Source of the DNA: Verrucomicrobiota bacterium
GTDB taxonomy: Bacteria > Verrucomicrobiota > Verrucomicrobiia > Limisphaerales > VHCN01
NCBI GenBank assembly: GCA_016871675.1
Contig: VHCN01000005.1
Location: 384 to 64,383, forward strand
DNA: 64,000 nucleotides
Direction of reading: 5' to 3'
Shown here: piece by piece, positions 1-64,000 of the stretch
How positions within the stretch are numbered: the first letter of the stretch is position 1
How the letters are laid out: the number at the start of each line of letters is the position of its first letter
Notes under the pieces: model-generated
What the model saw: the letters and a program-made list of their open reading frames with translations, nothing else
Told to the model about the DNA's origin: nothing
The model's database searches: none
Made by a program: the position numbers and the translations under genes

Positions 1-1
1 G

Positions 2-142
2 CAGCACTACGAGAAGGCCGAAGCCCTCCGCCCCGCAGGCAACGACGACGCCTTGCTTCGCTTCAACGCCTGCGCCCGCATCATGATGAAGAACAACCTC
101 ACCGCGCGCCCGCAGGAGAACTACGAACCGGCGCTTGAGTAG
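2..142 (+). CDS. 3' end of a CDS entering from the left edge (partial, product unknown)
   Basis: Frame +2 is open from the window edge to TAG at 140-142 (...QHYEKAEALRPAGNDDALLRFNACARIMMKNNLTARPQENYEPALE*). Third codon positions are G/C-rich like the confirmed genes. No domain is recognisable from 46 aa. Confidence 0.3.
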   Translation, partial: QHYEKAEALRPAGNDDALLRFNACARIMMKNNLTARPQENYEPALE

Positions 143-219
143 CGCAGCACCGGACAGGCTGCTCCGCCAGGCCGACCGCGTTTTGCCACGCGCACGTTGT
201 GTGCTACGTTGGGCGCAGG

Positions 220-1671
220 ATGAACAGGGCTTCGGACCAGTCCGCTCCGGATGCCGCCCCTGCGGAACGGCCAGCCGCGGCTTCCATTTCCCCCGCCGAG
301 GTCGTCCGCGAACTGAGGAAGCACGTGCTGTTGGACGGACTCCGCATCGTCGTGGACCTCGAGCGCAGCCGCGGCAGTGAACTCGTGGACGCAGTGACCG
401 GGCGCCGGTTGCTCGACCTCTACGGTTTCTACGGCTCCATGCCCGTCGGCTTCAACCATCCGCGTTTCGACCGCGCCGACGTGCGCCACGAGCTGCTCGC
501 GGCGGCGAGGACGAAGGTCGCGAACTCCGATGTCTGCTCCGTCCCGTTCGCGGAGTTCGTCCGCACGTTCAGCCGCGTCGCGGGACTGCCGCCGCTCGAG
601 CGCTATTTCTTCATCGAGGGCGGCGCGGTCGCGGTCGAAAACGCGATGAAGGCCGCGATGGATTGGAAGACAAGGAAAAACCTCGCGGCGGGGCGCGGCG
701 CGCGTGGCACGGAGATACTCCACTTCACGAACGCATTCCACGGCCGGAGCGGCTACACACTGAGCGTGACGAACACCGACCCGCTGAAGGTGCAGCACTT
801 CGCCAAGTTCAACTGGCCGCGCATCACGGCGCCGCGCGTGGACTTCTCGCTTCCCGAACCGAGGCGAACGGGTGCGGCCATCATCGCCGAGTTGCGCGCC
901 GAGGCGGAGATTCGCGAGGCGTTCAAGCGCCGGCCGCACGAGATCGCCGCGATGCTCATCGAGCCCATTCAGGGCGAGGGCGGCGACAACCATTTCCGGC
1001 CCGAGTTCCTGCGGCTGCTGCGGCAGATTTGCGACGAGCAGGAAGCGCTGCTGATCTTCGACGAGGTGCAGTGCGGGCTCGGGCTCACGGGGAAGACGTG
1101 GTGCTGCGGGCATTTCGGTGTGGTGCCCGACCTGCTGGCGTTCGGCAAGAAGGTGCAGGTCTGCGGCGTGATGGCCGGCCCGCGGCTCGACGAGGTCCGC
1201 GACAACGTGTTCCGCCTGCCCGGACGCATCAACTCGACGTGGGGCGGCAACCTTGCCGACATGGTGCGCTCGACCCATTGCCTGCGCATCATCGAGGAGG
1301 AACGCCTCGTCGAGAACGCGGCCGTGCGCGGCGAGGAGTTCCTACTGGGCCTGCAGGCGGTCGCGTCGGAGTTTGAGTTCGTGAGCGCGCCGCGCGGGCG
1401 CGGTTTGATGCTGGCGTTCGACCTGCCGGACCGCGCGACGCGCGACGCCTTCTGGACCGGGCTGCACGAGTTGGGAGCGCTCGCGCTTCGGTCGGGTGAA
1501 CGGACGTTGAGATTCAGGCCGGCGCTGGACATCCGCACCGAGGCGGTGAACCGCGCGCTCGTGTTGATTCGCGAGCAATGCCAGCGCACACGTTCGCCCG
1601 CGCGTCCGAATGTGACGAACCCGCCGTTGCGCGTCGCGGCGCATCGAAGCGAATTCCCGAAAGCCGCGTAG
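220..1671 (+). CDS. lat: L-lysine 6-(epsilon)-aminotransferase, class III PLP aminotransferase
   Basis: Near full-length resemblance by eye to actinobacterial Lat: LLDGLRIVVDLERSRGSELVDAVTGRR, FHGRSGYTLS, EPIQGEGGDNHFRPEF, FDEVQCGLGLTG, PLP-lysine context AFGKKVQVCG, NSTWGGN. ATG at 220 preferred over GTG at 199. Confidence 0.88.
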   Translation: MNRASDQSAPDAAPAERPAAASISPAEVVRELRKHVLLDGLRIVVDLERSRGSELVDAVTGRRLLDLYGFYGSMPVGFNHPRFDRADVRHELLAAARTKVANSDVCSVPFAEFVRTFSRVAGLPPLERYFFIEGGAVAVENAMKAAMDWKTRKNLAAGRGARGTEILHFTNAFHGRSGYTLSVTNTDPLKVQHFAKFNWPRITAPRVDFSLPEPRRTGAAIIAELRAEAEIREAFKRRPHEIAAMLIEPIQGEGGDNHFRPEFLRLLRQICDEQEALLIFDEVQCGLGLTGKTWCCGHFGVVPDLLAFGKKVQVCGVMAGPRLDEVRDNVFRLPGRINSTWGGNLADMVRSTHCLRIIEEERLVENAAVRGEEFLLGLQAVASEFEFVSAPRGRGLMLAFDLPDRATRDAFWTGLHELGALALRSGERTLRFRPALDIRTEAVNRALVLIREQCQRTRSPARPNVTNPPLRVAAHRSEFPKAA

Positions 1672-1712
1672 TCCGGGCAGGTGGGGAACCCGCCGTCTGG
1701 TTGAACCTGCAA

Positions 1713-4658
<2,946 letters not shown>

Positions 4659-4816
4659 CGTGGCCTCGGCGGCGCGGCGTTGGGGGGAAACGTTCGGGTC
4701 CTGTTTCCTCAGGGTCGGCACAAGCCGACCATACACAAGGCCCCTGCTCCGACAAGTTGAATGTAGGCATCCGCCGCGTCCTGCAGTTCAGCTACCCTTC
4801 CAACACCCGATCTGCC

Positions 4817-5890
4817 ATGCTCGCGCCCATGACCATTCCGGAGCATCGCAAGGCCATTGACTCGCTCGACCTCAAGATTGTCGGTCTGCTCAATGACCGC
4901 ACCCGGCACGTGCTCGAAATCGGCGAAGCCAAGCGCAGGGCGGGCGAAGAAATCTACGCGCCGCATCGCGAGCGACAGGTCTTGCAGCGCGTCGCCCGCT
5001 TGAACAAGGGGCCGATCACGAACGACTCGCTCCGCGCCATTTATCGCGAAGTCATGTCCGGCGCGCTCGCGCTCGAGAAATCCATGCACATCGCCTACCT
5101 CGGCCCGGAGGCGACGTTCACGCACCAGGCCGCCATCCAGCGCTTCGGCTCGAGCCTTGGTTACATCGCGCAGAAAACCATCGCCGACGTCTTCAGCGAA
5201 GTCGCCAAGGGCCGCGCCGATTACGGCGTGGTGCCCGTCGAGAATTCCACCGAGGGCGTCGTCACGCACACGCTCGACATGTTTGTGGACAGCGACCTCA
5301 AGATCGTCGCGCAAATCGTCCTGCCCATCTCACACTGCCTCGTGAGCCGCACGTCGCGCCGCGACATCAAGAAGCTCTTCGTCCATCCGCAGACGCTCGC
5401 GCAGTGCCGCTCGTGGGTGCACAAGAGTTTCCCGCACGCCGAGCTCATCGAGACGTCCTCGAACGCCCGATCCGCCGAACTCGCCCGCGCCGGCCGGCGC
5501 AGCGGCGCCATCGCCGGCCTGCTCGCCGCGGAGAAATACGGCCTTCCCGTCCTCGAGCACGACATCCAGGACAATGCCGCCAACGCCACGCGCTTCCTCG
5601 TGCTCGGCCGCAGGTGCGGCCCGGCCACCGGACGCGACCGCACCAGCGTGATGTTCAGCATTGCCGACCAGGTCGGTGCGCTGCACCGCGCACTCGCGCC
5701 GTTCCGCCGCTTCCGAATCAACATGACCAAGATCGAAAGCCGCCCGAGCAAGCGGAAGGCGTGGGAGTATTTCTTCTTCGTGGACTGCGACGGTCATGCC
5801 AGCGACCGCAAGCTCGCCAAGACGCTCGCCTTGCTCGGCGAACACTGCAGCTTCGTGAAAGTGCTCGGCTCCTATCCAAACGCCGGCTGA
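4817..5890 (+). CDS. pheA: Bifunctional chorismate mutase / prephenate dehydratase (P-protein)
   Basis: Chorismate mutase N-domain (IDSLDLKIVGLLNDRTRHVLEIGEAKR). Prephenate dehydratase core (IAYLGPEATFTHQAA, VPVENSTEGVV, TRFLVL). ACT domain (TSVMFSIADQVGALHRAL..INMTKIESRP). ATG at 4817 or 4829; the track start 4757 is TTG. Confidence 0.9.
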   Translation: MLAPMTIPEHRKAIDSLDLKIVGLLNDRTRHVLEIGEAKRRAGEEIYAPHRERQVLQRVARLNKGPITNDSLRAIYREVMSGALALEKSMHIAYLGPEATFTHQAAIQRFGSSLGYIAQKTIADVFSEVAKGRADYGVVPVENSTEGVVTHTLDMFVDSDLKIVAQIVLPISHCLVSRTSRRDIKKLFVHPQTLAQCRSWVHKSFPHAELIETSSNARSAELARAGRRSGAIAGLLAAEKYGLPVLEHDIQDNAANATRFLVLGRRCGPATGRDRTSVMFSIADQVGALHRALAPFRRFRINMTKIESRPSKRKAWEYFFFVDCDGHASDRKLAKTLALLGEHCSFVKVLGSYPNAG

Positions 5891-6004
5891 ACGGACTCCC
5901 CATTCGCGCGACGCACTCCCTCCCAGCCAACCGCCGTCCCACCCCGGAGACTATTTCCCGATAAATCGCTTCACGACGCCGCCCCACTTCGCAACGATGC
6001 GGTC

Positions 6005-9000
6005 GTGGACGCCACGTTCCTCCTCGGCCCCGCCGGCAGCGGCAAGACGCACCGCTGCCTCGTGGAGGTTCGCACCGCGCTCCACGCCGCTCCGGACGGC
6101 CCGCCGCTGGTTTTCCTCGCCCCCAAGCAGGCCACATTTCAACTCGAGCGCCAGGTGCTCGACCCCGCCGCTCCCGGCGCGCCCGCCGGCTTCACCCGAC
6201 TGCACATCCTTTCCTTCGAGCGACTCGCCGAGTGGGCGCTCGACCAACTCGGCCGGCCGCAACCGCCGCTGATCGACGAGGAAGGCCGGCTCATGGTCCT
6301 GCGCGCCATCCTCGCCCAACGCCACGGGGACCTGAATCTCTTCCGCGCCACCGCGCGACTGCCCGGCTTCGCGCGGCAGCTCAGCGCGCTGCTTCGCGAA
6401 CTCCAGCGGCACCAGCTCGCGCCCGAAGACCTCCGCACACTCGGTGCGAAGTGCCCGCCGACTCTCGGCGCGAAACTCGCCGACCTCGCCACGCTGCTTC
6501 GAGCCTATCGCGGCTGGCTCGATCACGCGCGTCTCCACGACGCCGACTCGCTCCTCGACCTCGCCACCGTCGCCCTCCGAAAAGCCGCCCCAGAACCGCC
6601 ATTCCGCATTCCGCGCCTGTGGCTCGACGGCTTCGCCGAGATGGCGCCGCAGGAACTCGACCTCCTCGCCGCGCTCGCGCCATTCTGCGAACGCGCCACG
6701 CTCGCCTTCTGCATCGCGGACGACCCGCGCGACGACCCCGACTGGCTTTCCACGTGGTCCATCGTCGGCCGCACGGTGATCCGCTGCCGCGAACGGCTCG
6801 CGGCTGAACCGCACTGCGCGGTCCGCACTCTCGTGCTCGCTCGCGACCCTGCGTGCGGCCGTTTCAAACGATGCGCCGCGCTCGCGCACCTCGAGGAACA
6901 CTGGCTCCGGCCCGCCCCCGGCCGCGCGCCGGACGCGGCTGATTCCATCCGCGCCGTCGCTTGCGCCGACCCCGAAGCGGAGGCGTCGCTCGCCGCGCGC
7001 GAAATCCTCCAGCACGTCCAGCGCGGCGGACGCTACCGCGACTGCGCGGTGCTGGCGCGCTCGCTCGATTCCCATCACGCCGTGATCAGCCGCGTCTTCA
7101 CGCGCTACGGCATCCCGCATTTTCTCGACCGCCGCGAATCCGCGTCGCACCACCCGCTCGCCGAACTCACGCGCGCCGCGCTGCGCACCGCCGCCTTCGG
7201 CTGGCGTCACGAGGATTGGTTTGCGGCGCTCAAGACCGGCCTCGCCATCGCGGACGACAACGGCGTGGACCGCCTCGAAACACTTGCCCTCGCGCGCGGC
7301 TGGCAGGGCGACAAGTGGCTGTCTCCACTGCCCGGCGAAGCGACCGACCCGCAACACAGTTTCGGCGAAGAATGCCGTCAACGCCTCACGCCCCCGTTCG
7401 TCACACTGCGCGACGCGCTCGCCGGTTCCCCGACCGGCTCCCAAGTCGCGGCGTCGCTGCGAGATTTGTGGAAACAACTGAACGTCGTCGAGAAACTCGA
7501 GCTGTGGCAGGCCGCCCCGCCCCGGTCGGCACTCGGCCATCAGCAATCGGCAATTCACCTGACCGTCTGGCGTCAGCTCCAGTCCTGGCTCTCAAATCTC
7601 GAACTCGCCTTCGCCGGTGCCGCGAGCGCCCGACCGCTGCGTGACTGGCTGCCTATTCTCGAGGCCGGGCTCGGCGGGCTGACCATCGGCGTCGTGCCGC
7701 CGACGCTCGATCAGGTGCTCGTCGGCGCCGTGGACCGCGCGCGCAATCCCGACCTCAAGCTCGTCGTCGTGCTCGGCCTCAACGAAGGGCAGTTTCCTTC
7801 GCCCCCCGGCGCGAGCCCGCTGCTCACCGAGTCCGAGCGCGATGAACTCGACAAGCTGGACGGCCGCCTCTCGCTCAGCCCGCGCCCGCGCCACGGCCAT
7901 GAGCGTTACCTCGGCTACATCGCGTTCACGCGCCCGGCTGAACGCCTTCGGCTCACCTGCGCCCGGCGCGACGCGAATGGCAAGGAACTCAACCCGTCCC
8001 CACTGCTGGCGCACGTCTCGCGCGTGCTGCCGTCGGTCACAGTCCAGCAAGCTCCCGAGCCCGCGTGGCCGGACGCGGTTCATCCGAGCGAAGTCGTCGC
8101 GCCGCTCGTCGCCGCGCTGGATGCCGGGCCCGGAGCCTGCGCAGCGCCTCCCGCGCTGCTCTCGCTCGCCGATCTCGGCTGCTTCCACGATCCGCTCGCC
8201 AAGTCCGCGCAACGGCGCGCCTGCGCCGCCGAGTCGCTCTCCTCGGACGCCATCGAGCGCCTGTTCGGCCGCGAACTGCTCACCTCCGTCAGCGCGCTCG
8301 AAGACTACGCCGCATGCCCGTTCCGCTTTCTCGCGTCCCGCGGCTTGCGGGCGAAGGAGCGCGACGAACTCGTCGTCGACCCGACGCGGCTCGGCTCCTT
8401 CATGCACGAGGCGATGGAACGCTTCCACAGGGCGACCGTCGCGAGCGGGAAGCAGTGGCGCGATTGGGCCGCAGACGATGCCGCCGCCGAGATGGGCCGC
8501 ATCGCCACGACCCTGCTCGCGGAATTTCAGGGCTCGCTCTTCACGCAGGACGCCACCGCCGGGTTCATCGGCCAGCTCAAGGTCGCGCAACTTCAGCGCC
8601 TCATCCGCGTGCTCGTCCAGTGGGCGCGGCAGAATGATTTCAATCCCGCCGCTGCTGAAGTGGAGTTTGGCGACACGAAAGACCTGCCGGCACTCAAACT
8701 CGAGCTCGACGGCGGGCGGTGCTTGAAGCTCACCGGCAAGGTGGACCGCGTGGACGTTTGCGTGGACAGCGACGCGAAGGTCACATGGGCGGCCGTGCTC
8801 GATTACAAGTCGTCGGCCCGCAAGCTCGACGCGGTGCGAGTGTTCAACGGGCTCGAAATCCAGCTCCTCGCGTATCTTGTGACGCTCGCGGAATCGGGCG
8901 GTTCCAACCCGTTCGGCGGGGATCAGGTCCGGCCCGCGGGTGTGTTCTACGTGCCGCTGCGCGTGGAGCGCGGCAAGTCCGCATCACGGGCGGCGACCGT

Positions 9001-9397
9001 CGCGGGCATCGGCGTGGAGATGGGCGGCTTCCAGCACACGGGGCGCTTCGACGAGACGCTCGTGAGGAAGTTCGACACGCGGCCCGGCGCAACGAAGGGC
9101 GAGCAGTTCCGCTTCAGCTACAACAAGGATGGGAGCCTCAGCAGACGCGGCAACGACGCCATCCTTTCGACGGACTTTCGCGCGCAACTCGACCACGTGC
9201 GCGCGAAACTCGCCTCATTCGGCAACAGCATCTTCGCCGGAGAATTTCGAGTCAGCCCGTATCGGACGGTCACGGAGACGGCGTGCGACTGGTGCAAGTT
9301 CAAGCCCGCCTGCCGATTCGACCCGTGGCTGCAGCCGTATCGTGCGCTCGCCGCGCCGCCGCAACCGCCCGCCGCCCCACCCACGAAGAAGCGATGA
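6005..9397 (+). CDS. addB: Helicase-nuclease complex subunit AddB (RecB-family nuclease with Fe-S cluster cysteines)
   Basis: N-terminal Walker A (FLLGPAGSGKTHRC). C-terminal PD-(D/E)XK nuclease (LKLTGKVDRVDV...AVLDYKSS). AddB-type cysteine set (YAACPF ... CDWCKFKPAC = CxxCx5C). Stop overlaps the addA start (ATGA at 9394-9397). GTG start. Confidence 0.85.
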   Translation: MDATFLLGPAGSGKTHRCLVEVRTALHAAPDGPPLVFLAPKQATFQLERQVLDPAAPGAPAGFTRLHILSFERLAEWALDQLGRPQPPLIDEEGRLMVLRAILAQRHGDLNLFRATARLPGFARQLSALLRELQRHQLAPEDLRTLGAKCPPTLGAKLADLATLLRAYRGWLDHARLHDADSLLDLATVALRKAAPEPPFRIPRLWLDGFAEMAPQELDLLAALAPFCERATLAFCIADDPRDDPDWLSTWSIVGRTVIRCRERLAAEPHCAVRTLVLARDPACGRFKRCAALAHLEEHWLRPAPGRAPDAADSIRAVACADPEAEASLAAREILQHVQRGGRYRDCAVLARSLDSHHAVISRVFTRYGIPHFLDRRESASHHPLAELTRAALRTAAFGWRHEDWFAALKTGLAIADDNGVDRLETLALARGWQGDKWLSPLPGEATDPQHSFGEECRQRLTPPFVTLRDALAGSPTGSQVAASLRDLWKQLNVVEKLELWQAAPPRSALGHQQSAIHLTVWRQLQSWLSNLELAFAGAASARPLRDWLPILEAGLGGLTIGVVPPTLDQVLVGAVDRARNPDLKLVVVLGLNEGQFPSPPGASPLLTESERDELDKLDGRLSLSPRPRHGHERYLGYIAFTRPAERLRLTCARRDANGKELNPSPLLAHVSRVLPSVTVQQAPEPAWPDAVHPSEVVAPLVAALDAGPGACAAPPALLSLADLGCFHDPLAKSAQRRACAAESLSSDAIERLFGRELLTSVSALEDYAACPFRFLASRGLRAKERDELVVDPTRLGSFMHEAMERFHRATVASGKQWRDWAADDAAAEMGRIATTLLAEFQGSLFTQDATAGFIGQLKVAQLQRLIRVLVQWARQNDFNPAAAEVEFGDTKDLPALKLELDGGRCLKLTGKVDRVDVCVDSDAKVTWAAVLDYKSSARKLDAVRVFNGLEIQLLAYLVTLAESGGSNPFGGDQVRPAGVFYVPLRVERGKSASRAATVAGIGVEMGGFQHTGRFDETLVRKFDTRPGATKGEQFRFSYNKDGSLSRRGNDAILSTDFRAQLDHVRAKLASFGNSIFAGEFRVSPYRTVTETACDWCKFKPACRFDPWLQPYRALAAPPQPPAAPPTKKR

Positions 9398-12300
9398 GCG
9401 AACCCACCTCATCCCAACAGCGCGCCATCGCCGCGCGCGGCAACGTGCTCGTCTCCGCCGGCGCGGGCACGGGCAAGACCAGCACGCTGGTCGAGCGGTG
9501 CATCCGCCTCGTGCTCGACGAGGACGCGTCGCTCGACCGCATCCTGATGGCGACCTTCACCGAGGCCGCGGCCGCCGAAATGCGGCAGCGATTGCGCGAA
9601 GCGCTTGAGAAGAAGTCTGGCGCCGCCACCGACGGCGAGCGCGCGGCGCGACAACTGGCGCTGCTCGAAACCGCGCACATCTCGACGCTGCATGGATTCT
9701 GCCTCCGGCTCATCCGCGAGCACTTTCACGAACTGCAACTCGACCCCGACGTGCGCGTGCTCGACGACGAGCACACGCGCCCGCTCGCGCACGAAACGCT
9801 CGACGAACTCCTCGACCGGCACTACGCGTCCCGCGAAGCCGCCTCGCAAGCCGTGCACGCGCTCGTGCGCCGACTCGGCTGCGGCTCCGACGAACCGGTC
9901 CGCGAGCTCGTGCGCGATTTGCATCGCTTCACGCAGACGCTCCCTCACCCGCAGCAGTGGCTCGACGCGCAAGCCGCGTCGTTCAGCCGGGAACAGCCGG
10001 ATGACTGGCGCGCGTGTTTCGTGAAAGCCGTCGCCGTGTGGCGCAATCGCTGGCGCGATGCGGTCGATCCGCTTTCGGAGAACCCGAACGTGAAAGCCGC
10101 GGCGGAGGTGCTGCGGCGACTTCCGGCCGGGCCGACGTCTGACGAGTCGCTGTCGTGTCTGCGCGAGATCGGAGCCGTGGACGCAAACGAAAACGGGTGG
10201 CACAGGGTGAAGGGCAAAGTGCGCGGCCCCATCGACAAGTTCTTCGACGACGCCGCGCTGCTGCGCGAACTTGCCGAGCCTCTCACCGCGAGTGCGGCCG
10301 GTCGCGCCGCGACGGGAGACGAACCGCACCACGGGCAAACCGCCCTCGACCAGGACTGGTCGTGGACCCGCCCGCACATGGTAACGCTGGTGCGATTGGC
10401 GCAAGAGTTCACCGCGAACTACACCCGCGCCAAGCGCGAGCTTGGGGGCGTGGACTTCGCAGACCTCGAACAGCTTTCGCTCAAACTGCTCCTCGACGAA
10501 CGCGGCGAGCCGACCGCGACCGCGCGGCGCTGGCGCGAGCGGCTCGATCACGTGTTCGTGGACGAGTGCCAGGACATCAACGCCGCGCAGGACGCCATCC
10601 TCCGCGCGCTCAGCCGCGACGGCGCGGACGCGAACCGCTTTCTCGTCGGCGACGTGAAGCAGAGCATTTACCGGTTCCGGCGCGCCGAGCCCAAAATCTT
10701 CGCCGACTACGGGGAGGCGTGGAAACCCGCCGGCGCGCCCGGCCAGCGCATCCCGCTTTCGGACAACTTCCGCAGCCATGAGGCGCTGCTGCACTTCGTC
10801 AACGCGTTCTTCTCGCCGCTGCTGCGCAAGAGTGTCGGCGGCGTGGACTACGATTCGGATGCGGAGCTGAAGTTCGCGCTGCCGGGCAGCCGCGCGGGGC
10901 TTTCGATCAAATCCGACGCCGCAGCGCGCGTGGAGTTGCACGTGTTGCCGAACCAGCTCGACAGCGGCGACGGCGATGATGCGGATGAATCAGTCGCGGA
11001 GCTTGCGGACCTGCCGGCGACGCAACGCGAGGCGCGTCTCGTGGCGCGGCGGCTCCGCGAGCTTCACGAGGGCCGCCTGCAAGTCTGGGGCAAATCCGGA
11101 GGCGGGTTCCGCAACGTGGAATGGCGCGACATGGCGGTGCTGCTGCGCGCGCCGGCCGGCAAGGTCGAAACGTTCGCGCAGGAGTTCCACGCCGCGGGCG
11201 TGCCGCTGCTCGCCGAGCGCGGCGGGTTTTGGGACGCGCAGGAGGTCGTGGATCTCGTGTCGCTGCTGCGCGTGCTCGACAACCCGCATCAGGACATCCC
11301 GCTGCTCGCAGTGCTGCGCTCGCCGCTGGTCGCGATGTCGCTGGAGGAACTGGTCGAGGTGCGCGCGGGGCGGCGGCATGAGTCGCTGTGGGACGCGGTG
11401 AAGAAGTGTTCGGTTGGGACGACGGCTCCCGCGGGCGTTCCGGCGCCCACGCACCACGCACCACGCGTCACGCGGCAGTCAGCGCAGTCCAAGTGCCGGT
11501 GGTTCACAGCGCGCGTCACGGCGTGGCGCGAGATGCTCCGCCACGCGTCGCTCACGGATTGCCTCGAGGCGGCGCTGGCCGAGACGCACTTTGAGGCGCT
11601 CACGCTCGCCGGCGAGCGGGGCCCCGAACGCGTCGCGAACATGAGACGGTTGCTCGATCTCGCGCGGCAGTTCGACCCGTGGCAGCGGCAGGGCGTGTTC
11701 CGCTTCCTGCGATTCGTGCGCGATCAGGAGGACGAGGAAATCCAGCGCGAACCCGCGGCGCCCTCGGCCACCGACGCCGTGCGGCTGATGAGCATCCACC
11801 AGAGCAAGGGGCTGGAGTTCCCGGTGGTTGTGGTCGCGGACCTCGGCAAGCTGTTCAACATGGACTCCGCGCGGCGCGACGTGCTGCTCGATGCGGCGCT
11901 CGGCGTGTGTCCGAAGGTGACGCCGCCGCACACCGAGGGCCGCTACCCAAGCACGGCGTGGTGGCTCGCGAACGCCTGCGCCGAGCGGGAGGGGTTCGGC
12001 GAAGAATTGCGCCTGCTCTACGTGGCGTTCACTCGCGCGCGCGACCGGCTCGTGCTCACGGGCACGCTGCCGCGGTTGAGGGCCGACCAGCTCGCCGGAT
12101 TGCGCACACACGAACCCTCGCCCTTCGTGGGCGAGCGCGAGTTGCTCAAGGCGCGAAATCCGCTCGCCTGGGTGCTGCTCTGGCTGCGCCGCCACGCGAC
12201 CGCGGCGGATGGACTCGGGAATCCGCGCGGCGAGACCCCGCTGCTCTCGTGGGCGTGGCATGACGACGCGAGCCTGTCGGCCGGCGCGACCGCCGCCGTG

Positions 12301-13095
12301 GCAGCGAGCAGACCGGCGAGTGAATCCACCGCCGGGATTGAACCGGATGCCGGGCAGTGCGCCGCGCTTCGGGGCAGGCTGGAATGGACCTACGACTTCG
12401 ACGGAGCGGCGCGCGAGCCGGCGAAGACGAGCGTGTCGGCGCTGCGCAGGCGCGCGATGGAGGTCGAAGAGGCGAGGGAATGGCCGGGGGCAGGAGGATT
12501 CAGTGTTCAGCGTTCAGTGTTCAGTGCGGATGCGGAGGGAAAGGGACCTGACAAGCTGTCCGCGGCGGAACGCGGGACGGCGCATCACTTGTTCCAGCAG
12601 CGCGTCGACCTTGGGCGCACGGACAGCGAGGCGGGGTTGCGGACGGAGGCGGCGCGGTTGGTGGCGGACGGCGCGCTGACGGACGCGCAGGCCGGAGCGC
12701 TCGACTTCGCGGCGCTGGCGGCTTTTTGGAGTTCAGAAGTGGGCCGCAGGATTCTCGTGCATCGTAAACACGTGCGGCGCGAACTGGAGTTCACGGCCCG
12801 GCTCTCGCCCGCTGACCTCGCGCGGTTTCCAGCGCTCGCGCCGAAGTCTGCGCTCGCAGCGGACGAGTTCATGGTCGTGCAGGGCAAGGTGGACTTGCTC
12901 GTGGTGCTCGAGGGCGAGTTGTGGTTGCTGGATTTCAAGACCGACCGGTTCGATCCAGGCGGGTTGATGGCCAAAGTCCGCGAGCACTCCTCGCAACCCG
13001 GCCTCTACGCGCTGGCGCTGGAACGCACCTTTGGCAAGCCGGTCACGGCGAAGTGGCTTCACTTCTTCCACAGCGGGGACACGGTTTCCGCGTAG
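9394..13095 (+). CDS. addA: ATP-dependent helicase/nuclease subunit AddA (UvrD/Rep helicase + RecB nuclease)
   Basis: SF1 helicase motifs: VSAGAGTGKTSTLVER, FVDECQDINAAQ, VGDVKQSIYRFRRA, SIHQSKGLEFPVV, LLYVAFTRARDRLVL. C-terminal nuclease: GKVDLLVV..WLLDFKTDR. The track start at 8719 is an in-frame run-on inside addB. Confidence 0.9.
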   Translation: MSEPTSSQQRAIAARGNVLVSAGAGTGKTSTLVERCIRLVLDEDASLDRILMATFTEAAAAEMRQRLREALEKKSGAATDGERAARQLALLETAHISTLHGFCLRLIREHFHELQLDPDVRVLDDEHTRPLAHETLDELLDRHYASREAASQAVHALVRRLGCGSDEPVRELVRDLHRFTQTLPHPQQWLDAQAASFSREQPDDWRACFVKAVAVWRNRWRDAVDPLSENPNVKAAAEVLRRLPAGPTSDESLSCLREIGAVDANENGWHRVKGKVRGPIDKFFDDAALLRELAEPLTASAAGRAATGDEPHHGQTALDQDWSWTRPHMVTLVRLAQEFTANYTRAKRELGGVDFADLEQLSLKLLLDERGEPTATARRWRERLDHVFVDECQDINAAQDAILRALSRDGADANRFLVGDVKQSIYRFRRAEPKIFADYGEAWKPAGAPGQRIPLSDNFRSHEALLHFVNAFFSPLLRKSVGGVDYDSDAELKFALPGSRAGLSIKSDAAARVELHVLPNQLDSGDGDDADESVAELADLPATQREARLVARRLRELHEGRLQVWGKSGGGFRNVEWRDMAVLLRAPAGKVETFAQEFHAAGVPLLAERGGFWDAQEVVDLVSLLRVLDNPHQDIPLLAVLRSPLVAMSLEELVEVRAGRRHESLWDAVKKCSVGTTAPAGVPAPTHHAPRVTRQSAQSKCRWFTARVTAWREMLRHASLTDCLEAALAETHFEALTLAGERGPERVANMRRLLDLARQFDPWQRQGVFRFLRFVRDQEDEEIQREPAAPSATDAVRLMSIHQSKGLEFPVVVVADLGKLFNMDSARRDVLLDAALGVCPKVTPPHTEGRYPSTAWWLANACAEREGFGEELRLLYVAFTRARDRLVLTGTLPRLRADQLAGLRTHEPSPFVGERELLKARNPLAWVLLWLRRHATAADGLGNPRGETPLLSWAWHDDASLSAGATAAVAASRPASESTAGIEPDAGQCAALRGRLEWTYDFDGAAREPAKTSVSALRRRAMEVEEAREWPGAGGFSVQRSVFSADAEGKGPDKLSAAERGTAHHLFQQRVDLGRTDSEAGLRTEAARLVADGALTDAQAGALDFAALAAFWSSEVGRRILVHRKHVRRELEFTARLSPADLARFPALAPKSALAADEFMVVQGKVDLLVVLEGELWLLDFKTDRFDPGGLMAKVREHSSQPGLYALALERTFGKPVTAKWLHFFHSGDTVSA
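11447..11474. repeat. Tandem heptamer repeat, 4 units (CCACGCA CCACGCA CCACGCG TCACGCG), inside addA
   Basis: Read directly from the sequence. 28 nt, encodes PTHHAPRVTR in a poorly conserved linker of AddA. Confidence 0.9.
12499..12526. repeat. Tandem heptamer repeat, 4 units (TTCAGTG TTCAGCG TTCAGTG TTCAGTG), inside addA
   Basis: Read directly from the sequence. 28 nt, locally AT-richer than the flanks, encodes FSVQRSVFSA between the helicase and nuclease parts of AddA. Confidence 0.9.
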
Positions 13096-13317
13096 GCCGT
13101 GATCTCGATTCAGGCCGTTCCAATTCCCTTCCGGACAGACGAGGCTTCCGCGAGCAAGAGCCGATTCCACGCCCGGCCGGGCGAATCTGGCATGAAATCG
13201 GAAAGAAAAAGTTGGCGTTGCCTCGCCGTCGCTGGCAAATCAACCCGGTGACGCGCGTGAAAGCGTCCGCCCGGACGTGTTCCCGACCGTGCGCGAAGCG
13301 CGACACGCACTACAACG

Positions 13318-14202
13318 ATGAGCAGCAAGAAGCCCGTCCTCCGCCTCGGCCTGCCCAAGGGCAGCCTGCAGGACGCCACACTCGAGAAGTTCGCCAAGGC
13401 CGGATTCAACATCCACGCCAGCGGACGCTCCTACATCCCCTACGTGGACGACGAGGAGCTGCAAGTCCGCCTGATTCGCGCGCAGGAAATCAGCCGATAC
13501 GTCGAGCACGGCTACCTCGACGCGGGCATCACCGGGCACGACTGGATCGTCGAAAACGGCTCCAAGGTCCATGAGGTCGGCGAGTTCATCTTCAGCAAGG
13601 TCAGCCGCAAGCCGACGAAGTGGGTGCTGTGCGTCCCGGAGAATTCGCCGGTCAAGTCCGTGAAGGATCTCCAAGGCAAGCGCATCGCCACCGAGGTCGT
13701 GCGGCTCACGCGCAGCTATCTGCGCAAGCACAAGGTCAAGGCCGAGGTCGAGTTCTCGTGGGGCGCGACCGAGGTGAAGGCGCACGAGCTTGTGGACGCC
13801 ATCGTCGAGGTCACGGAGACCGGGTCGTCGCTTCGCGCGAACAACCTGCGCATCGTGGACACGCTGCTGACCTCCACGCCGCGGCTCATCGCCAACCACG
13901 AATCGTGGAAAGACGCGTGGAAGCGGCGCAAGGTCGAGACGCTCGCGCTGCTGCTGCGCGGCGCGCTCGAGGCCGAGTCGAAGGTCGGGCTGAAGATGAA
14001 CATCGCGCAGAAGAACCTCGCCGCGCTGCTCGCGAGCCTGCCCGCGCTGCGCAACCCGACCATCTCGCAGTTGAGCCAGCCCGGCTGGGTCGCCGTCGAG
14101 ACGATCATCGACGAGCGGGTCGTGCGCGAACTCATCCCGCAGCTCAAGGCGGCGGGCGCGGAAGGAATCATTGAGTATCCTCTGAACAAGGTAGTATATT
14201 GA
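13318..14202 (+). CDS. hisG: ATP phosphoribosyltransferase, long form
   Basis: [62 protein letters not shown], plus a C-terminal regulatory domain. 294 aa, typical of long-form HisG. Confidence 0.9.
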
Positions 14203-14221
14203 GCGCCGTTCAAAAAACGCT

Positions 14222-14323
14222 ATGGGTTCACTGAAGAAACGCCGCAAGGCGAAGATCAACAAACACAAGCGGCGGAAGAAGCTCCGCCAGCATCGTCACA
14301 AGAAGCGCACCTGGCAGAAGTAG
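14222..14323 (+). CDS. 33-aa highly basic protein, bS22-like small ribosomal protein (not in the ORF track)
   Basis: ATG at 14222 to TAG at 14321-14323 encodes MGSLKKRRKAKINKHKRRKKLRQHRHKKRTWQK. From memory this is very close to mycobacterial bS22 ([33 protein letters not shown]). A-rich leader (CAAAAAACGCT) directly upstream. Confidence 0.7.
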   Translation: MGSLKKRRKAKINKHKRRKKLRQHRHKKRTWQK

Positions 14324-14386
14324 GCGCAAGCCTCCTGCCGCGCCACGCCGGCCCGGCTCCCGCGAGGGCGCCAGGCCGGGATTCCC

Positions 14387-16126
14387 ATGCCCATGCGGCG
14401 GCCCATCCAATCGACCTGCACCGCGCTTGCGTGCGCGCTCGCGCTTTGGTGCGGGTGCGCCTCGCCGGGACCGGCGGATTCTTCCGGGGCTTCCGGTGCG
14501 GCGATGCCTGCCGCCAGGCAGGCGGCAAAGGCGAAGCCTGCACCCGCACCGGCAACCGCCGGGCCTTCCATCGCGGAGCAGATTGAACAACGCGCGCAGG
14601 CGCTCGCACACTACGCGGCCGGCGTGAGCTTCGAGCTCCAGAAGAAGCCGGACGCCGCGCTCGAGGAGTTCATGCTCGCGGCCATCAGCGACCCGGCAAA
14701 CGAGGAACTCGTGCTCGACGTCGCCCGCCAGCTCATCCGCAAGCGCAACGAGCCATCATCCGACAAGGTGCTCGCGCTCCTGCGCCGGGCGGCCCGGCAG
14801 CCCACGGCCAGCGCCGCGATTGACGCGATGCTCGGCGTCGCGCTCGCGCAAGCCGGCCAGCTCGACGAGGCGCTCGCCGCGAGCCGCATCGCGATCAAGA
14901 AAGACCCGAAGCACTTCCAGGGCTGGCAGACCGCCGCCCAGGTTCACCTGCAGGCGAACCGCCCGCAGGATGCGCTGAAGGTAATCGACGAGGCGGCGAA
15001 GATCGCGAACGGCCTCGGGCCGCTCACCGACGTCGCGGACCTTTACGGCACATGGCTCCGCGCGAACGCGGCGAAGATCGACGTCGTCAAGCCGCGGATT
15101 CTCTCGGTGGTGGAGGACGCCGTGAAGCTTCAGCCCACGTCGCCCGCGACCATCCAGCGGCTCGCGGAAAACTACCGGCTCGCGGGGGAATTCTCCAAGG
15201 CGGCGGACCTCTACTCCGGCTTGCTGAAGCGCTTCCCCAACCAGCCCGCATTGCGCGAGCGGCTCATCGACCTCTACCTGCGCGGCAACGACCACAAGGC
15301 GGCCACCGAGCAGCTCGAAGGTGTGCTGCGCCAGGCTCCCAACAATCCGCAGGCGCACTTCTTCCTCGGCGCCATCGCGCACGAGCAGAAAGACTACGAC
15401 AAGGCGGCGGGACTCTTCGAGCAGGCGCTCCGGCTCGACCCGACGATGGAGCAGGCCTACTGGGAGTTGGTTTCCGTGCGCTTCGCACAGGACAAGACGA
15501 AGGAAGTCCTGGAGGTGCTCGCGCGCGCGCGGACGCGGTTTCCGGAGAGTTTCATCCTCGAATTCTACAGCGGACTGGCGCACAGCCGGCTGAAGGACTA
15601 CGCGAAATCCGCCACGCACCTCACGAAGGCCGAGGCGATCGCAACGAAAGACGAACCGGCGCGCCTCACGCATGCGTTCTACTTCCAGCTCGGGGCCGCG
15701 CACGAGCGCAACAAGAACATCTCCGAAGCCGAGCGCTACTTCGAGATGAGCCTCAAGCTGCAACCCGACTTCGCCGAGGCACTCAACTACCTCGGCTACA
15801 TGTGGGCCGAACGCGGCGTGAACCTCGACCGCGCCAGGGTGATGATCGAGCAGGCGGTGAAGCAGGAACCCGAAAACGCCGCCTTCCTCGACAGCCTCGG
15901 CTGGGTGCTCTTCAAGCTCGGCAAGCACAAGGAAGCCCTCGACTGGCTGATCAAGTCCGCGCAGCACTTGAAGGAACCCGACGCCACGATCTTCGACCAT
16001 ATCGGCGACGTGTATCTCGCGCTCAACCAACCCGCCAAGGCCCGCGAGCACTGGACCAAGGCCCTCTCCATCGAACCCGACAACGCCGACATCAAGAAGA
16101 AGCTTGCCGACCCGGGAAAGCAGTGA
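14387..16126 (+). CDS. Exported TPR-repeat protein (probable lipoprotein)
   Basis: Signal peptide with Cys-containing end (CALALWCGCASPG), then repeated TPR helices along the whole length (e.g. AEALNYLGYMWAERGVNLDRARVMIEQAVKQEPENAAFLDSLGWVLFKLGKHKEAL). Confidence 0.8.
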   Translation: MPMRRPIQSTCTALACALALWCGCASPGPADSSGASGAAMPAARQAAKAKPAPAPATAGPSIAEQIEQRAQALAHYAAGVSFELQKKPDAALEEFMLAAISDPANEELVLDVARQLIRKRNEPSSDKVLALLRRAARQPTASAAIDAMLGVALAQAGQLDEALAASRIAIKKDPKHFQGWQTAAQVHLQANRPQDALKVIDEAAKIANGLGPLTDVADLYGTWLRANAAKIDVVKPRILSVVEDAVKLQPTSPATIQRLAENYRLAGEFSKAADLYSGLLKRFPNQPALRERLIDLYLRGNDHKAATEQLEGVLRQAPNNPQAHFFLGAIAHEQKDYDKAAGLFEQALRLDPTMEQAYWELVSVRFAQDKTKEVLEVLARARTRFPESFILEFYSGLAHSRLKDYAKSATHLTKAEAIATKDEPARLTHAFYFQLGAAHERNKNISEAERYFEMSLKLQPDFAEALNYLGYMWAERGVNLDRARVMIEQAVKQEPENAAFLDSLGWVLFKLGKHKEALDWLIKSAQHLKEPDATIFDHIGDVYLALNQPAKAREHWTKALSIEPDNADIKKKLADPGKQ

Positions 16127-16219
16127 AGTGATCCGTGAGACGCGGGAACGCTCCTGCGTGGAGCGAGCACACCGGGCCGTTTCCAGCCGCCGACGACGCA
16201 CTCCACACCTTCACGCTCC

Positions 16220-16606
16220 GTGCCCTTCCGATTCAAGCATCACTACACCATCGCCGAGGCGCGGGAACTTCTCCCGAAGGTCAGCCAGTGGCTCGTGAAG
16301 GCGCGGAAGGCGCGCGAGGACTACCTGCGGCTCGAAGACCGCGTCGGGGGATTGCTCCGCGGCGGGGCCGACGTGGGCGGTGACCTGGCCAATCGCTGGG
16401 TCCGCGCCTTGGCTGACTTGCGCGACATCCTGCGCGAGTTTCATTCCCGGGAAATCGAGGTGAAGGACCTCGACCGCGGCCTGGTGGACTTCCCGGGCAT
16501 CGTCGGCGGCAAGGAAGTCTTCCTGTGCTGGGAGGAAGGCGAGGAAGACATCGAGTTCTGGCACGACCTCGAATCGGGCTACGCCGGCCGCACGCGGCTG
16601 GAGTAA
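16220..16606 (+). CDS. DUF2203-family protein
   Basis: FKHHYTIAEARELLPKV...REIEVKDLDRGLVDFPGIVGGKEVFLCWEEGEEDIEFWHDLESGYAGR matches my memory of the DUF2203 pattern. GTG start. Confidence 0.55.
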   Translation: MPFRFKHHYTIAEARELLPKVSQWLVKARKAREDYLRLEDRVGGLLRGGADVGGDLANRWVRALADLRDILREFHSREIEVKDLDRGLVDFPGIVGGKEVFLCWEEGEEDIEFWHDLESGYAGRTRLE

Positions 16607-16625
16607 CGGCCGGCGGCCGCGCCGT
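16606..16625. terminator. GC-rich hairpin between convergent genes (possible bidirectional terminator)
   Basis: ACGGCCGGC-G-GCCGCGCCGT, an imperfect palindrome. It sits in the 29-nt gap between the DUF2203 stop (16606) and the lpoB stop (16636). No U-tract. Confidence 0.3.
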
Positions 16626-16635
16626 CAGGCGCAAC

Positions 16636-17223
16636 TCACAGTCCGAGGAACGTCCGCTTCGAATACTTCGAGATGATTTTCTGATCCTCCCAGACCGCGA
16701 TGCCGTTCACATCCGTGAGCGACAGTTGGAAGACATAGGAGGTCGTCTTCGCGTTGCCCTGTTGCTGCCGGTTTTCGAGGATCTTTCCGGACAGCGTGTA
16801 GCTCGGGTCGGGGACGCGGTTCGGCCCGCCGGCGGCGGCGCGCTTGGCGGCCAGCTCCTTCGCGAGCGGGTCCTCGGCCGTGCCGCCGAGGCCGACGGTC
16901 GTGGTGGTGACGATCTTCCCGCTCTTGTTCAGCGCGATGCGGATGTTCTTCACGAGCAGGTCGGTGTCCACCTGCTGCGTCGTGTTGTTCGCGATGCGGC
17001 TGATGGCCATGACCGCCGCCGAGTCGGGTGGCGTCACGATGCGACCGGAGCTCAGCAGCGACTGGATCATCGCCTCGGACGCCGTGAGCCAGTCCTTGAT
17101 GTCAATGCCGCCCGCGGTGGTGACCGCGCGCTCGCCGGTCGGCTCGATGCGCGAGACTTTGCCGGTGGCGCAAGCCACGAGCAGCACGGCCACGGCGGTA
17201 GTGAGCAGGAGGGGAGATTTCAT
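16636..17223 (-). CDS. lpoB: Penicillin-binding protein activator LpoB-like outer-membrane lipoprotein (COG3417)
   Basis: Lipoprotein signal (LLVACATGK). Conserved stretch GGIDIKDWLTASEAMIQSLLSSGRI...AISRIANNTTQQVDTDLLVKNIRIALNKSGK is typical of the LpoB family. Confidence 0.7.
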   Translation of the reverse strand: MKSPLLLTTAVAVLLVACATGKVSRIEPTGERAVTTAGGIDIKDWLTASEAMIQSLLSSGRIVTPPDSAAVMAISRIANNTTQQVDTDLLVKNIRIALNKSGKIVTTTTVGLGGTAEDPLAKELAAKRAAAGGPNRVPDPSYTLSGKILENRQQQGNAKTTSYVFQLSLTDVNGIAVWEDQKIISKYSKRTFLGL

Positions 17224-17266
17224 GGTTGGGATGGTTTCGAGTTTCGGGTTTCTGGTTTGTAATTCT

Positions 17267-17292
17267 GCGTGGCGCGTGGCGCGTGGCGCGTG
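17267..17292. repeat. Tandem heptamer repeat GCGTGGC x3.7 in the ycfL-lpoB spacer
   Basis: GCGTGGC GCGTGGC GCGTGGC GCGTG read directly. Its reverse complement (GCCACGC) belongs to the same unit family as the addA repeat at 11447. It runs into an imperfect hairpin whose core is CGTGAAGA (17289-17296) paired with TCTTCACG (17314-17321). Confidence 0.85.
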
Positions 17293-17342
17293 AAGAACCG
17301 AACGCGGTCCGCCTCTTCACGCCCCGCGCACCACGCTCCAGG

Positions 17343-17762
17343 TCACGGCGTTTCCATGAACTTGAATCGAAAATCCTTCGCGGTGGCGTTCGGCGCGACC
17401 GCGGTCAGGAAGAGCGCTTCGCCGCCCTCAATCTGCCGGGTGATCGACGTGCTGGCCGGCGTGTCCACGAGCACCCCGTTCGCATCGAACCACTCCACTT
17501 TGTAGCTGAAGCTCTTCTTCCACGGGCCGGTGTTGTGCACCTCGACCTGCACCTTGATGAAGCCGTCCGGTGTCGCGCCCTCGGACAAACCGATGATCCG
17601 CACCGCGCGGTTGAGGCTGCGATCCGTGATGACCCGTTTGTCGGAGACGAGGTGGCGCTCGCCGACGGTCTGCGCGCGCTCGACGGTGTTGACGCCGGTG
17701 CTGCGGCAGCCCGCGAGCACGAGCACGGCGAATGCGGCGAGCAGGGGAGTCGTGGCGTTCAT
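17343..17762 (-). CDS. YcfL-like (DUF1425) periplasmic lipoprotein
   Basis: MNATTPLLAAFAVLVLAGC lipobox. FIKVQVEVHNTGPWKKSFSYKVEWFDANGVLV is the typical YcfL beta-sandwich signature. ATG at 17762 overlaps the upstream stop (ATGA). The 388-aa track ORF is a run-on. Confidence 0.7.
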   Translation of the reverse strand: MNATTPLLAAFAVLVLAGCRSTGVNTVERAQTVGERHLVSDKRVITDRSLNRAVRIIGLSEGATPDGFIKVQVEVHNTGPWKKSFSYKVEWFDANGVLVDTPASTSITRQIEGGEALFLTAVAPNATAKDFRFKFMETP

Positions 17763-19189
17763 GGAAGGGTCGCGTGCGAGACAAGCATCGGCGTGTTCGG
17801 GGTGATGGATTTGACGAAGACGATGTTGACGCGGCCTCCGCCGACCGTCACGTCCGCGCGCTGGCCGGATGCCGGCGCGTAAAGCGCGAGCTTGCGGTCG
17901 GGCGGCGTCGGCACGCGGGCAATCTGCACCTGTTTGGGCAGTGTTGTCCACGTCCGCGTGTCGGCGACATTGATGGCCATCTGCGTGAGCGCCGTGCCGA
18001 GCTTGGCGATGAACGCCGTGAAGTCGCCCCGATGCTCCGCCTCGGTGTTGATTGTGTATGTCGCGGTCGCCTTCAACGCCGCGGAAACGAGTGTCTTGGT
18101 CACGATCGCCGGCAGTTCGTCCTGGAAATCGCGCGCGACGATGGCGTCGAGGTCCGCGACCACGCCGGTGGTCTCGGTGACGCCGCCCGCGGTGACGGTG
18201 AGCGACGACGCGAAGTTCTCGAGGAAAACCAGCTTCGGAAACGCCATGCCGATGTAGGAAAGTCGCGTGACGAACAGCGGCACCTCGACCTTCACCTCGT
18301 CGCGCATCGGCGCGCGGCCCGTTTCGAAGACCACCCACGTCATCGCGGGCATCGGCTGGCCGGCCATGCGGGACTTCACCAGGTCGAGGTCGGCCTTCAC
18401 GAAACGCTTCTCGGGCGCAGCCGCGAGCGCCTGCTCGAACGCCTTGTGCGCGCGCTCGAGGTCCGCGCCGTCTCCCGCGTGCGCGAGATGAAACAGCCCG
18501 TAAGCCCACGTCGCAAACGGATTCACATAGAGCCCCTCGGCCTTGAACCGGCCGGGGAACGCGCCCTCGCCGCCGAGCGCGGTCCGGAGTTGCGGATGCT
18601 CGCGCGCCTGCCGCACGGCGTCGCGCACGGGCGGCTGGAGCGATGCGAGTTCGGACTCCGCGCGCTGGATGCGCCGCTCCTTCAAGGCGCGCGACTCCTC
18701 CTGCCGCTTGAGGACGCGGTTGAACTCGACGCGTGCCTTGTCTGGTTCGCCGAGTTGGAGGTGATTGAGCGCCTTGTAAGTGTTGAGCATCACGCGGTCA
18801 TAACCGCGGCCCTCATAGGGGAGGTTGGCGAGATTGCTGATGAGCGCCGCAGCCTCGGAGCCGAGGTGCACGCGCGGGCCGGCGTCGAACTGCTCGATGC
18901 GCGCCTCGGCCGCGTCGAATGCGGCGTTGCTCTCCAGATACCGCCACGACGCGCGCAACGCCGCGCCCTGTTCGAGCCGCCAGATGATCGCATCGCGCTG
19001 CTTGTTCGAGCCGCGCGTGAACTCCTGCGCCGCGCCCTGGAAATTCCCCGCCTGCCACTGCATCGTCGCGGATTGCGCCTGATCACGGTAAGTCGTGCAG
19101 CCGGCACCCGACGCAAGCGCGACGGTGAGTGCGAGCAGGGAGAACAACCGCGCGGCGGAAGGTGGATGCGATGCGGTCACGTCAGTCAC
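17759..19189 (-). CDS. COG3014-like helical-repeat lipoprotein, partner of the LpoB/YcfL genes
   Basis: Lipobox ALASGAGC, then a TPR-like helical N-half and a beta-rich C-half. Same strand as ycfL-lpoB and start/stop-coupled to them. I recall this trio as a conserved cluster (Campylobacter Cj0089-Cj0091 type). GTG start. Confidence 0.5.
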   Translation of the reverse strand: MTDVTASHPPSAARLFSLLALTVALASGAGCTTYRDQAQSATMQWQAGNFQGAAQEFTRGSNKQRDAIIWRLEQGAALRASWRYLESNAAFDAAEARIEQFDAGPRVHLGSEAAALISNLANLPYEGRGYDRVMLNTYKALNHLQLGEPDKARVEFNRVLKRQEESRALKERRIQRAESELASLQPPVRDAVRQAREHPQLRTALGGEGAFPGRFKAEGLYVNPFATWAYGLFHLAHAGDGADLERAHKAFEQALAAAPEKRFVKADLDLVKSRMAGQPMPAMTWVVFETGRAPMRDEVKVEVPLFVTRLSYIGMAFPKLVFLENFASSLTVTAGGVTETTGVVADLDAIVARDFQDELPAIVTKTLVSAALKATATYTINTEAEHRGDFTAFIAKLGTALTQMAINVADTRTWTTLPKQVQIARVPTPPDRKLALYAPASGQRADVTVGGGRVNIVFVKSITPNTPMLVSHATLP

Positions 19190-19219
19190 GGGCTTGGACG
19201 GGCGGCGGCGGGGTTTCGT

Positions 19220-19369
19220 TCAGAAGGAGTGACCTGGCGGAACAACGGAGCCGCCAGACCGCCGGCCACCGCGGCCGCCCATCCACTCGATGTTGTTCCC
19301 GGACAGCACGGCCACGTGGACGACTGGAATCAACCACGCCATCCAGAACACCGTCGCGTCCGCGCGCAC
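19220..19369 (-). CDS. Possible small hydrophobic protein (40-49 aa) upstream of the lipoprotein operon
   Basis: Unlisted ORF (V)RADATVFWMAWLIPVVHVAVLSGNNIEWMGGRGGRRSGGSVVPPGHSF*, with strongly G/C third positions. ATG at 19342 or GTG at 19369. Ends 30 nt before the COG3014-like gene. No family recognised. Confidence 0.25.
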   Translation of the reverse strand: MRADATVFWMAWLIPVVHVAVLSGNNIEWMGGRGGRRSGGSVVPPGHSF

Positions 19370-19507
19370 CAATCCCGAGTAACCCGCGACTGCGAGCAGG
19401 AGATCGTCCCGGTGTTTCTGCCTTCGATCTCAGGAGCCGCCGTGGCTGCCGGCGAGTAACTCAGGCTCGCCAGAGCGCGTCTGAACCGCGACACTCCGCC
19501 CCGCGTC

Positions 19508-20557
19508 ATGAATACGAACCGAACGTTGGCCGCACTCACCGCAACCTTCATCGTCCTCGCGCTGTCCGCCCTGCCCGCCCGCGCGCAGAAGACCGACGGA
19601 TTCTCGTTCAGGGACACGCCCGGCAAGCATCTCGATGTGCTGCACGGCAACCGCACGATGCTGCGGTTCATGTATGCCTTCGACGAGACCTCGCCCGACA
19701 CGCGCCTCGCCACCTACAAGCCCTACCTGCACGTGTTCGACGTTTCCGGCGAACTCATGCTGACCAAGGGCGCCGGCGGCACGTTCACGCATCATCGCGG
19801 CATCTTCATCGGGTGGAACAAGGTCACGTTCGGCGGCGCGGTGCATGACCTCTGGCACATGCCCAAGGGCGCGCAGGTTCACCAGAAGTTCACGTCGCAG
19901 AAGGGCGGGCCCGCGGAGGCGGAGTTCACGTCCAACGTCCATTGGAAGGACAACACGGGCAAGCTGGCCATCGACGAGGAGCGCACGTTCCGGTTGCGCC
20001 GGGCCGAGGCGCCCGCGTATGCCGTGCTGGATTTCACGTCCAGGCTCCGCGCACCCAACGGCGACGTGGTGCTCGATGGCGACCCCGAGCACGCGGGCAT
20101 CCACTTCCGGCCCGCCGAGGAAGTCGAGCGCTCGCCCATCTACACCTATTCGCAGGCCGACGCCGCGCCGCACAAGGACACCGACTACGCGTGGGTGGGA
20201 GAGCAATTCAAGCTCGCGGGCCGCACGTTCAGCGTCGTGGAGATGAGCCACCCGGCGAATCCGAAAGGCACGCGCTGGTCGGCCTATCGCGACTACGGCC
20301 GCTTCGGCGCGTTCCCCGTGGCGAAGATCGAGAACGGCGGCACGCTCACGCTCCGTTACCGCTTCCTCCTGGCCGAGGGCTCCATGCCCGGCGCGGACTA
20401 CATCCACAAGAGCTACAATGAATTCGCCGGCACATCTTCGCCCACGCCCAAAGTCACCGTGCTGCCCGCCGAGAAAGGTGGACCGGCGGCCAAGGCGGAC
20501 GCGAAGAAGGCCGCCAAGAAGGCAGACCCGAAAAAGGCGGACGAGCCCAAGAAATAG
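19508..20557 (+). CDS. Exported DUF6807 (PmoA-like) family protein with a Lys-rich C-terminal tail
   Basis: Signal peptide MNTNRTLAALTATFIVLALSALPARA. YKPYLHVFD, GTFTHHRGIFIGWNKV and DLWHM are as I recall for DUF6807. Tail is KGGPAAKADAKKAAKKADPKKADEPKK. Confidence 0.55.
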   Translation: MNTNRTLAALTATFIVLALSALPARAQKTDGFSFRDTPGKHLDVLHGNRTMLRFMYAFDETSPDTRLATYKPYLHVFDVSGELMLTKGAGGTFTHHRGIFIGWNKVTFGGAVHDLWHMPKGAQVHQKFTSQKGGPAEAEFTSNVHWKDNTGKLAIDEERTFRLRRAEAPAYAVLDFTSRLRAPNGDVVLDGDPEHAGIHFRPAEEVERSPIYTYSQADAAPHKDTDYAWVGEQFKLAGRTFSVVEMSHPANPKGTRWSAYRDYGRFGAFPVAKIENGGTLTLRYRFLLAEGSMPGADYIHKSYNEFAGTSSPTPKVTVLPAEKGGPAAKADAKKAAKKADPKKADEPKK

Positions 20558-20566
20558 CCGCCCGCG

Positions 20567-22057
20567 ATGATCCGCCGCCTCACTTGTGCGCTGTTCCTTG
20601 CTGTCCCGCTGGCCGCGATGACGCGGGCTGCGGATGTCCCGAAACCCAATGTCATCGTCATCAACATCGACGACCTCGGCTACGCGGACATCGAGCCGTT
20701 CGGCTCCAAGCTCCACCCCACGCCAAACCTCAAGCGCCTCGCCGCCGAAGGGATGAAGCTCACGAGCTTCTACGGCGCGCCCGTGTGCTCGCCGTCGCGC
20801 TCGTCGCTCATGACGGGCTGCTACCCGAAACGCGTCGGCGTGCCCGCGGTGCTGTTCCCCGCGGGCGCGACGGGCATCAACGCGAGCGAACTCACCGTGG
20901 CCGAGTTGCTCAAGTTGCGCGGCTACACGACGGCCATCGTGGGCAAGTGGCACCTCGGCGACCAGCCGGAGTTCCTGCCGACGCGGCACGGCTTCGACCA
21001 TTACTTCGGCCTGCCCTACTCGAATGACATGGGCCCCGCCGCGGATGGCGTGAAAAGCAACCTCGGCGACCCGTTGCCCGCGAATCCGAAAGGCGCCGGC
21101 CAGCCCCCGCTGCCGCTGTTGCGCGGCGAAAAGGTCATCCAGCGCGTGCTCGCCGAGGACCAGACCACGCTCGTCGCGCGTTACACGGATGAGGCGGTGA
21201 AGTTCATCAAGGCCAGCAAGGACAAGCCGTTCTTCCTCTACCTGCCGCACACCGCGGTGCACTTCCCGCTTTATCCCGGCAAGGCGTTTCAGGGCAAGTC
21301 AGGCCACGGACTCTACGGCGACTGGGTTGCCGAGGTGGACTGGAGCGTCGGGCAGGTCGTGGACACCGTCCGCGAACTCGGACTCGGCGCGAAAACGCTC
21401 GTGCTCTTCACCTCCGACAACGGCGGCACCGCGCGCGGGTCGAACGCGCCGCTGCGCGGCTTCAAGGCGAGCACATGGGAAGGCGGCATGCGCGAGCCGA
21501 CCATCGCGTGGTGGCCGGGACGGATTCCACCCGGCACGAGCAGCGACGCCATCGCCAGCATGATGGACGTGCTGCCGACCGTCGTGAAACTCGCCGGCGG
21601 GGCCGTTCCCGCCGACCGCAAGCTCGACGGTGTGGACCTCTGGCCCGTGCTCAGCGGCAGCGCGAAGGAATCCTCGCGCGACGCTTTTTTCTACTTCGCC
21701 GGCAACCAGCTTCAAGCCGTGCGCTCCGGCCCGTGGAAGCTCCAACTCATCGTGCCCGGTCAGGGCGCGGGCGCCGCGAAGAAAGCCAACGCAAAGAAGG
21801 ACGCCGACAAACAAGCCGCGCCGCCCAAAGTCCCGCGCCTTTACAACCTCACCGCCGACATCGGCGAGACCACGGACGTCTCCGACACGAATCCCGAGGT
21901 CGTGAAACGACTGATGACGTTCGTCGAGAAGATGGACTCCGACCTCGGCCGTGACGGCACCGGTCCCGGCGTGCGCCCCTCCGGCCGCGTGCAGAATCCA
22001 CAACCCCTCATCGGCCACGACGGCAAAGTCCGCGAAGGCTTCGAGGCCGCGCAGTGA
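20567..22057 (+). CDS. Arylsulfatase (formylglycine-dependent sulfatase family)
   Basis: Signal peptide. NIDDLGYADIEPFGS, and the sulfatase signature CSPSRSSLMTG (CxPxR). GKWHLGD, FTSDNGG, KASTWEGGMREP. Confidence 0.9.
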   Translation: MIRRLTCALFLAVPLAAMTRAADVPKPNVIVINIDDLGYADIEPFGSKLHPTPNLKRLAAEGMKLTSFYGAPVCSPSRSSLMTGCYPKRVGVPAVLFPAGATGINASELTVAELLKLRGYTTAIVGKWHLGDQPEFLPTRHGFDHYFGLPYSNDMGPAADGVKSNLGDPLPANPKGAGQPPLPLLRGEKVIQRVLAEDQTTLVARYTDEAVKFIKASKDKPFFLYLPHTAVHFPLYPGKAFQGKSGHGLYGDWVAEVDWSVGQVVDTVRELGLGAKTLVLFTSDNGGTARGSNAPLRGFKASTWEGGMREPTIAWWPGRIPPGTSSDAIASMMDVLPTVVKLAGGAVPADRKLDGVDLWPVLSGSAKESSRDAFFYFAGNQLQAVRSGPWKLQLIVPGQGAGAAKKANAKKDADKQAAPPKVPRLYNLTADIGETTDVSDTNPEVVKRLMTFVEKMDSDLGRDGTGPGVRPSGRVQNPQPLIGHDGKVREGFEAAQ

Positions 22058-22091
22058 CTTCGCCATCCACCCACCCCAACCCACATCGCCC

Positions 22092-23633
22092 ATGAACGGC
22101 ACTGCCCCGATGCTCTCCCTGCGCTCTCGCGCCGTGATTCTCGCCGCCATCGCGACTTTCAGCGTCACTCCCGTCCGCGCCGATGTGAAACTCCCCGCGC
22201 TGTTTTCCGATCACCTGGTGCTGCAACGCGGAGTCGCCGCTCCCGTGTGGGGCTGGGCTGACCCGGGCGAGCAAATCACCGTCACGATCGCGGGCCAAAC
22301 CAAGTCCGCCACCGCCGACGCGCAGGGCCAATGGATGGTGAAGCTCGACCCGCTGGCGTCCGGCGACGCGCTCACGCTCACCGTGAAAGGCAGGAACACG
22401 CTCACGGTCAAGGACGTGCTGGCGGGCGAAGTGTGGCTCGGCTCCGGCCAGTCGAACATGGCCATGACCGTGAATCGCGCGAAGGACTTCGGCTCCGAAC
22501 AAGCCGCGGCGACTTTCCCGCGCATTCGAATGTTCACCGAGCGCAGCGCGGCGTCCGCGACCGAGCAGACGGCGCCGCGCGGCGAGTGGGTCGTCTGCGC
22601 GCCCGACACGGTCGGCACGTTTTCAGCCACGGCCTATTTCTTCGGACGCGAGTTGCACCGCGCGCTCGATGTCCCGGTCGGCCTCATCAATTCATCCGTC
22701 GGCGGCACGCCGATCGAGTCGTGGATTGCGCCCGGCGCACAAACGGCCGCGCCGGAGTTGAAGGGCTTCTTCGAGTCCGCCCGCAATGCGAAGAAAGCCG
22801 CCGACCCCGCGCAGGCGAAGGCGAAGTTTGAGAAAGACCTCGCCAAGTGGCAGGACGACGCGAAGAAAGCCAGGGCCGAGGGCAAGCCCGCGCCGAAGCG
22901 CCCGCAGGACCCGGCCGCGGTCGCCGAACGCCGCGGCAACGTGGGCGGACTTTTCAACGGCAAGATCGCGCCGCTCGTGCCCTTCGCCATCCGCGGCGCG
23001 CTTTGGTATCAGGGCGAGGCGAACTCGATGCCGGAGAAGGCGCCGTTCTACCACGCGCAGCTTTCGTTGCTCGTGACCGACTGGCGCGCGCGATGGGCGC
23101 AGGAATTCCCGTTCGCGTGGGTGCAGCTCCCGAATTTCGGCGGGCCCGGTCGCGACTGGCCCGCGGTGCGCGAGGCGATGCTCAAGACGCTCGCGCTGCC
23201 GAAGACCGGCATGGCCATCACGATCGACATCGGCGAGGAGAAGGACATCCACCCGAAGAACAAGCAGGACGTCGGCAGGCGTCTCGCGATGTGGGCGCTC
23301 GCGGATGTTTACGGGAAGAAGGACATCGCCGCGAGCGGCCCGCTGCCGGCGGGACACGAAGTGCGCGGTGGCGATGTGACGCTCAGCTTCAAGCACACGA
23401 ACGGCGGACTTGTCGCAAAGGGCGGCGAGTTGAAGGGCTTCACAATCGCCGGCGAGGACAGGACATTCGTGCCCGCCACCGCGAAGATCGTCGGCGACAA
23501 GGTGATCGTGTCGGCTCCCGGCGTGAAGCAGCCGCAGGCCGTGCGCTACGCGTGGGAGAACTGGCCGACGTGCAACCTCTACAACGGCGCCGGCCTTCCC
23601 GCCTCTCCCTTCCGCACGGACGATTGGAAATAG
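22092..23633 (+). CDS. Sialate O-acetylesterase-like SGNH hydrolase
   Basis: LPALFSDHLVLQRG, GEVWLGSGQSNM (SGNH block I), ALWYQGEAN, KDIHPKNKQDVGRRLA. Typical 9-O-acetylesterase layout. ATG at 22092 follows the sulfatase stop. Confidence 0.75.
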   Translation: MNGTAPMLSLRSRAVILAAIATFSVTPVRADVKLPALFSDHLVLQRGVAAPVWGWADPGEQITVTIAGQTKSATADAQGQWMVKLDPLASGDALTLTVKGRNTLTVKDVLAGEVWLGSGQSNMAMTVNRAKDFGSEQAAATFPRIRMFTERSAASATEQTAPRGEWVVCAPDTVGTFSATAYFFGRELHRALDVPVGLINSSVGGTPIESWIAPGAQTAAPELKGFFESARNAKKAADPAQAKAKFEKDLAKWQDDAKKARAEGKPAPKRPQDPAAVAERRGNVGGLFNGKIAPLVPFAIRGALWYQGEANSMPEKAPFYHAQLSLLVTDWRARWAQEFPFAWVQLPNFGGPGRDWPAVREAMLKTLALPKTGMAITIDIGEEKDIHPKNKQDVGRRLAMWALADVYGKKDIAASGPLPAGHEVRGGDVTLSFKHTNGGLVAKGGELKGFTIAGEDRTFVPATAKIVGDKVIVSAPGVKQPQAVRYAWENWPTCNLYNGAGLPASPFRTDDWK

Positions 23634-23637
23634 GAGC

Positions 23638-23675
23638 GCGACCGTCCCGGTCGCACCCGTCGGCGTCCCGCCGAC
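23638..23675 (+). terminator. Two adjacent GC hairpins downstream of the esterase gene
   Basis: GCGACCG-TCC-CGGTCGC (23638-23654) and GTCGGCG-TCC-CGCCGAC (23659-23675). A third hairpin, GCAACCGG-TCAGT-CCGGTTGC, lies at 23700-23720. None has a U-tract. Confidence 0.3.
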
Positions 23676-23780
23676 AGGTTTGGGCAACACCACGGCACCG
23701 CAACCGGTCAGTCCGGTTGCGCGAGCATGGTTTCGGCGGGACGCCACGCGCTCCCTGTTCAAAGGCGTGGATTCGCCCTC

Positions 23781-25175
23781 TCAGCGCACCTGCTTCACGA
23801 CGCGTTGCGCGGCGGCGGCGATGAGGTTCTCCACGTCGTCCGCCCACCGGTGCGCGGGCATGCCATAGACATACATGGAGGTGTTGCCCTCGTAACCGCT
23901 GCGACCCGGCGCGCGAGGCGGCTTGTCCTCGGCCAGCACGCGCGCGGACGGGATGTAGGCCATCACATCGTTGCAGTAGCCCGCGACCCACGTGTCGGCG
24001 CCGAACTCGCGCTTGAAGCGCAGCGAATAATCCACCACCACCTCGCCGCCGAGCGTGATCCAAAGTTGCCCGCCGAGGGACCACGCCTGCACCGGATACG
24101 GATACGTGCGCGCGAACTGCTTGCCGGCTTTCAAGTCCGCGAGCAGGCGGGCGGCCCATCGGTTGTTCGAGGCGGGCTTGCCGCCGGTGAGCTTCTCGAG
24201 TTCGTCGAGCGTCGGCGCGTCGCCGAGATTCAGCGTCGCAAGTTCGAGCGCCGTCGCGAGCTTCGGCGCGAGCGGCTTCATCGGCTGCAGCAGCGTCTCC
24301 TCGACGGCGGCGGCGAGCATCTGCCCGTAGCGTTCGGCCTGGAAGACCGCGCGGCGCGGCAGCGGGTTTTGGTCTGCGCCGCATCCGCTGAAGAACATCG
24401 CCGCCGCACCGGGGTGGCTGCGCTCCAGCGCGAGTTGCGCGAAGCCCGCGTAGTCGCCGCACCAGTGGTAGAAGCTCAGCGTCGTGTTGTGGCACGCGTA
24501 GCCGAACACGACGGCCATGAGCGCGCCGTTCGTGCCGGTGACGGCGAGCACGGGCACGCTGTGGTCCACCGGGCCCTTGAGCGCGTTTTCCTCGATGAGC
24601 TTCGGCACCTGCGCCTCGGGATTGTTGCGGCGGTTCACCGCGAAGCGCGTGACGCCCTGTCCCGCCGAGAGCCGCGCCGGCGCGAGACTGGCAAGCGCCT
24701 TGCCGGCGGCCTCGACGATCTTCGCCTCGAGCTGGTCGGAGTAGGCGTTGATGGCGGCCTTGTGTTCCTCCTGGATCGGATACGCGTCGTAGAGGGCGCC
24801 GCGGAGGACGGGCGTGCAGTGCGAGTGCGACGCGTGGAGCATGACTTGCGCGCGGTCGAGCCCGAAGCGCTGCTTCAACGCGGCGCAGGTGTTGTTGTAA
24901 ATGCTCTGCGGCACGCCGAGCAGGTCGCTCGACAGGATGATGCCGCGACGGCCCGAGGCGTCCTCGATCGCGAGCACCTTGATGAAGAGCGGGTGTTGTG
25001 TGCCCTCCGCCGGACGGTCGCGTCCGCCGTAGCCGGCCATCCACTGCGGTCGGGTGGGCGTGATGTCCGCGGAGGCGACGCCGGCCTTCCACGGAGGTTC
25101 GGCGGCGAGCAAGCCGAGGGGAGGGACGAGGAGTGCGAGAAGAGCAGCGATGCGGAGCAGTGCGCGCGGGAGCAT
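23781..25175 (-). CDS. Exported neutral/alkaline ceramidase-like hydrolase (N-terminal domain family)
   Basis: Signal peptide MLPRALLRIAALLALLVPPLGLLAA. KAGVASADITP...MAGYGGRDRPAEGTQHPLFIKVLAIED and HASHSHCTP resemble the ceramidase_alk family. ATG at 25175 preferred to 25268. Confidence 0.6.
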   Translation of the reverse strand: MLPRALLRIAALLALLVPPLGLLAAEPPWKAGVASADITPTRPQWMAGYGGRDRPAEGTQHPLFIKVLAIEDASGRRGIILSSDLLGVPQSIYNNTCAALKQRFGLDRAQVMLHASHSHCTPVLRGALYDAYPIQEEHKAAINAYSDQLEAKIVEAAGKALASLAPARLSAGQGVTRFAVNRRNNPEAQVPKLIEENALKGPVDHSVPVLAVTGTNGALMAVVFGYACHNTTLSFYHWCGDYAGFAQLALERSHPGAAAMFFSGCGADQNPLPRRAVFQAERYGQMLAAAVEETLLQPMKPLAPKLATALELATLNLGDAPTLDELEKLTGGKPASNNRWAARLLADLKAGKQFARTYPYPVQAWSLGGQLWITLGGEVVVDYSLRFKREFGADTWVAGYCNDVMAYIPSARVLAEDKPPRAPGRSGYEGNTSMYVYGMPAHRWADDVENLIAAAAQRVVKQVR

Positions 25176-25280
25176 GGGACGAGTTTCGTGTTGGGGCGCG
25201 GGAACGGGCAAGGGGTTTCTTGGTGTCCGCCGGCCTCGTCCTCGATGCCCGTTCAACCTGCGAAACACGAGGACGAGGAC

Positions 25281-25305
25281 GACGAACGTGAAACTTCCGT
25301 TCGTC
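25281..25305 (-). terminator. Hairpin 3 nt downstream of the Pup-ligase-family gene
   Basis: GACGAACG-TGAAACTTC-CGTTCGTC, a perfect 8-bp stem. On the minus strand it is followed only by a weak T-run (GTGTTTCGC). Confidence 0.35.
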
Positions 25306-25308
25306 CGC

Positions 25309-26709
25309 TCACGGCACGAGGCCGCGCAGTTGGCGGACCCACTGCTCGCCTTCGTCAGGCTGCGGGTCGAACGGATTCAGGAGGTTGAGCGAGTTGAAGC
25401 CCTCGGCGTCGATCACCTCCCAGTCCACAAAGTAGCGGAAGGTCTGGTGCCGGAGCAGGTGCATGAGGCGCGAGCGGGCGTGGGCGCGTGTGTTGGCGGG
25501 CGGCTGGTGCGTCGCCTCGAGCACGTCGGCATCGGTCAGTTGCCACGCCGCAGGCGTCGCGGCGAGCGCGTGCCCGAGGCTGCGACGCGCGTCGGTGTGG
25601 TGAAACTCGAGGTCTTGAGACCGCAACCACGGGTCGCCCCAGTCGAGGCCCTCACGGTCGATGAATTGCTGGAAGAGAAAGCGCTTGGTGATCCAGTCCA
25701 CGCGGCCGACAAGCCGCATCGGATCGTTCTCCAGGTCCTTCAGCACATCGCCCCAGATCAACAGCAGCGTGTCGGTTTCGTCGTCGCGACCGCGGAACTC
25801 GGACTTGGCCTGTTGATGAAATCGCTGGAGCAGCTCGACCGCGTGCTGGCAGCGGCCATCGGCCATCGGCACCTGCCACGGGCCGTCGGGTTGGTGCGAG
25901 AGCGCGCGGAAGGACATCACGGCGTCGGCGAGCGCGATGCGCGGCATGTGATCGAGTTCGAGCAGGTCAAGCATGAGCGCGGTGGTGCCGACCTTGAGCA
26001 GGAGCGTGGTCGGGAGCATGCTCGTGTCGCCGTGAAGGAGGTGGAGCCGGCGGTATTTTCGGGCGTCGGCGAGCGGTTCATCGCGGGTGTTGATGATGGC
26101 GCGGTTGAACTGCACCCACTCGAACAGGTCGTTGTTGATGTAGTCCGCGCGCTGGCTGATTTGAAACGGGCTGTCGGTGCCGGTGCGGACGATTTCGCCG
26201 CGCGACTCGGCGCTGAGCGACGCGCCGACACGGCCCGCGCCCGCGAAGAGCACGCGCAATGTGAGGAACGACAGCAGCGACTGGATGTTCACCTCCGTCA
26301 GCGGCACCGTGCGGCGGACGAGATAATTCTCGTGGCACCCGAAGGTCGCGCCCGAGTAGTGGTCCACGTTGTTGCGGATGAAGCTCACGGAGTCGGCGAG
26401 TTTCAGCGCGCGCAAGCACTCGCAGAGGATGGCGTCGCCCGCGGCATCGTAACGGAGCACATCGAGCAGCGAGAGGCATTCGGGAGTGCAGTATTCGAGG
26501 TGGCCCATGTCCACGTAGCAGCGGCCGCCGTTGAAGAGGAAGCCGCCGTTGCCCGCGGGTTCATCCCAGTCGCGCTGATGGAGGTCGGCCAGTCCGTAGC
26601 GATGCTTGTCGAAGACCCAGTTGCGCACGCGGCCGATGGCGCCGGGCGGGCCGGCGAGGTCTGCGGTAAGGCAGCCGTATTCCGTTTCGAGGCCGACGAT
26701 GCGGTTCAT
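25309..26709 (-). CDS. Pup-ligase / Pup-deamidase (PafA/Dop) family protein
   Basis: NRIVGLETEYG, RCYVDMGHLEYCTPEC, GATFGCHENYLV, FLTLRVLFAGAGRVG and LHLLHGD align by eye with mycobacterial PafA/Dop. ATG at 26709. Confidence 0.85.
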   Translation of the reverse strand: MNRIVGLETEYGCLTADLAGPPGAIGRVRNWVFDKHRYGLADLHQRDWDEPAGNGGFLFNGGRCYVDMGHLEYCTPECLSLLDVLRYDAAGDAILCECLRALKLADSVSFIRNNVDHYSGATFGCHENYLVRRTVPLTEVNIQSLLSFLTLRVLFAGAGRVGASLSAESRGEIVRTGTDSPFQISQRADYINNDLFEWVQFNRAIINTRDEPLADARKYRRLHLLHGDTSMLPTTLLLKVGTTALMLDLLELDHMPRIALADAVMSFRALSHQPDGPWQVPMADGRCQHAVELLQRFHQQAKSEFRGRDDETDTLLLIWGDVLKDLENDPMRLVGRVDWITKRFLFQQFIDREGLDWGDPWLRSQDLEFHHTDARRSLGHALAATPAAWQLTDADVLEATHQPPANTRAHARSRLMHLLRHQTFRYFVDWEVIDAEGFNSLNLLNPFDPQPDEGEQWVRQLRGLVP

Positions 26710-26832
26710 GGCGGAGCGTTCCCACACTGTCGCGTGAGCGCGGCGGCGAGGCAAGGGGAAGAACGACCACGCTTCGATCCCCGTGAGCAGTCAACGCTAG
26801 ACTTCCCGGACCGTGTTCTTCACTCTCGGTCC

Positions 26833-27810
26833 ATGACGAAAAGTGCCCTCGGCCGCGGCCTCGGCGCGCTGCTTGGCGGAGCCGCGCCTTCCAACCGACC
26901 GGTCGTCCCGACGCCGCCGCCGGTTCAACCCGAACTCCCGCGCGCGGCGGCGGAATCCCAAGCCGCGGTTCCCGCTCCGCCCGCGACCGCGCCGGACGGC
27001 CGCGAGCGCGTCGAACTCATCCCGCTCGCGAATCTCCGGCCGTGCCCGCTCCAGCCGCGCAAGGACTTCGCGCCCGACTCGATCAAGGAACTCGCGGACT
27101 CCATCCGCGAGCAGGGCATCCTGCAGCCGCTGATTGTCCGCGCGCGCGGCGGCGGGTTTGAACTCATCGCGGGCGAGCGGCGGTGGCGGGCGGCGCAATC
27201 GCTCGGCCTCGCGGACGTGCCGGCGATCGTGCGCGAAGCCGACGACCGCAAGGTGCTCGAGATGGCGCTCATCGAAAACCTCCAGCGCGAGAACCTCAAC
27301 CCGATCGAGGAGGCGCAGGGATACGCGCAGCTCATCTCGCAGTTCCAGCTCACGCAGGAAAGCGTCTCGACGCAGGTTGGCAAGAGCCGCGTGGCGGTCA
27401 CGAACGCGTTGCGACTGCTCCGGCTTCCCGGCGAAGTCCAGTCGCACGTCCGCAACGGCCTGTTGTCGGTCGGCCACGCGAAGGTCATCCTCGGTCTGCC
27501 GAGTCCAGCCGAGCAATTGCTCGCCGTGGATCGTGTGCTCAAGGACGGCTTGAACGTGCGCCAGACCGAGGAACTCGTGGCCAAGCTGCTCGAACCCACC
27601 GCGAGCATCACCACGCGTGGCGCGGACAAGGGCGCGAAGCCCGTCGCGCGCGACATCCATGTGGTGGACCTTGAGCACCGGCTCGCGCAACGCTTCGGCA
27701 CGAAAGTCTGGCTCCGCTACCGCAAGGGCAAGGGCGCGGTGGAGATCAAGTTTTACAGCGACGACGAGTTGCAGCGCGTGCTCGAAGTCGCGGGTGTGAA
27801 GGTGGATTGA
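26833..27810 (+). CDS. parB: Chromosome-partitioning protein ParB
   Basis: MTKSALGRGLGALL, PLQPRKDF, ELADSIREQGILQPLIV, ELIAGERRWRAAQ (CTP-binding GERR box), HTH region (QESVSTQVGKSRVAVTNALRLLRLP). Confidence 0.92.
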   Translation: MTKSALGRGLGALLGGAAPSNRPVVPTPPPVQPELPRAAAESQAAVPAPPATAPDGRERVELIPLANLRPCPLQPRKDFAPDSIKELADSIREQGILQPLIVRARGGGFELIAGERRWRAAQSLGLADVPAIVREADDRKVLEMALIENLQRENLNPIEEAQGYAQLISQFQLTQESVSTQVGKSRVAVTNALRLLRLPGEVQSHVRNGLLSVGHAKVILGLPSPAEQLLAVDRVLKDGLNVRQTEELVAKLLEPTASITTRGADKGAKPVARDIHVVDLEHRLAQRFGTKVWLRYRKGKGAVEIKFYSDDELQRVLEVAGVKVD

Positions 27811-27920
27811 CCGCGCCGCGGACCTTGACCGCCGGCGCCTGAGGTCACGATTCCATGGGGAGGCCCGGCCGTCCTGATTTCGTTCGACTTCCACGCAGGG
27901 ACTCACGACATTCCCGCCGC

Positions 27921-28964
27921 ATGGTGACGCAGGAATCCATCCTCGAAGCGCTCAAAGCCGTGAGATATCCCGGCTACTCGCGCGACATCGTCTCGTTCGG
28001 GCTCGTGAAACACGTCGCCGCCGGCGCCGGCGCGGTGAACGTCCGGCTTGAACTGACCTCACCCAACGTCGAGGCCGGGCGCGCGCTCAAGTCCGGCTGC
28101 GAGCAGGTTCTCCGCGCGTTGCCCGGCGTCGAGCACGTGTTCGTGGAGGTGAAGCAACCGCAACCCGCGCCGGGCGCGCCGGCCGCGGGCGCACCGCAAC
28201 CCGCGCGACGCCTGCCGGGCATCGGTCGCATCGTCGCGGTCGCGAGCGGCAAGGGCGGCGTCGGCAAATCCACCTGCTCGGTGAACCTCGCCTGCGCGCT
28301 CGCGCAACTCGGCCTCGAAGTGGGCTTGCTCGACTGCGACATCTACGGCCCGAGCATCCCGCTGATGATGGGCGTGCGGCAGCGGCCGTTCGTGAGCGAG
28401 GATGAAAAACTCGTGCCGCCGATGAACCACGGCGTGAAACTCATGAGCATGGGCTTCCTGCTCGATGGCGACCAGCCGGTGATCTGGCGCGGGCCAATGA
28501 TCCAGAAAACCATCCAGCAGTTCATCACGCAGGTCGAGTGGGGCCGCCTCGACATCCTGCTCGTCGATCTTCCGCCCGGCACGGGGGACGCGCAGCTCTC
28601 GCTCTGCCAGACTGTGCCGCTCGACGGCGGCGTCATCGTCACCACACCGCAGGAGGCTTCGCTCGGCGTCGTGCGAAAGGGCATCGCCATGTTTCAGAAG
28701 GTCAACGTGCCCATTCTCGGCATCGTGGAAAACATGAGCTACTTCACCGCGCCCGACGGCTCGCGCGTGGACATCTTCGGCCACGGCGGCGGCAAGTCGG
28801 AGTCGGCGCGGCAGGGCTTCACGTTCCTGGGCGAAGTGCCGATCTTCGTGGAAATCCGCGAGGGCGGCGACAGCGGCGTTCCCGCGGTGGTCAGCACTCC
28901 GAAGGGACCGGCGGGACAGGCGTTCCACGCGATCGCGAAGGCGCTGCAGTCGGAACTGGAGTGA
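27921..28964 (+). CDS. Mrp/NBP35/ApbC-family P-loop ATPase with an N-terminal DUF59-like domain, lacking the CXXC motif
   Basis: ILEALKAVRYPGYSRDIVSFGLV (DUF59-like), ASGKGGVGKST, DCDIYGPSIP, LVDLPPGTGD. The usual ENMSxFxCPxCG is here ENMSYFTAPDGS (28731-28763). Confidence 0.85.
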   Translation: MVTQESILEALKAVRYPGYSRDIVSFGLVKHVAAGAGAVNVRLELTSPNVEAGRALKSGCEQVLRALPGVEHVFVEVKQPQPAPGAPAAGAPQPARRLPGIGRIVAVASGKGGVGKSTCSVNLACALAQLGLEVGLLDCDIYGPSIPLMMGVRQRPFVSEDEKLVPPMNHGVKLMSMGFLLDGDQPVIWRGPMIQKTIQQFITQVEWGRLDILLVDLPPGTGDAQLSLCQTVPLDGGVIVTTPQEASLGVVRKGIAMFQKVNVPILGIVENMSYFTAPDGSRVDIFGHGGGKSESARQGFTFLGEVPIFVEIREGGDSGVPAVVSTPKGPAGQAFHAIAKALQSELE

Positions 28965-28978
28965 GGGGCTTGGGGGCG

Positions 28979-30136
28979 TCAGCCCGAGGCGATGCGAAAC
29001 GCCGCGCCGAGAGCGATGATCCAGGAGATGATCGCGAAGATGCTGAAGAACCGTTTGATCACCTCGCCGTAGTCGAAGCCGGACACAATTTCGGCCGCAA
29101 GTTGGGCCTCGACCTCGGACTTCAACGATTTCCCTTCTGCCAGCGCCTTGAGCCGCGGCACCTCCTCGGACTTGAATTTCTGAAGGTCCGCGTCGCTGAT
29201 GGTCTTTGGATCCGTCCGGTCGGCGGCGAGTTCGCGCACGGCGGCTTTTCGCAACTCGTCATCGTTCTTCGCCTGGGCGACATTCTTCGCGAGTTCCACG
29301 CGCGCCTCGTAGGCTGACTCCACCGCCCCGGTGACGGCGGCGGCGAAGTCCGCGGTGAGTGCGACGGCACTTCCGCCGACGATGCCGAGCAGCGCGCAGA
29401 GCGCCGCCACCACACCGAAGCCCGTGCTCGTCCCGCGCCCGAGCAACTTCGCTCCGAAGCCCGCCGTCACTCCGACAAGCAAAGCCACGTAGCCCGAACG
29501 GATGCCCGTGAAGATGATCACGGCGACCCAAATCGCCATGCCGAGGAGCGCGCCGAGGAGCGCCCCGACACCCGCGAGCGCGAAGCTCGGCTTCTTCGAG
29601 CCGGACGCAGCCGTCGCCTTTCCCTCGCCGGAGTCGTCGACCTTCGCAACCGGCGCCGCGCCCGGCGACACGGGCCGAGGCAAGGGAGGCGCGCCTTCCG
29701 GGTCGGCCTTCGCCACGGGCGCCTTGTTTCCGACTGGCAGGCCGGGCTGTCCCGGTGCCGGCGGCGCGGGTGCTCTCGAAGCCGCGGCGGGAACTGCCGG
29801 CGGGCGCGGTGGCGCCGGTGCGGCGGGCTTCGCGGGCGGAAGCACGGGCTTGGAACCTGACGGCACGGCGCCGACCCGCACGGGGCCGGGCTTGGGAGCG
29901 ACGGGCGCAACCGGCGTGACGGCGGGCGGCGCCCTCGGCGCAACGTGGGATGGAGAATGGGGAGGTGCCGCTGCGGCGAGCGCGGCGAGCTTCGTTGCGA
30001 TGTCCAGGTTGGCGAGGTCCGTTCGGTTTTCGTTGCAGCGTGGACAAGTGACCGGTGCTGCCATCCGGCCGTCCACCGGCTCGGTGTCGAACTTGAACTT
30101 CGTGCCACAGGGACAGATGACCTTGACCTCGATCAT
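28979..30136 (-). CDS. Membrane protein: N-terminal zinc-ribbon, Pro-rich linker, polytopic TM region
   Basis: MIEVKVICPCGTKFKFD...VTCPRCNE (CxC...CxxC). A long P/A-rich linker. At least three hydrophobic helices (FALAGVGALLGALLGMAIWVAVIIF, YVALLVGVTAGFGAKLL, FGVVAALCALLGIVGG) and a C-terminal helix. No family recognised. Confidence 0.6.
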   Translation of the reverse strand: MIEVKVICPCGTKFKFDTEPVDGRMAAPVTCPRCNENRTDLANLDIATKLAALAAAAPPHSPSHVAPRAPPAVTPVAPVAPKPGPVRVGAVPSGSKPVLPPAKPAAPAPPRPPAVPAAASRAPAPPAPGQPGLPVGNKAPVAKADPEGAPPLPRPVSPGAAPVAKVDDSGEGKATAASGSKKPSFALAGVGALLGALLGMAIWVAVIIFTGIRSGYVALLVGVTAGFGAKLLGRGTSTGFGVVAALCALLGIVGGSAVALTADFAAAVTGAVESAYEARVELAKNVAQAKNDDELRKAAVRELAADRTDPKTISDADLQKFKSEEVPRLKALAEGKSLKSEVEAQLAAEIVSGFDYGEVIKRFFSIFAIISWIIALGAAFRIASG

Positions 30137-30372
30137 GGCGGATGCGTTCGGTAAGGGCGCGTGGTGGTTCGTGCCGGCGATTCGTCCGGGTGTGCGTGCG
30201 CGTTGGGAGCGGGGCACTTGTAGCGGAAGTGAAGGGTGCGAGGGAAGCAAAAGCTTTGGCGCGGTCGCGTCCGGGCAACGGAGTCCCGGGAACTGCCGCT
30301 CCGGCATTGCAATTCACCGCTTCGTGCCTACGCTCGAAACAAATCAGCCCACGCGTCATCCCATCTCCTGTC

Positions 30373-33033
30373 ATGCCCAGCCCACCCCGGACTTGCCACG
30401 GATTCGCCCGGCGCTTCTGGCGGGACGGCTTCGGGCGGCTGGCGCTTGTCTTCGCCGTCGCGTCGAGCACGTTCGCCGCGCCCGATCTCGACGAAGCCCG
30501 GAAGCTCTTCCTCACCGGCCAGTATCGGGAGGCCATCCAGGCCGCCGAGGCCGGCGCGAAGGCCGAGGAACTCAGCGAGGAATGGCACCTGCTGCTCGTC
30601 CAATCGCGCGCCGCCGTCGGGCAGTATGCGGCCGCCTTCAACACCCTCACCAACGTCATGACCCGCTGGCCGATGTCCGCGAGCATCCGGCTCCGGCTCG
30701 TCGGGCGCGAGCTGGCGCTCTTCAACCAGCAACCCGAGCGCGCGCGCGACATGCTCACGGAAATCAACCAGCAGGCCAGCCAGCGGCCATGGTCCTTCCG
30801 CGACGCCGCGAACATGGCCGCGCTTGCCCGCGCCGCGCTGCTCATGGGCGCCGACCCCAAGCTCGTGCTCGAAAGACTCCTCGACCCCGCGAAGAAGAGC
30901 GACCCCGACAAGCGCGACGCCTACCTCGCCAGCGGCGAACTTGCGTTGGAAAAGCACGACTACGCGCTCGCCGCCCAGTCGTTCGCCGAGGGGTTGAAGA
31001 AATTCCCGGCGGACGCCGACATGCTCTGCGGGCACGCGAAGTCCTTCGCCAGCGGGGATCGTGCCCGGATGATGGCCGGCATCGACAAGGCGCTCGAAGC
31101 CAACACCAATCACATCCCGAGCCTCCTCCTGCTGACCGATCATCTCGTGGATGCCGAGGAATACGAGGAGGCCGAGAAGCTCCTCAAACGCGCGCTCGCG
31201 GTGAACCCGGCGCATCCGGAGGCCCACGCCTACCGCGCCGTCCTTGCGCACCTCCGCAACGACTCTGCCGCCGAGAAGCAATCGCGCGACGAGGCGCTCA
31301 AACACTGGACCAACAATCCCGCCGTGGACCATATCCTCGGCGCGAAGCTCTCGCAGAAATACCGCTTCGCCGAGGGCGCGGCGGCGCAGCGGCGCGCGTT
31401 GCGGTTCGACCGGAGCTTTCTCCCCGCCCGCAGCCAGCTCGCCACGGACCTGCTCCGGCTCGGCGAGGAAGACAAGGGCTGGCAGCTCGCGGATGAAGTC
31501 TTCAAGGACGACGGCTACGACGTGGCCGCCTACAACCTCGTCACGCTCAAGGACGCGATGGCCAGGTTCACCACGCTCACCAACGCGCACTTCATTCTGC
31601 GAATGGGCGAGAAGGAGGCGCCCCTCTACGGCCAACGCGCGCTTGCGCTCCTTGAACGCGCGCGCTCCAACCTGACCGCGAAGTATTCATGCACGCTCGA
31701 CAAGCCCACCATCGTCGAGATTTTCCCGGAGCAGAAGGACTTCGCCGTGCGCACGTTTGGCATGCCCGGCGGCGCGGGATTCCTCGGCGTATGCTTCGGC
31801 TGCGTCATCACCGCCAACAGCCCGGCGTCGCAGGCGGCGCACCCGACAAGTTGGGAAGCTGTGCTGTGGCACGAGTTCTGTCACGTCGTCACGCTCAGCC
31901 TCACGAAGAACAAGATGCCGCGCTGGCTGAGCGAGGGCATTTCCGTCTACGAAGAGCGGCAGGCGAGCCCCGCGTGGGGCCAGCACATGAATCCCCGCTA
32001 CCGCGAGATGATTCTCGGCAAGGACCTCACGCCCATCGGTGACCTGAGCGCCGCATTCCTCGCACCCAAGAGCGACCTCCACCTTCAGTTCGCCTACTAC
32101 GAATCCTCGCTCGTCGTCGAGTTCCTCGTGCAACGGTTCGGGCTCGGTGCGATCAAGAAAGTCCTCGCCGACCTTGCCAAGGGCGACGAGATCAACGCCG
32201 TTCTCGCGCGTCACACCCTCCCGATGGAAAAGTTGGAGAAGGATTTTGCAGCCTTCGCGAAGGACGCGGCGGAGAGGCTCGCGCCGGGGCTCGATTTCGA
32301 GCGCCCGCAAGGCATCGGCGAACCGCCCCGCGCCGGCGGCCCCCGGCCGCGGCCCATACCCGAACCCGTGGCCGTGGCGGTTGAGAGGCTCGATCCGCTC
32401 GAATGGGCCGCCCGCAACCCGAAGAATTTCTATGCGCTCACGCTCAACGCCCGCCGCCTCATCGGGGAGAAAAAGTTCGCCGACGCGAAAGCGCCGTTGC
32501 AAAAGCTCATCGCCGAATACCCCGGCCACCGCGGCGCCGACAACGCCTACACGATGCTCGCCGGCGTCCATCGCGCGCTCGGCGAGGCGAAGGAGGAGCG
32601 CGACGTGCTCGCGAAACTCGCGGCGATTGATGCCGACGCGCTCGAAGCGTTCCAGCGGCTGATGGAACTGGCCGCCGACGCGAAGGACTGGCGGTCCGTC
32701 GAGGCGAACGCGCAACGGCACCTCGGCGTCAACCCGCTCACCCCGCTGCCGTGGCGGCACGTTGCGCGCGCCCATGAGGAACTCGGGAAACCCGTCCATG
32801 CGATCGACGCGTGGCAGAAGGTGCTCGCGCTCGACCCGCCCGACCCGGCAGAGATTCACTTCCGGCTCGGCAAACTGATGCACCAGACCGGCAACCCGCT
32901 CGCGCGCCGCCACGTGTTGCAGGCGCTCGAGGAGGCGCCGCGGTTCCGCGACGCGCACAAGCTCCTTCTCGAGATCACAGGCTCTGCAACAAACCCGCAG
33001 CCGTCGGCGTCCAAGACGGAACCAAAGCCATGA
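30373..33033 (+). CDS. Exported TPR-repeat protein with an embedded gluzincin (peptidase MA-like) HExxH domain
   Basis: Signal-like N-terminus. TPR helices on both sides of VLWHEFCHVV...PRWLSEGISVYEE (HExxH plus a downstream Glu). Stop overlaps the next start (ATGA at 33030-33033). Confidence 0.6.
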   Translation: MPSPPRTCHGFARRFWRDGFGRLALVFAVASSTFAAPDLDEARKLFLTGQYREAIQAAEAGAKAEELSEEWHLLLVQSRAAVGQYAAAFNTLTNVMTRWPMSASIRLRLVGRELALFNQQPERARDMLTEINQQASQRPWSFRDAANMAALARAALLMGADPKLVLERLLDPAKKSDPDKRDAYLASGELALEKHDYALAAQSFAEGLKKFPADADMLCGHAKSFASGDRARMMAGIDKALEANTNHIPSLLLLTDHLVDAEEYEEAEKLLKRALAVNPAHPEAHAYRAVLAHLRNDSAAEKQSRDEALKHWTNNPAVDHILGAKLSQKYRFAEGAAAQRRALRFDRSFLPARSQLATDLLRLGEEDKGWQLADEVFKDDGYDVAAYNLVTLKDAMARFTTLTNAHFILRMGEKEAPLYGQRALALLERARSNLTAKYSCTLDKPTIVEIFPEQKDFAVRTFGMPGGAGFLGVCFGCVITANSPASQAAHPTSWEAVLWHEFCHVVTLSLTKNKMPRWLSEGISVYEERQASPAWGQHMNPRYREMILGKDLTPIGDLSAAFLAPKSDLHLQFAYYESSLVVEFLVQRFGLGAIKKVLADLAKGDEINAVLARHTLPMEKLEKDFAAFAKDAAERLAPGLDFERPQGIGEPPRAGGPRPRPIPEPVAVAVERLDPLEWAARNPKNFYALTLNARRLIGEKKFADAKAPLQKLIAEYPGHRGADNAYTMLAGVHRALGEAKEERDVLAKLAAIDADALEAFQRLMELAADAKDWRSVEANAQRHLGVNPLTPLPWRHVARAHEELGKPVHAIDAWQKVLALDPPDPAEIHFRLGKLMHQTGNPLARRHVLQALEEAPRFRDAHKLLLEITGSATNPQPSASKTEPKP

Positions 33034-33911
33034 ACCATCGTCGACTCATCCTTGGGCTCGCGGTCGCCCTCGTCACGGGAGCCGCGCTCGCGCAGCGCTT
33101 CGGGGGCCGCGGCAGTCGCAGCGGCTACGACGGCATCCGCACGGCGCGCGAGTTGGAGTCGGGCAGCACCGGCACACCGATGTGGACGAACGACGTCGCG
33201 TTCGAGAAGGACGCATGGACCTTCGCGCGCGTGCGCTACGGCAGCGGCTACGGCGGCTACCGATTCAGTCGCGGCGGCGGCTGGGCGGTGGACATTCCCG
33301 ACAGCGATTTGAATCTCTCGTGGCGCGTGCAGCAGATGACCTCGATGAAGGTGGATCCCGACGGGCGGATCGTGGAACTGTCGGATTCGGACCTCCACAA
33401 GTATCCGTGGCTCTACTTCGTCGAGCCGGGCGCGCTGCGTTTCACGGACGAGGAAGTCGTCGCATTCCGGAAATACCTGCTCAACGGCGGCTTCGCGATG
33501 TTCGACGATTTTTGGGGCGACTCGGCGCTGATGAACGTGCTCAACGAGATGAAGCGGGTCTTTCCCGAGCGCGAGTTCGTCGAACTCGACATGGATCACC
33601 CGATCTTCCACGCCGTCTTCGACCTGAAACTCACGAAGAACCAGATGCAGGTGCCCAACATTCGCACCGGCCACGAAAGCCAGTGGACGGGCATCACTTG
33701 GGAGCAATACCACGACGGTGACAACCGGAACGTCCACTTCAAGGCCATCTTCGATGACAAGGGGCGCCCGATGGCCTTCATCGCCCACAACACGGACAAC
33801 GGCGACGGGTGGGAGCGCGAAGGCGAGAGCGAGTATTACTTCAAGGAGTTCTCCGAGAAGAAGGCCTACCCGCTCGGCATCAACCTGCTGTTTTACGTGA
33901 TGACGCACTGA
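33030..33911 (+). CDS. DUF4159 domain protein (exported), copy 1
   Basis: Signal peptide. WAVDIPDSDLNLSWRVQQMTSMKV, YPWLYFVEPGALRFTDEEVVAFRKYLLNGGFAMFDDFWG, DHPIFH and NTDNGDGWERE match my memory of DUF4159. Confidence 0.72.
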   Translation: MNHRRLILGLAVALVTGAALAQRFGGRGSRSGYDGIRTARELESGSTGTPMWTNDVAFEKDAWTFARVRYGSGYGGYRFSRGGGWAVDIPDSDLNLSWRVQQMTSMKVDPDGRIVELSDSDLHKYPWLYFVEPGALRFTDEEVVAFRKYLLNGGFAMFDDFWGDSALMNVLNEMKRVFPEREFVELDMDHPIFHAVFDLKLTKNQMQVPNIRTGHESQWTGITWEQYHDGDNRNVHFKAIFDDKGRPMAFIAHNTDNGDGWEREGESEYYFKEFSEKKAYPLGINLLFYVMTH

Positions 33912-33932
33912 GCCGTGTTGATTCGTCACTGC

Positions 33933-34904
33933 ATGAACGCGCGAATTCAAGCCATGCTCGTCGCGGCGGCGCTCCTTGGGACGGGCGTTTGCGTCGCGCA
34001 GTTCCAGCAGCGCGGCGGCTTTCGCGGCCCGCCGACCGACGACCGCCCCGGCAACTACGTGTGGAGCGAGGGCAGCGGCTGGATCAATGAGGACACCGTC
34101 CGCACGGCGCGCGAGACCATGTCGCACAGCACCGGCACGCCGAACTGGACCAACGAGCCCGCCTTCGCGAAGGACGTGTTCACCTTCACGCGCATCATTT
34201 TCAAGATCGATCCGAACCGTTCCGGCTTCGGCCTCGGGCGGAACTTCGGCCGCCGCCTCGGCTGGTGGGTGGATTATCCGGACGCCGACTTGAACCTCTC
34301 GTATCGACTGCAGCAGCTGACATCCGCAAAGACGGATCCGGACGCGCGCGTCATGAAGTTGACCGACCCTGAACTGCGCACGCAGCCGATGATCTACCTG
34401 GAGCATCCCGGCTACATGGTGCTGCGCGACGACGAGGTGCTCGCGCTGCGAAATTATCTGCTGAACGGCGGCGCGCTGTTCGTGAACGATTTCTGGAGCC
34501 AGCCCGAGTGGGACGGCTTCGCCGCCCAGATGCAGCGCGTGCTGCCCGGCCGCCGGTGGACGGAACTCGGCACGGACCACCCGGTGTTTCATTTCATCTT
34601 CCCGATGCGCGGGCCGATGCAGGGGTTTCAGGTGCCGACGATTCAGTTTTGGAACCCGCATCACGACCCGGCCAATCCCAACTCGCCGCTGCAACTCCGC
34701 GACCGCGGCGAGGGCTCAGACACCATGCACGTGCGCGCATGGCACGACGACAAGGGCCGCATCATGGTCTTCGTCATCCACAACAGCGACGTGAGCGACG
34801 GCTGGGAACGCGAGGGGGAGGACTCCGTCTATTTCACGAAGTTTTCGGAAAAGGTCGCGTATCCCTTCGGGATGAACATCGTGTTCTACCTGATGACGCA
34901 CTAG
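33933..34904 (+). CDS. DUF4159 domain protein (exported), copy 2 (paralog of the preceding gene)
   Basis: Collinear with copy 1: WWVDYPDADLNLSYRLQQLTSAKT, MIYLEHPGYMVLRDDEVLALRNYLLNGGALFVNDFWS, DHPVFH, NSDVSDGWERE. ATG at 33933 preferred to GTG at 33915. Confidence 0.72.
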   Translation: MNARIQAMLVAAALLGTGVCVAQFQQRGGFRGPPTDDRPGNYVWSEGSGWINEDTVRTARETMSHSTGTPNWTNEPAFAKDVFTFTRIIFKIDPNRSGFGLGRNFGRRLGWWVDYPDADLNLSYRLQQLTSAKTDPDARVMKLTDPELRTQPMIYLEHPGYMVLRDDEVLALRNYLLNGGALFVNDFWSQPEWDGFAAQMQRVLPGRRWTELGTDHPVFHFIFPMRGPMQGFQVPTIQFWNPHHDPANPNSPLQLRDRGEGSDTMHVRAWHDDKGRIMVFVIHNSDVSDGWEREGEDSVYFTKFSEKVAYPFGMNIVFYLMTH

Positions 34905-34957
34905 ACTCCGACCCGACGCCAATCCCCAAATCACCGCACCAACCCAAGGACACTGAA

Positions 34958-36058
34958 GTGGAAACGCCCCCCGTCATCCAAGGAAACGCCACGCCGGCGG
35001 CGCAGCCCGCGGACACCGCAGCCACGCAGCCGGCGACCCAGTCGCCGCCGCCGCTTCCCGCGCCCACCGAGCGGGAGACCGTCGAGCAACTGCTCGCCGG
35101 CCGGGCGAAAATCGAAGCCGAGCTCGCAAAGGTCATCATCGGCCAGCGCGAGGTCATCGAGCAGATCCTGCTCGCGCTGCTCTCCGGCGGACACTGCCTC
35201 ATCACCGGCGCACCGGGGCTCGCCAAGACGCTCCTCGTCAAATCCATCGCGCAGATTTTTCACCTGCGTTTCCAGCGCATCCAGTTCACGCCCGACCTCA
35301 TGCCCGCGGACATCACCGGCACGGAAATTCTCGAGGAAAGCGCCGATGGACCGGGGCGGCGGATGGTGTTCGTGCGCGGGCCGATCTTCGCGAACATGAT
35401 CCTCGCGGACGAAATCAACCGCACGCCACCCAAGACGCAGGCCGCGCTGCTCGAGGCGATGCAGGAACATCAGGTCACCGCCGCGGGCGTGCGGCACGCG
35501 CTCGAGGAGCCGTTCTTCGTCCTCGCCACGCAGAACCCCATCGAGATGGAAGGCACCTATCCGCTGCCCGAGGCGCAGCTCGACCGCTTCATGTTCAACG
35601 TGGTGATGGACTACCTGCCTGAAGCCGACGAAGTCGCCGTCGTCGCCGAGACCACCTCGCGCGCCACGCCGAAAATCGAGGCGCTCTTCTACGGCGCGGA
35701 CGTGCTGCGCTTCCACGACATCGTGCGGAAAGTCCCGATCGCTCTCGATGTCGTTCGCTACGCCGTGAAGCTCGCCGCCGCGTCGCGTCCCAAACAGGCC
35801 GGCTCGCCTGCGTTCGTGAATGAGTGGGTCAGCTGGGGCGCCGGCACTCGCTCGGGTCAGTTCCTCGTGCTCGGAGCGAAGGCCCGCGCGCTCCTGCAGG
35901 GCCGCGCCCACGCGACCATCGAGGACATCCGGGCGCTCGCGCACCCTGTGCTTCGTCACCGCGTCCTGATCAACTACCGGGCGGAAGCGGAAGGCGTGAA
36001 CGTCGAAGCCGTGATCCACAAGCTGCTCGAAACCGTCCAGCCACCGGCCGGTGGTTAA
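34958..36058 (+). CDS. MoxR-family AAA+ ATPase
   Basis: VIIGQREVIEQILLALLSGGHCLITGAPGLAKT (Walker A), ILADEINRTPPKTQAALLEAMQE (Walker B/sensor), ATQNPIEMEGTYPLPEAQLDRF. There is no in-frame ATG after the previous stop, so GTG at 34958 is proposed. Confidence 0.88.
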   Translation: METPPVIQGNATPAAQPADTAATQPATQSPPPLPAPTERETVEQLLAGRAKIEAELAKVIIGQREVIEQILLALLSGGHCLITGAPGLAKTLLVKSIAQIFHLRFQRIQFTPDLMPADITGTEILEESADGPGRRMVFVRGPIFANMILADEINRTPPKTQAALLEAMQEHQVTAAGVRHALEEPFFVLATQNPIEMEGTYPLPEAQLDRFMFNVVMDYLPEADEVAVVAETTSRATPKIEALFYGADVLRFHDIVRKVPIALDVVRYAVKLAAASRPKQAGSPAFVNEWVSWGAGTRSGQFLVLGAKARALLQGRAHATIEDIRALAHPVLRHRVLINYRAEAEGVNVEAVIHKLLETVQPPAGG

Positions 36059-36070
36059 AGGTCCGCGGGA

Positions 36071-36598
36071 TCACGGCTGCGCGACGGCGAGGATGCTGGT
36101 CGTGGAGTGCGTGAGGCGGTTCTGGCGGTCGCGGTGGCGGGCGAGGAGTGTGATGCGCCCGCCCGCGGGTTTGTCCGCGCCCCAACGCAGGAGGAACTCG
36201 TAGGCCGTGCCAAGCGTGGATTGGGATTGGTGCGCCCGGAGGTCCGCCGCGGAGAACGTCCACAGCTTGCGCGGCTTGGACGGCAGCGGGGCACCCTCCC
36301 GGATTGCGCCGTCGAACATCAGGATTTCCAAATCGCCCGCCGGCAGGACCGACCCCTTCGAACTTCGCGCCGTGGTCGCGAAGACCCTCAACGCAAACCC
36401 ATCGGGCCCCGGGTCATCGTCGAGGTTGATCGCCGCGGGCGAGTGCAGCAGGTGCAGCGCGAGGCTCTCGCCGGAACGGGCGCCACCGCCCGTCGCGCAA
36501 CCCGCCAGCCACGCGCACAGAAACGCGCAAACGAACAGGCCGCACGTCACACTCAGCAGTTGTGACAATCGCAGGAGGATCTCGTGACGTAGGTTCAT
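36071..36598 (-). CDS. Small lipoprotein encoded directly downstream of the secretin (candidate pilotin/accessory protein)
   Basis: MNLRHEILLRLSQLLSVTCGLFVCAFLCAWLAGC has a canonical LAGC lipobox. About 150 mature residues. Starts 22 nt after the secretin stop on the same strand. No family recognised. Confidence 0.6.
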   Translation of the reverse strand: MNLRHEILLRLSQLLSVTCGLFVCAFLCAWLAGCATGGGARSGESLALHLLHSPAAINLDDDPGPDGFALRVFATTARSSKGSVLPAGDLEILMFDGAIREGAPLPSKPRKLWTFSAADLRAHQSQSTLGTAYEFLLRWGADKPAGGRITLLARHRDRQNRLTHSTTSILAVAQP

Positions 36599-36620
36599 TC
36601 GCCGTGCGCCGGGTGACCGC

Positions 36621-39600
36621 TCACGGCTTCGTCTCCGGCTTGTCCTGCTTCGGCGCAGGGAAGAGCGGATCAAGCAGCCCCTTTTGCAAGGCGTCCGGCT
36701 TCTTCATTTCCTTGATCGTGGAGCGGTCGAGTTGCCGCCGGATCGAGCCATCGAGCGCGGAGCGCGCCGCCTCGTCGTCGGCGCCACCGAGCACCTGCGG
36801 CGTGAGCATGATGAGCAACTCGCGCCGTTCGGTCTTCTTTTTCGAGCTGCGGAAGACCGCGCCGAGATACGGAATGTCGCCGAGCAGCGGCACTTTCTTC
36901 CTGCGGATGTCGTCGCTGCTGCTGATGAGCCCGCCGATGACGACGGTCTGCCCGTCGGGCACGCTCACGGTGGTGCTCGCGCGGCGCTCATTGATGATCG
37001 GCACCGTGGCGTTCTGGTTGATCTCGACCGACGTGCTGCTGAGCGAGCTGTTTGTCGTGCCGACCTCGAGCTTCACGAAGCCGTCCGGCGCGATGCGCGG
37101 CGTGACCTGCAGATTCACGCCGACGTTTTCGTAACGGAAGGAGTTGATGGTGTCGCCGCGCTCGGTCACGCGGCTGTCCGTGATGAGCGGCACGCGCTGG
37201 CCGATGTTGATCGTTGCGGGCCGGTTGTCCGCCGTGAGCACTTGCGGGCGGCTCAAGACTTCGAGGCGCCCGTCGTCCTCCATCGCCTTCACGAGGAAGT
37301 TCAGGTCGCGCCCGGTGAGCAGACCCGAGTAGCCGCCGAACGTGGTCAGCAGCGCGGGTGGGACGCCGGCGAAGTCCGTGCCGGTGCCGATCGTGCGGCC
37401 GCCGCCGATGCCCTTGTTGTAATTCCACGAGATGCCGAGGTCTTTCGTGTTGTCGAGCGCGACCTCGGCGAGCAGCACCTGGATCAGCACCTGCGGTTGG
37501 GAACGATCGAGCTCCTCCACGAGGTTTCGCACGTGGTCGAAGAACCGCGGGCTCGCGGACAGCAGGATCGTGTTGCTGTTCGTCTCCGCGACAATCGAGA
37601 CCTCGCGGTCGAGCAGGCGCGAGGCGTTTGCCACGGCGTCGGGCCCGAGGATTTGTGTCACGCGCTGGCGTTCCTGGTCGAGGAAGGCGCGGATCGAAGT
37701 CGCGACATCGAGCGCCTGCGAATTCTTCAACCGGTGCAGCTCCGTCTTGCGGTCAATCGCCTCGCCCGTGTCGAGTGTCTCGATCACCTGCGCGACGAGC
37801 GCGATGTAGTGGTCCGTGCCGCCGACGAGCAGGCTGTTTGTGCGCGGGTCCACGCTCACGTTGAGCGCGCCCTGCTCCTCGGAGCCGAGGATGGCCGACG
37901 CGCCCTCGGACGCGCCTGATCCATCGGGTTTCACCAGCGTGTATTGAATCGTCCGCACGTTGCCGCCGGCGGTCGCGCCCGCGGGCGTCATGCGGAACAT
38001 GCTCATGAGAAGCTGCGCGCTTTGCGCGGCGTTGGCGTGCTTGAGCGTGAAGACGCGGATCTTTGCCTCGCGCGGCGAGCTGTTGTCGAGGCGCGAGATG
38101 ACCTGTTCGAGCAATCCCATGTAATCCACGGGACCGGACACGATGAGCGAGTTCATCCGCGGGTCGGGTGTGATCAGCACTGCCTCCTTCAGCGCGGCGG
38201 TCACCAGCTCCCGGCCGTCCAGAGTGCGGGTGATGAATTGCAGGACCGACTGCGCGTTCGGGTTTTGCTCGGTGAGCGGCGTGGGCTTCGTATTGAGCGC
38301 CGCGTTCAGCACGGTGGACAGCGCCTCGGCCCGCGCATACTTCAACGGCATCACGCGGATTTCACTGACACGCGCGACCTGGTCAGTGTCGAGTTTCTCC
38401 ACGACCGCGCGGATGCGCCGCACATCGGCCTCGCCGGCGCTGACGACCAGCGCGTTCACCCGCTCGTCCGCACTGACAACGATGGGCAGCGCGCCGGTGG
38501 TTTGCGTGCCTTCGCGATACAGGCCCTGCACGGTGGTCGCGACGCGGCGTGCGTCGGCCTTCTGCAGCGGGATGACCTGCACGGTGATGCCAAACTGCGC
38601 CTGCTCGGCGTCGAGGCGGTTGACGAGCGACTCGACCATTGCCATGTCCTCGACCACCGCGCCGACGATGAGCGCGTTGACCCACGCATCGGCGATGACC
38701 GTGATGGGATCGGGCGTCTCGCCACGCACGCGCGGCGGGCGGTTGGCGAAGAGCTTCGCAAGCGTGTCCTGCAACTTCACCGCCGTCGCCTGCTTGAGCT
38801 GGAAGACGCGGAAGTTCTGCCGCGCCTGCACGTCCTCGGCGTCGAGCTGTGGCACGATGCGGTCGAGAATGTCGAACGCCTCCTTGCCGCCGGTGACGAG
38901 CAGCGCGTTGAGGCGCGGGTCGGGGATGACCGCGACGGGTATGCTCCGGTCCTGCGCGTTGAGCGCGACGGTGTCGCCCGCGCGCTTTGCGGTGAAGAAC
39001 TGCGTGAGCACGGCCGCGAGGTTTGCGGCGCGCGCTCGTTCGAGGCGGTAGATCTTCATGCTGCCCGCGTCTGCGAGGTCCCGGGTGTCGAGCCTGGTGA
39101 TGACCTCCTTCACGATCGCGAGATGCTCCGGGCTGGCGGAGACGAACAGCGTGTTGCTGCGCGGGTCCACGGCGATGGCGAGCGCGTCGCGGCCGCCCGC
39201 GGGCGCCGGGCCGCCGACAAGCGGCCGTCCGGGCCGATACAATCCCTGCTGCACGAGCCCGCGCAGCATCGTCGCGACGCGCTGCGCGTCGGCGAACTTG
39301 AGCACGAAGGTCTCCATGACTCCAGCGGCGACGGTGGGCTCGACGTCGAGCCGCGTGAGCAGCTCGGTGATGAGGTCGAGGTTTTCCTTGTTCGCGGAGA
39401 CGATGAGCGAGTTGTTGAGGCCGTCGGTCTCGATTTTCACCTGCTCGGACGCCGACGGCTCGGCGCCCGGCAGCGCGCGGGCCTTGAGACGAGCGGCAAA
39501 GATGCTCTCCATCGTGGTTGCGACCTTCGCCGCGTCGTTGTGCTTGAGCGGAAGGACCGACAGCGTGAGCGCCGGGTTGTCGAGCGCGCGGTCGAGCTTC

Positions 39601-42600
39601 TTCACGAGGTCGTCAATCATCTCGTTATCCACGACGGCGGCGGAGATGAGCAGCGCGTTCACGCGCGCGTCGGGCACGATGACGGGCCTGGCCCGCTGCG
39701 TGTCGGGCGACTTCGCGGCGGCGTAGCGTTGCGTGAACAGGTTGTTAAGCGTCGTCGAGATCACGCGCGCGTCCGCGAATTGCAGCGGGACAAGCCGGAT
39801 GCGGCCGCTCAGCGCGGGCGCGGCGGTGTCGAGCTGCCGCACGAGGGATTGCACGAGGTCGAAACTGTCCTTGCCGCCGCCGATGAGCAGGCTGTTGCTG
39901 CGCGACTCGGGCACGATGAGCACGCGGAGCGACTCGGCCTGGCCGCGGCCGAGCGTGGTCTGCCGGGCGATCCGCGCGTCCATGAGCTTCTGAATGGTGG
40001 CCGCGAGTTCGACCGCGTCCGCGCTTGTGAGCGGAAGGATGCGGATGTCGCGCAGTTCGAGCGGGAGGGCCTTGTCGAGCTGGAGGAGCAGGCCCTCGAT
40101 CATCGCGAACGCCTTGTCGTTGCCGGAGACGACCATCGAGTTGCTGCGCTCGTCCACGGTGATGTTCGGCCGGTCCTCGTTGCGGACGCTGCCGGCGCGC
40201 GCGCCCGTGTGCAGGTCGTTGATGATCTTTTGGACCGTCGCCGCGTCCGAGTGCTGAAGCGGATAGATGCGCACGCGCGAAAGGCCCGAGGCGTCGGGGA
40301 TGTCGAGCTGTTTGATGACCTCCTCGATGAGCGGCAGGGCGTCCGTGCGCGCGGCGACGATGAGCACGTTCATCGTGTCGTCGGCCTGCATGACGAGCGC
40401 GGCGCGGGCCTTCGGCTGGTCGGTCGTGACGGGCCGGCCGTTCTCCATCGTGGTGCGAAGCCGGGTGACGAACGTGCTGATGCCCTCCGAGCCGGCGACC
40501 GGCGCGCCTTCCGCGAAGACGGCCTGCAACAGCGGAAGCAGTTTCGTCGCGGCGGCGTGCTTGAGCCGGAACAGTTTGACTTCCGTGAGAAACCGGCCGG
40601 TGGGCTTGTCCAGATCGGTGATGATGCGGCGCGCGAGGACGAGGGATTCCCGGCGGCCGCTGAGAATCATCGTGTTGAGTCGAGCGTCCACGGCGACGTT
40701 GAGCGGGCTGACGAGCGCCTTGCCCTGCTCGCCGTCGGGTTGCGCGGTGCCCGCGGGACCGGAGCCAAGCCGCACGCCCTGCGTGAACACGCTCGTGAGC
40801 GTCTGCGAAACGCTCGCGGCATCCGCGTGCTGGAGCGGGATGATCGCGACCTCCGCGGCGTCGGTGAGCGCGACCTTGTCGAGCATCTCGACCACGGCGG
40901 CGAGCGCGAGCAGGTTGTCCGGCGTCGAGGAGATCAGCAGCCGGTTGCCGCCGTTCTGCCCGGCGGCGGCGGGATCGGTCATGATGCGGATGGGCTTCGT
41001 GAGGTCGAGCAAGACCGCCGCGCCGTTCGTGTTCGTGACCTTCAACCGGCGCACCTGCTCCTGCAGTTCGCGCGCCTCCGGCGTGAGATCGTTGGTCGCG
41101 CCGAGCCGCAGCATGCTTTGCAGAACGGCGGCGAGTTGCGGCGCGTTGGCCTTCTGCAAGGTGAACACGCGCACCTCGGCCTCGCCGTGCTCCGTCGGCT
41201 GGTCGAGCGCGCGGATGAGTTTCTCGAGCTGGTCAATCATCGGCCCGCGCGCGAACACGAGCAGGCTCTTGAGCCGCGGGAACGCCGTGACCGTGAGCGC
41301 TTCGCCGGGGCGCACGAGGTTCAACTGCTGGGCCATCTGCTGCACGGCCGGCGCGACCTTCTCGGCGGGCGCGTTCGTGAGCGCGATGAGCCGGAAGTCG
41401 AGCTGCGCGCTCAAGCCCGCGGCGTCGAGCTGCTCGATGAGCGACTTCATCAGCAGGAAGTCCGTCGCCTTCGCGCGCACGATGATGCTCCGCGTGCGCG
41501 GCTCGGGCACGACCACCATCTTCGGCGCGGGCAGCACGACCGCGGGACGCGGCGCCTCGCCTGGACGTGGCGGCTCCGCGGGACGCGCCTGTGTTTCCGA
41601 GCGAAAGAGGTCGTTCAACGTGCGCGCCACGATGACCGGGTCCGCCTCCTTCAGCGGGAAGACGTGCAGCTCGGCATCGCCCGCGAGCCCCGACCACTGC
41701 AACTCGCTCAGGATGCGGTCAATGTTGTCGAGTTCCGCGGTCGGCCCGGCGAGGATGAGCGCGTTGGCGTCGCGGTCGACCGCGATGATGACCTCGCCCG
41801 GCGCGTTCGTGACGGCCGACGTGGTGTTCGTTCCCTGCGGTGGACGGGCCGCCTTCGGCGCGACGGGCAGCGGCGCAAGTTTCTCCACGATGCGGACCTG
41901 GCCCGCGTGCATCTGCGGGTAGATGTTCGTCAGCATCCGCGCCATCTGCTCGACGGGGACGCGGCCGAGCGTGCGCAGACGGACCTGCATGCTGTCGTCC
42001 TTGCCCGAGTCGTCGAGGCGCGTGATGAGGTCCTGAATTTGCGCCACGTCAGCCGCCTTCGCGATGACGGTGATGGAATTGGCCTGATAATCCGCCTCGA
42101 TGACCGGCTTCTCGCCCGCCGGACGGTCGGCATACACCGCGGTGAGCCGGTCGGCGACATCGACCGCCTTGGCCTTCCTCAGCCACGCGATGTGGACGTC
42201 GCGGTCGCCGCGCTCGGGCGCGGCGTCAAGCGTGGGAAGCAACTGCTCGATCAGCTTGAACTGCGCGGGCGTGGCGGAAACGATGAGGCTGTTCGCGCGC
42301 GGCATCACCGCGATGCTCACGCGGCCCCGCCTCGTCGTGGTCGTGCCGGCATCCGCTGGTGTCGCGCGCCGCACGCCGCGCCGGTCGAGCACGGACTCGA
42401 TCATCTGCTCGAGGACCGGAACGACTTCCTTCGCGTCGGACGTCTTGAGTTTGTAAACGCGCACTTCGATGTCACCGCCGCCGCCCGCGGCCGATTCGCC
42501 GTCGAGTTCGCGGATGAGCTTCAGCACCTCCTGCACGGAATCGGTCGGGCCGTTGAGCAGCACCGCGTTCGCGCCGGAGACGGGCGTGACGGTGACGCGC

Positions 42601-45600
42601 TTGAGCAACGGCTGCGCCTCGCGGCTGGCGATGGTCTTGGTCACCGCCTCGGCGAGCGCGACGGGCTCGGACTTCTTCAAGTGCACGGTCTGGATGACGG
42701 AGGACGAGTTCGTCTGCGGCAGGTCAAGCGTGCGGACGAGTTGCGAAATGCGCGTGAGCGTGTGGCCGGGGCCGTCCACGAGCAGCGTGCGGTCGTCGGG
42801 CGAGGCGCTCACGACGAGGCGCTGCCCGGAATCGCGGTTGGTGATCTGCGTCGCGAAGAGCTGCGTGACGACCTGCAGGATGGGCGCGGCGATGATGTTC
42901 GTGAGCGGGATGATGGTGAGCTGTCGTGGTCCCATCTCGGGCACGTCCTTCACCTGCTTGAGCGCCTCCTCGACGGCCTTCAACTGCGCGTCGGTCGCGG
43001 TGACGAGCAGCCGCGGGTTGCGGTCGTCGGTGAGCACGATCACGTTGGCGTCCGTCGCGAAGCCGCGTGATTTCAACTGGTCGAGCACGATCGCGCGGAT
43101 GTTGCGCGTCGTGTTCTCCGCGAGGCCCGCGGACAGGCCGAAGACGCGCATCTGCCGCGGCTCATGGGTGGAATTCGCCTCAAACTCCTCGATGATCTTC
43201 GCGGCGGCGGCGATGTCCCTCGGCTCGCCGACCACGGTGAGAAGCCGCGTGCGGTTGTCGGCGCCGACGGTGACGCGCGGGATGGTGCGGCCCACGGGCG
43301 TGACTGTCGCGAGCGCGGCGGACAGCACGCTGGCGACCTGCTCGGGTTCGGCGTTGGTGAGCTTGAAGATGCGCGTGCCGCCCGAGACGGCGTTGGCCTT
43401 GTCGAGTTTCCGGATGATGGTCTCGACGGCGTTCAACTCGTTGCTCGCGCCGGAGAGCACGATCCGGTTCGCGGCGACGTCCGCGAGGATCATCGCCGGC
43501 GACACGGGCGGTGCGGGGCGCGACTTGAGCTGTTCGTCGTATAGCGACTTCGCGGTGACCGTGAGCTCGGCGGCCTGCGCGGCGACGAGATCGAACACGC
43601 GCGTCTCAAGCGTCGCGAGGTCCGGCGCGGGCCGCCGCACCATGGCGATGATGGACTCGATTTCCTTCAAATGCGCCGGGCGTCCGGAGATGAGCAGGCG
43701 CGCGTTGTTCGTGTCGGTGAGGAACTGCGCGTCGGCCGGGTCGGAGGCGTCGCGGTCTTTCCAGCGTTCCTGATAGAGGTTCTGCGCGAGCGACAGGACC
43801 CGGCGCAATTCCGCGGGCTGTCCGAGCTCGAACACGCGCAACTCGCGCGCGGGCGCAGCGGCCGCGCTCTCCTGCAACGTGGCGAGAATCTGCTCCGCGG
43901 CCTTCAACTGCGCGTCGCTGCCGGCGAGGATGAGCTGGTTGCTCGCGGTGTCGTCGAGCAGGAGCAGCTCGCTCGTGCCGAGGTCGGGCTGGCTTTTCAC
44001 GCGGTCGGCGAAGAGCTGCCGCAGCTTCGCGGTCACGTCGCGCACCGCGCCCTGCTTGAGCGTGAGCACCTTCATCCTGCGTTCCGACTGCTCGGCGAGC
44101 GAGGAGTCGAGCTGCTCGATGATGAGCGAGATGCCCTGCAGTTCCTTTGGGTCGCCGGTGACGACGAGCGTGCGCGTCTTGGCGTCGGCGGTGACGGTCG
44201 CGCGCTTTTGCGGCTTGCCGAAGGCGTCGTAACGCACGAGCGCGGTGGTGAGAATCTCCGCGACCTTCGCGGGGTCGGCGGACTTGATGCGGAAGACGCG
44301 CGCGGTCGAGCTCTGCGCGCTGGTTTTGTCGAGCTTGGTGACGATGCCCTCGATGACGGCCAGCTCGTTCGTGTCGCCGACGACGATGAGCCGGTTGCCG
44401 CCGGCGTCGGCGGTGATGAGCGTGTCGGGCGCGACGTTGCCGAACCGCGCCTTCGACTGCTCGGTGTAAAGCGTCTTCACCGTGACCGCGAGCTCGACCG
44501 CGCTCGCGGTGGTGAGGTCGAAGATGCGTGTGTCGCGCGACGCGCCGCCAAGCGGTTTCGCGTTCGCAGCGCCAAGTTGCGCGAGGATCGCCTCGATTTG
44601 CTTCAAGTGTTCAGGCCGGCCGGTGACGATGAGCCGGCCGCGCACGGCGTCGGAGAGAATCTGCGCGTCGGCCGGGTCGCCTTCGCCGCGCTCCTTCCAC
44701 TGGTCGGTGTAAAGCTGCTGCACGAGCGGCTGCAAGCGCTGCACGTCCGCGGCGTTGCCGACCTCGAAGGACTTCGTCTCGCGCGCCGCGGGCGTCGTCG
44801 CGGCGGGTTGCAGGCCGGCGATGAGTTCCTCGATCACCTTGAGATGGTCCGCCCGCGCGGACACGACGACGCGGCCGGTTTTGCCGTCGGAAATCATCTG
44901 CGCGTCGGCCGCCCCGGCGGTCGGGTTGCTGGCGAACTTGTCCTGATACAACTGCTTCAACAGCGGCAGCACGCGGTTCGCCTCGGCGAGCCGGCCAAGA
45001 TCGAACACCTTCACCTCGCGCGCGGCGGGAGGCTGCGCCTCGAGCGATGTGACGATCTGCCGGACCGCGGCGACCTGGTCCTGCGTGCCGAAGACCATGA
45101 TGCGCGAGCCGCTCGCGTCGGGATAAAGGCTCGCGGCCTTGCCCGCGCGGCCGGCGGTCTGCTCGGAGTAGATGCGCGTGACGCTGGGAAGCAGGTCGGC
45201 GGCGCGCGCGTTCTTCAACTCGATCGCGGCGAGCTCGCGCTGCGACTGGTCGGGCTTGCTGTCGAGCGTGACGATCACCGCCTCGATCTGCGGCAGCAGC
45301 GTGTCCGGCGCGAGGACGATGATCCGTTTGCCGTTCGGCTCGGCGCTGATGCTGACGAGGTTCGTGATGGCGCGGCCGGGCGTCTGCGCGGTGAAGATGC
45401 GCGTGGCGAGCGCGGCGAGTCCGTCGGGGTCGGCGCTCCGGACCTCGATGAGCTTGAACTGGCGGGGCTTCTCGAACGCGGTCAGGTCCACGCCCTCGTT
45501 GTCGAGGCGCGAGATGATCGTCTCGGCGTCCTTCAAGTCCGTGCGCGACCCGGAGACGACGAGCGTGTTTGACTCGGCGTCGGCGGTGACGGATACGCGG

Positions 45601-48473
45601 CGGATGGGCTGGTTGCGCGCGTCGAAGCGCAGCATCGCGTTCGAGACGACGCCGACGATCTTCGTCGCGACGGCGTTGTTGAGCTTGATGACCTTCGCGC
45701 CGCCCGCGCCCTCGGGCGCCTGGTCGAGCTGCTCGATGATGGTGTTGAGCGCGAGCAGCTCGTTGCGCGGGCCGGAGAGGATGAGGCGGTTCGCGGCGGC
45801 GTCGGGGATCATCCTCACCGACGGCGAATACTCGGGGCCGCGCTGGCTCTTGAGCAGCTCGGTCACGAGCGGCATCGCGAGCCCGGCGATGACGGTCGCA
45901 TCGCCCTGCTTCAGTTCCATCACGCGCATCTCGCGCGGTTGCACGTCGGACGGCGTGTCGAGCTGCGCGATGATCTTCGACGCGGCCTCGACCGCGTCGG
46001 CGTCGCCGCTGAGCACGAGGCTGTTGCTGCGCGCGTCCACGAGCACCTTCACCGGCTGGCCCTGCACGGAGAGGCTCTTCTCGACGAGTGTCGCGAGCTC
46101 GGCGGCGAGCGCGGCCTTCAGCCGCACCACGCGCGTCTCCTCGCGCGCGGGCCGGCGGCCGGCCGGGTCGAGCTGGCGGATGATCGCCTCGACGCGCGCG
46201 ATCTCGGCGTCCGCGCCGCTGACCATGATGCGGTTGTTTTTCGCGTCGGGAAGCAGCGTGGCCGCACCGCCCGGCGGCTCGCTCAATCCCTTGATCTGCT
46301 CCGCGTAGAGCTGTGTGACGAGCGGCGACAGCTCGGCGGCGGTGCGGCTGTGCAGGTCCACCGCCTTGAACTGCCGCGCGATGTTCTGCGTGGTGGCGAC
46401 GTCGAGCTGCTGGATGAACTCGCGCACGCGCGGCATGTCCTTCGCGGTGGCGAGCACGATGATCTGCTTGCCGCTCGCGTCGGGAACGAGCTTGGGTTCG
46501 GTCTGCGGGCTGCCGGGTTCGCCGAGTTGCGCCATGAGCTGCGTGGCGAGCGTGATGATTTCCGCGGGTGACTTCGAGCGCACGGGCATGACGGTCATCT
46601 CGCGCCGCTGCTGCGCGGGCGCGACGTCCACCACGGCGACGATCTGCTCGATCTCGCGCAACTGTTCCTCCGTGGCCGTGACGAGCACGCGGTTGTTCGC
46701 GGCGTCCTGAATCACCGACGGCTTGGGCTGTTCCTCGAATCGCTTGTCCGTCATCCGCTCGGTGACGAGGCTGGTGAAGCTGGTGAAGGCCGTGTCGAGT
46801 TTTGCGTTCTTGAAGCTGATGATCTGCAGGCGCCGCAGCATCGGGCCGGGGCGCTGCACGCGCAGCTCCTTCACGATGCCCTCGATCATCTTCAAGTGCT
46901 CGTCGCTGCCGGTGACGATGAGCCGGCCCGTCTCCGGCTCGGGCAGCATGCGCGCGTGCGCCACGGAACCTGTGAGCGCGTCGGTCGCCTGCCCGCGGTA
47001 AATCTGCTCGATGAGCGGCAGCAGCCGCTTGGACTCGGACGGGCTGCCGAGGTCAATGAAGCGCGTCTGCTGCGGGCGCGGCGTGCTGCTGCCGGTCTCG
47101 AGTTGCGTGAGGATGTCCGTCGCCATCTGGAGGTCCGCGGGGGAGCCGGTGATGATGACGCTCTGGCTGCGCGGCTCCACGGTGATGTTCGCGGTCTGGA
47201 CTGCCGCGCCCGACGGCGTGCGGCGTGTGAAGGCTTCGCGGAAGATGTTCGCAACGTTGGTCGCCTCGGCGGTGCGCGTGCGGAACACCTTCGTGACCTG
47301 CACGGTGTCGGCGCGCAGCGGGCGCAGGGTGGTTCCGTGAACGGGTTTGTCGAGCCGGTTGATGAGTTGCTCAATCTGGTCCGCCTGCCCCGCGAGCGGC
47401 GCCGCGACAATGAGGCGGCCCGTCGCCGTGTCCGCGATGACACGGGCCTTTGTGGCGGCGGAGGCCGCGGTTTCCTTTTCGCCCGCGACACCGGGCACGG
47501 CCTGACGGATCATCGCGGCGAGTTCCTCGGCCTTCATCAACTGGGGCGTGTAGATGCGCACGTCGCCGGAGCCGCCTTCCTTGTCCTCAAAGCGCGCGAC
47601 AAGCTGGTCGGCGAGCTGCAGACGTTCGTTTGGCCCGAAGAGCACGAGTGTGCGCGACGCGTCGTCATACACCGCGGTCACGTAATCGCCCGGGTCGGGC
47701 GGCAGCACGTCGAGCGCCTTGGTGTTGGTGTTGAAGGAGGTGCGCTTCGGCGCGGTGGCCACACCGAACGTGCGGTTGATGAGGTCGGCGACGACCGCGC
47801 CTGACGCGTGCAACAGCGTGTAGGTCTTCATCTGCCGTTCCGCCACGGACTCCGAATCCACCGCAGCGATGAGCGTGCGGATGCGGTGGATGTTTGCCAT
47901 GCGGTCCGTGACGATCAGCCCGCGCCCGCGTGAGAGCGGCGCGACTGAGCCCGCGGTGGAGAGGAGGTTCGTGAGTGACTGCGCGATTTCCTTCGCGTCC
48001 ATGCTCTTCAAGTCGAGCACGACGGTGACGACCTCGCCGGGACGCACGTCCGCCGCGCGCTCCGAGCCGCGCAGAATGCGGAGCGGGAGCTGCGGCAGTT
48101 CCTTGAACGGGACGAGCCGCAGGTAGTTGCCGTCCTCGACGAGCATCATGGACTTCATCGAAAGGATGACGTTGAGCGTGTCGAGCGCCTCGGCATAGTT
48201 GTAGGGCTTGGGGTCGTTGAATGTGAGCGTGCCCTCGATCTTCATCGCATCCGCGACGAGCGGGCGGCTGGCCATCTGCGCGAACCGTTCGAGCACGTCG
48301 GCGTAAGGAATGCCGTCGAACTGAAAGCGGATGTTGCGCGAGGCGTCCTGCGGCGGCGCGATGGTGACGGACTTGGCCGGTGGGGCGCCGGGCTTTGGCG
48401 CGGGCTGGTTCTGGGCGGGCGCGCTCGCGAGCGGCAGCAGCAAGGCGACTAGCAGGCAGTGGATGCGTTTCAT
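36621..48473 (-). CDS. gspD: Giant type II secretion system secretin (GspD family), 3,950 aa
   Basis: Signal peptide (MKRIHCLLVALLLPLASAPAQ). N0-like domain (IRFQFDGIPYADVLERFAQ...GNYLRLVP). About 43 secretin-N modules. Canonical C-terminal secretin domain (QVLIQVLLAEV, LSRPQVLTADNRPATINIGQRVP, VPDGQTVVIGGL, VPLLGDIPYLGAVF, RRELLIMLTPQVL). One uninterrupted ORF, last large gene of a gsp operon. Confidence 0.95.
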   Translation of the reverse strand: MKRIHCLLVALLLPLASAPAQNQPAPKPGAPPAKSVTIAPPQDASRNIRFQFDGIPYADVLERFAQMASRPLVADAMKIEGTLTFNDPKPYNYAEALDTLNVILSMKSMMLVEDGNYLRLVPFKELPQLPLRILRGSERAADVRPGEVVTVVLDLKSMDAKEIAQSLTNLLSTAGSVAPLSRGRGLIVTDRMANIHRIRTLIAAVDSESVAERQMKTYTLLHASGAVVADLINRTFGVATAPKRTSFNTNTKALDVLPPDPGDYVTAVYDDASRTLVLFGPNERLQLADQLVARFEDKEGGSGDVRIYTPQLMKAEELAAMIRQAVPGVAGEKETAASAATKARVIADTATGRLIVAAPLAGQADQIEQLINRLDKPVHGTTLRPLRADTVQVTKVFRTRTAEATNVANIFREAFTRRTPSGAAVQTANITVEPRSQSVIITGSPADLQMATDILTQLETGSSTPRPQQTRFIDLGSPSESKRLLPLIEQIYRGQATDALTGSVAHARMLPEPETGRLIVTGSDEHLKMIEGIVKELRVQRPGPMLRRLQIISFKNAKLDTAFTSFTSLVTERMTDKRFEEQPKPSVIQDAANNRVLVTATEEQLREIEQIVAVVDVAPAQQRREMTVMPVRSKSPAEIITLATQLMAQLGEPGSPQTEPKLVPDASGKQIIVLATAKDMPRVREFIQQLDVATTQNIARQFKAVDLHSRTAAELSPLVTQLYAEQIKGLSEPPGGAATLLPDAKNNRIMVSGADAEIARVEAIIRQLDPAGRRPAREETRVVRLKAALAAELATLVEKSLSVQGQPVKVLVDARSNSLVLSGDADAVEAASKIIAQLDTPSDVQPREMRVMELKQGDATVIAGLAMPLVTELLKSQRGPEYSPSVRMIPDAAANRLILSGPRNELLALNTIIEQLDQAPEGAGGAKVIKLNNAVATKIVGVVSNAMLRFDARNQPIRRVSVTADAESNTLVVSGSRTDLKDAETIISRLDNEGVDLTAFEKPRQFKLIEVRSADPDGLAALATRIFTAQTPGRAITNLVSISAEPNGKRIIVLAPDTLLPQIEAVIVTLDSKPDQSQRELAAIELKNARAADLLPSVTRIYSEQTAGRAGKAASLYPDASGSRIMVFGTQDQVAAVRQIVTSLEAQPPAAREVKVFDLGRLAEANRVLPLLKQLYQDKFASNPTAGAADAQMISDGKTGRVVVSARADHLKVIEELIAGLQPAATTPAARETKSFEVGNAADVQRLQPLVQQLYTDQWKERGEGDPADAQILSDAVRGRLIVTGRPEHLKQIEAILAQLGAANAKPLGGASRDTRIFDLTTASAVELAVTVKTLYTEQSKARFGNVAPDTLITADAGGNRLIVVGDTNELAVIEGIVTKLDKTSAQSSTARVFRIKSADPAKVAEILTTALVRYDAFGKPQKRATVTADAKTRTLVVTGDPKELQGISLIIEQLDSSLAEQSERRMKVLTLKQGAVRDVTAKLRQLFADRVKSQPDLGTSELLLLDDTASNQLILAGSDAQLKAAEQILATLQESAAAAPARELRVFELGQPAELRRVLSLAQNLYQERWKDRDASDPADAQFLTDTNNARLLISGRPAHLKEIESIIAMVRRPAPDLATLETRVFDLVAAQAAELTVTAKSLYDEQLKSRPAPPVSPAMILADVAANRIVLSGASNELNAVETIIRKLDKANAVSGGTRIFKLTNAEPEQVASVLSAALATVTPVGRTIPRVTVGADNRTRLLTVVGEPRDIAAAAKIIEEFEANSTHEPRQMRVFGLSAGLAENTTRNIRAIVLDQLKSRGFATDANVIVLTDDRNPRLLVTATDAQLKAVEEALKQVKDVPEMGPRQLTIIPLTNIIAAPILQVVTQLFATQITNRDSGQRLVVSASPDDRTLLVDGPGHTLTRISQLVRTLDLPQTNSSSVIQTVHLKKSEPVALAEAVTKTIASREAQPLLKRVTVTPVSGANAVLLNGPTDSVQEVLKLIRELDGESAAGGGGDIEVRVYKLKTSDAKEVVPVLEQMIESVLDRRGVRRATPADAGTTTTRRGRVSIAVMPRANSLIVSATPAQFKLIEQLLPTLDAAPERGDRDVHIAWLRKAKAVDVADRLTAVYADRPAGEKPVIEADYQANSITVIAKAADVAQIQDLITRLDDSGKDDSMQVRLRTLGRVPVEQMARMLTNIYPQMHAGQVRIVEKLAPLPVAPKAARPPQGTNTTSAVTNAPGEVIIAVDRDANALILAGPTAELDNIDRILSELQWSGLAGDAELHVFPLKEADPVIVARTLNDLFRSETQARPAEPPRPGEAPRPAVVLPAPKMVVVPEPRTRSIIVRAKATDFLLMKSLIEQLDAAGLSAQLDFRLIALTNAPAEKVAPAVQQMAQQLNLVRPGEALTVTAFPRLKSLLVFARGPMIDQLEKLIRALDQPTEHGEAEVRVFTLQKANAPQLAAVLQSMLRLGATNDLTPEARELQEQVRRLKVTNTNGAAVLLDLTKPIRIMTDPAAAGQNGGNRLLISSTPDNLLALAAVVEMLDKVALTDAAEVAIIPLQHADAASVSQTLTSVFTQGVRLGSGPAGTAQPDGEQGKALVSPLNVAVDARLNTMILSGRRESLVLARRIITDLDKPTGRFLTEVKLFRLKHAAATKLLPLLQAVFAEGAPVAGSEGISTFVTRLRTTMENGRPVTTDQPKARAALVMQADDTMNVLIVAARTDALPLIEEVIKQLDIPDASGLSRVRIYPLQHSDAATVQKIINDLHTGARAGSVRNEDRPNITVDERSNSMVVSGNDKAFAMIEGLLLQLDKALPLELRDIRILPLTSADAVELAATIQKLMDARIARQTTLGRGQAESLRVLIVPESRSNSLLIGGGKDSFDLVQSLVRQLDTAAPALSGRIRLVPLQFADARVISTTLNNLFTQRYAAAKSPDTQRARPVIVPDARVNALLISAAVVDNEMIDDLVKKLDRALDNPALTLSVLPLKHNDAAKVATTMESIFAARLKARALPGAEPSASEQVKIETDGLNNSLIVSANKENLDLITELLTRLDVEPTVAAGVMETFVLKFADAQRVATMLRGLVQQGLYRPGRPLVGGPAPAGGRDALAIAVDPRSNTLFVSASPEHLAIVKEVITRLDTRDLADAGSMKIYRLERARAANLAAVLTQFFTAKRAGDTVALNAQDRSIPVAVIPDPRLNALLVTGGKEAFDILDRIVPQLDAEDVQARQNFRVFQLKQATAVKLQDTLAKLFANRPPRVRGETPDPITVIADAWVNALIVGAVVEDMAMVESLVNRLDAEQAQFGITVQVIPLQKADARRVATTVQGLYREGTQTTGALPIVVSADERVNALVVSAGEADVRRIRAVVEKLDTDQVARVSEIRVMPLKYARAEALSTVLNAALNTKPTPLTEQNPNAQSVLQFITRTLDGRELVTAALKEAVLITPDPRMNSLIVSGPVDYMGLLEQVISRLDNSSPREAKIRVFTLKHANAAQSAQLLMSMFRMTPAGATAGGNVRTIQYTLVKPDGSGASEGASAILGSEEQGALNVSVDPRTNSLLVGGTDHYIALVAQVIETLDTGEAIDRKTELHRLKNSQALDVATSIRAFLDQERQRVTQILGPDAVANASRLLDREVSIVAETNSNTILLSASPRFFDHVRNLVEELDRSQPQVLIQVLLAEVALDNTKDLGISWNYNKGIGGGRTIGTGTDFAGVPPALLTTFGGYSGLLTGRDLNFLVKAMEDDGRLEVLSRPQVLTADNRPATINIGQRVPLITDSRVTERGDTINSFRYENVGVNLQVTPRIAPDGFVKLEVGTTNSSLSSTSVEINQNATVPIINERRASTTVSVPDGQTVVIGGLISSSDDIRRKKVPLLGDIPYLGAVFRSSKKKTERRELLIMLTPQVLGGADDEAARSALDGSIRRQLDRSTIKEMKKPDALQKGLLDPLFPAPKQDKPETKP
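37506..48035 (-). repeat. Coding array of ~43 tandem secretin-N (N1-N3 type) domain modules, 59-108 aa each
   Basis: Hand segmentation of aa ~148-3656. Each module follows beta (e.g. VFRLKHAAA), helix (LLPLLQAVF), beta (VxxDxRxNxLIVxG), helix (...IxxLIxxLD). Most units (about 30 of 43) end in L-D. Modules 1-22 are mostly of an 'LG..AE..LLPL..QLY' flavour. Modules 23-43 are mostly the classic 'xxPLxxxxA..V...L..LF' flavour. Confidence 0.85.
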
Positions 48474-48501
48474 AGGCGTTCTCGAAATCGGTTTCGTTCG
48501 G

Positions 48502-49503
48502 TCACAACTTCATCAACTCTCCCGGGATCTGATCGGGCTTGAGTTTGTATCGGCTGGCAAGCGTCTGGCCGCGCTCGACGGCCCAGAATTCGTTGCCGAT
48601 CTTCACGATCACGCGGCTGTTTGAGAGGAGCGACTCGTTGCCCGGCATCGGCAACGGGCGATAATCCACCAGCACGATGCGGCCGCCCGCGAGCTGGTCG
48701 CCGGGCTGGAAGCGCAGCGTCTTCTGGTTCGACAGGTCGCGCACGTGGACCTCGGGCTTGCCCATCCACTCGGACAGCGACACGACGCGGAACGTCTCCG
48801 GTCCCGGCTCGGCGCCCGGCGGCCCGGCGGGTGTCGGCGACGGCGGCCCGGGCTCGGGCTTCGGCGGCGGCCGCTTCACATACGGCCGCAAAATGTCGCG
48901 CGTGACAAGCGCCGCATAGGCGCGCCGTTCGGGGCTTTCGGCGGTGAACTTGGATTCGAGATCCAGCGGCTGCGCCTCGGGTGCAGGTTCGAGCACGAGC
49001 GTGAGATAGCGGAAGCTCACGCGCACGCGCCCCGGCACGTCCGCCGCGGACACCACGAGGCTGTCGAGCCGGTGCAGCGGCGTGGACTTCTGGACCAGGA
49101 AGATGAGGTTTACGACCTGCGCCAGGCCGCCTTCGCCCCGGATGCTCCAGCCGATTTCCTGGGAGCCCCGAAGCTTGCGCGGGCCGACGGGAACGCGGCT
49201 GAAGTCCGCTTCGCGCAATCCGCTGTTGATGATGATGCGCGTGAGCATCTCGCCCGAGCGCGCGCTCGCGAGGTCGAGGTCGTCCGAAAAGCACCGCGCG
49301 GCGACACGCTTCATCGCATCCTCGGCGGTGAAATAATCGCGGCGCTCGGCATGAAGCTTCGCGAGCTTCTCGTGCACGCCGCCGATCCGGCCGTCGAGCG
49401 CGCGGAGCGGTTTGAGGAAAAACCCGCGCACGCCGGCGGTGACGGCAAATGCGCCGACGAGACCGACGACGGCGATGGCGAGTGTGCGTTCGCGCGCGTT
49501 CAC
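48502..49503 (-). CDS. Bitopic assembly-platform protein: GspM/PilO-like N-half, Pro-rich linker, PilP/GspC-like beta C-domain (tentative)
   Basis: N-terminal TM (TLAIAVVGLVGAFAVTAGV), a coiled segment (HEKLAKLHAERRDYF), an alpha/beta domain, a linker (KRPPPKPEPGPPSPTPAGPPGAEPGPE), then a beta-rich domain (FRVVSLSEWMGKPEVHVRDL...). GTG start overlaps the upstream stop (GTGA). Sits between the GspL-like gene and the secretin. Confidence 0.45.
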   Translation of the reverse strand: MNARERTLAIAVVGLVGAFAVTAGVRGFFLKPLRALDGRIGGVHEKLAKLHAERRDYFTAEDAMKRVAARCFSDDLDLASARSGEMLTRIIINSGLREADFSRVPVGPRKLRGSQEIGWSIRGEGGLAQVVNLIFLVQKSTPLHRLDSLVVSAADVPGRVRVSFRYLTLVLEPAPEAQPLDLESKFTAESPERRAYAALVTRDILRPYVKRPPPKPEPGPPSPTPAGPPGAEPGPETFRVVSLSEWMGKPEVHVRDLSNQKTLRFQPGDQLAGGRIVLVDYRPLPMPGNESLLSNSRVIVKIGNEFWAVERGQTLASRYKLKPDQIPGELMKL

Positions 49504-51119
49504 TTCGAGCCCCCCTTCTTCACTGCGTCGAGCGACGCGTCATCGGCGGGGCGCGCGGCCGGTTGCGCCTTCGTGAGGTCGAGCTTGAGCTTCTCGGGTG
49601 CGGTCAGCTCGACCGTGGAACGGAAGTTGTAGCCGAAACGGTCCGTGCCGGGCGTGATGGCGAGGGGCTTCACGTCGTAGCCGGCGGCGCGGAGCTGCTT
49701 GTCGAGGCGCGCGAGCATCTCGCCGGTGCGAGCCTGCACGGCGAGCCGGATGCTTCCGCCGCCGCCGACCGCGAGGGACGTCACGTAGAGATCCTCGCTG
49801 CGCGGCAGCACCGCGCTGAGCCACGCGTAGTGATCGAGCCAGTCGCGACCCTCGGCCTGCCACGCCTTCACGGTCGCCGCCTGTTGCGTCATGCGGCGGT
49901 AGATGGGGCGTTTCTTGTCCTCGGCGGCGAGTTCGAGCTGCGCTTCCTTCAAGTTGGCCTCGCGCTTCTGCACAAGCGACGACCGCACTGCGAACAGCAG
50001 GATGAACAGGGCCGCCGCGGCGGCGATGCCGCCGAGAACCTTCACGCGCCGCAGGTCGCGCCGGTCGGCCGGGCGCTTCGGGTCGATGAAGTCGAACGCC
50101 AATCCGCCGTCGTCCGTCGCGCCGAGCGCGAGGCCGATCGCCGCGGATGCGCCCGCCGCCGAGTCGCGCGCGGACGCGGGCAATCCGAGCTTCGCGAATT
50201 CAAGCGCGCCGCACGGAATGGCGAGCCGCGACGCGAGCAGCTTGATGACGGCGGTCTCGTGTCCCGTTGCGCCGGCGACGACGGTGCGCGCAACCGCGGT
50301 GCCGCCTGCCAGCCCGCCGAAATTGTGCAGGCTTCGCACGACTTCGATGGTTGCGGCCTCGGCGAAATCGCCCCCCGGCACGGCCGCCCCGCGGCTGAAC
50401 AGCACGCCGCGGCCGGTGACGACGTCAACACCCACTTCCCCGGCTCGAAGCGTGACGAGTGCAGCGGGTGCTTCCGCCGCCGAGCAGGCGGCAAGACATC
50501 GCGCCTCGGCGGAAGCGATCCATCCGAGCGCGGCGAGCTTGAGCCCGGCGGCGGTTGCCAGCGATTCGTGGAACTCGACGACGTCGCGCTTCACCGCAGC
50601 CGCGAGGATTTCGAGCTTCGGCGAGGGCGCCGGCGCTTCGAGGGCGGCTTTGGGATCGGAAGGTTTCACCGCGGGCGTGAACTGGCGGAGGACTTGGAAG
50701 TCGATCACCGCTTCGTCCATCCGGAACGGCAGCTCGCGCGCGAGTTGGAGGTGGACGATGGACGCGAGTTCGCTGACGTCCGCGACGACGGGGACGGCGA
50801 GCGTGCGCAGATACACTTGCGCCCGCGGCAAAGCGAAAACGACTGGGCCGGGACGGACCCTGAGCTTGTCGAGCGCGGCGGCAAGCGCGCGGCCGAGCGC
50901 GGCCGGGTCGGAGCGGTCGGTGCCTGCAGGCAGATCGAGCGGGCTCGTCGCGAGGTCGGTGATGGCGCCGCCGCCGGACTGCGCGACGCGAAGGAGCGGG
51001 CCGTCGAGATCGAGCGCGGTGGCCGCGCCAAGCCTGCGCGGGCGCTCGCGCCGGCCGAGTTTCGGGAACGGGATCACGTTGAATCTGGACGGTTCAGGCA
51101 TCGTGCCGGAGGTCACCAC
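49500..51119 (-). CDS. GspL-like protein (PilM-like cytoplasmic actin-fold domain + TM + PilN-like periplasmic domain)
   Basis: Cytoplasmic domain with the PilM/GspL pattern (ALDLDGPLLRVAQ...VVFALPRAQVYLRTLAVP...ELPFRMDEAVIDFQVL). TM (VLGGIAAAAALFILLFAV). Coiled coil plus a ferredoxin-like C-domain (LYVTSLAVGGGGSIRLAVQA). Start is GTG 51119 or ATG 51101. Confidence 0.6.
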   Translation of the reverse strand: MVTSGTMPEPSRFNVIPFPKLGRRERPRRLGAATALDLDGPLLRVAQSGGGAITDLATSPLDLPAGTDRSDPAALGRALAAALDKLRVRPGPVVFALPRAQVYLRTLAVPVVADVSELASIVHLQLARELPFRMDEAVIDFQVLRQFTPAVKPSDPKAALEAPAPSPKLEILAAAVKRDVVEFHESLATAAGLKLAALGWIASAEARCLAACSAAEAPAALVTLRAGEVGVDVVTGRGVLFSRGAAVPGGDFAEAATIEVVRSLHNFGGLAGGTAVARTVVAGATGHETAVIKLLASRLAIPCGALEFAKLGLPASARDSAAGASAAIGLALGATDDGGLAFDFIDPKRPADRRDLRRVKVLGGIAAAAALFILLFAVRSSLVQKREANLKEAQLELAAEDKKRPIYRRMTQQAATVKAWQAEGRDWLDHYAWLSAVLPRSEDLYVTSLAVGGGGSIRLAVQARTGEMLARLDKQLRAAGYDVKPLAITPGTDRFGYNFRSTVELTAPEKLKLDLTKAQPAARPADDASLDAVKKGGSK

Positions 51120-51128
51120 GGTGAATGG

Positions 51129-52541
51129 TCATATCTGAGGGCCGGGAGGCGTTGTGTGCAAGGACGCATTCCGCGGGGTTCGCGGCGCGGTCTTGAGGTC
51201 CGCCGAAGGCTCGCCGCCCGGTTCCAGCTTGAACGGCAGGCCGAGGCGTGTGACGTCGCGCAGGTAAAGCAGCGTGGGGTTGCCGCGGGCGGTGTCCACG
51301 ATCGCCTCGATCACCCGGTGGCGACCCGAGGGCACTCCGTAGCCGATGACGCGAAAGCTGAACTGAAATCCGCGCGAGGTAAGATACGGCGCGACGGCGC
51401 GGAACTTGTCCGCGTCGAGCACATGCTCCTGCACGAGCCATGCGAGGTTCTTCCGCCGGTCGGGAGACACGCTTTGTCGCGCGGACACGATGGCGTCGGC
51501 GAGCGCGTCGTCGAGGCCGGGCACGCACGCGAGCACGGCGCGGGATGCGGTGTTCACGTTGATGAGCCCCGCCAGCTCCGTGTCCGCAACCGTGGTGAAC
51601 AGGTCGAGCGCGAGCGGCAGCCCGTCGTTTGAGATGCCCGACGACAGCTCGACATCCACGCCGTTGGTGGTCCGCACCACTTGCTTCGCGTCGAGCAGGT
51701 CGCTCGCATAGGCAACCGGAATCTGGTTGCTCCGCAGCGCCGCCACATAGGCGAGCGTCGCGGCCGGCACGCCGTTCGTCGGAAAGTTCTCGGCGGGGTC
51801 GTTCAAGTTCCATCGCGGCGCGCCGTCGGTTCCGGTGTTCGGCTCGAACGATGAGACGGTGAGCAGCGGGCGGAGCGGCGAGGCGGGGCCGAAGTCCGCG
51901 GCGGGCGGGGCGTCGTCGGTGGCGGCGCTGCGATACGGATTCGCGGCTTCGCCGTAGAGCAGCGCGGGCGTGAAGCCGCGCACGAGCAGCAGTTCGTCCA
52001 CGGTGTCGAGCGGGCCGTTGCGGACGGCGTAGGGCTTCGCGAGCGTGTCGTAGTAAGGTTGCTCGGCGCCTTCGGGCAGCGGTGCGTCGTCGGCATCAAT
52101 GAAGTCGAGCAGCGCGTGCGAGAGCAGCGGCTTCATGCCGGGCAGTCGCGCAAGCATTTCCTCTGTCGCGTGGTTGAGGTTGAGCTTGCCCGCCTCGTCG
52201 GTGAGCCCGTAACGAAGCGTCATGCCGTCGTCGCCGGGCGAATAGACCGTGAAGTGCCAGCGGTCGGAACCGTCATCGAACACGAGGCGTTCGCGAAACA
52301 GGTCCGGCGAATCGAAGACGTCGGGATTCTCGGAACCGGTGGCCGCGACGCGCATCGCCTCGCGCACGCCGCTCATCGCCGCGGCCCAGGCCTGCTCCGC
52401 GCCGGAGCCAGCGGCGGTCGCGGTTTCTTCGGCCTTCATTCGAAACAGCAGGCTCATGGCGATCATCGCCGCCAGCATCACGACGATAAGAATCGCAATG
52501 AGGACGAATCCGCGCCTGCGGTTGGAGCAGTCGAAGTTCAT
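51129..52541 (-). CDS. gspK: Type II secretion minor pseudopilin GspK
   Basis: Prepilin-like N-terminus without Glu+5 (RRRGFVLIAILIVVMLAAM). Two helix-hairpin-helix-like segments (LNLNHATEEMLARLPGM; INVNTASRAVLACVPGLDDALADAIVSAR) are characteristic of GspK. Confidence 0.8.
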   Translation of the reverse strand: MNFDCSNRRRGFVLIAILIVVMLAAMIAMSLLFRMKAEETATAAGSGAEQAWAAAMSGVREAMRVAATGSENPDVFDSPDLFRERLVFDDGSDRWHFTVYSPGDDGMTLRYGLTDEAGKLNLNHATEEMLARLPGMKPLLSHALLDFIDADDAPLPEGAEQPYYDTLAKPYAVRNGPLDTVDELLLVRGFTPALLYGEAANPYRSAATDDAPPAADFGPASPLRPLLTVSSFEPNTGTDGAPRWNLNDPAENFPTNGVPAATLAYVAALRSNQIPVAYASDLLDAKQVVRTTNGVDVELSSGISNDGLPLALDLFTTVADTELAGLINVNTASRAVLACVPGLDDALADAIVSARQSVSPDRRKNLAWLVQEHVLDADKFRAVAPYLTSRGFQFSFRVIGYGVPSGRHRVIEAIVDTARGNPTLLYLRDVTRLGLPFKLEPGGEPSADLKTAPRTPRNASLHTTPPGPQI

Positions 52542-53311
52542 CGCGCGGGCTCCCTCCGATCAATTGTCGCGAAGGGCGTTGCGGCGGCTTCGGCCGGGCT
52601 GCCCGCGGGCAGGTGCACGACGCGTCGGAAGACTTCGTGCGGATATTCGTCGGGCGCGAGGTCGTCGGGCAGCGGGTCGAAGCCAAGCGAGATTTCCACC
52701 GCGACCGGCGGCGAAGGCTCCGCCCACACATCGAGCCACGCGCGGCCGTCCCAAAAGCGGAAGCGCACGAAGGAGAGATCCTCGGTAAGCACCGCCGGCG
52801 CGTTCGTTGGAGTCGCGTCATTAAAGCCTAGTGCATCCGACGCATTAGTGACGGCGCGGCGACCGACGAGCGCTTCCTCCTCGCGGCTGAGGCCGAACGT
52901 GACAATGCCGTCGCCGGCCGAGTAACGCAAGAGGCGCAGGTCGCTTTCCGGATTCGACACGCGCCCGAGGTCAGCAGGTGCCCACGCGGCACGGGAGGGC
53001 ACATCGGTGCGGACAAATTCGAGCATCGCCGGGTCGCCATAAAGCGGCAGCGTGGCGGAGGAACTCGCGGGCACGGTGCGCAACTCGCTCGTGAGCCGGT
53101 CCATCACGAGCCGCACGGCCGCAACGCGCTCGGTTTCGCGGATCACCTGCTCGCGAAGCTCGGCGGACTGCCGGTAGAAGTAGAGCACGACGAGCAGCAA
53201 GCCGGTCGCGATGGCGACAGCGAGGATGATTTCGAGTAGCGTGAACGCGGAACTGAAGCGGGCGCGATGCGCGCCAATTCCAACCGATGCGATTGCACTA
53301 CGGGCGCTCAT
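52538..53311 (-). CDS. gspJ: Minor pseudopilin, GspJ-like
   Basis: Prepilin N-terminus SSAFTLLEIILAVAIATGLLLVV. Size and position (between the I-like gene and gspK) fit GspJ. ATG at 53311 overlaps the upstream stop; its own stop overlaps the gspK start. Confidence 0.6.
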   Translation of the reverse strand: MSARSAIASVGIGAHRARFSSAFTLLEIILAVAIATGLLLVVLYFYRQSAELREQVIRETERVAAVRLVMDRLTSELRTVPASSSATLPLYGDPAMLEFVRTDVPSRAAWAPADLGRVSNPESDLRLLRYSAGDGIVTFGLSREEEALVGRRAVTNASDALGFNDATPTNAPAVLTEDLSFVRFRFWDGRAWLDVWAEPSPPVAVEISLGFDPLPDDLAPDEYPHEVFRRVVHLPAGSPAEAAATPFATIDRREPAR

Positions 53312-53775
53312 CGGGGTTGCCCTTCCCGCAGATTCGCCACTTCGCCGAGATCGAGCACTTGCGCGAGCCGATGCACAAGCGCGGATTCCGAGTGGCGGAT
53401 GACGACTTCGACGTTGGAGAAGCTCGCCGCGCCGGGCGCGGACTCGAGTCGGGTGGATGTGACCTGCCACGTCCAGTTGGTGAAAGGCGCGGGGAACGGC
53501 TCGGGCCCCGGCTGCTCAACCAAGCGCACGCCCATCTGCAATTCGGACATCACCGTCACCGCAAGGTCGGCCGCGTGGGCTTGCAGGCGGAGGCGCGCGG
53601 CGCTGTTCACCGAGGCGTTGAGCCCGCCGCCGATGATGACCGCGGCGGCGGCGAAGAGGACGAGGGCGAGGACGACTTCGAGAAGAACACCCGCGCGAAG
53701 GTGCTGCGGCTGCGCGGGCACAGCACGGCGGGAATTCCGCGCGCGCCATGAATGATGACGGGTGAGCATTCGCAT
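53308..53775 (-). CDS. gspI: Minor pseudopilin, GspI-like, with a degenerate prepilin motif
   Basis: LRAGVLLEVVLALVLFAAAAVII: a hydrophobic helix with Glu, but with G-V-L-L-E instead of G-F-T-L-x-E. About 150 aa. Position matches gspI. Confidence 0.5.
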   Translation of the reverse strand: MRMLTRHHSWRARNSRRAVPAQPQHLRAGVLLEVVLALVLFAAAAVIIGGGLNASVNSAARLRLQAHAADLAVTVMSELQMGVRLVEQPGPEPFPAPFTNWTWQVTSTRLESAPGAASFSNVEVVIRHSESALVHRLAQVLDLGEVANLREGQPR

Positions 53776-53829
53776 CGGACCGCCGGTGATTCCCCTGGTC
53801 CGGCCGCCGAACGCCGACTACCGACCGGG

Positions 53830-54477
53830 CTACTCCGCCTTCGACTGGGCGGATTCGGCCTCAGTCAGCACCAGGCGCCGTGTGGCGCCGGTGATGCCGG
53901 TGAGCTTGAGCGAGACGCGACGCGAATCCTCCGTGTCGCGGGACGTGAGGATGATCTCGGCCGAGTCGCTGGAGCCGTCAGGATAAAATGTGATCTGTGC
54001 CGCAACCGGGCCGGGCGCGCTGTCGGATGACTCCTCTGGCGACGGCGCAGCGGGCGGGCCTGCCGCGGCAGGATTCGCAGCACCTTGAAGCTCGACGGTC
54101 ACGACGTTGACGAGTTCGTTGACACTCTCGGAATCTTCGCGGGTCTGGCCGACTTCGACGAACGTGGATCCCGAGGTCGCGGTGTCGGACTGGACTTGCA
54201 CCCTCACGTGCGTGCCCGAGGGCGAGCCGTCATCGGATGATTCCGGTGAAAAAACCACACGAACCACCTTGCCCGAGTTTGCCGCGTGGGCCCGCGCGAA
54301 CCGGATCAGCGACTCCAGGCGCATCGCGCCTTCGTCGAGTTGCGCGCCGCGCTGGAGGCTGTTGAAGCAAAACACCACGGCGCCGGAGAGGCCGAGCACG
54401 AGCGCGGCGGCGAGGAGCAGTTCGAGGAGCGTCGCGCCCCGGTGTCCGCGTGTCGTGTGGTGTCGGGTGAAAACCAT
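53830..54477 (-). CDS. gspH: Minor pseudopilin, GspH-like
   Basis: Prepilin N-terminus HRGATLLELLLAAALVLGLSGAVVF (G/A-T-L-L-E). About 215 aa. Directly downstream of gspG. Confidence 0.6.
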   Translation of the reverse strand: MVFTRHHTTRGHRGATLLELLLAAALVLGLSGAVVFCFNSLQRGAQLDEGAMRLESLIRFARAHAANSGKVVRVVFSPESSDDGSPSGTHVRVQVQSDTATSGSTFVEVGQTREDSESVNELVNVVTVELQGAANPAAAGPPAAPSPEESSDSAPGPVAAQITFYPDGSSDSAEIILTSRDTEDSRRVSLKLTGITGATRRLVLTEAESAQSKAE

Positions 54478-54486
54478 GCAGTCGGG

Positions 54487-54990
54487 CTATGGATTTGCGG
54501 AGGCCGCGCCTGCGGGCGACGCGCCGTGGACGATGTCGTCGTCGGTGTCGGGCTGGCCGTCGGGACCAACCGAGGAAAGTTTGTAGGGAAGTGCGGAGGC
54601 CTTGCCGTCACCGGCGGCGGCGTCCGCGAGTTGATAGCGGAGCTTGTTGCCCCACGGGTCGTCGAGCGTGGTGCCGGGCTTGAGATACGGACCCTGCCAC
54701 TTTTCGCCCAGGCGCTCGTTCTCGAACGTGGGCTTGGTCGAGAGCGCCTCAAGCCCGCCCTCCTGCTCGCTCGGATAGTGGCCGATGTTGAGGCGATAGG
54801 TGTCGAGCGCCGTGGCGACCTGACTGAGGAGAATCTTGGTCGTGTTTTTCTCCGCGCCCTTCTGCTGCGGCAGGACGAAAACGACCACCGCGCCCGCGAG
54901 CAGCAGGATGATGACGATGACGAGAAGGATTTCGAGCAACGTGAATCCCGCGGCACGCGTCGCGCGCAAGTGAAGCGGACTGGTTTTCAT
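54487..54990 (-). CDS. gspG: Type II secretion major pseudopilin GspG
   Basis: AAGFTLLEILLVIVIILLLAGAVV, then the GspG signature (ALDTYRLNIGHYPS...GLEAL...WQGPYLK...DPWGNKLRY...SVGPDGQPDTDDDIV). ATG at 54990. Confidence 0.9.
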   Translation of the reverse strand: MKTSPLHLRATRAAGFTLLEILLVIVIILLLAGAVVVFVLPQQKGAEKNTTKILLSQVATALDTYRLNIGHYPSEQEGGLEALSTKPTFENERLGEKWQGPYLKPGTTLDDPWGNKLRYQLADAAAGDGKASALPYKLSSVGPDGQPDTDDDIVHGASPAGAASANP

Positions 54991-55151
54991 GTTCGCGTTG
55001 ATTTTGTCACACGGCCGGGCGCCGGATTCCGTGACACTTTTGGATAAGTGAGACGTGCAAACATTGGGCAGCTTCAAACATTTTCCAAGTCCTTATTCGG
55101 GATTTTTGCGTTGTCCGCGCCCGCATCTGGCGGTGGATACGAAGCCCGGCT
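54991..55151 (-). promoter_or_regulatory. AT-richer 161-nt spacer between gspF and gspG, with a stem-loop just upstream of the gspG start
   Basis: The only sizeable gap in the operon. It contains A/T runs (AAACATTTTCCAAGTCCTTATTCGGGATTTTTGCG) and the inverted repeat TGTCACACGG-N14-CCGTGACA (55005-55036), 15 nt from the gspG ATG. No convincing promoter hexamers identified. Confidence 0.35.
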
Positions 55152-56357
55152 TCAATTCCGGCCGAGCGAACTCGCGAGCGTGAAGATCGGCAGCAGCAGC
55201 CCAAGCGCGAGGAAACCGATCGCCGCGGCCACCACGCAGAGGATGAGCGGCTCGACCAGGCGGACGGCTTGATCCACCTGACGGTCGGTGCGCCGCTCGA
55301 CGGTGTCGGCAATCTGGATGAGCACCTGGTCGAGTTTGTTGGACTCCTCCGCGACGGAAATCATCGCGACAATTTGCTCGGGAATCAGTCCGCCGGCCGC
55401 GAGCGGCGCGGAGAGGCTCTTGCCATCGCGGACGCTGTCCGCGGCGGCGGCGATTTGCGCGGCGAGCAGCGGCGAGCCGGTGGCGTCCTTGCTGATCTTG
55501 AGCGCGGTCAGCATCGGCACGCCGTTCGCGAGCATGGTGCCGAGGATGCGGCAGAAGCGCGTGACCGCGACCATGCGCAGCGCTGTGCCGACGACGGGCA
55601 GCCGCAGCCGCCACCGTTCGAGCCGCAGGCGGTTCGTCTCGTTTTGCATCGCGGACCACAGCGCGCCGCCCGCGCCCGCGAGCACGAGCGGCAGCACGAA
55701 CCAGTAATGCCGGAGCACCTTGCTCGCGCCGAAGAGAATCTCGGTGGGCAGCGGCTTCTTCGCGCCGGCGAGCAGAGGCTCGAACCTGGGCACGAAGAAC
55801 AGCAGCGCGCCGATCATCACTGCCGTGCCGAGCACCGTCAGCAGCGCGGGATAAATCAGCGCGCCGACCACGCGGCTGCGCAGTTCGTCGAGCCGCTCGA
55901 TGAAGTGGGACAGGCTGCGCAGCACCTGCTCGAGGAATGCCGCGCGCTCGCCGGCCTGGACCATCGCGGTGTGCAGCAGCGGGAAGACTTCCGGAAACTG
56001 GCGCAGCGCGTCGGTGAACGTCTTGCCGTCCGCGACGGCCACGCGGACTTCCTTGAGCACGGCCTTGAGCTTGGGATTCACCGTGGATTTCACCATCGAG
56101 TCGAGCGCGCGGAGCATCGGCACGCCTGAACCGATGAGGTCGGCAAGCTGGCCATACATGATGCCGACATCGCGCGAGCGGACGCGCAGTCGCGCGCGGG
56201 TCGAGGCATCCGCCGCGCCCGCGGTGCCCGCGACGGTGACCGGAAACAACCGCTTCTCCTCAAGCAGCCGCAGCACCGCGCCCTCCGTCTCGGCCTCGAG
56301 AAAGCCCGTGACGCGTTCGCCGCCTTCGGTGACTGCCGTGTATTGGAACCTGGTCAT
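55152..56357 (-). CDS. gspF: Type II secretion inner-membrane platform protein GspF
   Basis: Two GspF/PilC repeats with three TM helices (FTDALRQFPEVFPLLHTAMVQAGERAAFL; LSAPLAAGGLIPEQIVAMISVAEESNKLDQVL). 401 aa. Confidence 0.92.
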   Translation of the reverse strand: MTRFQYTAVTEGGERVTGFLEAETEGAVLRLLEEKRLFPVTVAGTAGAADASTRARLRVRSRDVGIMYGQLADLIGSGVPMLRALDSMVKSTVNPKLKAVLKEVRVAVADGKTFTDALRQFPEVFPLLHTAMVQAGERAAFLEQVLRSLSHFIERLDELRSRVVGALIYPALLTVLGTAVMIGALLFFVPRFEPLLAGAKKPLPTEILFGASKVLRHYWFVLPLVLAGAGGALWSAMQNETNRLRLERWRLRLPVVGTALRMVAVTRFCRILGTMLANGVPMLTALKISKDATGSPLLAAQIAAAADSVRDGKSLSAPLAAGGLIPEQIVAMISVAEESNKLDQVLIQIADTVERRTDRQVDQAVRLVEPLILCVVAAAIGFLALGLLLPIFTLASSLGRN

Positions 56358-56361
56358 CGCG

Positions 56362-58029
56362 TCACAGCGCCGTGCAGGTCAGCACTTCGTCCACGGTGGT
56401 TTCGCCGCGGCGGACTTTTTGCCAGCCGTCCTCGCGCAGAAGCCGCAGCCCGGATTCCCGCGCGCACGCCACGAGGCGCGGCGTGGTTTCGCGGACGAGG
56501 ATGCGCGCGGCGATTTCCTCGTTCACCGTCATCAGCTCGAACAATCCCATGCGCCCGCGGAAGCCCGTCTTGCGGCAATGGTCGCAGCCCGCGCCGCGCA
56601 GGAGTTGTTCGCCCGCGCCGAGCATCAGGTCGCGCGGCAGCGTTGCGGCGTCCGGCGAATACGGCGCGCGGCACTTCGGGCATATCTTCCGCACCAGCCG
56701 CTGCGCCATCGAGCCGGTCAACGTGCTCGCGACGAGATATGGCTCCACTCCCATGTCTATGAGCCGCGTTGGGGCGGAGGCCGCGTCGTTCGTGTGCAGT
56801 GTCGAGAGCACGAGATGGCCCGTGAGGGAGGCCTGGATGGCCGCGCGGGCCGTCTCCACGTCGCGGATTTCCCCGATCATCACCACGTCCGGGTCATGGC
56901 GGAGGATCGCGCGCAGGCCAGCCTCGAAGGTCATCCCCACCGCGGCGTTCACGGGGATCTGGTTCACGCCGTGCAGGTGGTATTCCACCGGGTCCTCGAT
57001 CGTGAGCACCTTGAGGCCGGGCCCGATGATTTCGTTGAGCGCGGCGTAAAGCGTCGTGGTCTTGCCGGAACCGGTCGGCCCCGTGACGAGCACGATGCCG
57101 TGCGGCCGGTCGATGAGCAGGCGGAAGCGCGCGTAAGTCTCGTCGTCCATGCCGAGTTGCTGCACGGTGAAGAGCACGTTGGCCTTGTCGAGCAGGCGCA
57201 TGACCACGCCCTCGCCGAAGAGCATCGGGATGACGCTCACGCGCACGTCCACCTGCCGGCGGCCGACGTTGAACTTGATGCGGCCGTCCTGCGGGATGCG
57301 GCGCTCGGTGATGTTCAGGTTCGCCATGATCTTCACGCGGCTGATGATCGCGGCCTGGTAGCGGTGCATCTGCGGCGGCACGGACGCCTCCTGCAGCACG
57401 CCGTCAATGCGGTAGCGGATGGACAGCTCGTGCTCGTAGGGCTCGATGTGGATGTCGCTCGCCCGTTCGTTCACGGCCTCGAGGATGATCTCGTTGACGA
57501 GCTTGATGACGCTCGCCTCCTGCGCCATCTCGAGCAGGTCGTCGGTCGCGTCGCCGGTGACGGCGGCCTCGGGCAGGTCTCCGCCCGCGAGTTCGTCGAG
57601 CGTGTCGCCGCCGAGCCCGTAGTGGAGCTTGATGAGCTTCTCAATGTCGTCGCGCGGCGCGAGGACGGGCTGGATTTGCAGCCCGGTCATCATCCGCACC
57701 TCGTCGAGCGCGTGGAAATCGAACGCGTCGCTCGTTGCCACGCGGAGCAGGCCATCCTCGAGCGCGAGCGGGAGCAGGCGCTTCTTGAAGATGACCTTGA
57801 GCGGCAGCGCGGCGAGCGTCGCGGGCCCGATGGTGACATCCGCGAGGTCGGCCATCGGCAGGCGGAGCTGCTCGGCCATGACCTCGAGCAGTTGCCGTTC
57901 ACTGAGCCAACCGAGTTGCGCGATGGCGCGGTCGAGCCGCAACCCCTGCGCCTGCTGCAGCGCCTGCGCCTCCGCGAGTCGCTCGGCGGAGAGCATGCCT
58001 TTGTCAAGCAGGAGACGGTCGAGAGTCAT
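56362..58029 (-). CDS. gspE: Type II secretion ATPase GspE with an N-terminal MshEN-like domain
   Basis: Walker A VTGPTGSGKTTTLYA, Asp box, Walker B VVMIGEIRD, His box TGHLVLSTLHTND, tetracysteine motif (CPKC...CDHC). The N-terminus carries two 24-aa MshEN-type motifs. Confidence 0.93.
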   Translation of the reverse strand: MTLDRLLLDKGMLSAERLAEAQALQQAQGLRLDRAIAQLGWLSERQLLEVMAEQLRLPMADLADVTIGPATLAALPLKVIFKKRLLPLALEDGLLRVATSDAFDFHALDEVRMMTGLQIQPVLAPRDDIEKLIKLHYGLGGDTLDELAGGDLPEAAVTGDATDDLLEMAQEASVIKLVNEIILEAVNERASDIHIEPYEHELSIRYRIDGVLQEASVPPQMHRYQAAIISRVKIMANLNITERRIPQDGRIKFNVGRRQVDVRVSVIPMLFGEGVVMRLLDKANVLFTVQQLGMDDETYARFRLLIDRPHGIVLVTGPTGSGKTTTLYAALNEIIGPGLKVLTIEDPVEYHLHGVNQIPVNAAVGMTFEAGLRAILRHDPDVVMIGEIRDVETARAAIQASLTGHLVLSTLHTNDAASAPTRLIDMGVEPYLVASTLTGSMAQRLVRKICPKCRAPYSPDAATLPRDLMLGAGEQLLRGAGCDHCRKTGFRGRMGLFELMTVNEEIAARILVRETTPRLVACARESGLRLLREDGWQKVRRGETTVDEVLTCTAL

Positions 58030-58151
58030 CGGTTCCAGGGCAACGCGCCATTCATGGGACGCTGCACTTCAACGCATCATCCACGCGGCGTCACGAAGAA
58101 ACTCGGCCTTCCGCGGCGGGCATCCACGCGCTACCCTCCCGCCGGTCACGC

Positions 58152-59288
58152 ATGAAGATCCGCGACATTCGCTGCGCCGGGCTCCGCGGCGCCACGCCCG
58201 AGGGAGGGTGGAGCAACGAGCTTCGGCCCGAGGACTGCGTCCACACACTGGTCGCGGTGCACACGGACGAAGGTTTGACCGGCCTCGGCTCGGTGTTCAC
58301 GAATGACGCGCTCGTTCGCGCGGCGATCGCGGTGGTTGAACCGCTGTGGCGCGGCGAGAACGCGCTCGAACCCGAGCGCGTGAGCGAAACGCTCCACCAA
58401 AACACCTTCTGGCTCGGGCGCGGCGGGTCCATCACACACGCGATCAGCGGCATCGACATCGCGTTATGGGACTTGCTCGGCAAGGCCACCGGGCAGCCCG
58501 TCGGGCGGTTGCTCGGCGGGCGGCATCGCGAGCGGGTCAAGCCCTACGCCTCCGTGCTCATGGATGAGCCGGAGAAGCTCCGCGACCACTTGCTCGAAGT
58601 GAAGGCGCGGGGATTCCGCGCCTTCAAGATTGGATGGGGCCCCTTCGGTCGCCGCGGGAGTTTTGCTTCCGATGAGGCGATCGTGCGCGCCGCGCGCGAT
58701 GCGGTCAGCGCGGACTCACTTCTCATGGTGGACGCCGGCGCAAGCGACGCCTGGTGGCCCAACGGCTACAAGTGGGCGCTGCGGACTTGCATGATGCTCC
58801 GGGACTACGACGTGCACTGGTTCGAAGAGGCGCTGCTGCCCGACGCGATCGAGGACCACGCGACACTTCGCGAGCATTCCCCCGTGCCGATCGCGGGCGG
58901 CGAGGTGCTCACGCGGCGGCAGTCCTTTCAACCGTGGCTTGAACGGCGCGCGCTCGACATCGTGCAGCCGGATGTCACAAAAGTCGGCGGCATCAGCGAG
59001 GAGCGGCGCATCGCGTGGATGGCGCAGGAGCACGGCGTTCGATTCATCCCGCACGGTTGGAACACGGCGGTCGGGCTTGCGGCGGACCTCCAGCTCGCCT
59101 CCGCGTTTCCCGGCACGGACCTCGTGGAATATCTCACCGGCTCGCCGTTCATCGACGAGATTGCCGCGGGTGGCTGGACACTCGACGCGTCCGGGATGCT
59201 TCCGATTCCCGACGCGCCCGGGCTCGGGCTCGCGCTCGACCCCGACGCCGTGAGGCGCTACACGCGCGGCGAGAAACTCCTCGATTGA
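58152..59288 (+). CDS. Enolase-superfamily enzyme (mandelate racemase / muconate lactonizing enzyme family, sugar-acid dehydratase-like)
   Basis: TDEGLTGLGS, ISGIDIALWDLLGKA, FKIGWGPFG, MVDAGAS, HWFEEAL, IAGGE, DIVQPDVTKVGGISE, HGWNTAVG. Confidence 0.8.
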   Translation: MKIRDIRCAGLRGATPEGGWSNELRPEDCVHTLVAVHTDEGLTGLGSVFTNDALVRAAIAVVEPLWRGENALEPERVSETLHQNTFWLGRGGSITHAISGIDIALWDLLGKATGQPVGRLLGGRHRERVKPYASVLMDEPEKLRDHLLEVKARGFRAFKIGWGPFGRRGSFASDEAIVRAARDAVSADSLLMVDAGASDAWWPNGYKWALRTCMMLRDYDVHWFEEALLPDAIEDHATLREHSPVPIAGGEVLTRRQSFQPWLERRALDIVQPDVTKVGGISEERRIAWMAQEHGVRFIPHGWNTAVGLAADLQLASAFPGTDLVEYLTGSPFIDEIAAGGWTLDASGMLPIPDAPGLGLALDPDAVRRYTRGEKLLD

Positions 59289-59363
59289 TGGTGCGACCGC
59301 GCGCCCCACTCATTCCGTGATTGTCCTTCGCCGCGCCGACCGCTAAACCACCGCACCGTCACG

Positions 59364-59894
59364 ATGACACTCACCCCTGACCGCCGGATGGCGCTCGTCG
59401 CCACAGTCGTGATCGCGGCCGACCAGTTGACGAAGCTGGCCGTGCTGCGCTACCTCGGCTACGCGGAGCAACGCGAAGTCATCGAGGGGTTCTTCCGCTT
59501 CGTCCACTGGGGCAACACCGGCGCGGCGTGGAGCCTTTTTCACGGCAACAACGAGCTGCTCGCCATCGTTTCGCTCGTCGCGCTGCTGGCGCTGTTCCTG
59601 TTTCGCCATCACTTCGAGACGCGCACGTCGCTCGGGCAGGTCGCCCTCGGACTCATGTTCGGTGGCATCGTGGGAAACCTCGCGGACCGGCTCATGGAAT
59701 CGCGCCGGCACGTCGTGGACTTCATCTACTTCTACGTCGAGCGGCGCGGGGGCGGCGAGGTCGGCTTCCCCGCGTTCAATGTCGCGGATAGCGCCATCTG
59801 CATCGGCGTCGGGCTGCTTTTCCTCCTCTCGTGCAAGGCGGAGCCGGCGGCGCCGGCTAAATCCCCGGCACCCGCAGACACGGCGAAGTCCTGA
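59364..59894 (+). CDS. lspA: Lipoprotein signal peptidase (signal peptidase II)
   Basis: DQLTKLAV, FRFVHWGNTGAAWSLF, GGIVGNLADRL, VVDFIYF, FPAFNVADSAICIGVGLL. Confidence 0.9.
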   Translation: MTLTPDRRMALVATVVIAADQLTKLAVLRYLGYAEQREVIEGFFRFVHWGNTGAAWSLFHGNNELLAIVSLVALLALFLFRHHFETRTSLGQVALGLMFGGIVGNLADRLMESRRHVVDFIYFYVERRGGGEVGFPAFNVADSAICIGVGLLFLLSCKAEPAAPAKSPAPADTAKS

Positions 59895-59926
59895 GCCAAT
59901 CACCCGCGCGGCACCACGGGCGCCGG

Positions 59927-60868
59927 ATGCCATCCTCCATCCCCCATCCTTCATCGTCGCCGATTCTGATCGCCGGCCCCACGGCGTCGGGCAAGAGCGC
60001 CGTCGCGCTCGAGATCGCGCAGCGCGTCGGCGGCGAAATCATCTCCGTGGACTCCATGCAGGTCTATCGCGGGCTCGACCTCGGCACGGCCAAGCCCACG
60101 CCGGCCGAGCGGGCGCGGGTCCCGCATCACCTCGTGGATGTCGTGGACCTGGCGGACTCCTTCGACGCCGCGACCTTCCTCCGGCTTGCGGGCGAAGCCG
60201 CAACTCAAATCACCTCGCGGGGCCGGGTGCCGGTCTTCTGCGGCGGGACCGGGCTGTATTTCAAGGCGTGGATCGAAGGGCTTGCGGGCGCACCCGCGCC
60301 CGATCCGGCGCTCCGCGCGGAGCTCGAGGTGACCCCACGCGAGGAACTCCTGCGCGAACTGGAGCAGCGCGACCCCGCGGCGTTCGCGCGAATCGACCGG
60401 AAGAATCCGCGCCGTGTCGTGCGCGCGGTGGAAGTCGTCCGGCTGACAGGCAGGCCCGTCGCGATCGGTCGCGGGCGCGGGCCGCATTGGTCCCATCCGT
60501 CCCCGATACCCGTGCTTTGCCTGCGGCGCGCGGCGCCGGACCTTCGCGCCCGGATTCACGCGCGGGTGGACTCGATGTTTGCGCGCGGTCTCGTGGCTGA
60601 AACCGAGTCGCTGCTCGCGAAGGGTCTCGCGCAGAACCGGACCGCGATGCAGGCGCTCGGCTACCGGCAAGTGGTCGAGCATCTGCACGGCGCCGCAGAC
60701 CTCGCGGCGACCGTCGCGATGGTGAAAACGCGGACGTGGCAATTCGCGCGGCGGCAGATGAGCTGGTTCCGGAATCAGCTCGACGTCGAGTGGCTCGAAG
60801 TCGGCGAGGCGGAGCCGGCGGAATCGGTGGCCGGGCGCGTGCTCGCCGCGGCGGGTCCCGCCGGCTGA
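59927..60868 (+). CDS. miaA: tRNA dimethylallyltransferase
   Basis: ILIAGPTASGKSAVALEIA, IISVDSMQVYRGLDLGTAKPT, PHHLVD, VFCGGTGLYFKA, RRQMSWFR. Confidence 0.92.
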   Translation: MPSSIPHPSSSPILIAGPTASGKSAVALEIAQRVGGEIISVDSMQVYRGLDLGTAKPTPAERARVPHHLVDVVDLADSFDAATFLRLAGEAATQITSRGRVPVFCGGTGLYFKAWIEGLAGAPAPDPALRAELEVTPREELLRELEQRDPAAFARIDRKNPRRVVRAVEVVRLTGRPVAIGRGRGPHWSHPSPIPVLCLRRAAPDLRARIHARVDSMFARGLVAETESLLAKGLAQNRTAMQALGYRQVVEHLHGAADLAATVAMVKTRTWQFARRQMSWFRNQLDVEWLEVGEAEPAESVAGRVLAAAGPAG

Positions 60869-60898
60869 CCCGCGAGCGTCGGCGCCGCCGCCGCCGCG

Positions 60899-62929
60899 TC
60901 ACCGCCGCGCCGGCTTGAGTTCCCACTTCTCGTTGAAGAAATCCGCGGCGGCGATGGCGCCGGGCCAGCGGGAGTTCGGCGGCGTGCGCAAGTCCACCAC
61001 GGCCCAGTCCGGAAGCTTGGGCACCTGCCGCGCGTTGTTGAGGTAATCGTATTCGCGGAATGTGAAGCCGCTGTTGAGCACGACGTAACGATTCGGGTTG
61101 AGCGGGTTCGGGTGGATGAGCACGGGCGCGTGGTGTGCGGCGTCGAAGACTTGCGCGCCCGCGTGCACGCCGGCGGCGGTCCACTGGATCGGGAGCTTGT
61201 CCGCAATGCGCGCGAGGAGCCGGTTGCTCTGTGGGTCGCCCCACAGCACGAGGTTGTGCTGTGCGATGTCGTCGTCCGTGATTGCAGAATCGTGCTTCAC
61301 GCGCGCGTCGCCGCGATACTGTCTCCGCCAATGGTCGATCGCATGCTCGCTCTCGCGCTGGGTCCACCGGCCGACGGTCTCGTTCATCGGCGAACCGCTG
61401 GGCAGCACCATGAGGAAGCTGTCGAGGAACGCGTCGTCCACCGGGCCTTGAAGGCCGTGGCGCTTTGCAAGGGCGGATGGCGGATTGCGGACTGCGGAAT
61501 CGCGGCGTTGTTCCCACTTCCTTCCGTTCTTCACGAAGCTTGCCTGCCAAGAACGGTCGCTCTCGGGCGCGGGCGCGGCGAGTTTGGCGCCGTCGAGCGT
61601 CACGGTGACCTTTTTGTTCAAGGCGAACGGAAACCTGCCCGGCGGAATCGTGAGCGTGAGCGCGGTGACGCCCTTCGTGACGGCTTTGAATCCGTCGTGC
61701 TCGATGTCGGCGTCCACGCGCGCGCGTTCCCAGTGTTCCTCCATGCCGTCGATCGTGACCCAATGCGACTGGTTGTAGCGGAGCGTCCACGTGGTGAACT
61801 TCACCTGCCACGGCAGCGGGTCGCGGCCCTTGGCGGCGATGGCGTCGATGCGGCGGTTGATTTCCGTCTTGGCGGCGGGGTGATAGCTGTGGGCCGTCTT
61901 CGGGCCGATGATGTGGGTGAGCTTGATGCCCTCGGCGGCGAGCGCCTTCTCCATGATGTCGGCGGCCTGCTTTTGCAGGTCGATCTCGCCGCTGTAGGCC
62001 ACGACCGGGAGGTTGAAGAAGTTGGCCGCGTAGTCCGTGCAGTCATACATGTGCCAGAGTTTCTTCTCGAACCACGCGGGCTGGAGCGTCTCGTTCTGGA
62101 ACACCTTCAAGAAGTCCGGCGTCTCGCTGAAGCCCGCGCCGGGCGCCGCCGCGCAGAAGAATCCCGGGAAGTGCGCCGCAAACTGCCAGCATCCGGCGCC
62201 GCCCATCGAGAAGCCGCGGACCACGATGCGGTCGTCGTCCACGGGATAATACTTCCGCGCGTGGCCGAGGGCCTCGAAGAGATCCACTTCGCCGGCGAGT
62301 TTGTTCGCGCAGCAGTAGCGGCCGTAAAGGTGCAGCACGTAGGCGTTGGGCGGGACGAACTGGCCGGGATTCTTCTGCACGCCGTCCATGAACGCGAGTT
62401 CGCTCAGTGTCTCGCCGCGACCGTGAATCCAAAAGTCCATCCGCAGCGGCGCGCCACCCGGCACGAAGCCCGGCGGCACGACCATCCCGTAAGGTTGCAC
62501 GGAGCCGTCGATCCTGGACTGGTAGCCGCGCGCCACAAGGCCGGTCTGCGCGAGCCACGGCGCCTTGCCGTCGCGCAGGGCCGCGGCGCGCTCGCCGCCC
62601 TGCTTGAGGAAGTTGCGCGCCGTGTTGACCTGGTTCGAGTTGTAGAACTCGTCGAAACGCAGCGCCCAGTCGACGGCCTTGTGGTAGATCTGCACGTCGG
62701 GCAGCAGGTCGAGCAGGGCGGGCCTGGACTTGAGGGTGACGCGGAGCGCCTCGATGTCCTTCGCGAGCGCAGCGGCACCGGCGGTGAGTTCGGCTCGCGC
62801 GGCGTCGGGAATCTTGATGCCCGGCGGCGGCACGGGGCGGACCTTGTCGGCGAGGTTGTCCGCGGGGCCGTCCGCGAGCAGCACGGCGGCGACGGCGAGC
62901 GGGAGCGAAAGGAGGAGCGGGCGTTTCAT
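60899..62929 (-). CDS. Exported alpha/beta-hydrolase (prolyl oligopeptidase / esterase-like serine hydrolase)
   Basis: Signal peptide MKRPLLLSLPLAVAAVLLA. Nucleophile elbow GFSMGGAG. HGRGETLSE and YSGEIDLQKQAAD fit an S9/esterase fold. ATG at 62929 preferred to 63148. Confidence 0.6.
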   Translation of the reverse strand: MKRPLLLSLPLAVAAVLLADGPADNLADKVRPVPPPGIKIPDAARAELTAGAAALAKDIEALRVTLKSRPALLDLLPDVQIYHKAVDWALRFDEFYNSNQVNTARNFLKQGGERAAALRDGKAPWLAQTGLVARGYQSRIDGSVQPYGMVVPPGFVPGGAPLRMDFWIHGRGETLSELAFMDGVQKNPGQFVPPNAYVLHLYGRYCCANKLAGEVDLFEALGHARKYYPVDDDRIVVRGFSMGGAGCWQFAAHFPGFFCAAAPGAGFSETPDFLKVFQNETLQPAWFEKKLWHMYDCTDYAANFFNLPVVAYSGEIDLQKQAADIMEKALAAEGIKLTHIIGPKTAHSYHPAAKTEINRRIDAIAAKGRDPLPWQVKFTTWTLRYNQSHWVTIDGMEEHWERARVDADIEHDGFKAVTKGVTALTLTIPPGRFPFALNKKVTVTLDGAKLAAPAPESDRSWQASFVKNGRKWEQRRDSAVRNPPSALAKRHGLQGPVDDAFLDSFLMVLPSGSPMNETVGRWTQRESEHAIDHWRRQYRGDARVKHDSAITDDDIAQHNLVLWGDPQSNRLLARIADKLPIQWTAAGVHAGAQVFDAAHHAPVLIHPNPLNPNRYVVLNSGFTFREYDYLNNARQVPKLPDWAVVDLRTPPNSRWPGAIAAADFFNEKWELKPARR

Positions 62930-62991
62930 GCGCCCGCTTTCATAGAGGAATGCGACGAAGCTCCAAGTCCAAATTTCAGCGGCGCGGACGG

Positions 62992-64000
62992 CTACTTGTT
63001 CGAGGTGACGGCGGGCGTCTCGCGTTTCACGACAAATCGTTCCTCGCGAAGGATCCTGCCCCACTGGTCCACGCCGCGGACGACGAGCGTGTTCTCGCCG
63101 GCGGCGAGCGCGACGTTCGAGAGCCGCCACCGGGTCTCGGCGGGCCATTCGAGCCGGGCCTTGGGTTGCCCGTCCACGATGACCTTGAAGATGCCGTAGG
63201 GCGCGATGCCTTCGAGCGTGATGGTGTCCGAGGCCGTGGCCATCGGCTGCCCGTTGTTGGAAGTGACCTTGAAGTTGACCTTGTAGTTGTCGCCCATGCG
63301 TTGCAGGGCGAACTGCTCGCGCAGGTCAAAGAACCGGCGGTAGGCGGCCATGTCGATGGTGTAGGCCGAGCTGGAGTCCTCCTCCGCGCGCATCCACGCC
63401 TCGATGCGCGGCGAGTTCTTCGTGTAGTTCTCGAGAATCTCGACGAGGTAGTAGTGGAACAGGCGCCGGATGTAGGGCTTGTCGAGCAGGTTGTTCACGT
63501 TGCCGCCCCAGAAGCCCTCCTGCGACTTGGGGTCGAAGCCTCCAAACGCAAAGTCCGCGTCCCACAGCAGGCACATCCAGCGGCCGTCGGTGGACTTGCG
63601 GTAGAAGAAGCAGTTGTGCGCCGTGCCCATGCTGAACGTGTCGCTGTCCTTCGAGTAGCCGCGGACGGCCCAGTTCTTGAGCGTGAGTTCGAGGTCGAAG
63701 ATGCGGTTGATCTCCTCCTCCGTGAACCTGTTCTGTCCGACCGTGCGGAGCATGTGCAGGAGGTTGTTGAAGTTGTCCTCCTCCTCGCCGGTGCGCTTGT
63801 TCCAGATGATGCGGTAGTTGTTGGGGTCGTCGCCGAAATTGGTGTTCAGCGCCGCGGTGCGCTGCGGGCCGCCCGTGTTGTCGTCCTTGTAGTAAAACAT
63901 GTAGGTCGTGCGATAGAGCTCGCCCTGCGCGCCGTCCTTGAAGATGCGGTTCAGGAAATCGTTGTTGAACACCTCGGAGTCTTCCCGGAACTCGAAGTTG
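62992..64000 (-). CDS. CotH-family protein (partial; the 5' part lies beyond the right edge)
   Basis: The frame stays open to the window end. NWAVRGYSKDSDTFSMGTAHNCFFY, LLWDADFAFGG and KPYIRRLFHYYLVEILENY resemble the CotH kinase-like fold. C-terminal Ig-like domain (ITLEGIAPYGIFKVIVDG...). Confidence 0.5.
   Translation of the reverse strand, partial: NFEFREDSEVFNNDFLNRIFKDGAQGELYRTTYMFYYKDDNTGGPQRTAALNTNFGDDPNNYRIIWNKRTGEEEDNFNNLLHMLRTVGQNRFTEEEINRIFDLELTLKNWAVRGYSKDSDTFSMGTAHNCFFYRKSTDGRWMCLLWDADFAFGGFDPKSQEGFWGGNVNNLLDKPYIRRLFHYYLVEILENYTKNSPRIEAWMRAEEDSSSAYTIDMAAYRRFFDLREQFALQRMGDNYKVNFKVTSNNGQPMATASDTITLEGIAPYGIFKVIVDGQPKARLEWPAETRWRLSNVALAAGENTLVVRGVDQWGRILREERFVVKRETPAVTSNK

Follow-up and report, generated by a model that had tools for sequence, protein, structure and literature searches.

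A T2SS-like gene cluster of Verrucomicrobiota with a giant secretin of 43 N1-type domains and a PilMNOP-like platform

We think it fairly probable that the eleven genes at positions 36071–58029 of the window, by which we mean the whole 64-kb stretch of DNA that was analysed, encode a machine of T2SS type whose PilMNOP-like platform is fused pairwise and whose secretin forms a conduit of about 130–180 nm. The secretin carries 43 domains of the type that stacks into rings, as compared with three to six in known secretins, and the tube that these imply would be the longest described. No matching system was described in the literature that we searched.

Layout and conservation of the gene cluster

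All eleven genes lie on the minus strand, as do all of the features given below, in the order GspE, F, G, H, I, J, K, L-position protein, M-position protein, secretin (D) and lipoprotein, and each of the ORFs has a coding-type GC3 (0.79–0.92). On the plus strand the cluster is flanked by a convergent MoxR ATPase gene (34508–36058) and by a divergent gene for an MR/MLE enzyme at 58152. Read from the sequence, the gaps are 4 nt between E and F, 161 nt between F and G, 9 nt between G and H, 54 nt between H and I, 28 nt between M and D, and 22 nt between D and the lipoprotein gene, which starts at ATG 36598. The I/J and J/K junctions are ATGA overlaps, with J starting at ATG 53311, and the L/M junction is a GTGA overlap. 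K and L are separated by 9 nt with the L start at GTG 51119, or by 27 nt with the gene callers' choice of ATG 51101. The true start of GspG is ATG 54990 rather than TTG 55077. From G through the lipoprotein, no gap in the window exceeds 54 nt, and the junctions without a gap overlap by 4 nt. The first-pass annotation had described eleven co-directional minus-strand genes with specific gaps and overlaps, and these matched exactly when the sequence was read again. It had also reported no gspN and no prepilin peptidase gene in the window. Both statements were borne out, with no family match to Peptidase_A24/PilD, GspC or GspN among all sizeable ORFs of the 64-kb window.

Matches were present in 157 species-level genomes, and we fetched 80 of these 157 loci for comparison, almost all of them from Verrucomicrobiota (Limisphaerales/Pedosphaera-type). 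The order G-H-I-J-K-L-M-D-lipoprotein was invariant in all fetched loci with enough flank. Because this order recurs throughout, the gene arrangement is far beyond chance, and the tight linkage of pseudopilus and motor to the giant secretin, first noticed in this one window, is kept across species. Among 53 informative loci, E-F immediately preceded G in 35, was lacking in 17 and was inverted in one. Since E-F adjoins G in these 35 loci only, the pattern would suit transcription of E, of F and of G-to-D as separate units, as in the Xps system. The 161-nt F/G gap agrees with separate units, which makes a single transcript spanning all eleven genes doubtful. Of the eleven genes that were first viewed as one operon, those from G to the lipoprotein keep their linkage, and E-F is unlinked in about one third of relatives.

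As a comparison, the Xps genes of Xanthomonas are ordered xpsE, xpsF and xpsGHIJKLMCD, with gspO encoded elsewhere (PMC11981180). The present cluster resembles Xps in having eleven slots ordered E-F-G-H-I-J-K-L-M-(C)-D, in which the secretin comes last and a candidate HR-domain component lies between M and D. As in Xps, there is no GspN, and the genes from G to D can be separated from E and F (PMC11981180). Xps-named models (XpsH, GspM_XpsM and XpsF) are also found among the best NCBIfam matches. The position of the secretin at the end, rather than beside gspC at the front, had been correctly noted before, but it is the published Xps order and not a novelty (PMC11981180). By contrast with Xps, the apparent C component is here the C-terminal domain of M rather than the product of its own gene, the L protein is PilM-like and not GspL-like, and the secretin has 43 N1-type domains instead of three. 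A conserved lipoprotein gene follows the secretin here, whereas Xps has no predicted pilotin, and the host, which is uncultured, belongs to the Verrucomicrobiota rather than the Gammaproteobacteria.

The giant secretin and its domain array

The secretin is encoded by a single intact ORF of 11,853 nt (36621–48473). At 3950 aa it is about 5–6 times as long as solved full-length GspD chains (524–657 aa), in agreement with the earlier estimate of more than five times normal length. It matches Pfam Secretin_N in 36 stretches, Pfam Secretin once, and TIGR02517 GspD. From its N-terminus it runs through a signal peptide (aa 1 to about 21), N0 and 43 N1-type domains to a GspD-type pore, after which there is a tail. 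The N0 domain (aa about 45–140; 48054–48341) matches Pfam type_II_gspD_N0 at aa 59–119 with E = 0.0056, a score that falls short of the cutoff. This family match is weak or faint in the orthologs also, and N0 is the best-conserved region of the secretin alignment (A1). Segmentation with a self-trained HMM gave 43 back-to-back N1-type (beta-alpha-beta-beta-alpha) domains (aa 146–3656; 37506–48038) with linkers of 4–15 aa, mostly 4–10, and every domain of the array keeps the N1-type profile. The pore domain (aa 3730–3895; 36789–37286) scored 174.8 bits with Pfam Secretin. When the C-terminal 800 aa were compared with the PDB, the T2SS secretin GspD/PulD (6hcg) matched with E = 2.5e-46, PilQ with about 1e-30 and the T3SS secretin InvG with about 1e-15. 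No AMIN domain was found in the secretin with Pfam.

Intact orthologs in 36 species-level genomes are 3804–4277 aa long. Most of them have 43 domains (42 if the weak first domain is missed) and a few have 44–47. Repeats within the secretin share a mean identity of 23.6%, and identity to positional orthologs is about 50–83%. Because each domain is closer to its positional ortholog than to its neighbours, these data indicate that the 43-domain array is an old, selected architecture. A repeat artefact as the source of the array was ruled out, since the domains match positional orthologs far better than neighbours. Changes in length among species come in four-domain quanta in the central zone. In the secretin studied here this variable zone (42951–44789) consists of domains 15–18 and a diverged copy, domains 19–22, with 15 and 19 forming the closest intra-protein pair (49%). 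The orthologs with 46–47 domains (L033, L062 and L081) have extra 15-16-17-18 cassettes.

A smaller extension of this kind has been described in Thermus thermophilus, where the six rings of PilQ form a channel of about 35 nm that spans an unusually wide periplasm (PMC5745081, PMC4463427). In both proteins the periplasmic part is lengthened with extra beta-alpha-beta-beta-alpha domains, ring formation being predicted for the one described here. The two differ in size, with 44 predicted rings and 3950 aa here against six rings (N1–N5 being five) and 757 aa. They also differ in their linkers, which are 4–15 aa here as compared with the long linkers and insertions of the Thermus rings. Thermus PilQ belongs to a T4P system, whereas the present secretin has a GspD-type pore and is encoded with a pseudopilin set. 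If N0 and the 43 N1-type domains were stacked as 44 rings in one continuous tube, extrapolation from the Thermus channel would give a length of roughly 130–180 nm, which would exceed several-fold every envelope-spanning conduit that has been characterised. Such a tube might cross an enlarged periplasm like the 'paryphoplasm', the enlarged periplasm-like compartment of the subdivision-3 verrucomicrobium Ellin514 (PMC2647929).

Our tentative proposal, which we put forward as possible rather than probable, is that the 44 rings form a rigid trans-periplasmic tube, that their count serves as a ruler for an enlarged PVC-type periplasm, that a piston or a standing filament works inside it, and that the machine is an intermediate between T4aP and T2SS. 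If this is true, the pseudopilus would be a long-stroke piston of more than 100 subunits, or else a standing filament. We consider it unlikely that the machine is a T2SS in which the 43 N-domains, instead of stacking into one long column of rings, make up arms that are flexible, a cage that is folded back or multi-layered, or a scaffold that binds peptidoglycan or substrate, with an ordinary distance from pore to platform and a normal stroke. It is true that 130–180 nm is large relative to a typical cell diameter of roughly 0.5–1 μm, and that a closed tube of this length poses the problem of substrate entry and of opening the gate over such a distance. In Thermus PilQ the rings are already flexible and hinged, the central domains 20–23 are the least conserved of the array, and the stacking of rings is here a prediction from sequence. 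However, the short linkers found throughout would make adjacent domains touch, as they do in known stacks of rings. The count is also kept at 43 and changes by whole four-domain cassettes, as expected of a stack that sets a length. Moreover, the N1-type profile is retained in every domain, and N0, the domain that docks to the platform, keeps its place at the distal end of the array.

Motor, pseudopilins and platform proteins

NCBIfam and Pfam models were used as proxies for the classification as T2SS or T4P. The GspE-type secretion ATPase (555 aa; 56362–58029) scored 447 bits with Pfam T2SSE and 75.7 bits with Pfam MshEN, and it has an N-terminal MshEN/c-di-GMP-motif region and, in its translation, a tetracysteine motif (CPKC...CDHC). 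Its best NCBIfam model was GspE with 623.5 bits, about 7 under the cutoff of 630.25, as compared with 559 bits for PilB. The GspF-type inner-membrane platform protein (401 aa; 55152–56357) matched Pfam T2SSF in two stretches (175 bits). In NCBIfam it scored best with GspF at 313.6 bits, under the cutoff of 424, as compared with 243 bits for PilC. The major pseudopilin GspG (167 aa; 54487–54990) has a G/FTLLE signal (the slash marking the cleavage point) and the calcium-loop signature DPWG...GPDG..DDDI, and its identity in related loci is 69–83%. It scored 74.8 bits with Pfam T2SSG and 102.9 bits with NCBIfam TIGR01710. The latter score passes the equivalog cutoff of 88.85 bits, which upholds the T2SS signature noted earlier in this protein.

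Cleavable class III signals were found in all five pseudopilins (G, H, I, J and K). The minor pseudopilin GspH-like protein (215 aa, G/ATLLE; 53830–54477) scored 36.8 bits with Pfam GspH, above the cutoff of 21, and gave weak NCBIfam matches to XpsH and GspH. The GspI-like minor pseudopilin (155 aa; 53308–53775) matched TIGR01707 gspI weakly (E = 1.6e-3), and a PDB profile search with it gave no match. Its class III signal is A/GVLLEV, with Ala at −1 and Glu at +5. The first-pass annotation had called this motif degenerate, a description that has to be withdrawn. The motif is intact when set beside the family consensus G/AVLLEV, in which L, E (Glu+5) and V are invariant among 34 aligned orthologs, and it looks functional. 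The GspJ-like minor pseudopilin (257 aa, A/FTLLE; 52538–53311), encoded between I and K, weakly matched T2SSJ and GspJ (E = 0.005 and 0.001), and its homologs in two related loci (L001 and L002) weakly matched PF11612. The tip pseudopilin, GspK-like (470 aa; 51129–52541), matched Pfam T2SSK_1st (52.7 bits, cutoff 26.2), T2SSK (26.4 bits, cutoff 24.2) and HHH_3, and NCBIfam T2SS_GspK with E = 4.9e-27. It has no Glu+5, as in GspK.

In the L-position protein (533–539 aa; 49500–51119), a PilM-type actin-like domain of the cytoplasmic side is followed by a TM helix and then by a periplasmic domain of some 150 aa. The profile built from 32 orthologs matched Myxococcus xanthus PilM (3jc8_Ma) at positions 21–358 with E = 5.4e-23 and Pseudomonas aeruginosa PilM with 1e-15 to 1e-17, and the protein also matched Pfam PilM_2. 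None of the GspL/EpsL chains in the PDB was matched by this profile. The periplasmic domain gave no match, and a PilN-like domain could not be demonstrated. The predicted architecture is that of GspL and is equivalent to a PilM-PilN fusion.

The M-position protein, modelled with AF2 at pLDDT 81.5, has two parts. The N-terminal part (aa 1–171; 48991–49503) consists of a TM and long helix followed by a ferredoxin-like domain of the GspM/PilO type. Foldseek matched this domain to PilO (2rjz, 5uvr and 3jc8_Oa) at probability 1.00, and to Amuc_1100 too, and the NCBIfam model GspM_XpsM matched aa 6–160 with E = 1.3e-4 (21.7 bits, cutoff 60). After a Pro-rich linker there is a C-terminal beta domain (aa 238–333; 48505–48792), a candidate PilP/GspC-HR-like N0-binding domain, which occupies the xpsC position of Xps clusters (PMC11981180). 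This domain alone was modelled with a pLDDT of 84 and a pTM of 0.75. Its best Foldseek match was PilP 3jc8_Pa (probability 0.87), followed by PilP 2y4y chains A–D (probability 0.75–0.84, TM 0.49–0.56, rmsd about 4.3 Å over 82 columns) and PilP 2lc4 (0.57). These PilP matches are weak, with all Foldseek E-values between 0.1 and 0.9 and TM scores of about 0.4–0.56. The domain has 19 residues that are invariant in 48 homologs, and Pfam and PDB sequence profiles, T2SSC included, gave no match to it. The two-domain fusion defines a family of 875 clusters at 50% identity, of which the best 150 all span both domains. The earlier statement that no gspC is recognisable therefore holds for sequence profiles but not for fold, where PilP is the best match of the M C-terminal domain at the E-values given. 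The modelled structure makes an absence of GspC improbable, as its role would fall to the C-terminal domain of M, whose recurring best matches are to PilP, which corresponds structurally to the HR domain of GspC.

Because the L-position protein is a PilM-type domain with a membrane anchor, the sequences indicate that the platform is T4aP-like (PilMNOP) and that the system is a hybrid rather than a plain Gsp set. It shares with the PilM-PilN-PilO-PilP proteins of M. xanthus and P. aeruginosa the PilM-homologous L N-domain, the PilO fold of the M N-domain and the PilP fold matches of the M C-domain. Unlike in those T4aP systems, there are two fusions, one of PilM with a domain in the PilN position and one of PilO with a PilP-like domain, and the latter domain is not a separate lipoprotein. 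The remainder of the cluster is of T2SS type, and no PilT/PilU, PilA-type pilin or AMIN-domain PilQ was found in the cluster or the 64-kb window. If our proposal is true, the machine preserves a T4aP/T2SS intermediate in which a PilMNOP-like platform is pairwise fused and the function of GspC resides on GspM. The PilM/PilO/PilP-like platform, by sequence and fold, also fits a pilus machine.

We judge it improbable that the cluster, as a relative of T4aP PilMNOPQ or of Akkermansia muciniphila Amuc_1098-1102, produces a surface fibre like a type IV pilus, with a secretin that would only guide this fibre through a wide periplasm in the way of Thermus PilQ. The matches of L to PilM rather than GspL, of the M N-domain to PilO and Amuc_1100 and of the M C-domain to PilP all point toward such a fibre, and the Thermus precedent for a multi-ring secretin is a pilus and DNA-uptake machine. 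Akkermansia belongs to the same phylum, and its cluster likewise combines a secretin of the Amuc_1098 family with a PilM-like member of the Amuc_1101 family and with Amuc_1100, which has the PilO fold. However, the weak matches to the Amuc_1101 and Amuc_1098 NCBIfam models are far under their cutoffs (30 vs 650 bits and 72.6 vs 750 bits), which sets the two clusters apart, and the Amuc_1098 model, with 805 positions, describes a secretin of ordinary size. GspG scores above the equivalog cutoff for a T2SS major pseudopilin, the cluster includes a tip protein of GspK type, and the ATPase and platform protein score higher as GspE and GspF than as PilB and PilC. The pore resembles GspD more closely than PilQ, the AMIN domain, PilT/PilU and a PilA-type pilin were not found in the window, and the gene order is of the Xps type. 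The original classification as T2SS-like and not a type IV pilus is supported by the scores of E, F, G, K and the pore and by the lack of PilT and PilA, with a platform that is PilM/PilO/PilP-like.

It is most improbable that the giant secretin acts largely independently of the pseudopilus genes, for instance as a nozzle or conduit through which exopolysaccharide or another polymer would pass, the linkage being historical: T2SS-family secretins are reported as slime nozzles in cyanobacteria and myxobacteria (PMC12475490), and E-F is unlinked in one third of relatives, but the G-to-lipoprotein order is invariant with tight junctions, M and D are 28 nt apart, and the gene adjoining the secretin encodes the conserved candidate N0-binding domain.

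Proposed mechanism and the lipoprotein

For the T2SS-type machine with a long conduit, we propose that the C-terminal beta domain of M would play the GspC-HR/PilP role and grip the N0 ring of the secretin, so that the inner-membrane platform would dock at the secretin base as in any T2SS. GspE and GspF would polymerise GspG beneath an H-I-J-K tip inside the tube, and the resulting long-stroke pseudopilus would move folded exoproteins from the base up to the gate, far away in the outer membrane. The prepilin peptidase may be encoded elsewhere, as for Xps. The lipoprotein encoded downstream would be a pilotin or assembly factor that acts via the C-terminal tail of the secretin.

This tail (about 55 aa; 36624–36788) gave no Pfam match. 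It contains semi-conserved R..L..S and LL.P..P motifs in 37 aligned tails and may be an S-domain for pilotin binding. The small lipoprotein (175 aa; 36071–36598) has the lipobox LAGC, with a Cys that is invariant in 30 orthologs, and its mature domain, judged from the sequence by eye, is beta-rich. Its gene directly follows that of the secretin in all relatives' loci that extend far enough beyond the secretin stop. As in Klebsiella PulD-PulS, where PulD (6hcg) is the best solved match to the pore, the secretin ends in a short C-terminal tail, and a small lipoprotein gene lies beside its own. Unlike PulS, the lipoprotein here has no sequence similarity to known pilotins, and no match to it was found in Pfam or the PDB. 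From its position only, we infer a role as pilotin for this candidate pilotin or accessory protein.

The secretin and its repeat array

We segmented the 3950-residue secretin, a protein of about 420 kDa, with a repeat HMM trained on the secretin itself. A signal peptide at the N-terminal start precedes an N0 region (weak GspD_N0 match, E = 0.0056), 43 consecutive N1-type domains (aa 146–3656) joined by linkers of 4–15 residues (mostly 4–10), a pore domain (aa 3730–3895) and a C-terminal tail of ~55 residues that has no Pfam match at E up to 10. The last 800 residues best matched solved T2SS GspD/PulD chains (6hcg, E = 2.5e-46), with PilQ (about 1e-30) and T3SS secretins ranking below these.

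The secretin ORF is single and intact, with a GC3 of 0.92. Intact secretin ORFs were found in 36 loci (3804–4277 aa), and several further ORFs exceed 4000–4456 aa and reach the end of the locus. Most of the 36 orthologs have 43 domains (42 where the weak first domain was missed), two have 44, three have 46–47 and one has 39. An assembly or repeat artefact and a pseudogene were both ruled out by the intact ORF with its high GC3 and by the 36 intact orthologs equal in length and domain count.

Identity between repeats inside the secretin of the window averages 23.6% (maximum 49%), whereas domain i is about 50–83% identical to domain i of the orthologs. This difference in sequence identity makes the array an ancient one, in which an individual identity has been conserved at every ring position. 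A recent runaway expansion of repeats was ruled out by the same comparison (24% versus about 50–83%). There is a four-domain super-repeat at 42951–44789 (–), where domains 15–18 are followed by a diverged copy, domains 19–22. The orthologs with 46–47 domains (in related loci L033, L062 and L081) have extra copies of this cassette at the centre of the array and, therefore, secretin length evolves in four-ring steps. By sequence, domains 19–22 of the window look like an older copy of the 15–18 cassette.

A search with the first 700 aa of the secretin returned only verrucomicrobial homologs, mostly fragmentary, as short-read assemblies are interrupted by the repeats. Annotated homologs are named merely 'secretin N-terminal domain-containing protein' or 'hypothetical protein'. 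The same operon occurs on two long-read contigs, where the secretin is split by frameshifted gene calls. No description of a secretin of such size, or of such an operon, was found in the literature searched.

Organization, identity and conservation of the cluster

All eleven ORFs of the cluster (36071–58029) are on the minus strand and have coding-type codon bias (GC3 0.79–0.92) in a window of ~67% G+C. The first-pass annotation described tiny gaps and overlaps between these genes, and junctions taken straight from the nucleotide sequence agree with its values. The gaps are 4 nt at E/F, 161 nt at F/G (the true G start is ATG 54990), 9 nt at G/H, 54 nt at H/I, 28 nt at M/D and 22 nt between D and the lipoprotein gene. 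There are ATGA overlaps at I/J (J start 53311) and J/K and a GTGA overlap at L/M, and K is separated from L by 9 nt to GTG 51119 or by 27 nt to ATG 51101, the start chosen by gene callers. The cluster is bordered by a divergent enolase-superfamily gene (58152, +) and a convergent MoxR ATPase gene (34508–36058, +). When the intergenic gaps of the cluster were scanned for promoter and terminator consensus sequences, none of them showed a signal.

Searches with Pfam and NCBIfam support the earlier T2SS-like assignment. E is a T2SSE ATPase with GspE as its best family (623.5 bits, cutoff 630.25) and PilB behind at 559 bits, and the best match of F is GspF. G reached the NCBIfam GspG equivalog cutoff (102.9 versus 88.85 bits). 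The Pfam GspH domain is present in H and both GspK domains are present in K and, as described, the secretin pore is nearest to GspD/PulD. I and J are weakly recognized (E about 1e-3), have class III signal peptides and occupy canonical positions in the cluster. The I-like pseudopilin had no usable match in a PDB sequence-profile search. Its cleavage motif had been called degenerate. In an alignment of 34 orthologs the consensus is G/AVLLEV (slash, cleavage site) with an invariant Glu+5, and because the window copy, A/GVLLEV, has Ala at –1, the signal is not degenerate. As first reported, no prepilin peptidase or gspN was recognised: no Peptidase_A24 or GspN match was found in the other sizeable ORFs of the window, nor was there a GspC family match in these ORFs.

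Residues 3–140 of E (56362–58029, –) match the Pfam MshEN domain (75.7 bits) and the MshE-related c-di-GMP-binding motif NF053729 of NCBIfam (35.6 bits, cutoff 38). These motif matches suggest that c-di-GMP may control the machine.

As a comparison, the Xps system of Xanthomonas has eleven genes ordered E, F, G, H, I, J, K, L, M, C, D, transcribed as three operons (xpsE, xpsF and xpsGHIJKLMCD), with GspO encoded elsewhere and no pilotin (PMC11981180). The window cluster shares this order and the secretin is last in both. The terminal secretin, at first considered unusual, is therefore not a new layout, and a novel gene order was ruled out (PMC11981180).

We then scanned one genome per GTDB species for relatives. 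A relative was present in 157 genomes, and the best 80 of these 157 were fetched. Nearly all fetched relatives are MAGs of Limisphaerales/Pedosphaera type that were recovered from lakes, groundwater and soils, with top identities of 67–73%; the species of the window is represented by metagenome reads only. Comparison of the eleven window proteins with all loci by tblastn showed that the order G-H-I-J-K-L-M-D is unchanged in every locus with enough flank, and the lipoprotein gene directly follows the secretin in loci extending far enough past the secretin stop. E-F lies immediately upstream of G in 35 of the 53 informative loci, is inverted in one (L055) and is absent there in 17 (L003, L005, L007, L008, L012, L015, L016, L026, L028, L031–L033, L058, L063, L072, L073 and L075). 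Therefore, the conserved unit extends from G to the lipoprotein. An Xps-like transcription in three units would fit both the 161 nt that separate F from G and the many loci in which E-F is unlinked. In L003, a different ORF of ~650 aa occupies the position upstream of gspG.

Many public MAG records titled Akkermansia muciniphila, Klebsiella, Proteobacteria or Methylomirabilota (L004, L006, L013, L019, L023, L034, L037, L039, L043, L045, L048, L049, L057 and L067) carry the operon. Because the operon in these records is of Limisphaerales type, the titles seem to be placeholders or taxonomic mislabels.

The L-position, M-position and lipoprotein gene products

A profile of 32 L-position orthologs matched M. 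xanthus PilM (E = 5.4e-23) over its first about 350 positions and also P. aeruginosa PilM, and no GspL chain was matched. The protein joins a PilM-type actin-like domain to a TM helix and a domain in the periplasm, combining the architecture of GspL with a PilM sequence. The periplasmic domain had no usable match in a PDB sequence-profile search and none in Pfam at E up to 10, and an hhalign test for PilN/PilO-type kinship with the M family gave a probability of 4.7%.

The M-position protein is a member of a large family that has no Pfam domain and is annotated 'hypothetical' everywhere. Clustered at 50% identity, this family accounts for 875 of 1.84 billion representatives; all of the top 150 of these clusters span the whole length. 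The protein had no usable match in a PDB sequence-profile search, and neither its N-domain nor its C-domain matched Pfam at E up to 10. An AlphaFold2 model (pLDDT 81.5) predicts a long N-terminal helix, a ferredoxin-like domain, a proline-rich linker and a C-terminal beta domain. With Foldseek, the N-terminal part matched PilO (probability 1.00) and Amuc_1100. The C-terminal domain modelled alone (pLDDT 84, pTM 0.75) had PilP of the M. xanthus machine as top match and recurring matches to P. aeruginosa PilP (probability 0.57–0.87, TM 0.49–0.56); its rmsd to PilP is about 4.3 Å over 82 columns, with all E-values at 0.1–0.9. Structurally, PilP corresponds to the HR domain of GspC, the domain that binds secretin N0. 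Because this PilP/HR-like domain sits exactly at the xpsC slot of Xps, we read the M-position gene, with moderate confidence from fold and synteny and without a sequence signal, as a fusion of M and C. Thus, the gspC first listed as missing is probably present in this form. When genomic context was retrieved for more distant members of the fusion family, the contigs obtained were all short and interrupted at the secretin.

The lipoprotein has only 3 indexed homologs. It had no usable match in a PDB sequence-profile search, and its family (30 members) had no Pfam match at E up to 10.

Proposed mechanism, implications and neighbouring genes

Beyond the observed parts list, gene order and conservation, we infer a machine in which the HR-like domain of M would dock the platform onto secretin N0 and the 44 ring domains would stack as a tube. 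Within it, GspE/F would polymerise GspG under an H-I-J-K tip and so drive folded substrates toward a distant gate. The lipoprotein may help secretin targeting via the C-terminal tail of the secretin.

The ring number, given predicted stacking, is about seven times that of the largest characterised secretin. Thermus PilQ has six rings and a channel of about 35 nm (PMC5745081, PMC4463427). Extrapolating at 3–4 nm per ring, 44 rings would give a tube of roughly 130–180 nm. Later work on PVC bacteria reinterpreted the 'paryphoplasm' compartment as an enlarged periplasm. A large, ribosome-free 'paryphoplasm' between membranes was reported for the subdivision-3 verrucomicrobium Ellin514 (Pedosphaera) (PMC2647929), and an enlarged envelope of this kind could be bridged by such a tube.

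The tube length is extrapolated from a six-ring channel, and the N domains, here consecutive and closely linked, might instead be arranged in a non-stacked manner, which we consider unlikely. Somewhat less probable still is a pilus-type rather than a secretion machine; the platform has PilM-, PilO- and PilP-like parts, and G and the pore are of T2SS type, with the ATPase scoring best against GspE. That the secretin acts independently of the pseudopilus is very improbable given the invariant G-to-D order. Our preferred reading is a secretion machine with stacked rings.

In current T2SS models, a short pseudopilus 'piston' is taken to act over roughly 10–20 nm within a secretin with three N rings. 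Tied genetically to a complete set of pseudopilins, the 43 ring domains, each conserved individually, are a direct test of these models: either the pseudopilus operates over a ~10x longer distance, or the N-domain array has a function new for secretins. The question of how a pseudopilus works through such a channel, raised in the first-pass annotation, is real and now sharper. The components all come from known families, so this extreme variant is not a new category. Besides the ring number, its extreme features are the orphan lipoprotein family and, as predicted from sequence and models, a pairwise-fused PilMNOP-like platform inside a T2SS-type cluster. This fusion (PilM-type with PilN-position; PilO/GspM-type with PilP/GspC-HR-like) bears on T2SS–T4aP component relations. 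The secretin also provides a concrete, sequence-defined marker for verrucomicrobial envelope width and organisation, which bears on the PVC 'paryphoplasm' question. Because Limisphaerales/Pedosphaera-type bacteria are widespread in freshwater, groundwater and soil metagenomes, the machine likely matters for enzyme export by abundant polymer degraders.

Several other genes were observed in the window. A Bat/aerotolerance-like group (30142–36058, +), consisting of a TPR/peptidase_MA protein, two adjacent DUF4159 proteins and the MoxR AAA ATPase, converges on the operon end, and a DUF4159 gene is also near the distant homologous cluster of L087. LspA, the lipoprotein signal peptidase (59364–59894, +), is two genes from the operon start and is followed by MiaA; its proximity to an operon ending in a lipoprotein gene is probably coincidental. 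Two well-biased ORFs, 17759–19189 (–, 476 aa) and 28979–30307 (–, 442 aa), had no Pfam match. The ORF at 25309–26754 (–) matches Pup-ligase (PafA-like) strongly (379.8 bits), a domain family best known from Actinobacteria and here in a verrucomicrobial context. A Ser/Thr kinase of 1007 aa with leucine-rich repeats is encoded at 1713–4736 (–). The ORFs listed for an AddB/AddA-type helicase-nuclease pair (6005–13095, +) overlap by about 680 nt (8719–9397), so the second gene probably begins later than listed.

Follow-up and report, generated by a model that had tools for sequence, protein, structure and literature searches.

A giant predicted GspD secretin with 43 tandem N modules in a type II secretion operon of a Verrucomicrobiota bacterium

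The window analyzed in this study is a stretch of 64,000 nucleotides from a Verrucomicrobiota bacterium (contig VHCN01000005.1). It carries an eleven-gene operon in the order gspE-F-G-H-I-J-K-L-M-D-lipoprotein, and the tenth gene is a giant gspD (Table 1). The core genes of a T2SS were recognized: E, F, G, H, and K were clear, I, J, and M were weak, and L was PilM-like. The inner-membrane platform proteins of the operon are of ordinary size. No family match to GspC was found among the operon genes with Pfam and NCBIfam, and none of the eleven genes encodes a PilT-type retraction ATPase. The GspI-like ORF, whose start codon is uncertain, overlaps with the gene that follows. The same operon arrangement surrounds a 4,527-aa giant secretin in the relative L084, on a contig of 9.18 Mb. 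This T2SS operon was absent from the original prediction for the locus, which had been made from the sequence alone.

Several neighbors of the secretin gene deserve a closer description. According to its translation, the GspL/PilM-PilN-like protein has a TM segment and a periplasmic tail. The translation of the 333-aa bitopic protein contains a TM segment, a weak GspM-like region, a Pro-rich linker, and a C-terminal domain of about 100 aa. This protein has 590 homologs, and all 120 among the matches listed were 326-341 aa long. Its C-terminal domain could be an N0-binding stand-in for GspC; a profile comparison with the PDB and Pfam gave no match to a GspC-HR/PilP-like N0 binder. Gene calls on three independent contigs include the 175-aa lipoprotein, which belongs to no Pfam or NCBIfam family. 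It is a candidate pilotin, but only suggestively so, and the role is inferred.

Table 1. Features of the giant gspD gene and its operon (positions in the window; all on the reverse strand).
Feature	Position	Strand	Basis or remark
GspE assembly ATPase	56362..58029	-	PF00437 E 4.6e-134, MshEN
GspF platform protein	55152..56357	-	PF00482, two copies
GspG major pseudopilin	54487..55077	-	PF08334 and N_methyl motif
GspH	53830..54477	-	PF12019
GspI-like minor pseudopilin	53308..53775	-	TIGR01707 E 0.0016, below cut-off
GspJ-like minor pseudopilin	52538..53470	-	Weak T2SSJ and GspJ matches
GspK minor pseudopilin	51129..52541	-	PF21687, PF03934
GspL/PilM-PilN-like inner-membrane platform protein, 539 aa	49500..51119	-	PF11104 PilM_2, TIGR01175
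333-aa bitopic protein	48502..49503	-	Weak NF040576 GspM, E 1.3e-4, below cut-off
Giant gspD, secretin ORF including stop codon	36621..48473	-	3,950 aa; ATG start
Signal peptide, ~aa 1-21, MKRIHCLLVALLLPLASAPAQ	48411..48473	-	From translation; cleavage site without tool prediction
N0 domain, ~aa 45-125	48099..48341	-	PF21305 weak; AF2 fold match clear
43 tandem Secretin_N modules M01-M43, aa 141-3656	37506..48053	-	Pfam, own HMM, and AF2
Module M41, aa 3363-3463	38085..38387	-	Best conserved; ~40-aa insertion in the alpha1-beta2 loop
Secretin pore domain (beta-barrel and gate), aa 3657-3895	36789..37505	-	PF00263, PDB and Foldseek matches
C-terminal helical tail, aa 3896-3950	36624..36788	-	AF2 helices after the barrel
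175-aa lipoprotein directly downstream of giant gspD	36071..36598	-	Lipobox L-A-G-C

The giant gspD was listed mechanically as a single ORF and translated without an internal stop over 3,950 codons. Given the composition, such a stop-free run has a chance probability of about 1e-37. The third-position GC of the gene is 0.92, which is typical of real genes in this window of 67% GC. The identical 3,950-aa protein was found on contigs of three independent metagenome assemblies, and relatives lie on long contigs, including the 9.18-Mb contig and a record titled as a complete chromosome of 7.9 Mb. The gene is without long DNA repeats; no repeat in it is more than about 80% identical or as long as 190 nt, and no relevant tandem repeats were found at the DNA level. 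Repeat-driven misassembly, gene fusion, and a shadow ORF were rejected on the basis of third-position GC, the independent assemblies, and the repeat analysis. The gene is real, intact, and under selection.

Both ends of the giant GspD are canonical, with signal peptide, N0, N1, and N2 at the N-terminus and an N3-like module, the barrel, and a helical tail at the C-terminus. The stretch between them contains about 39 additional ring-building N modules. The Pfam scan of the whole protein found Secretin_N (PF03958; 1123 bits, E=0) split over 36 stretches, together with a single Secretin domain (PF00263; aa 3730-3895, E 1.4e-51, 174.8 bits, cut-off 27.5). The N0 profile PF21305 matched weakly (E 0.0016, aa 59-119), and the same match is precomputed in most homologs. 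The AF2 model of the N-terminal part (pLDDT 82) matched XcpQ N0-N1-N2, ETEC GspD N0-N2, PulD, and the GspC-GspD complex 3oss. In the C-terminal model, helices follow the barrel at model residues 769-805. This tail is possibly an S-domain-like, pilotin-binding element, a function that is inferred only. The original prediction had read the locus as one uninterrupted ORF with a signal peptide and N0, 43 consecutive secretin-N modules, of which about 30 end in L-D, and one C-terminal secretin beta-domain. Each of these claims stood up to the profile check that it had proposed and to the further analyses given here, and all the motifs that it quoted are present in the translation.

The data indicate that the giant gspD product is the outer-membrane secretin (GspD) of a predicted T2SS, because Pfam and NCBIfam matches, PDB sequence and fold matches, and the gspE-M-type operon all point to it. 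Membership of the secretin superfamily is supported by both of its marks, the PF00263 barrel and Secretin_N domains N-terminal to the barrel. The N0 domain expected of a T2SS secretin is likewise present, on the strength of PF21305 and the fold match of the model. The best PDB sequence matches of the pore domain were PulD, XcpQ, and GspD. For the pore domain, Foldseek with the AF2 model returned 6hcg, 5zdh, and 5wq7 with E-values of about 1e-33 to 1e-31. The T3SS secretins InvG, MxiD, and EscC and the phage protein pIV were also among the Foldseek matches of the giant GspD. The GspD model TIGR02517 (cut-off 351.35) scored 1158.8 bits on the whole protein, a value inflated by 25 repeated stretches. 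It scored 276.5 bits on the C-terminal 487 aa alone and 116.1 bits on the N-terminal 460 aa alone (model positions 9-276); both scores are below the cut-off, and in both parts GspD was the best secretin subfamily. The PilQ model TIGR02515 reached 420 bits on the whole protein, again inflated by repeats, and 204.7 bits on the C-terminal part, under its cut-off of 284.35 and under GspD. A PilQ would be recognized by its score and a pilMNOPQ context, often along with AMIN domains. These marks are not met: the operon has T2SS pseudopilins, and the Pfam scan found no AMIN domain in the giant GspD. The definition of a canonical GspD, with N0-N1-N2-N3 and about 600-750 aa, is not met either, given 43 N modules and 3,950 aa.

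A repeat HMM, which matches the beta2-alpha2 core, was built iteratively from the giant GspD itself. It found 42 significant core copies (aa 261-3656), which make 43 together with the first module (aa 141-207). The modules are 67-108 aa long (median 79), and exactly 30 of the 43 end in L-D. In both AF2 models, every modelled module has the order E-H-E-E-H (beta-alpha-beta-beta-alpha), with linkers of 5-9 residues between modules. Loop insertions of 25-45 residues are conserved in M27, M28, M30, M32, M41, and M42. The paralogous modules are only about 21% identical to one another, and one old block duplication was found (M15-17 / M19-21, 38-47% identical). A recent repeat expansion was rejected on these two grounds. 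Across seven orthologs, the best match per module averaged 49-60% identity, and the matches were collinear for most modules. Positional orthologs were recognizable for every module, central ones included, at 34-70% identity. M41 was 63-86% identical to its positional orthologs (mean 78%), against about 55% on average for the family. Modules M30-M43, which form the C-terminal third of the array, were collinear in every ortholog compared. The center of the array (M18-M25) was the least conserved and was the site of the non-collinear matches, and the block M19-M22 was missing in one ortholog. Judged from these alignments, the position-specific conservation of the modules fits a defined quaternary structure better than an interchangeable spacer, because a spacer would more likely be homogenized or quickly turned over.

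The distribution of the giant architecture was surveyed in genomes and protein libraries. In the genome scan, an alignment query retrieved related loci and a single-sequence query retrieved none. All 80 related loci have a homologous coding region that either is at least 3,567 aa long or extends through the whole of the flank available; with a complete 10-kb flank, this amounts to at least 3,690 aa. The loci were mostly labelled Verrucomicrobiota (Limisphaerales, Pedosphaera), and other relatives were Phycisphaerae. A length survey had been proposed with the original prediction; it was run as an exhaustive representative search in a 50% identity library, in which the best 150 matches included 139 newly returned cluster representatives. 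Among these, 127 were longer than 2,000 aa and 64 longer than 4,000 aa, the longest having 5,532 aa; some of the representatives come from Phycisphaerae, and most of the 127 have a signal-like N-terminus. Module counting in distant relatives needed an HMM retrained on the family, since the first HMM undercounted. The module number was about 38 in one ortholog and ranged from about 20 to 56 or more across the family. A word-indexed search with C- and N-terminal pieces gave only proteins under 900 aa among the matches listed, mostly contig-end fragments, and no length distribution. Apparent relatives under about 1,400 aa were rejected as true short forms, since all begin inside a module and lack a signal peptide, which identifies them as fragments. 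The short genomic ORFs L005 and L058 were both frameshifted giants.

Going by these sequence comparisons, the giant architecture is the norm for a large Verrucomicrobiota/Planctomycetota family, in which 3,950 aa is typical. It had been presented at first as undescribed. Full-text searches of the literature found no description of a multi-thousand-residue secretin architecture, so that part of the claim stands; in sequence databases, however, the architecture is not rare. A preprint on Omnitrophota reports giant genes adjoining T2SS-like loci, and it was set aside as a prior description since other proteins are concerned. Short-read metagenomes systematically break giant gspD genes into pieces. 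The majority of entries in the databases are such 'partial' pieces with an ordinary GspD annotation, and the real size of the genes can easily go unnoticed as a result.

To our knowledge, all solved secretins are multimers of 12-15 copies in which each N module forms one ring. The explanation we put forward for the giant GspD is a stacked-ring conduit of this kind. It is inferred without a multimer model, and we consider the case for it as a whole to be evenly balanced. The carrier would be an uncultured member of the Verrucomicrobiota from fresh water, of the Limisphaerales/Pedosphaera kind, with a complete T2SS. Its giant GspD would assemble as a 12-15-mer with one ring per N module, and the stack of N0 and the 43 modules would be a hollow tube in the periplasm, roughly 130-190 nm long at about 3-4.5 nm per module, with a mass of ~6.3 MDa for a 15-mer. 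At one end of the tube would be the inner-membrane platform of normal size (GspE/F/L/M and the pseudopilins) and at the other the outer-membrane gate, and the tube would bridge the greatly enlarged periplasm ('paryphoplasm') between them. Such a periplasm is on record in this lineage and in Planctomycetes, and its width in the carrier itself is unknown. The pseudopilus would polymerize inside the tube and drive folded exoproteins out. N0 is assumed to dock at the inner membrane, with a platform of ordinary size and no GspC recognized. The module number would be a length-setting spacer, evolving through gain and loss of whole modules. The model also assumes a full-length, unprocessed protein of about 423 kDa, for which there is no expression or processing evidence.

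Several observations bear on this conduit. The ring-building fold predicted in every modelled module and the short linkers are consistent with stacked rings. The giant GspD retains N0 at the end away from the barrel; in the structures 3oss and 6hcg, this domain mediates docking to the inner-membrane platform. A paryphoplasm was seen by electron microscopy in strain Ellin514 of subdivision 3 (PMC2647929), and an enlarged periplasm is a recognized trait of Planctomycetota (PMC11131199). Against the tube, a length of about 150 nm would take up much of a small cell, and the pseudopilus would have to be about equally long. Since the module number varies among relatives, either matching envelope widths or a flexible structure is required. 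The tube may be several times longer than any known secretin. The stronger proposal is a continuous ringed tube across the envelope, with a length of ~150 nm and a mass of ~6 MDa, which would far exceed every other secretin channel in length and whose module count would serve as a genetically encoded ruler for the width of the periplasm in Verrucomicrobiota and Planctomycetota. We advance it tentatively, as a possibility that falls somewhat short of an even chance.

Ordered rings may also be limited to the modules nearest the outer membrane, roughly M40-M43. The rest would be a flexible or elastic chain, 12-15 per pore, that tethers the pore to a mobile, retracted cytoplasmic membrane or scaffolds periplasmic partners or substrates, and there would be no closed conduit. 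The uneven conservation described above suits this arrangement, with M30-M43 collinear throughout and a less conserved center that lacks M19-M22 in one ortholog, and so does the wide variation of module number in the family. N0-N2 are poorly ordered in many solved secretins, N0 being 'usually missing or disordered' (PMC5745081), and the periplasm width of these bacteria is described as variable (PMC11131199). However, every module keeps a positional ortholog at an identity far above that between paralogs, the linkers are as short as those between stacked N1, N2, and N3, and the retention of N0 implies that there is a specific partner at the end away from the pore. We consider the chain unlikely, and it cannot be dismissed.

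A second possibility is a non-linear packing of the modules, in which they are, for example, folded back, concentric, placed so that several from one chain share a wide ring, or wound into a helical wall. The complex would be far shorter than 43 stacked rings but of greater thickness or width, and an ordinary periplasm could accommodate it. With its low pTM of 0.37, the AF2 monomer gives no inter-module geometry, so the geometry is unmeasured; the inner-membrane platform is normal-sized, and the conserved loop insertions could mediate unusual contacts. But such a packing is without example among solved secretins, N domains stack axially in the best-matching structures (PMC5745081), and the short uniform linkers leave little room for hairpin turns. 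It seems doubtful.

The remaining alternative concerns only function: the machine would extrude a pilus or fibre, or take up material, as a system of the type IV filament kind, and the tube would guide a long filament. The PilM-like platform protein, which is not a classical GspL, and the good PilQ score of the C-terminal part agree with this, and the sole precedent for a long stack of rings, PilQ of Thermus, works in a pilus and DNA-uptake system. The GspD model nevertheless scores best at both ends (276.5 vs 204.7 bits at the C-terminus, 116 vs 56.5 bits at the N-terminus), and the operon has GspG, GspH, GspK, and weak GspI/J-like pseudopilins and no PilT-type ATPase. We regard this function as very doubtful. 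Finally, the idea that the ORF is an assembly repeat expansion, a gene fusion, or a decaying pseudogene found no support beyond the frameshifts in L005 and L058, and with the same product in three independent assemblies, short and diverged repeats, the high third-position GC, relatives on long contigs, and 127 distinct long cluster representatives against it, it is effectively refuted, with next to no probability left.

Few outer-membrane machines of bacteria have been studied as thoroughly as the secretins. The structural models that we know of all assume a handful of periplasmic rings. If the modules stack, a conserved and diverse family with 20 to more than 55 modules would challenge the assumed size limit of the channel and also the view of type II secretion as a piston that acts across a short periplasm; with a tube, the T2SS pseudopilus would operate across five times the distance known from model bacteria. 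The envelope architecture of these groups, paryphoplasm versus enlarged periplasm, has been debated for decades. Giant secretins are concentrated in these same groups, so protein length is a testable, sequence-encoded predictor of envelope geometry. If the tube and ruler reading were true, it would offer a direct molecular handle on the debated cell plan of Verrucomicrobiota and Planctomycetota.

The original prediction had also held that characterized secretins have far fewer ring domains, and we judged this comparison fair. Canonical GspD, PulD, and XcpQ (6hcg, 5wq7, 5wq8, 5wln; ~650 aa) are the best sequence and fold matches and share with the giant GspD the signal peptide, N0, N modules, an N3-like module at the barrel, a helical tail, and an operon context with gspE-M. 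In contrast, they have three N modules (N1-N3) rather than 43, and the giant GspD is six times longer. The giant operon also differs from a canonical T2SS in having no recognizable GspC, a PilM-like platform, and a family-specific 333-aa partner. Thermus thermophilus PilQ (757 aa) has six stacked rings, N0-N5, over ~35 nm, and its extra rings were interpreted as an adaptation to a wide periplasm (PMC5745081, PMC4463427). It likewise has extra beta-alpha-beta-beta-alpha N domains and is a small-scale precedent for the proposed giant tube. The differences are that it has six rings against about 44, serves a type IV pilus/DNA-uptake machine, has an unusual N0 fold, and has been studied experimentally, whereas the giant secretin family has not. 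InvG, MxiD, EscC, and pIV have the secretin barrel and the architecture of N0 and N-domain rings in common with the giant GspD. However, the T3SS secretins have only N0, N1, and N3-type domains, pIV has N0 and N3, and their gene context is unlike that of the giant GspD; the SctC model scored 164 bits on the C-terminal part, against 276.5 bits for GspD. The Amuc_1098-family secretin of Akkermansia (model length 805) comes from the same phylum and gave a weak barrel match (72.6 / 88.8 bits). That family is of normal size with a type IV pilus context, and the giant GspD, far under its 750-bit cut-off, is not a member.

The giant secretin is encoded by one open reading frame, and ORF listing and translation confirmed the original prediction that it is uninterrupted. 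The third-position GC of 0.92 is the signature of a real gene in sequence of 67% GC. At the composition of the window, the chance of 3,950 codons without a stop was approximately 1e-37. The exact 3,950-aa product was found on contigs of three assemblies made independently, two of them JGI metagenomes and the third from ENA. Internal DNA repeats of the gene were 25-190 nt long and just 60-80% identical, and Tandem Repeats Finder returned nothing relevant for the gene. Repeats this short and diverged provide no substrate for repeat-driven misassembly. Because three assemblies carry the same product and misassembly-prone repeats are absent, the reading of the ORF as an artefact or pseudogene was essentially excluded.

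Pfam Secretin_N (PF03958) matched the protein in 36 separate stretches (1123 bits) and Pfam Secretin (PF00263) matched it once, at aa 3730-3895, in agreement with the predicted array and single pore domain. A repeat HMM was built iteratively from the giant secretin itself and converged on the beta2-alpha2 core. Its significant matches numbered 42 (aa 261-3656) and, together with the first module (aa 141-207), gave 43 modules of 67-108 aa each (M01-M43, from the N-terminal end). L-D terminates 30 of them. The hand count of approximately 43 modules, about 30 ending in L-D, was thus borne out, and the earlier description of the protein was right in each detail checked. Identity between modules averaged 21% (maximum 47%), and the only visible block duplication, an old one, was M15-M17 versus M19-M21 (38-47% identity). 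M41 shared 63-86% identity (mean 78%) with its positional orthologs, against a family mean of approximately 55%, and carries an insertion of ~40 aa in the alpha1-beta2 loop. The length of the insertion-bearing modules M27, M28, M30, M32 and M42 was also kept in orthologs. The insertion-bearing modules may serve as additional gates or bind partners.

Both ends of the protein are those of a type II secretion system (T2SS) secretin. The GspD model of NCBIfam ranked first, and positions 9-276 of the GspD family model aligned to the N-terminal part. The AF2 model of aa 40-460 (pLDDT 82) matched N0-N1-N2 as crystallised for XcpQ and for ETEC GspD; it also matched PulD from the PulD-PulS-PulC complex, and the complex of GspC with GspD. 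The model of aa 3130-3950 (pLDDT 69) contained six consecutive E-H-E-E-H modules with linkers of 5-9 residues, and after them the secretin barrel and a tail of helices. It matched best to the T2SS secretins 6hcg, 5zdh, 6i1x, 5wq8 and 5wq7 (E ~1e-33 to 1e-31), and the PDB sequence alignments covered the last module, which is equivalent to N3, and the barrel. Without M03-M42, the giant secretin would be an ordinary GspD. The protein is a T2SS secretin whose ends are canonical and which has ~39 extra ring-building modules; each module is conserved individually, and the linkers that connect them are short.

In an operon of eleven genes, the giant secretin gene comes tenth. The inner-membrane components of the operon are of ordinary size, and the identical gene order surrounds a 4,527-aa relative on a 9.18-Mb contig. 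The 333-aa protein encoded immediately upstream had 590 homologs, and all 120 listed of these were 326-341 aa long, at ~57% identity. Its family is without a Pfam model, and searches gave no identification for its C-terminal domain; the protein is a candidate N0-docking partner. The 175-aa lipoprotein had no family match and could be the pilotin. No GspC was identified. A convergent pair of DUF4159 and MoxR-type AAA ATPase genes (BatA/aerotolerance-like) adjoins the operon, and these neighbours were present on all three independent contigs.

Positions in the window of the T2SS operon, the giant secretin and other features
Feature	Position	Strand	Remarks
GspE	56362-58029	-	
GspF	55152-56357	-	
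GspG	54487-55077	-	
GspH	53830-54477	-	
GspI-like ORF	53308-53775	-	weak
GspJ-like ORF	52538-53470	-	
GspK	51129-52541	-	
PilM/GspL-like bitopic protein	49500-51119	-	
333-aa bitopic protein	48502-49503	-	weak GspM-like N-terminal half, proline-rich linker, ~100-aa C-terminal domain
Giant secretin ORF	36621-48473	-	3,950 codons, ATG start
M15-M17 and M19-M21	43314-45823	-	block duplication
Module M41	38085-38387	-	aa 3363-3463; best conserved of 43
175-aa lipoprotein	36071-36598	-	lipobox LAGC; directly downstream of giant secretin
DUF4159 and MoxR-type pair	33915-36058	+	
Pup-ligase family protein	25309-26754	-	PF03136, E 2.5e-113
Ser/Thr protein kinase	1713-4736	-	1,007 aa

With each species represented by one genome, a scan gave 273 pore-domain relatives. 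The 80 best of them were retained, among them one from a record whose title gives a complete chromosome of 7.9 Mb. Most of the 80 loci were labelled Verrucomicrobiota-type (Limisphaerales, Pedosphaera, Verrucomicrobiales), and the labels of the remainder look wrong. Loci L003, L012, L023, L025, L029, L034, L040 and L058 had titles of Akkermansia muciniphila, Klebsiella, Methylomirabilota or Cyanophyceae. These contigs carry a verrucomicrobial giant secretin at ~60% identity, and mislabelling or contamination of metagenome bins in the public records is the probable explanation. In loci with 10 kb of upstream flank, the frame was open throughout (at least 3,690 aa), and in two loci the ORF had its start inside the flank, with a genuine signal peptide (3,606 and 3,567 aa). 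Only L005 (~5900-6580) and L058 (~2950-2970) appeared short; both are giants split by frameshifts, and sequencing error or pseudogene could not be decided. When each of the 43 modules was matched against seven orthologs, the best matches averaged 49-60% identity per ortholog, and most modules, including every one of M30-M43, matched in collinear order. The orthologs differed by whole-module indels. The M19-M22 block is absent from one of them (L049), which shows that array length changes in this way.

HMMER was run exhaustively against 1.84 billion cluster representatives and returned 45,182 secretin matches. Among the best 150, 139 representatives were newly returned, of which 127 exceeded 2,000 aa, 111 exceeded 3,000, 64 exceeded 4,000 and six exceeded 5,000 (longest 5,532 aa). 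These are counts and not frequencies, because repeated modules add score and so move long proteins up the ranking. Module count, determined with an HMM trained on the family, tracked length (r = 0.89, ~91 aa per module); among the listed relatives the mode was 30-45 and the maximum at least 56, and all those below ~1,400 aa were fragments beginning inside a module. Named members from Phycisphaerae/Phycisphaeraceae were 4,756-4,937 aa long. A word-indexed homolog search, by contrast with the more than 120 relatives of 2,000-5,500 aa found exhaustively, listed no protein above ~900 aa and also missed the window's own, so such giants are easily overlooked by it. The architecture proposed in the original prediction stands, but the gene is not singular: it typifies a large family found in Verrucomicrobiota and Planctomycetota.

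A full-text literature search, from which subscription journals were largely absent, found no paper on secretins of this kind, and within that coverage the claim that no such architecture had been described held. Public annotation names the giant proteins, mostly fragments, 'type II secretion system protein D' or 'secretin N-terminal domain-containing protein'. As far as can be told, they are known to databases but not to the searchable literature, and they would surprise specialists.

By inference from established secretin structures, the subunits would form a multimer of 12-15 copies with one ring per N domain. GspD takes ~3.3 nm per ring, and its N1-N3 ~10 nm. Among published secretins, Thermus thermophilus PilQ comes nearest (757 aa, six stacked rings, ~35 nm long; PMC5745081, PMC4463427); in PilQ, ~35 nm for the cone and six rings gives ~4 nm per ring (PMC4463427). 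N0 and 43 modules would make a tube roughly 130-190 nm long, and a 15-mer of the 423-kDa mature monomer would weigh ~6.3 MDa. Since N0 is kept at the far end, the simplest reading is a barrel anchored in the outer membrane with N0 on the inner-membrane platform, and the module array would span the space between. Lineages with giant secretins have an unusually large space to span: Ellin514 (subdivision 3, Pedosphaera) showed a ribosome-free paryphoplasm in high-pressure-freezing electron microscopy (PMC2647929), and Planctomycetota are known for their enlarged periplasm (PMC11131199). Without a multimer model, we give a stacked-ring trans-periplasmic tube anchored at both ends an even chance. 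It is weakened by the AF2 pTM of 0.37, the unidentified GspC and the varying module number among relatives, and would need a pseudopilus of ~150 nm.

It is possible, if unlikely, that the array is mostly a flexible tether or scaffold in which only membrane-proximal modules are ordered; a compact, non-linear packing of the modules is doubtful. Guiding of a filament instead of protein secretion, a question of function orthogonal to these, seems still more improbable; the C-terminal 487 aa alone scored 276.5 bits for GspD, 204.7 for PilQ and 164.1 for SctC. Through the giant secretin, the long-standing envelope question of these bacteria becomes directly testable.

Elsewhere in the window, a Pup-ligase family protein was observed in this Verrucomicrobiota genome, together with a Ser/Thr protein kinase with leucine-rich repeats.
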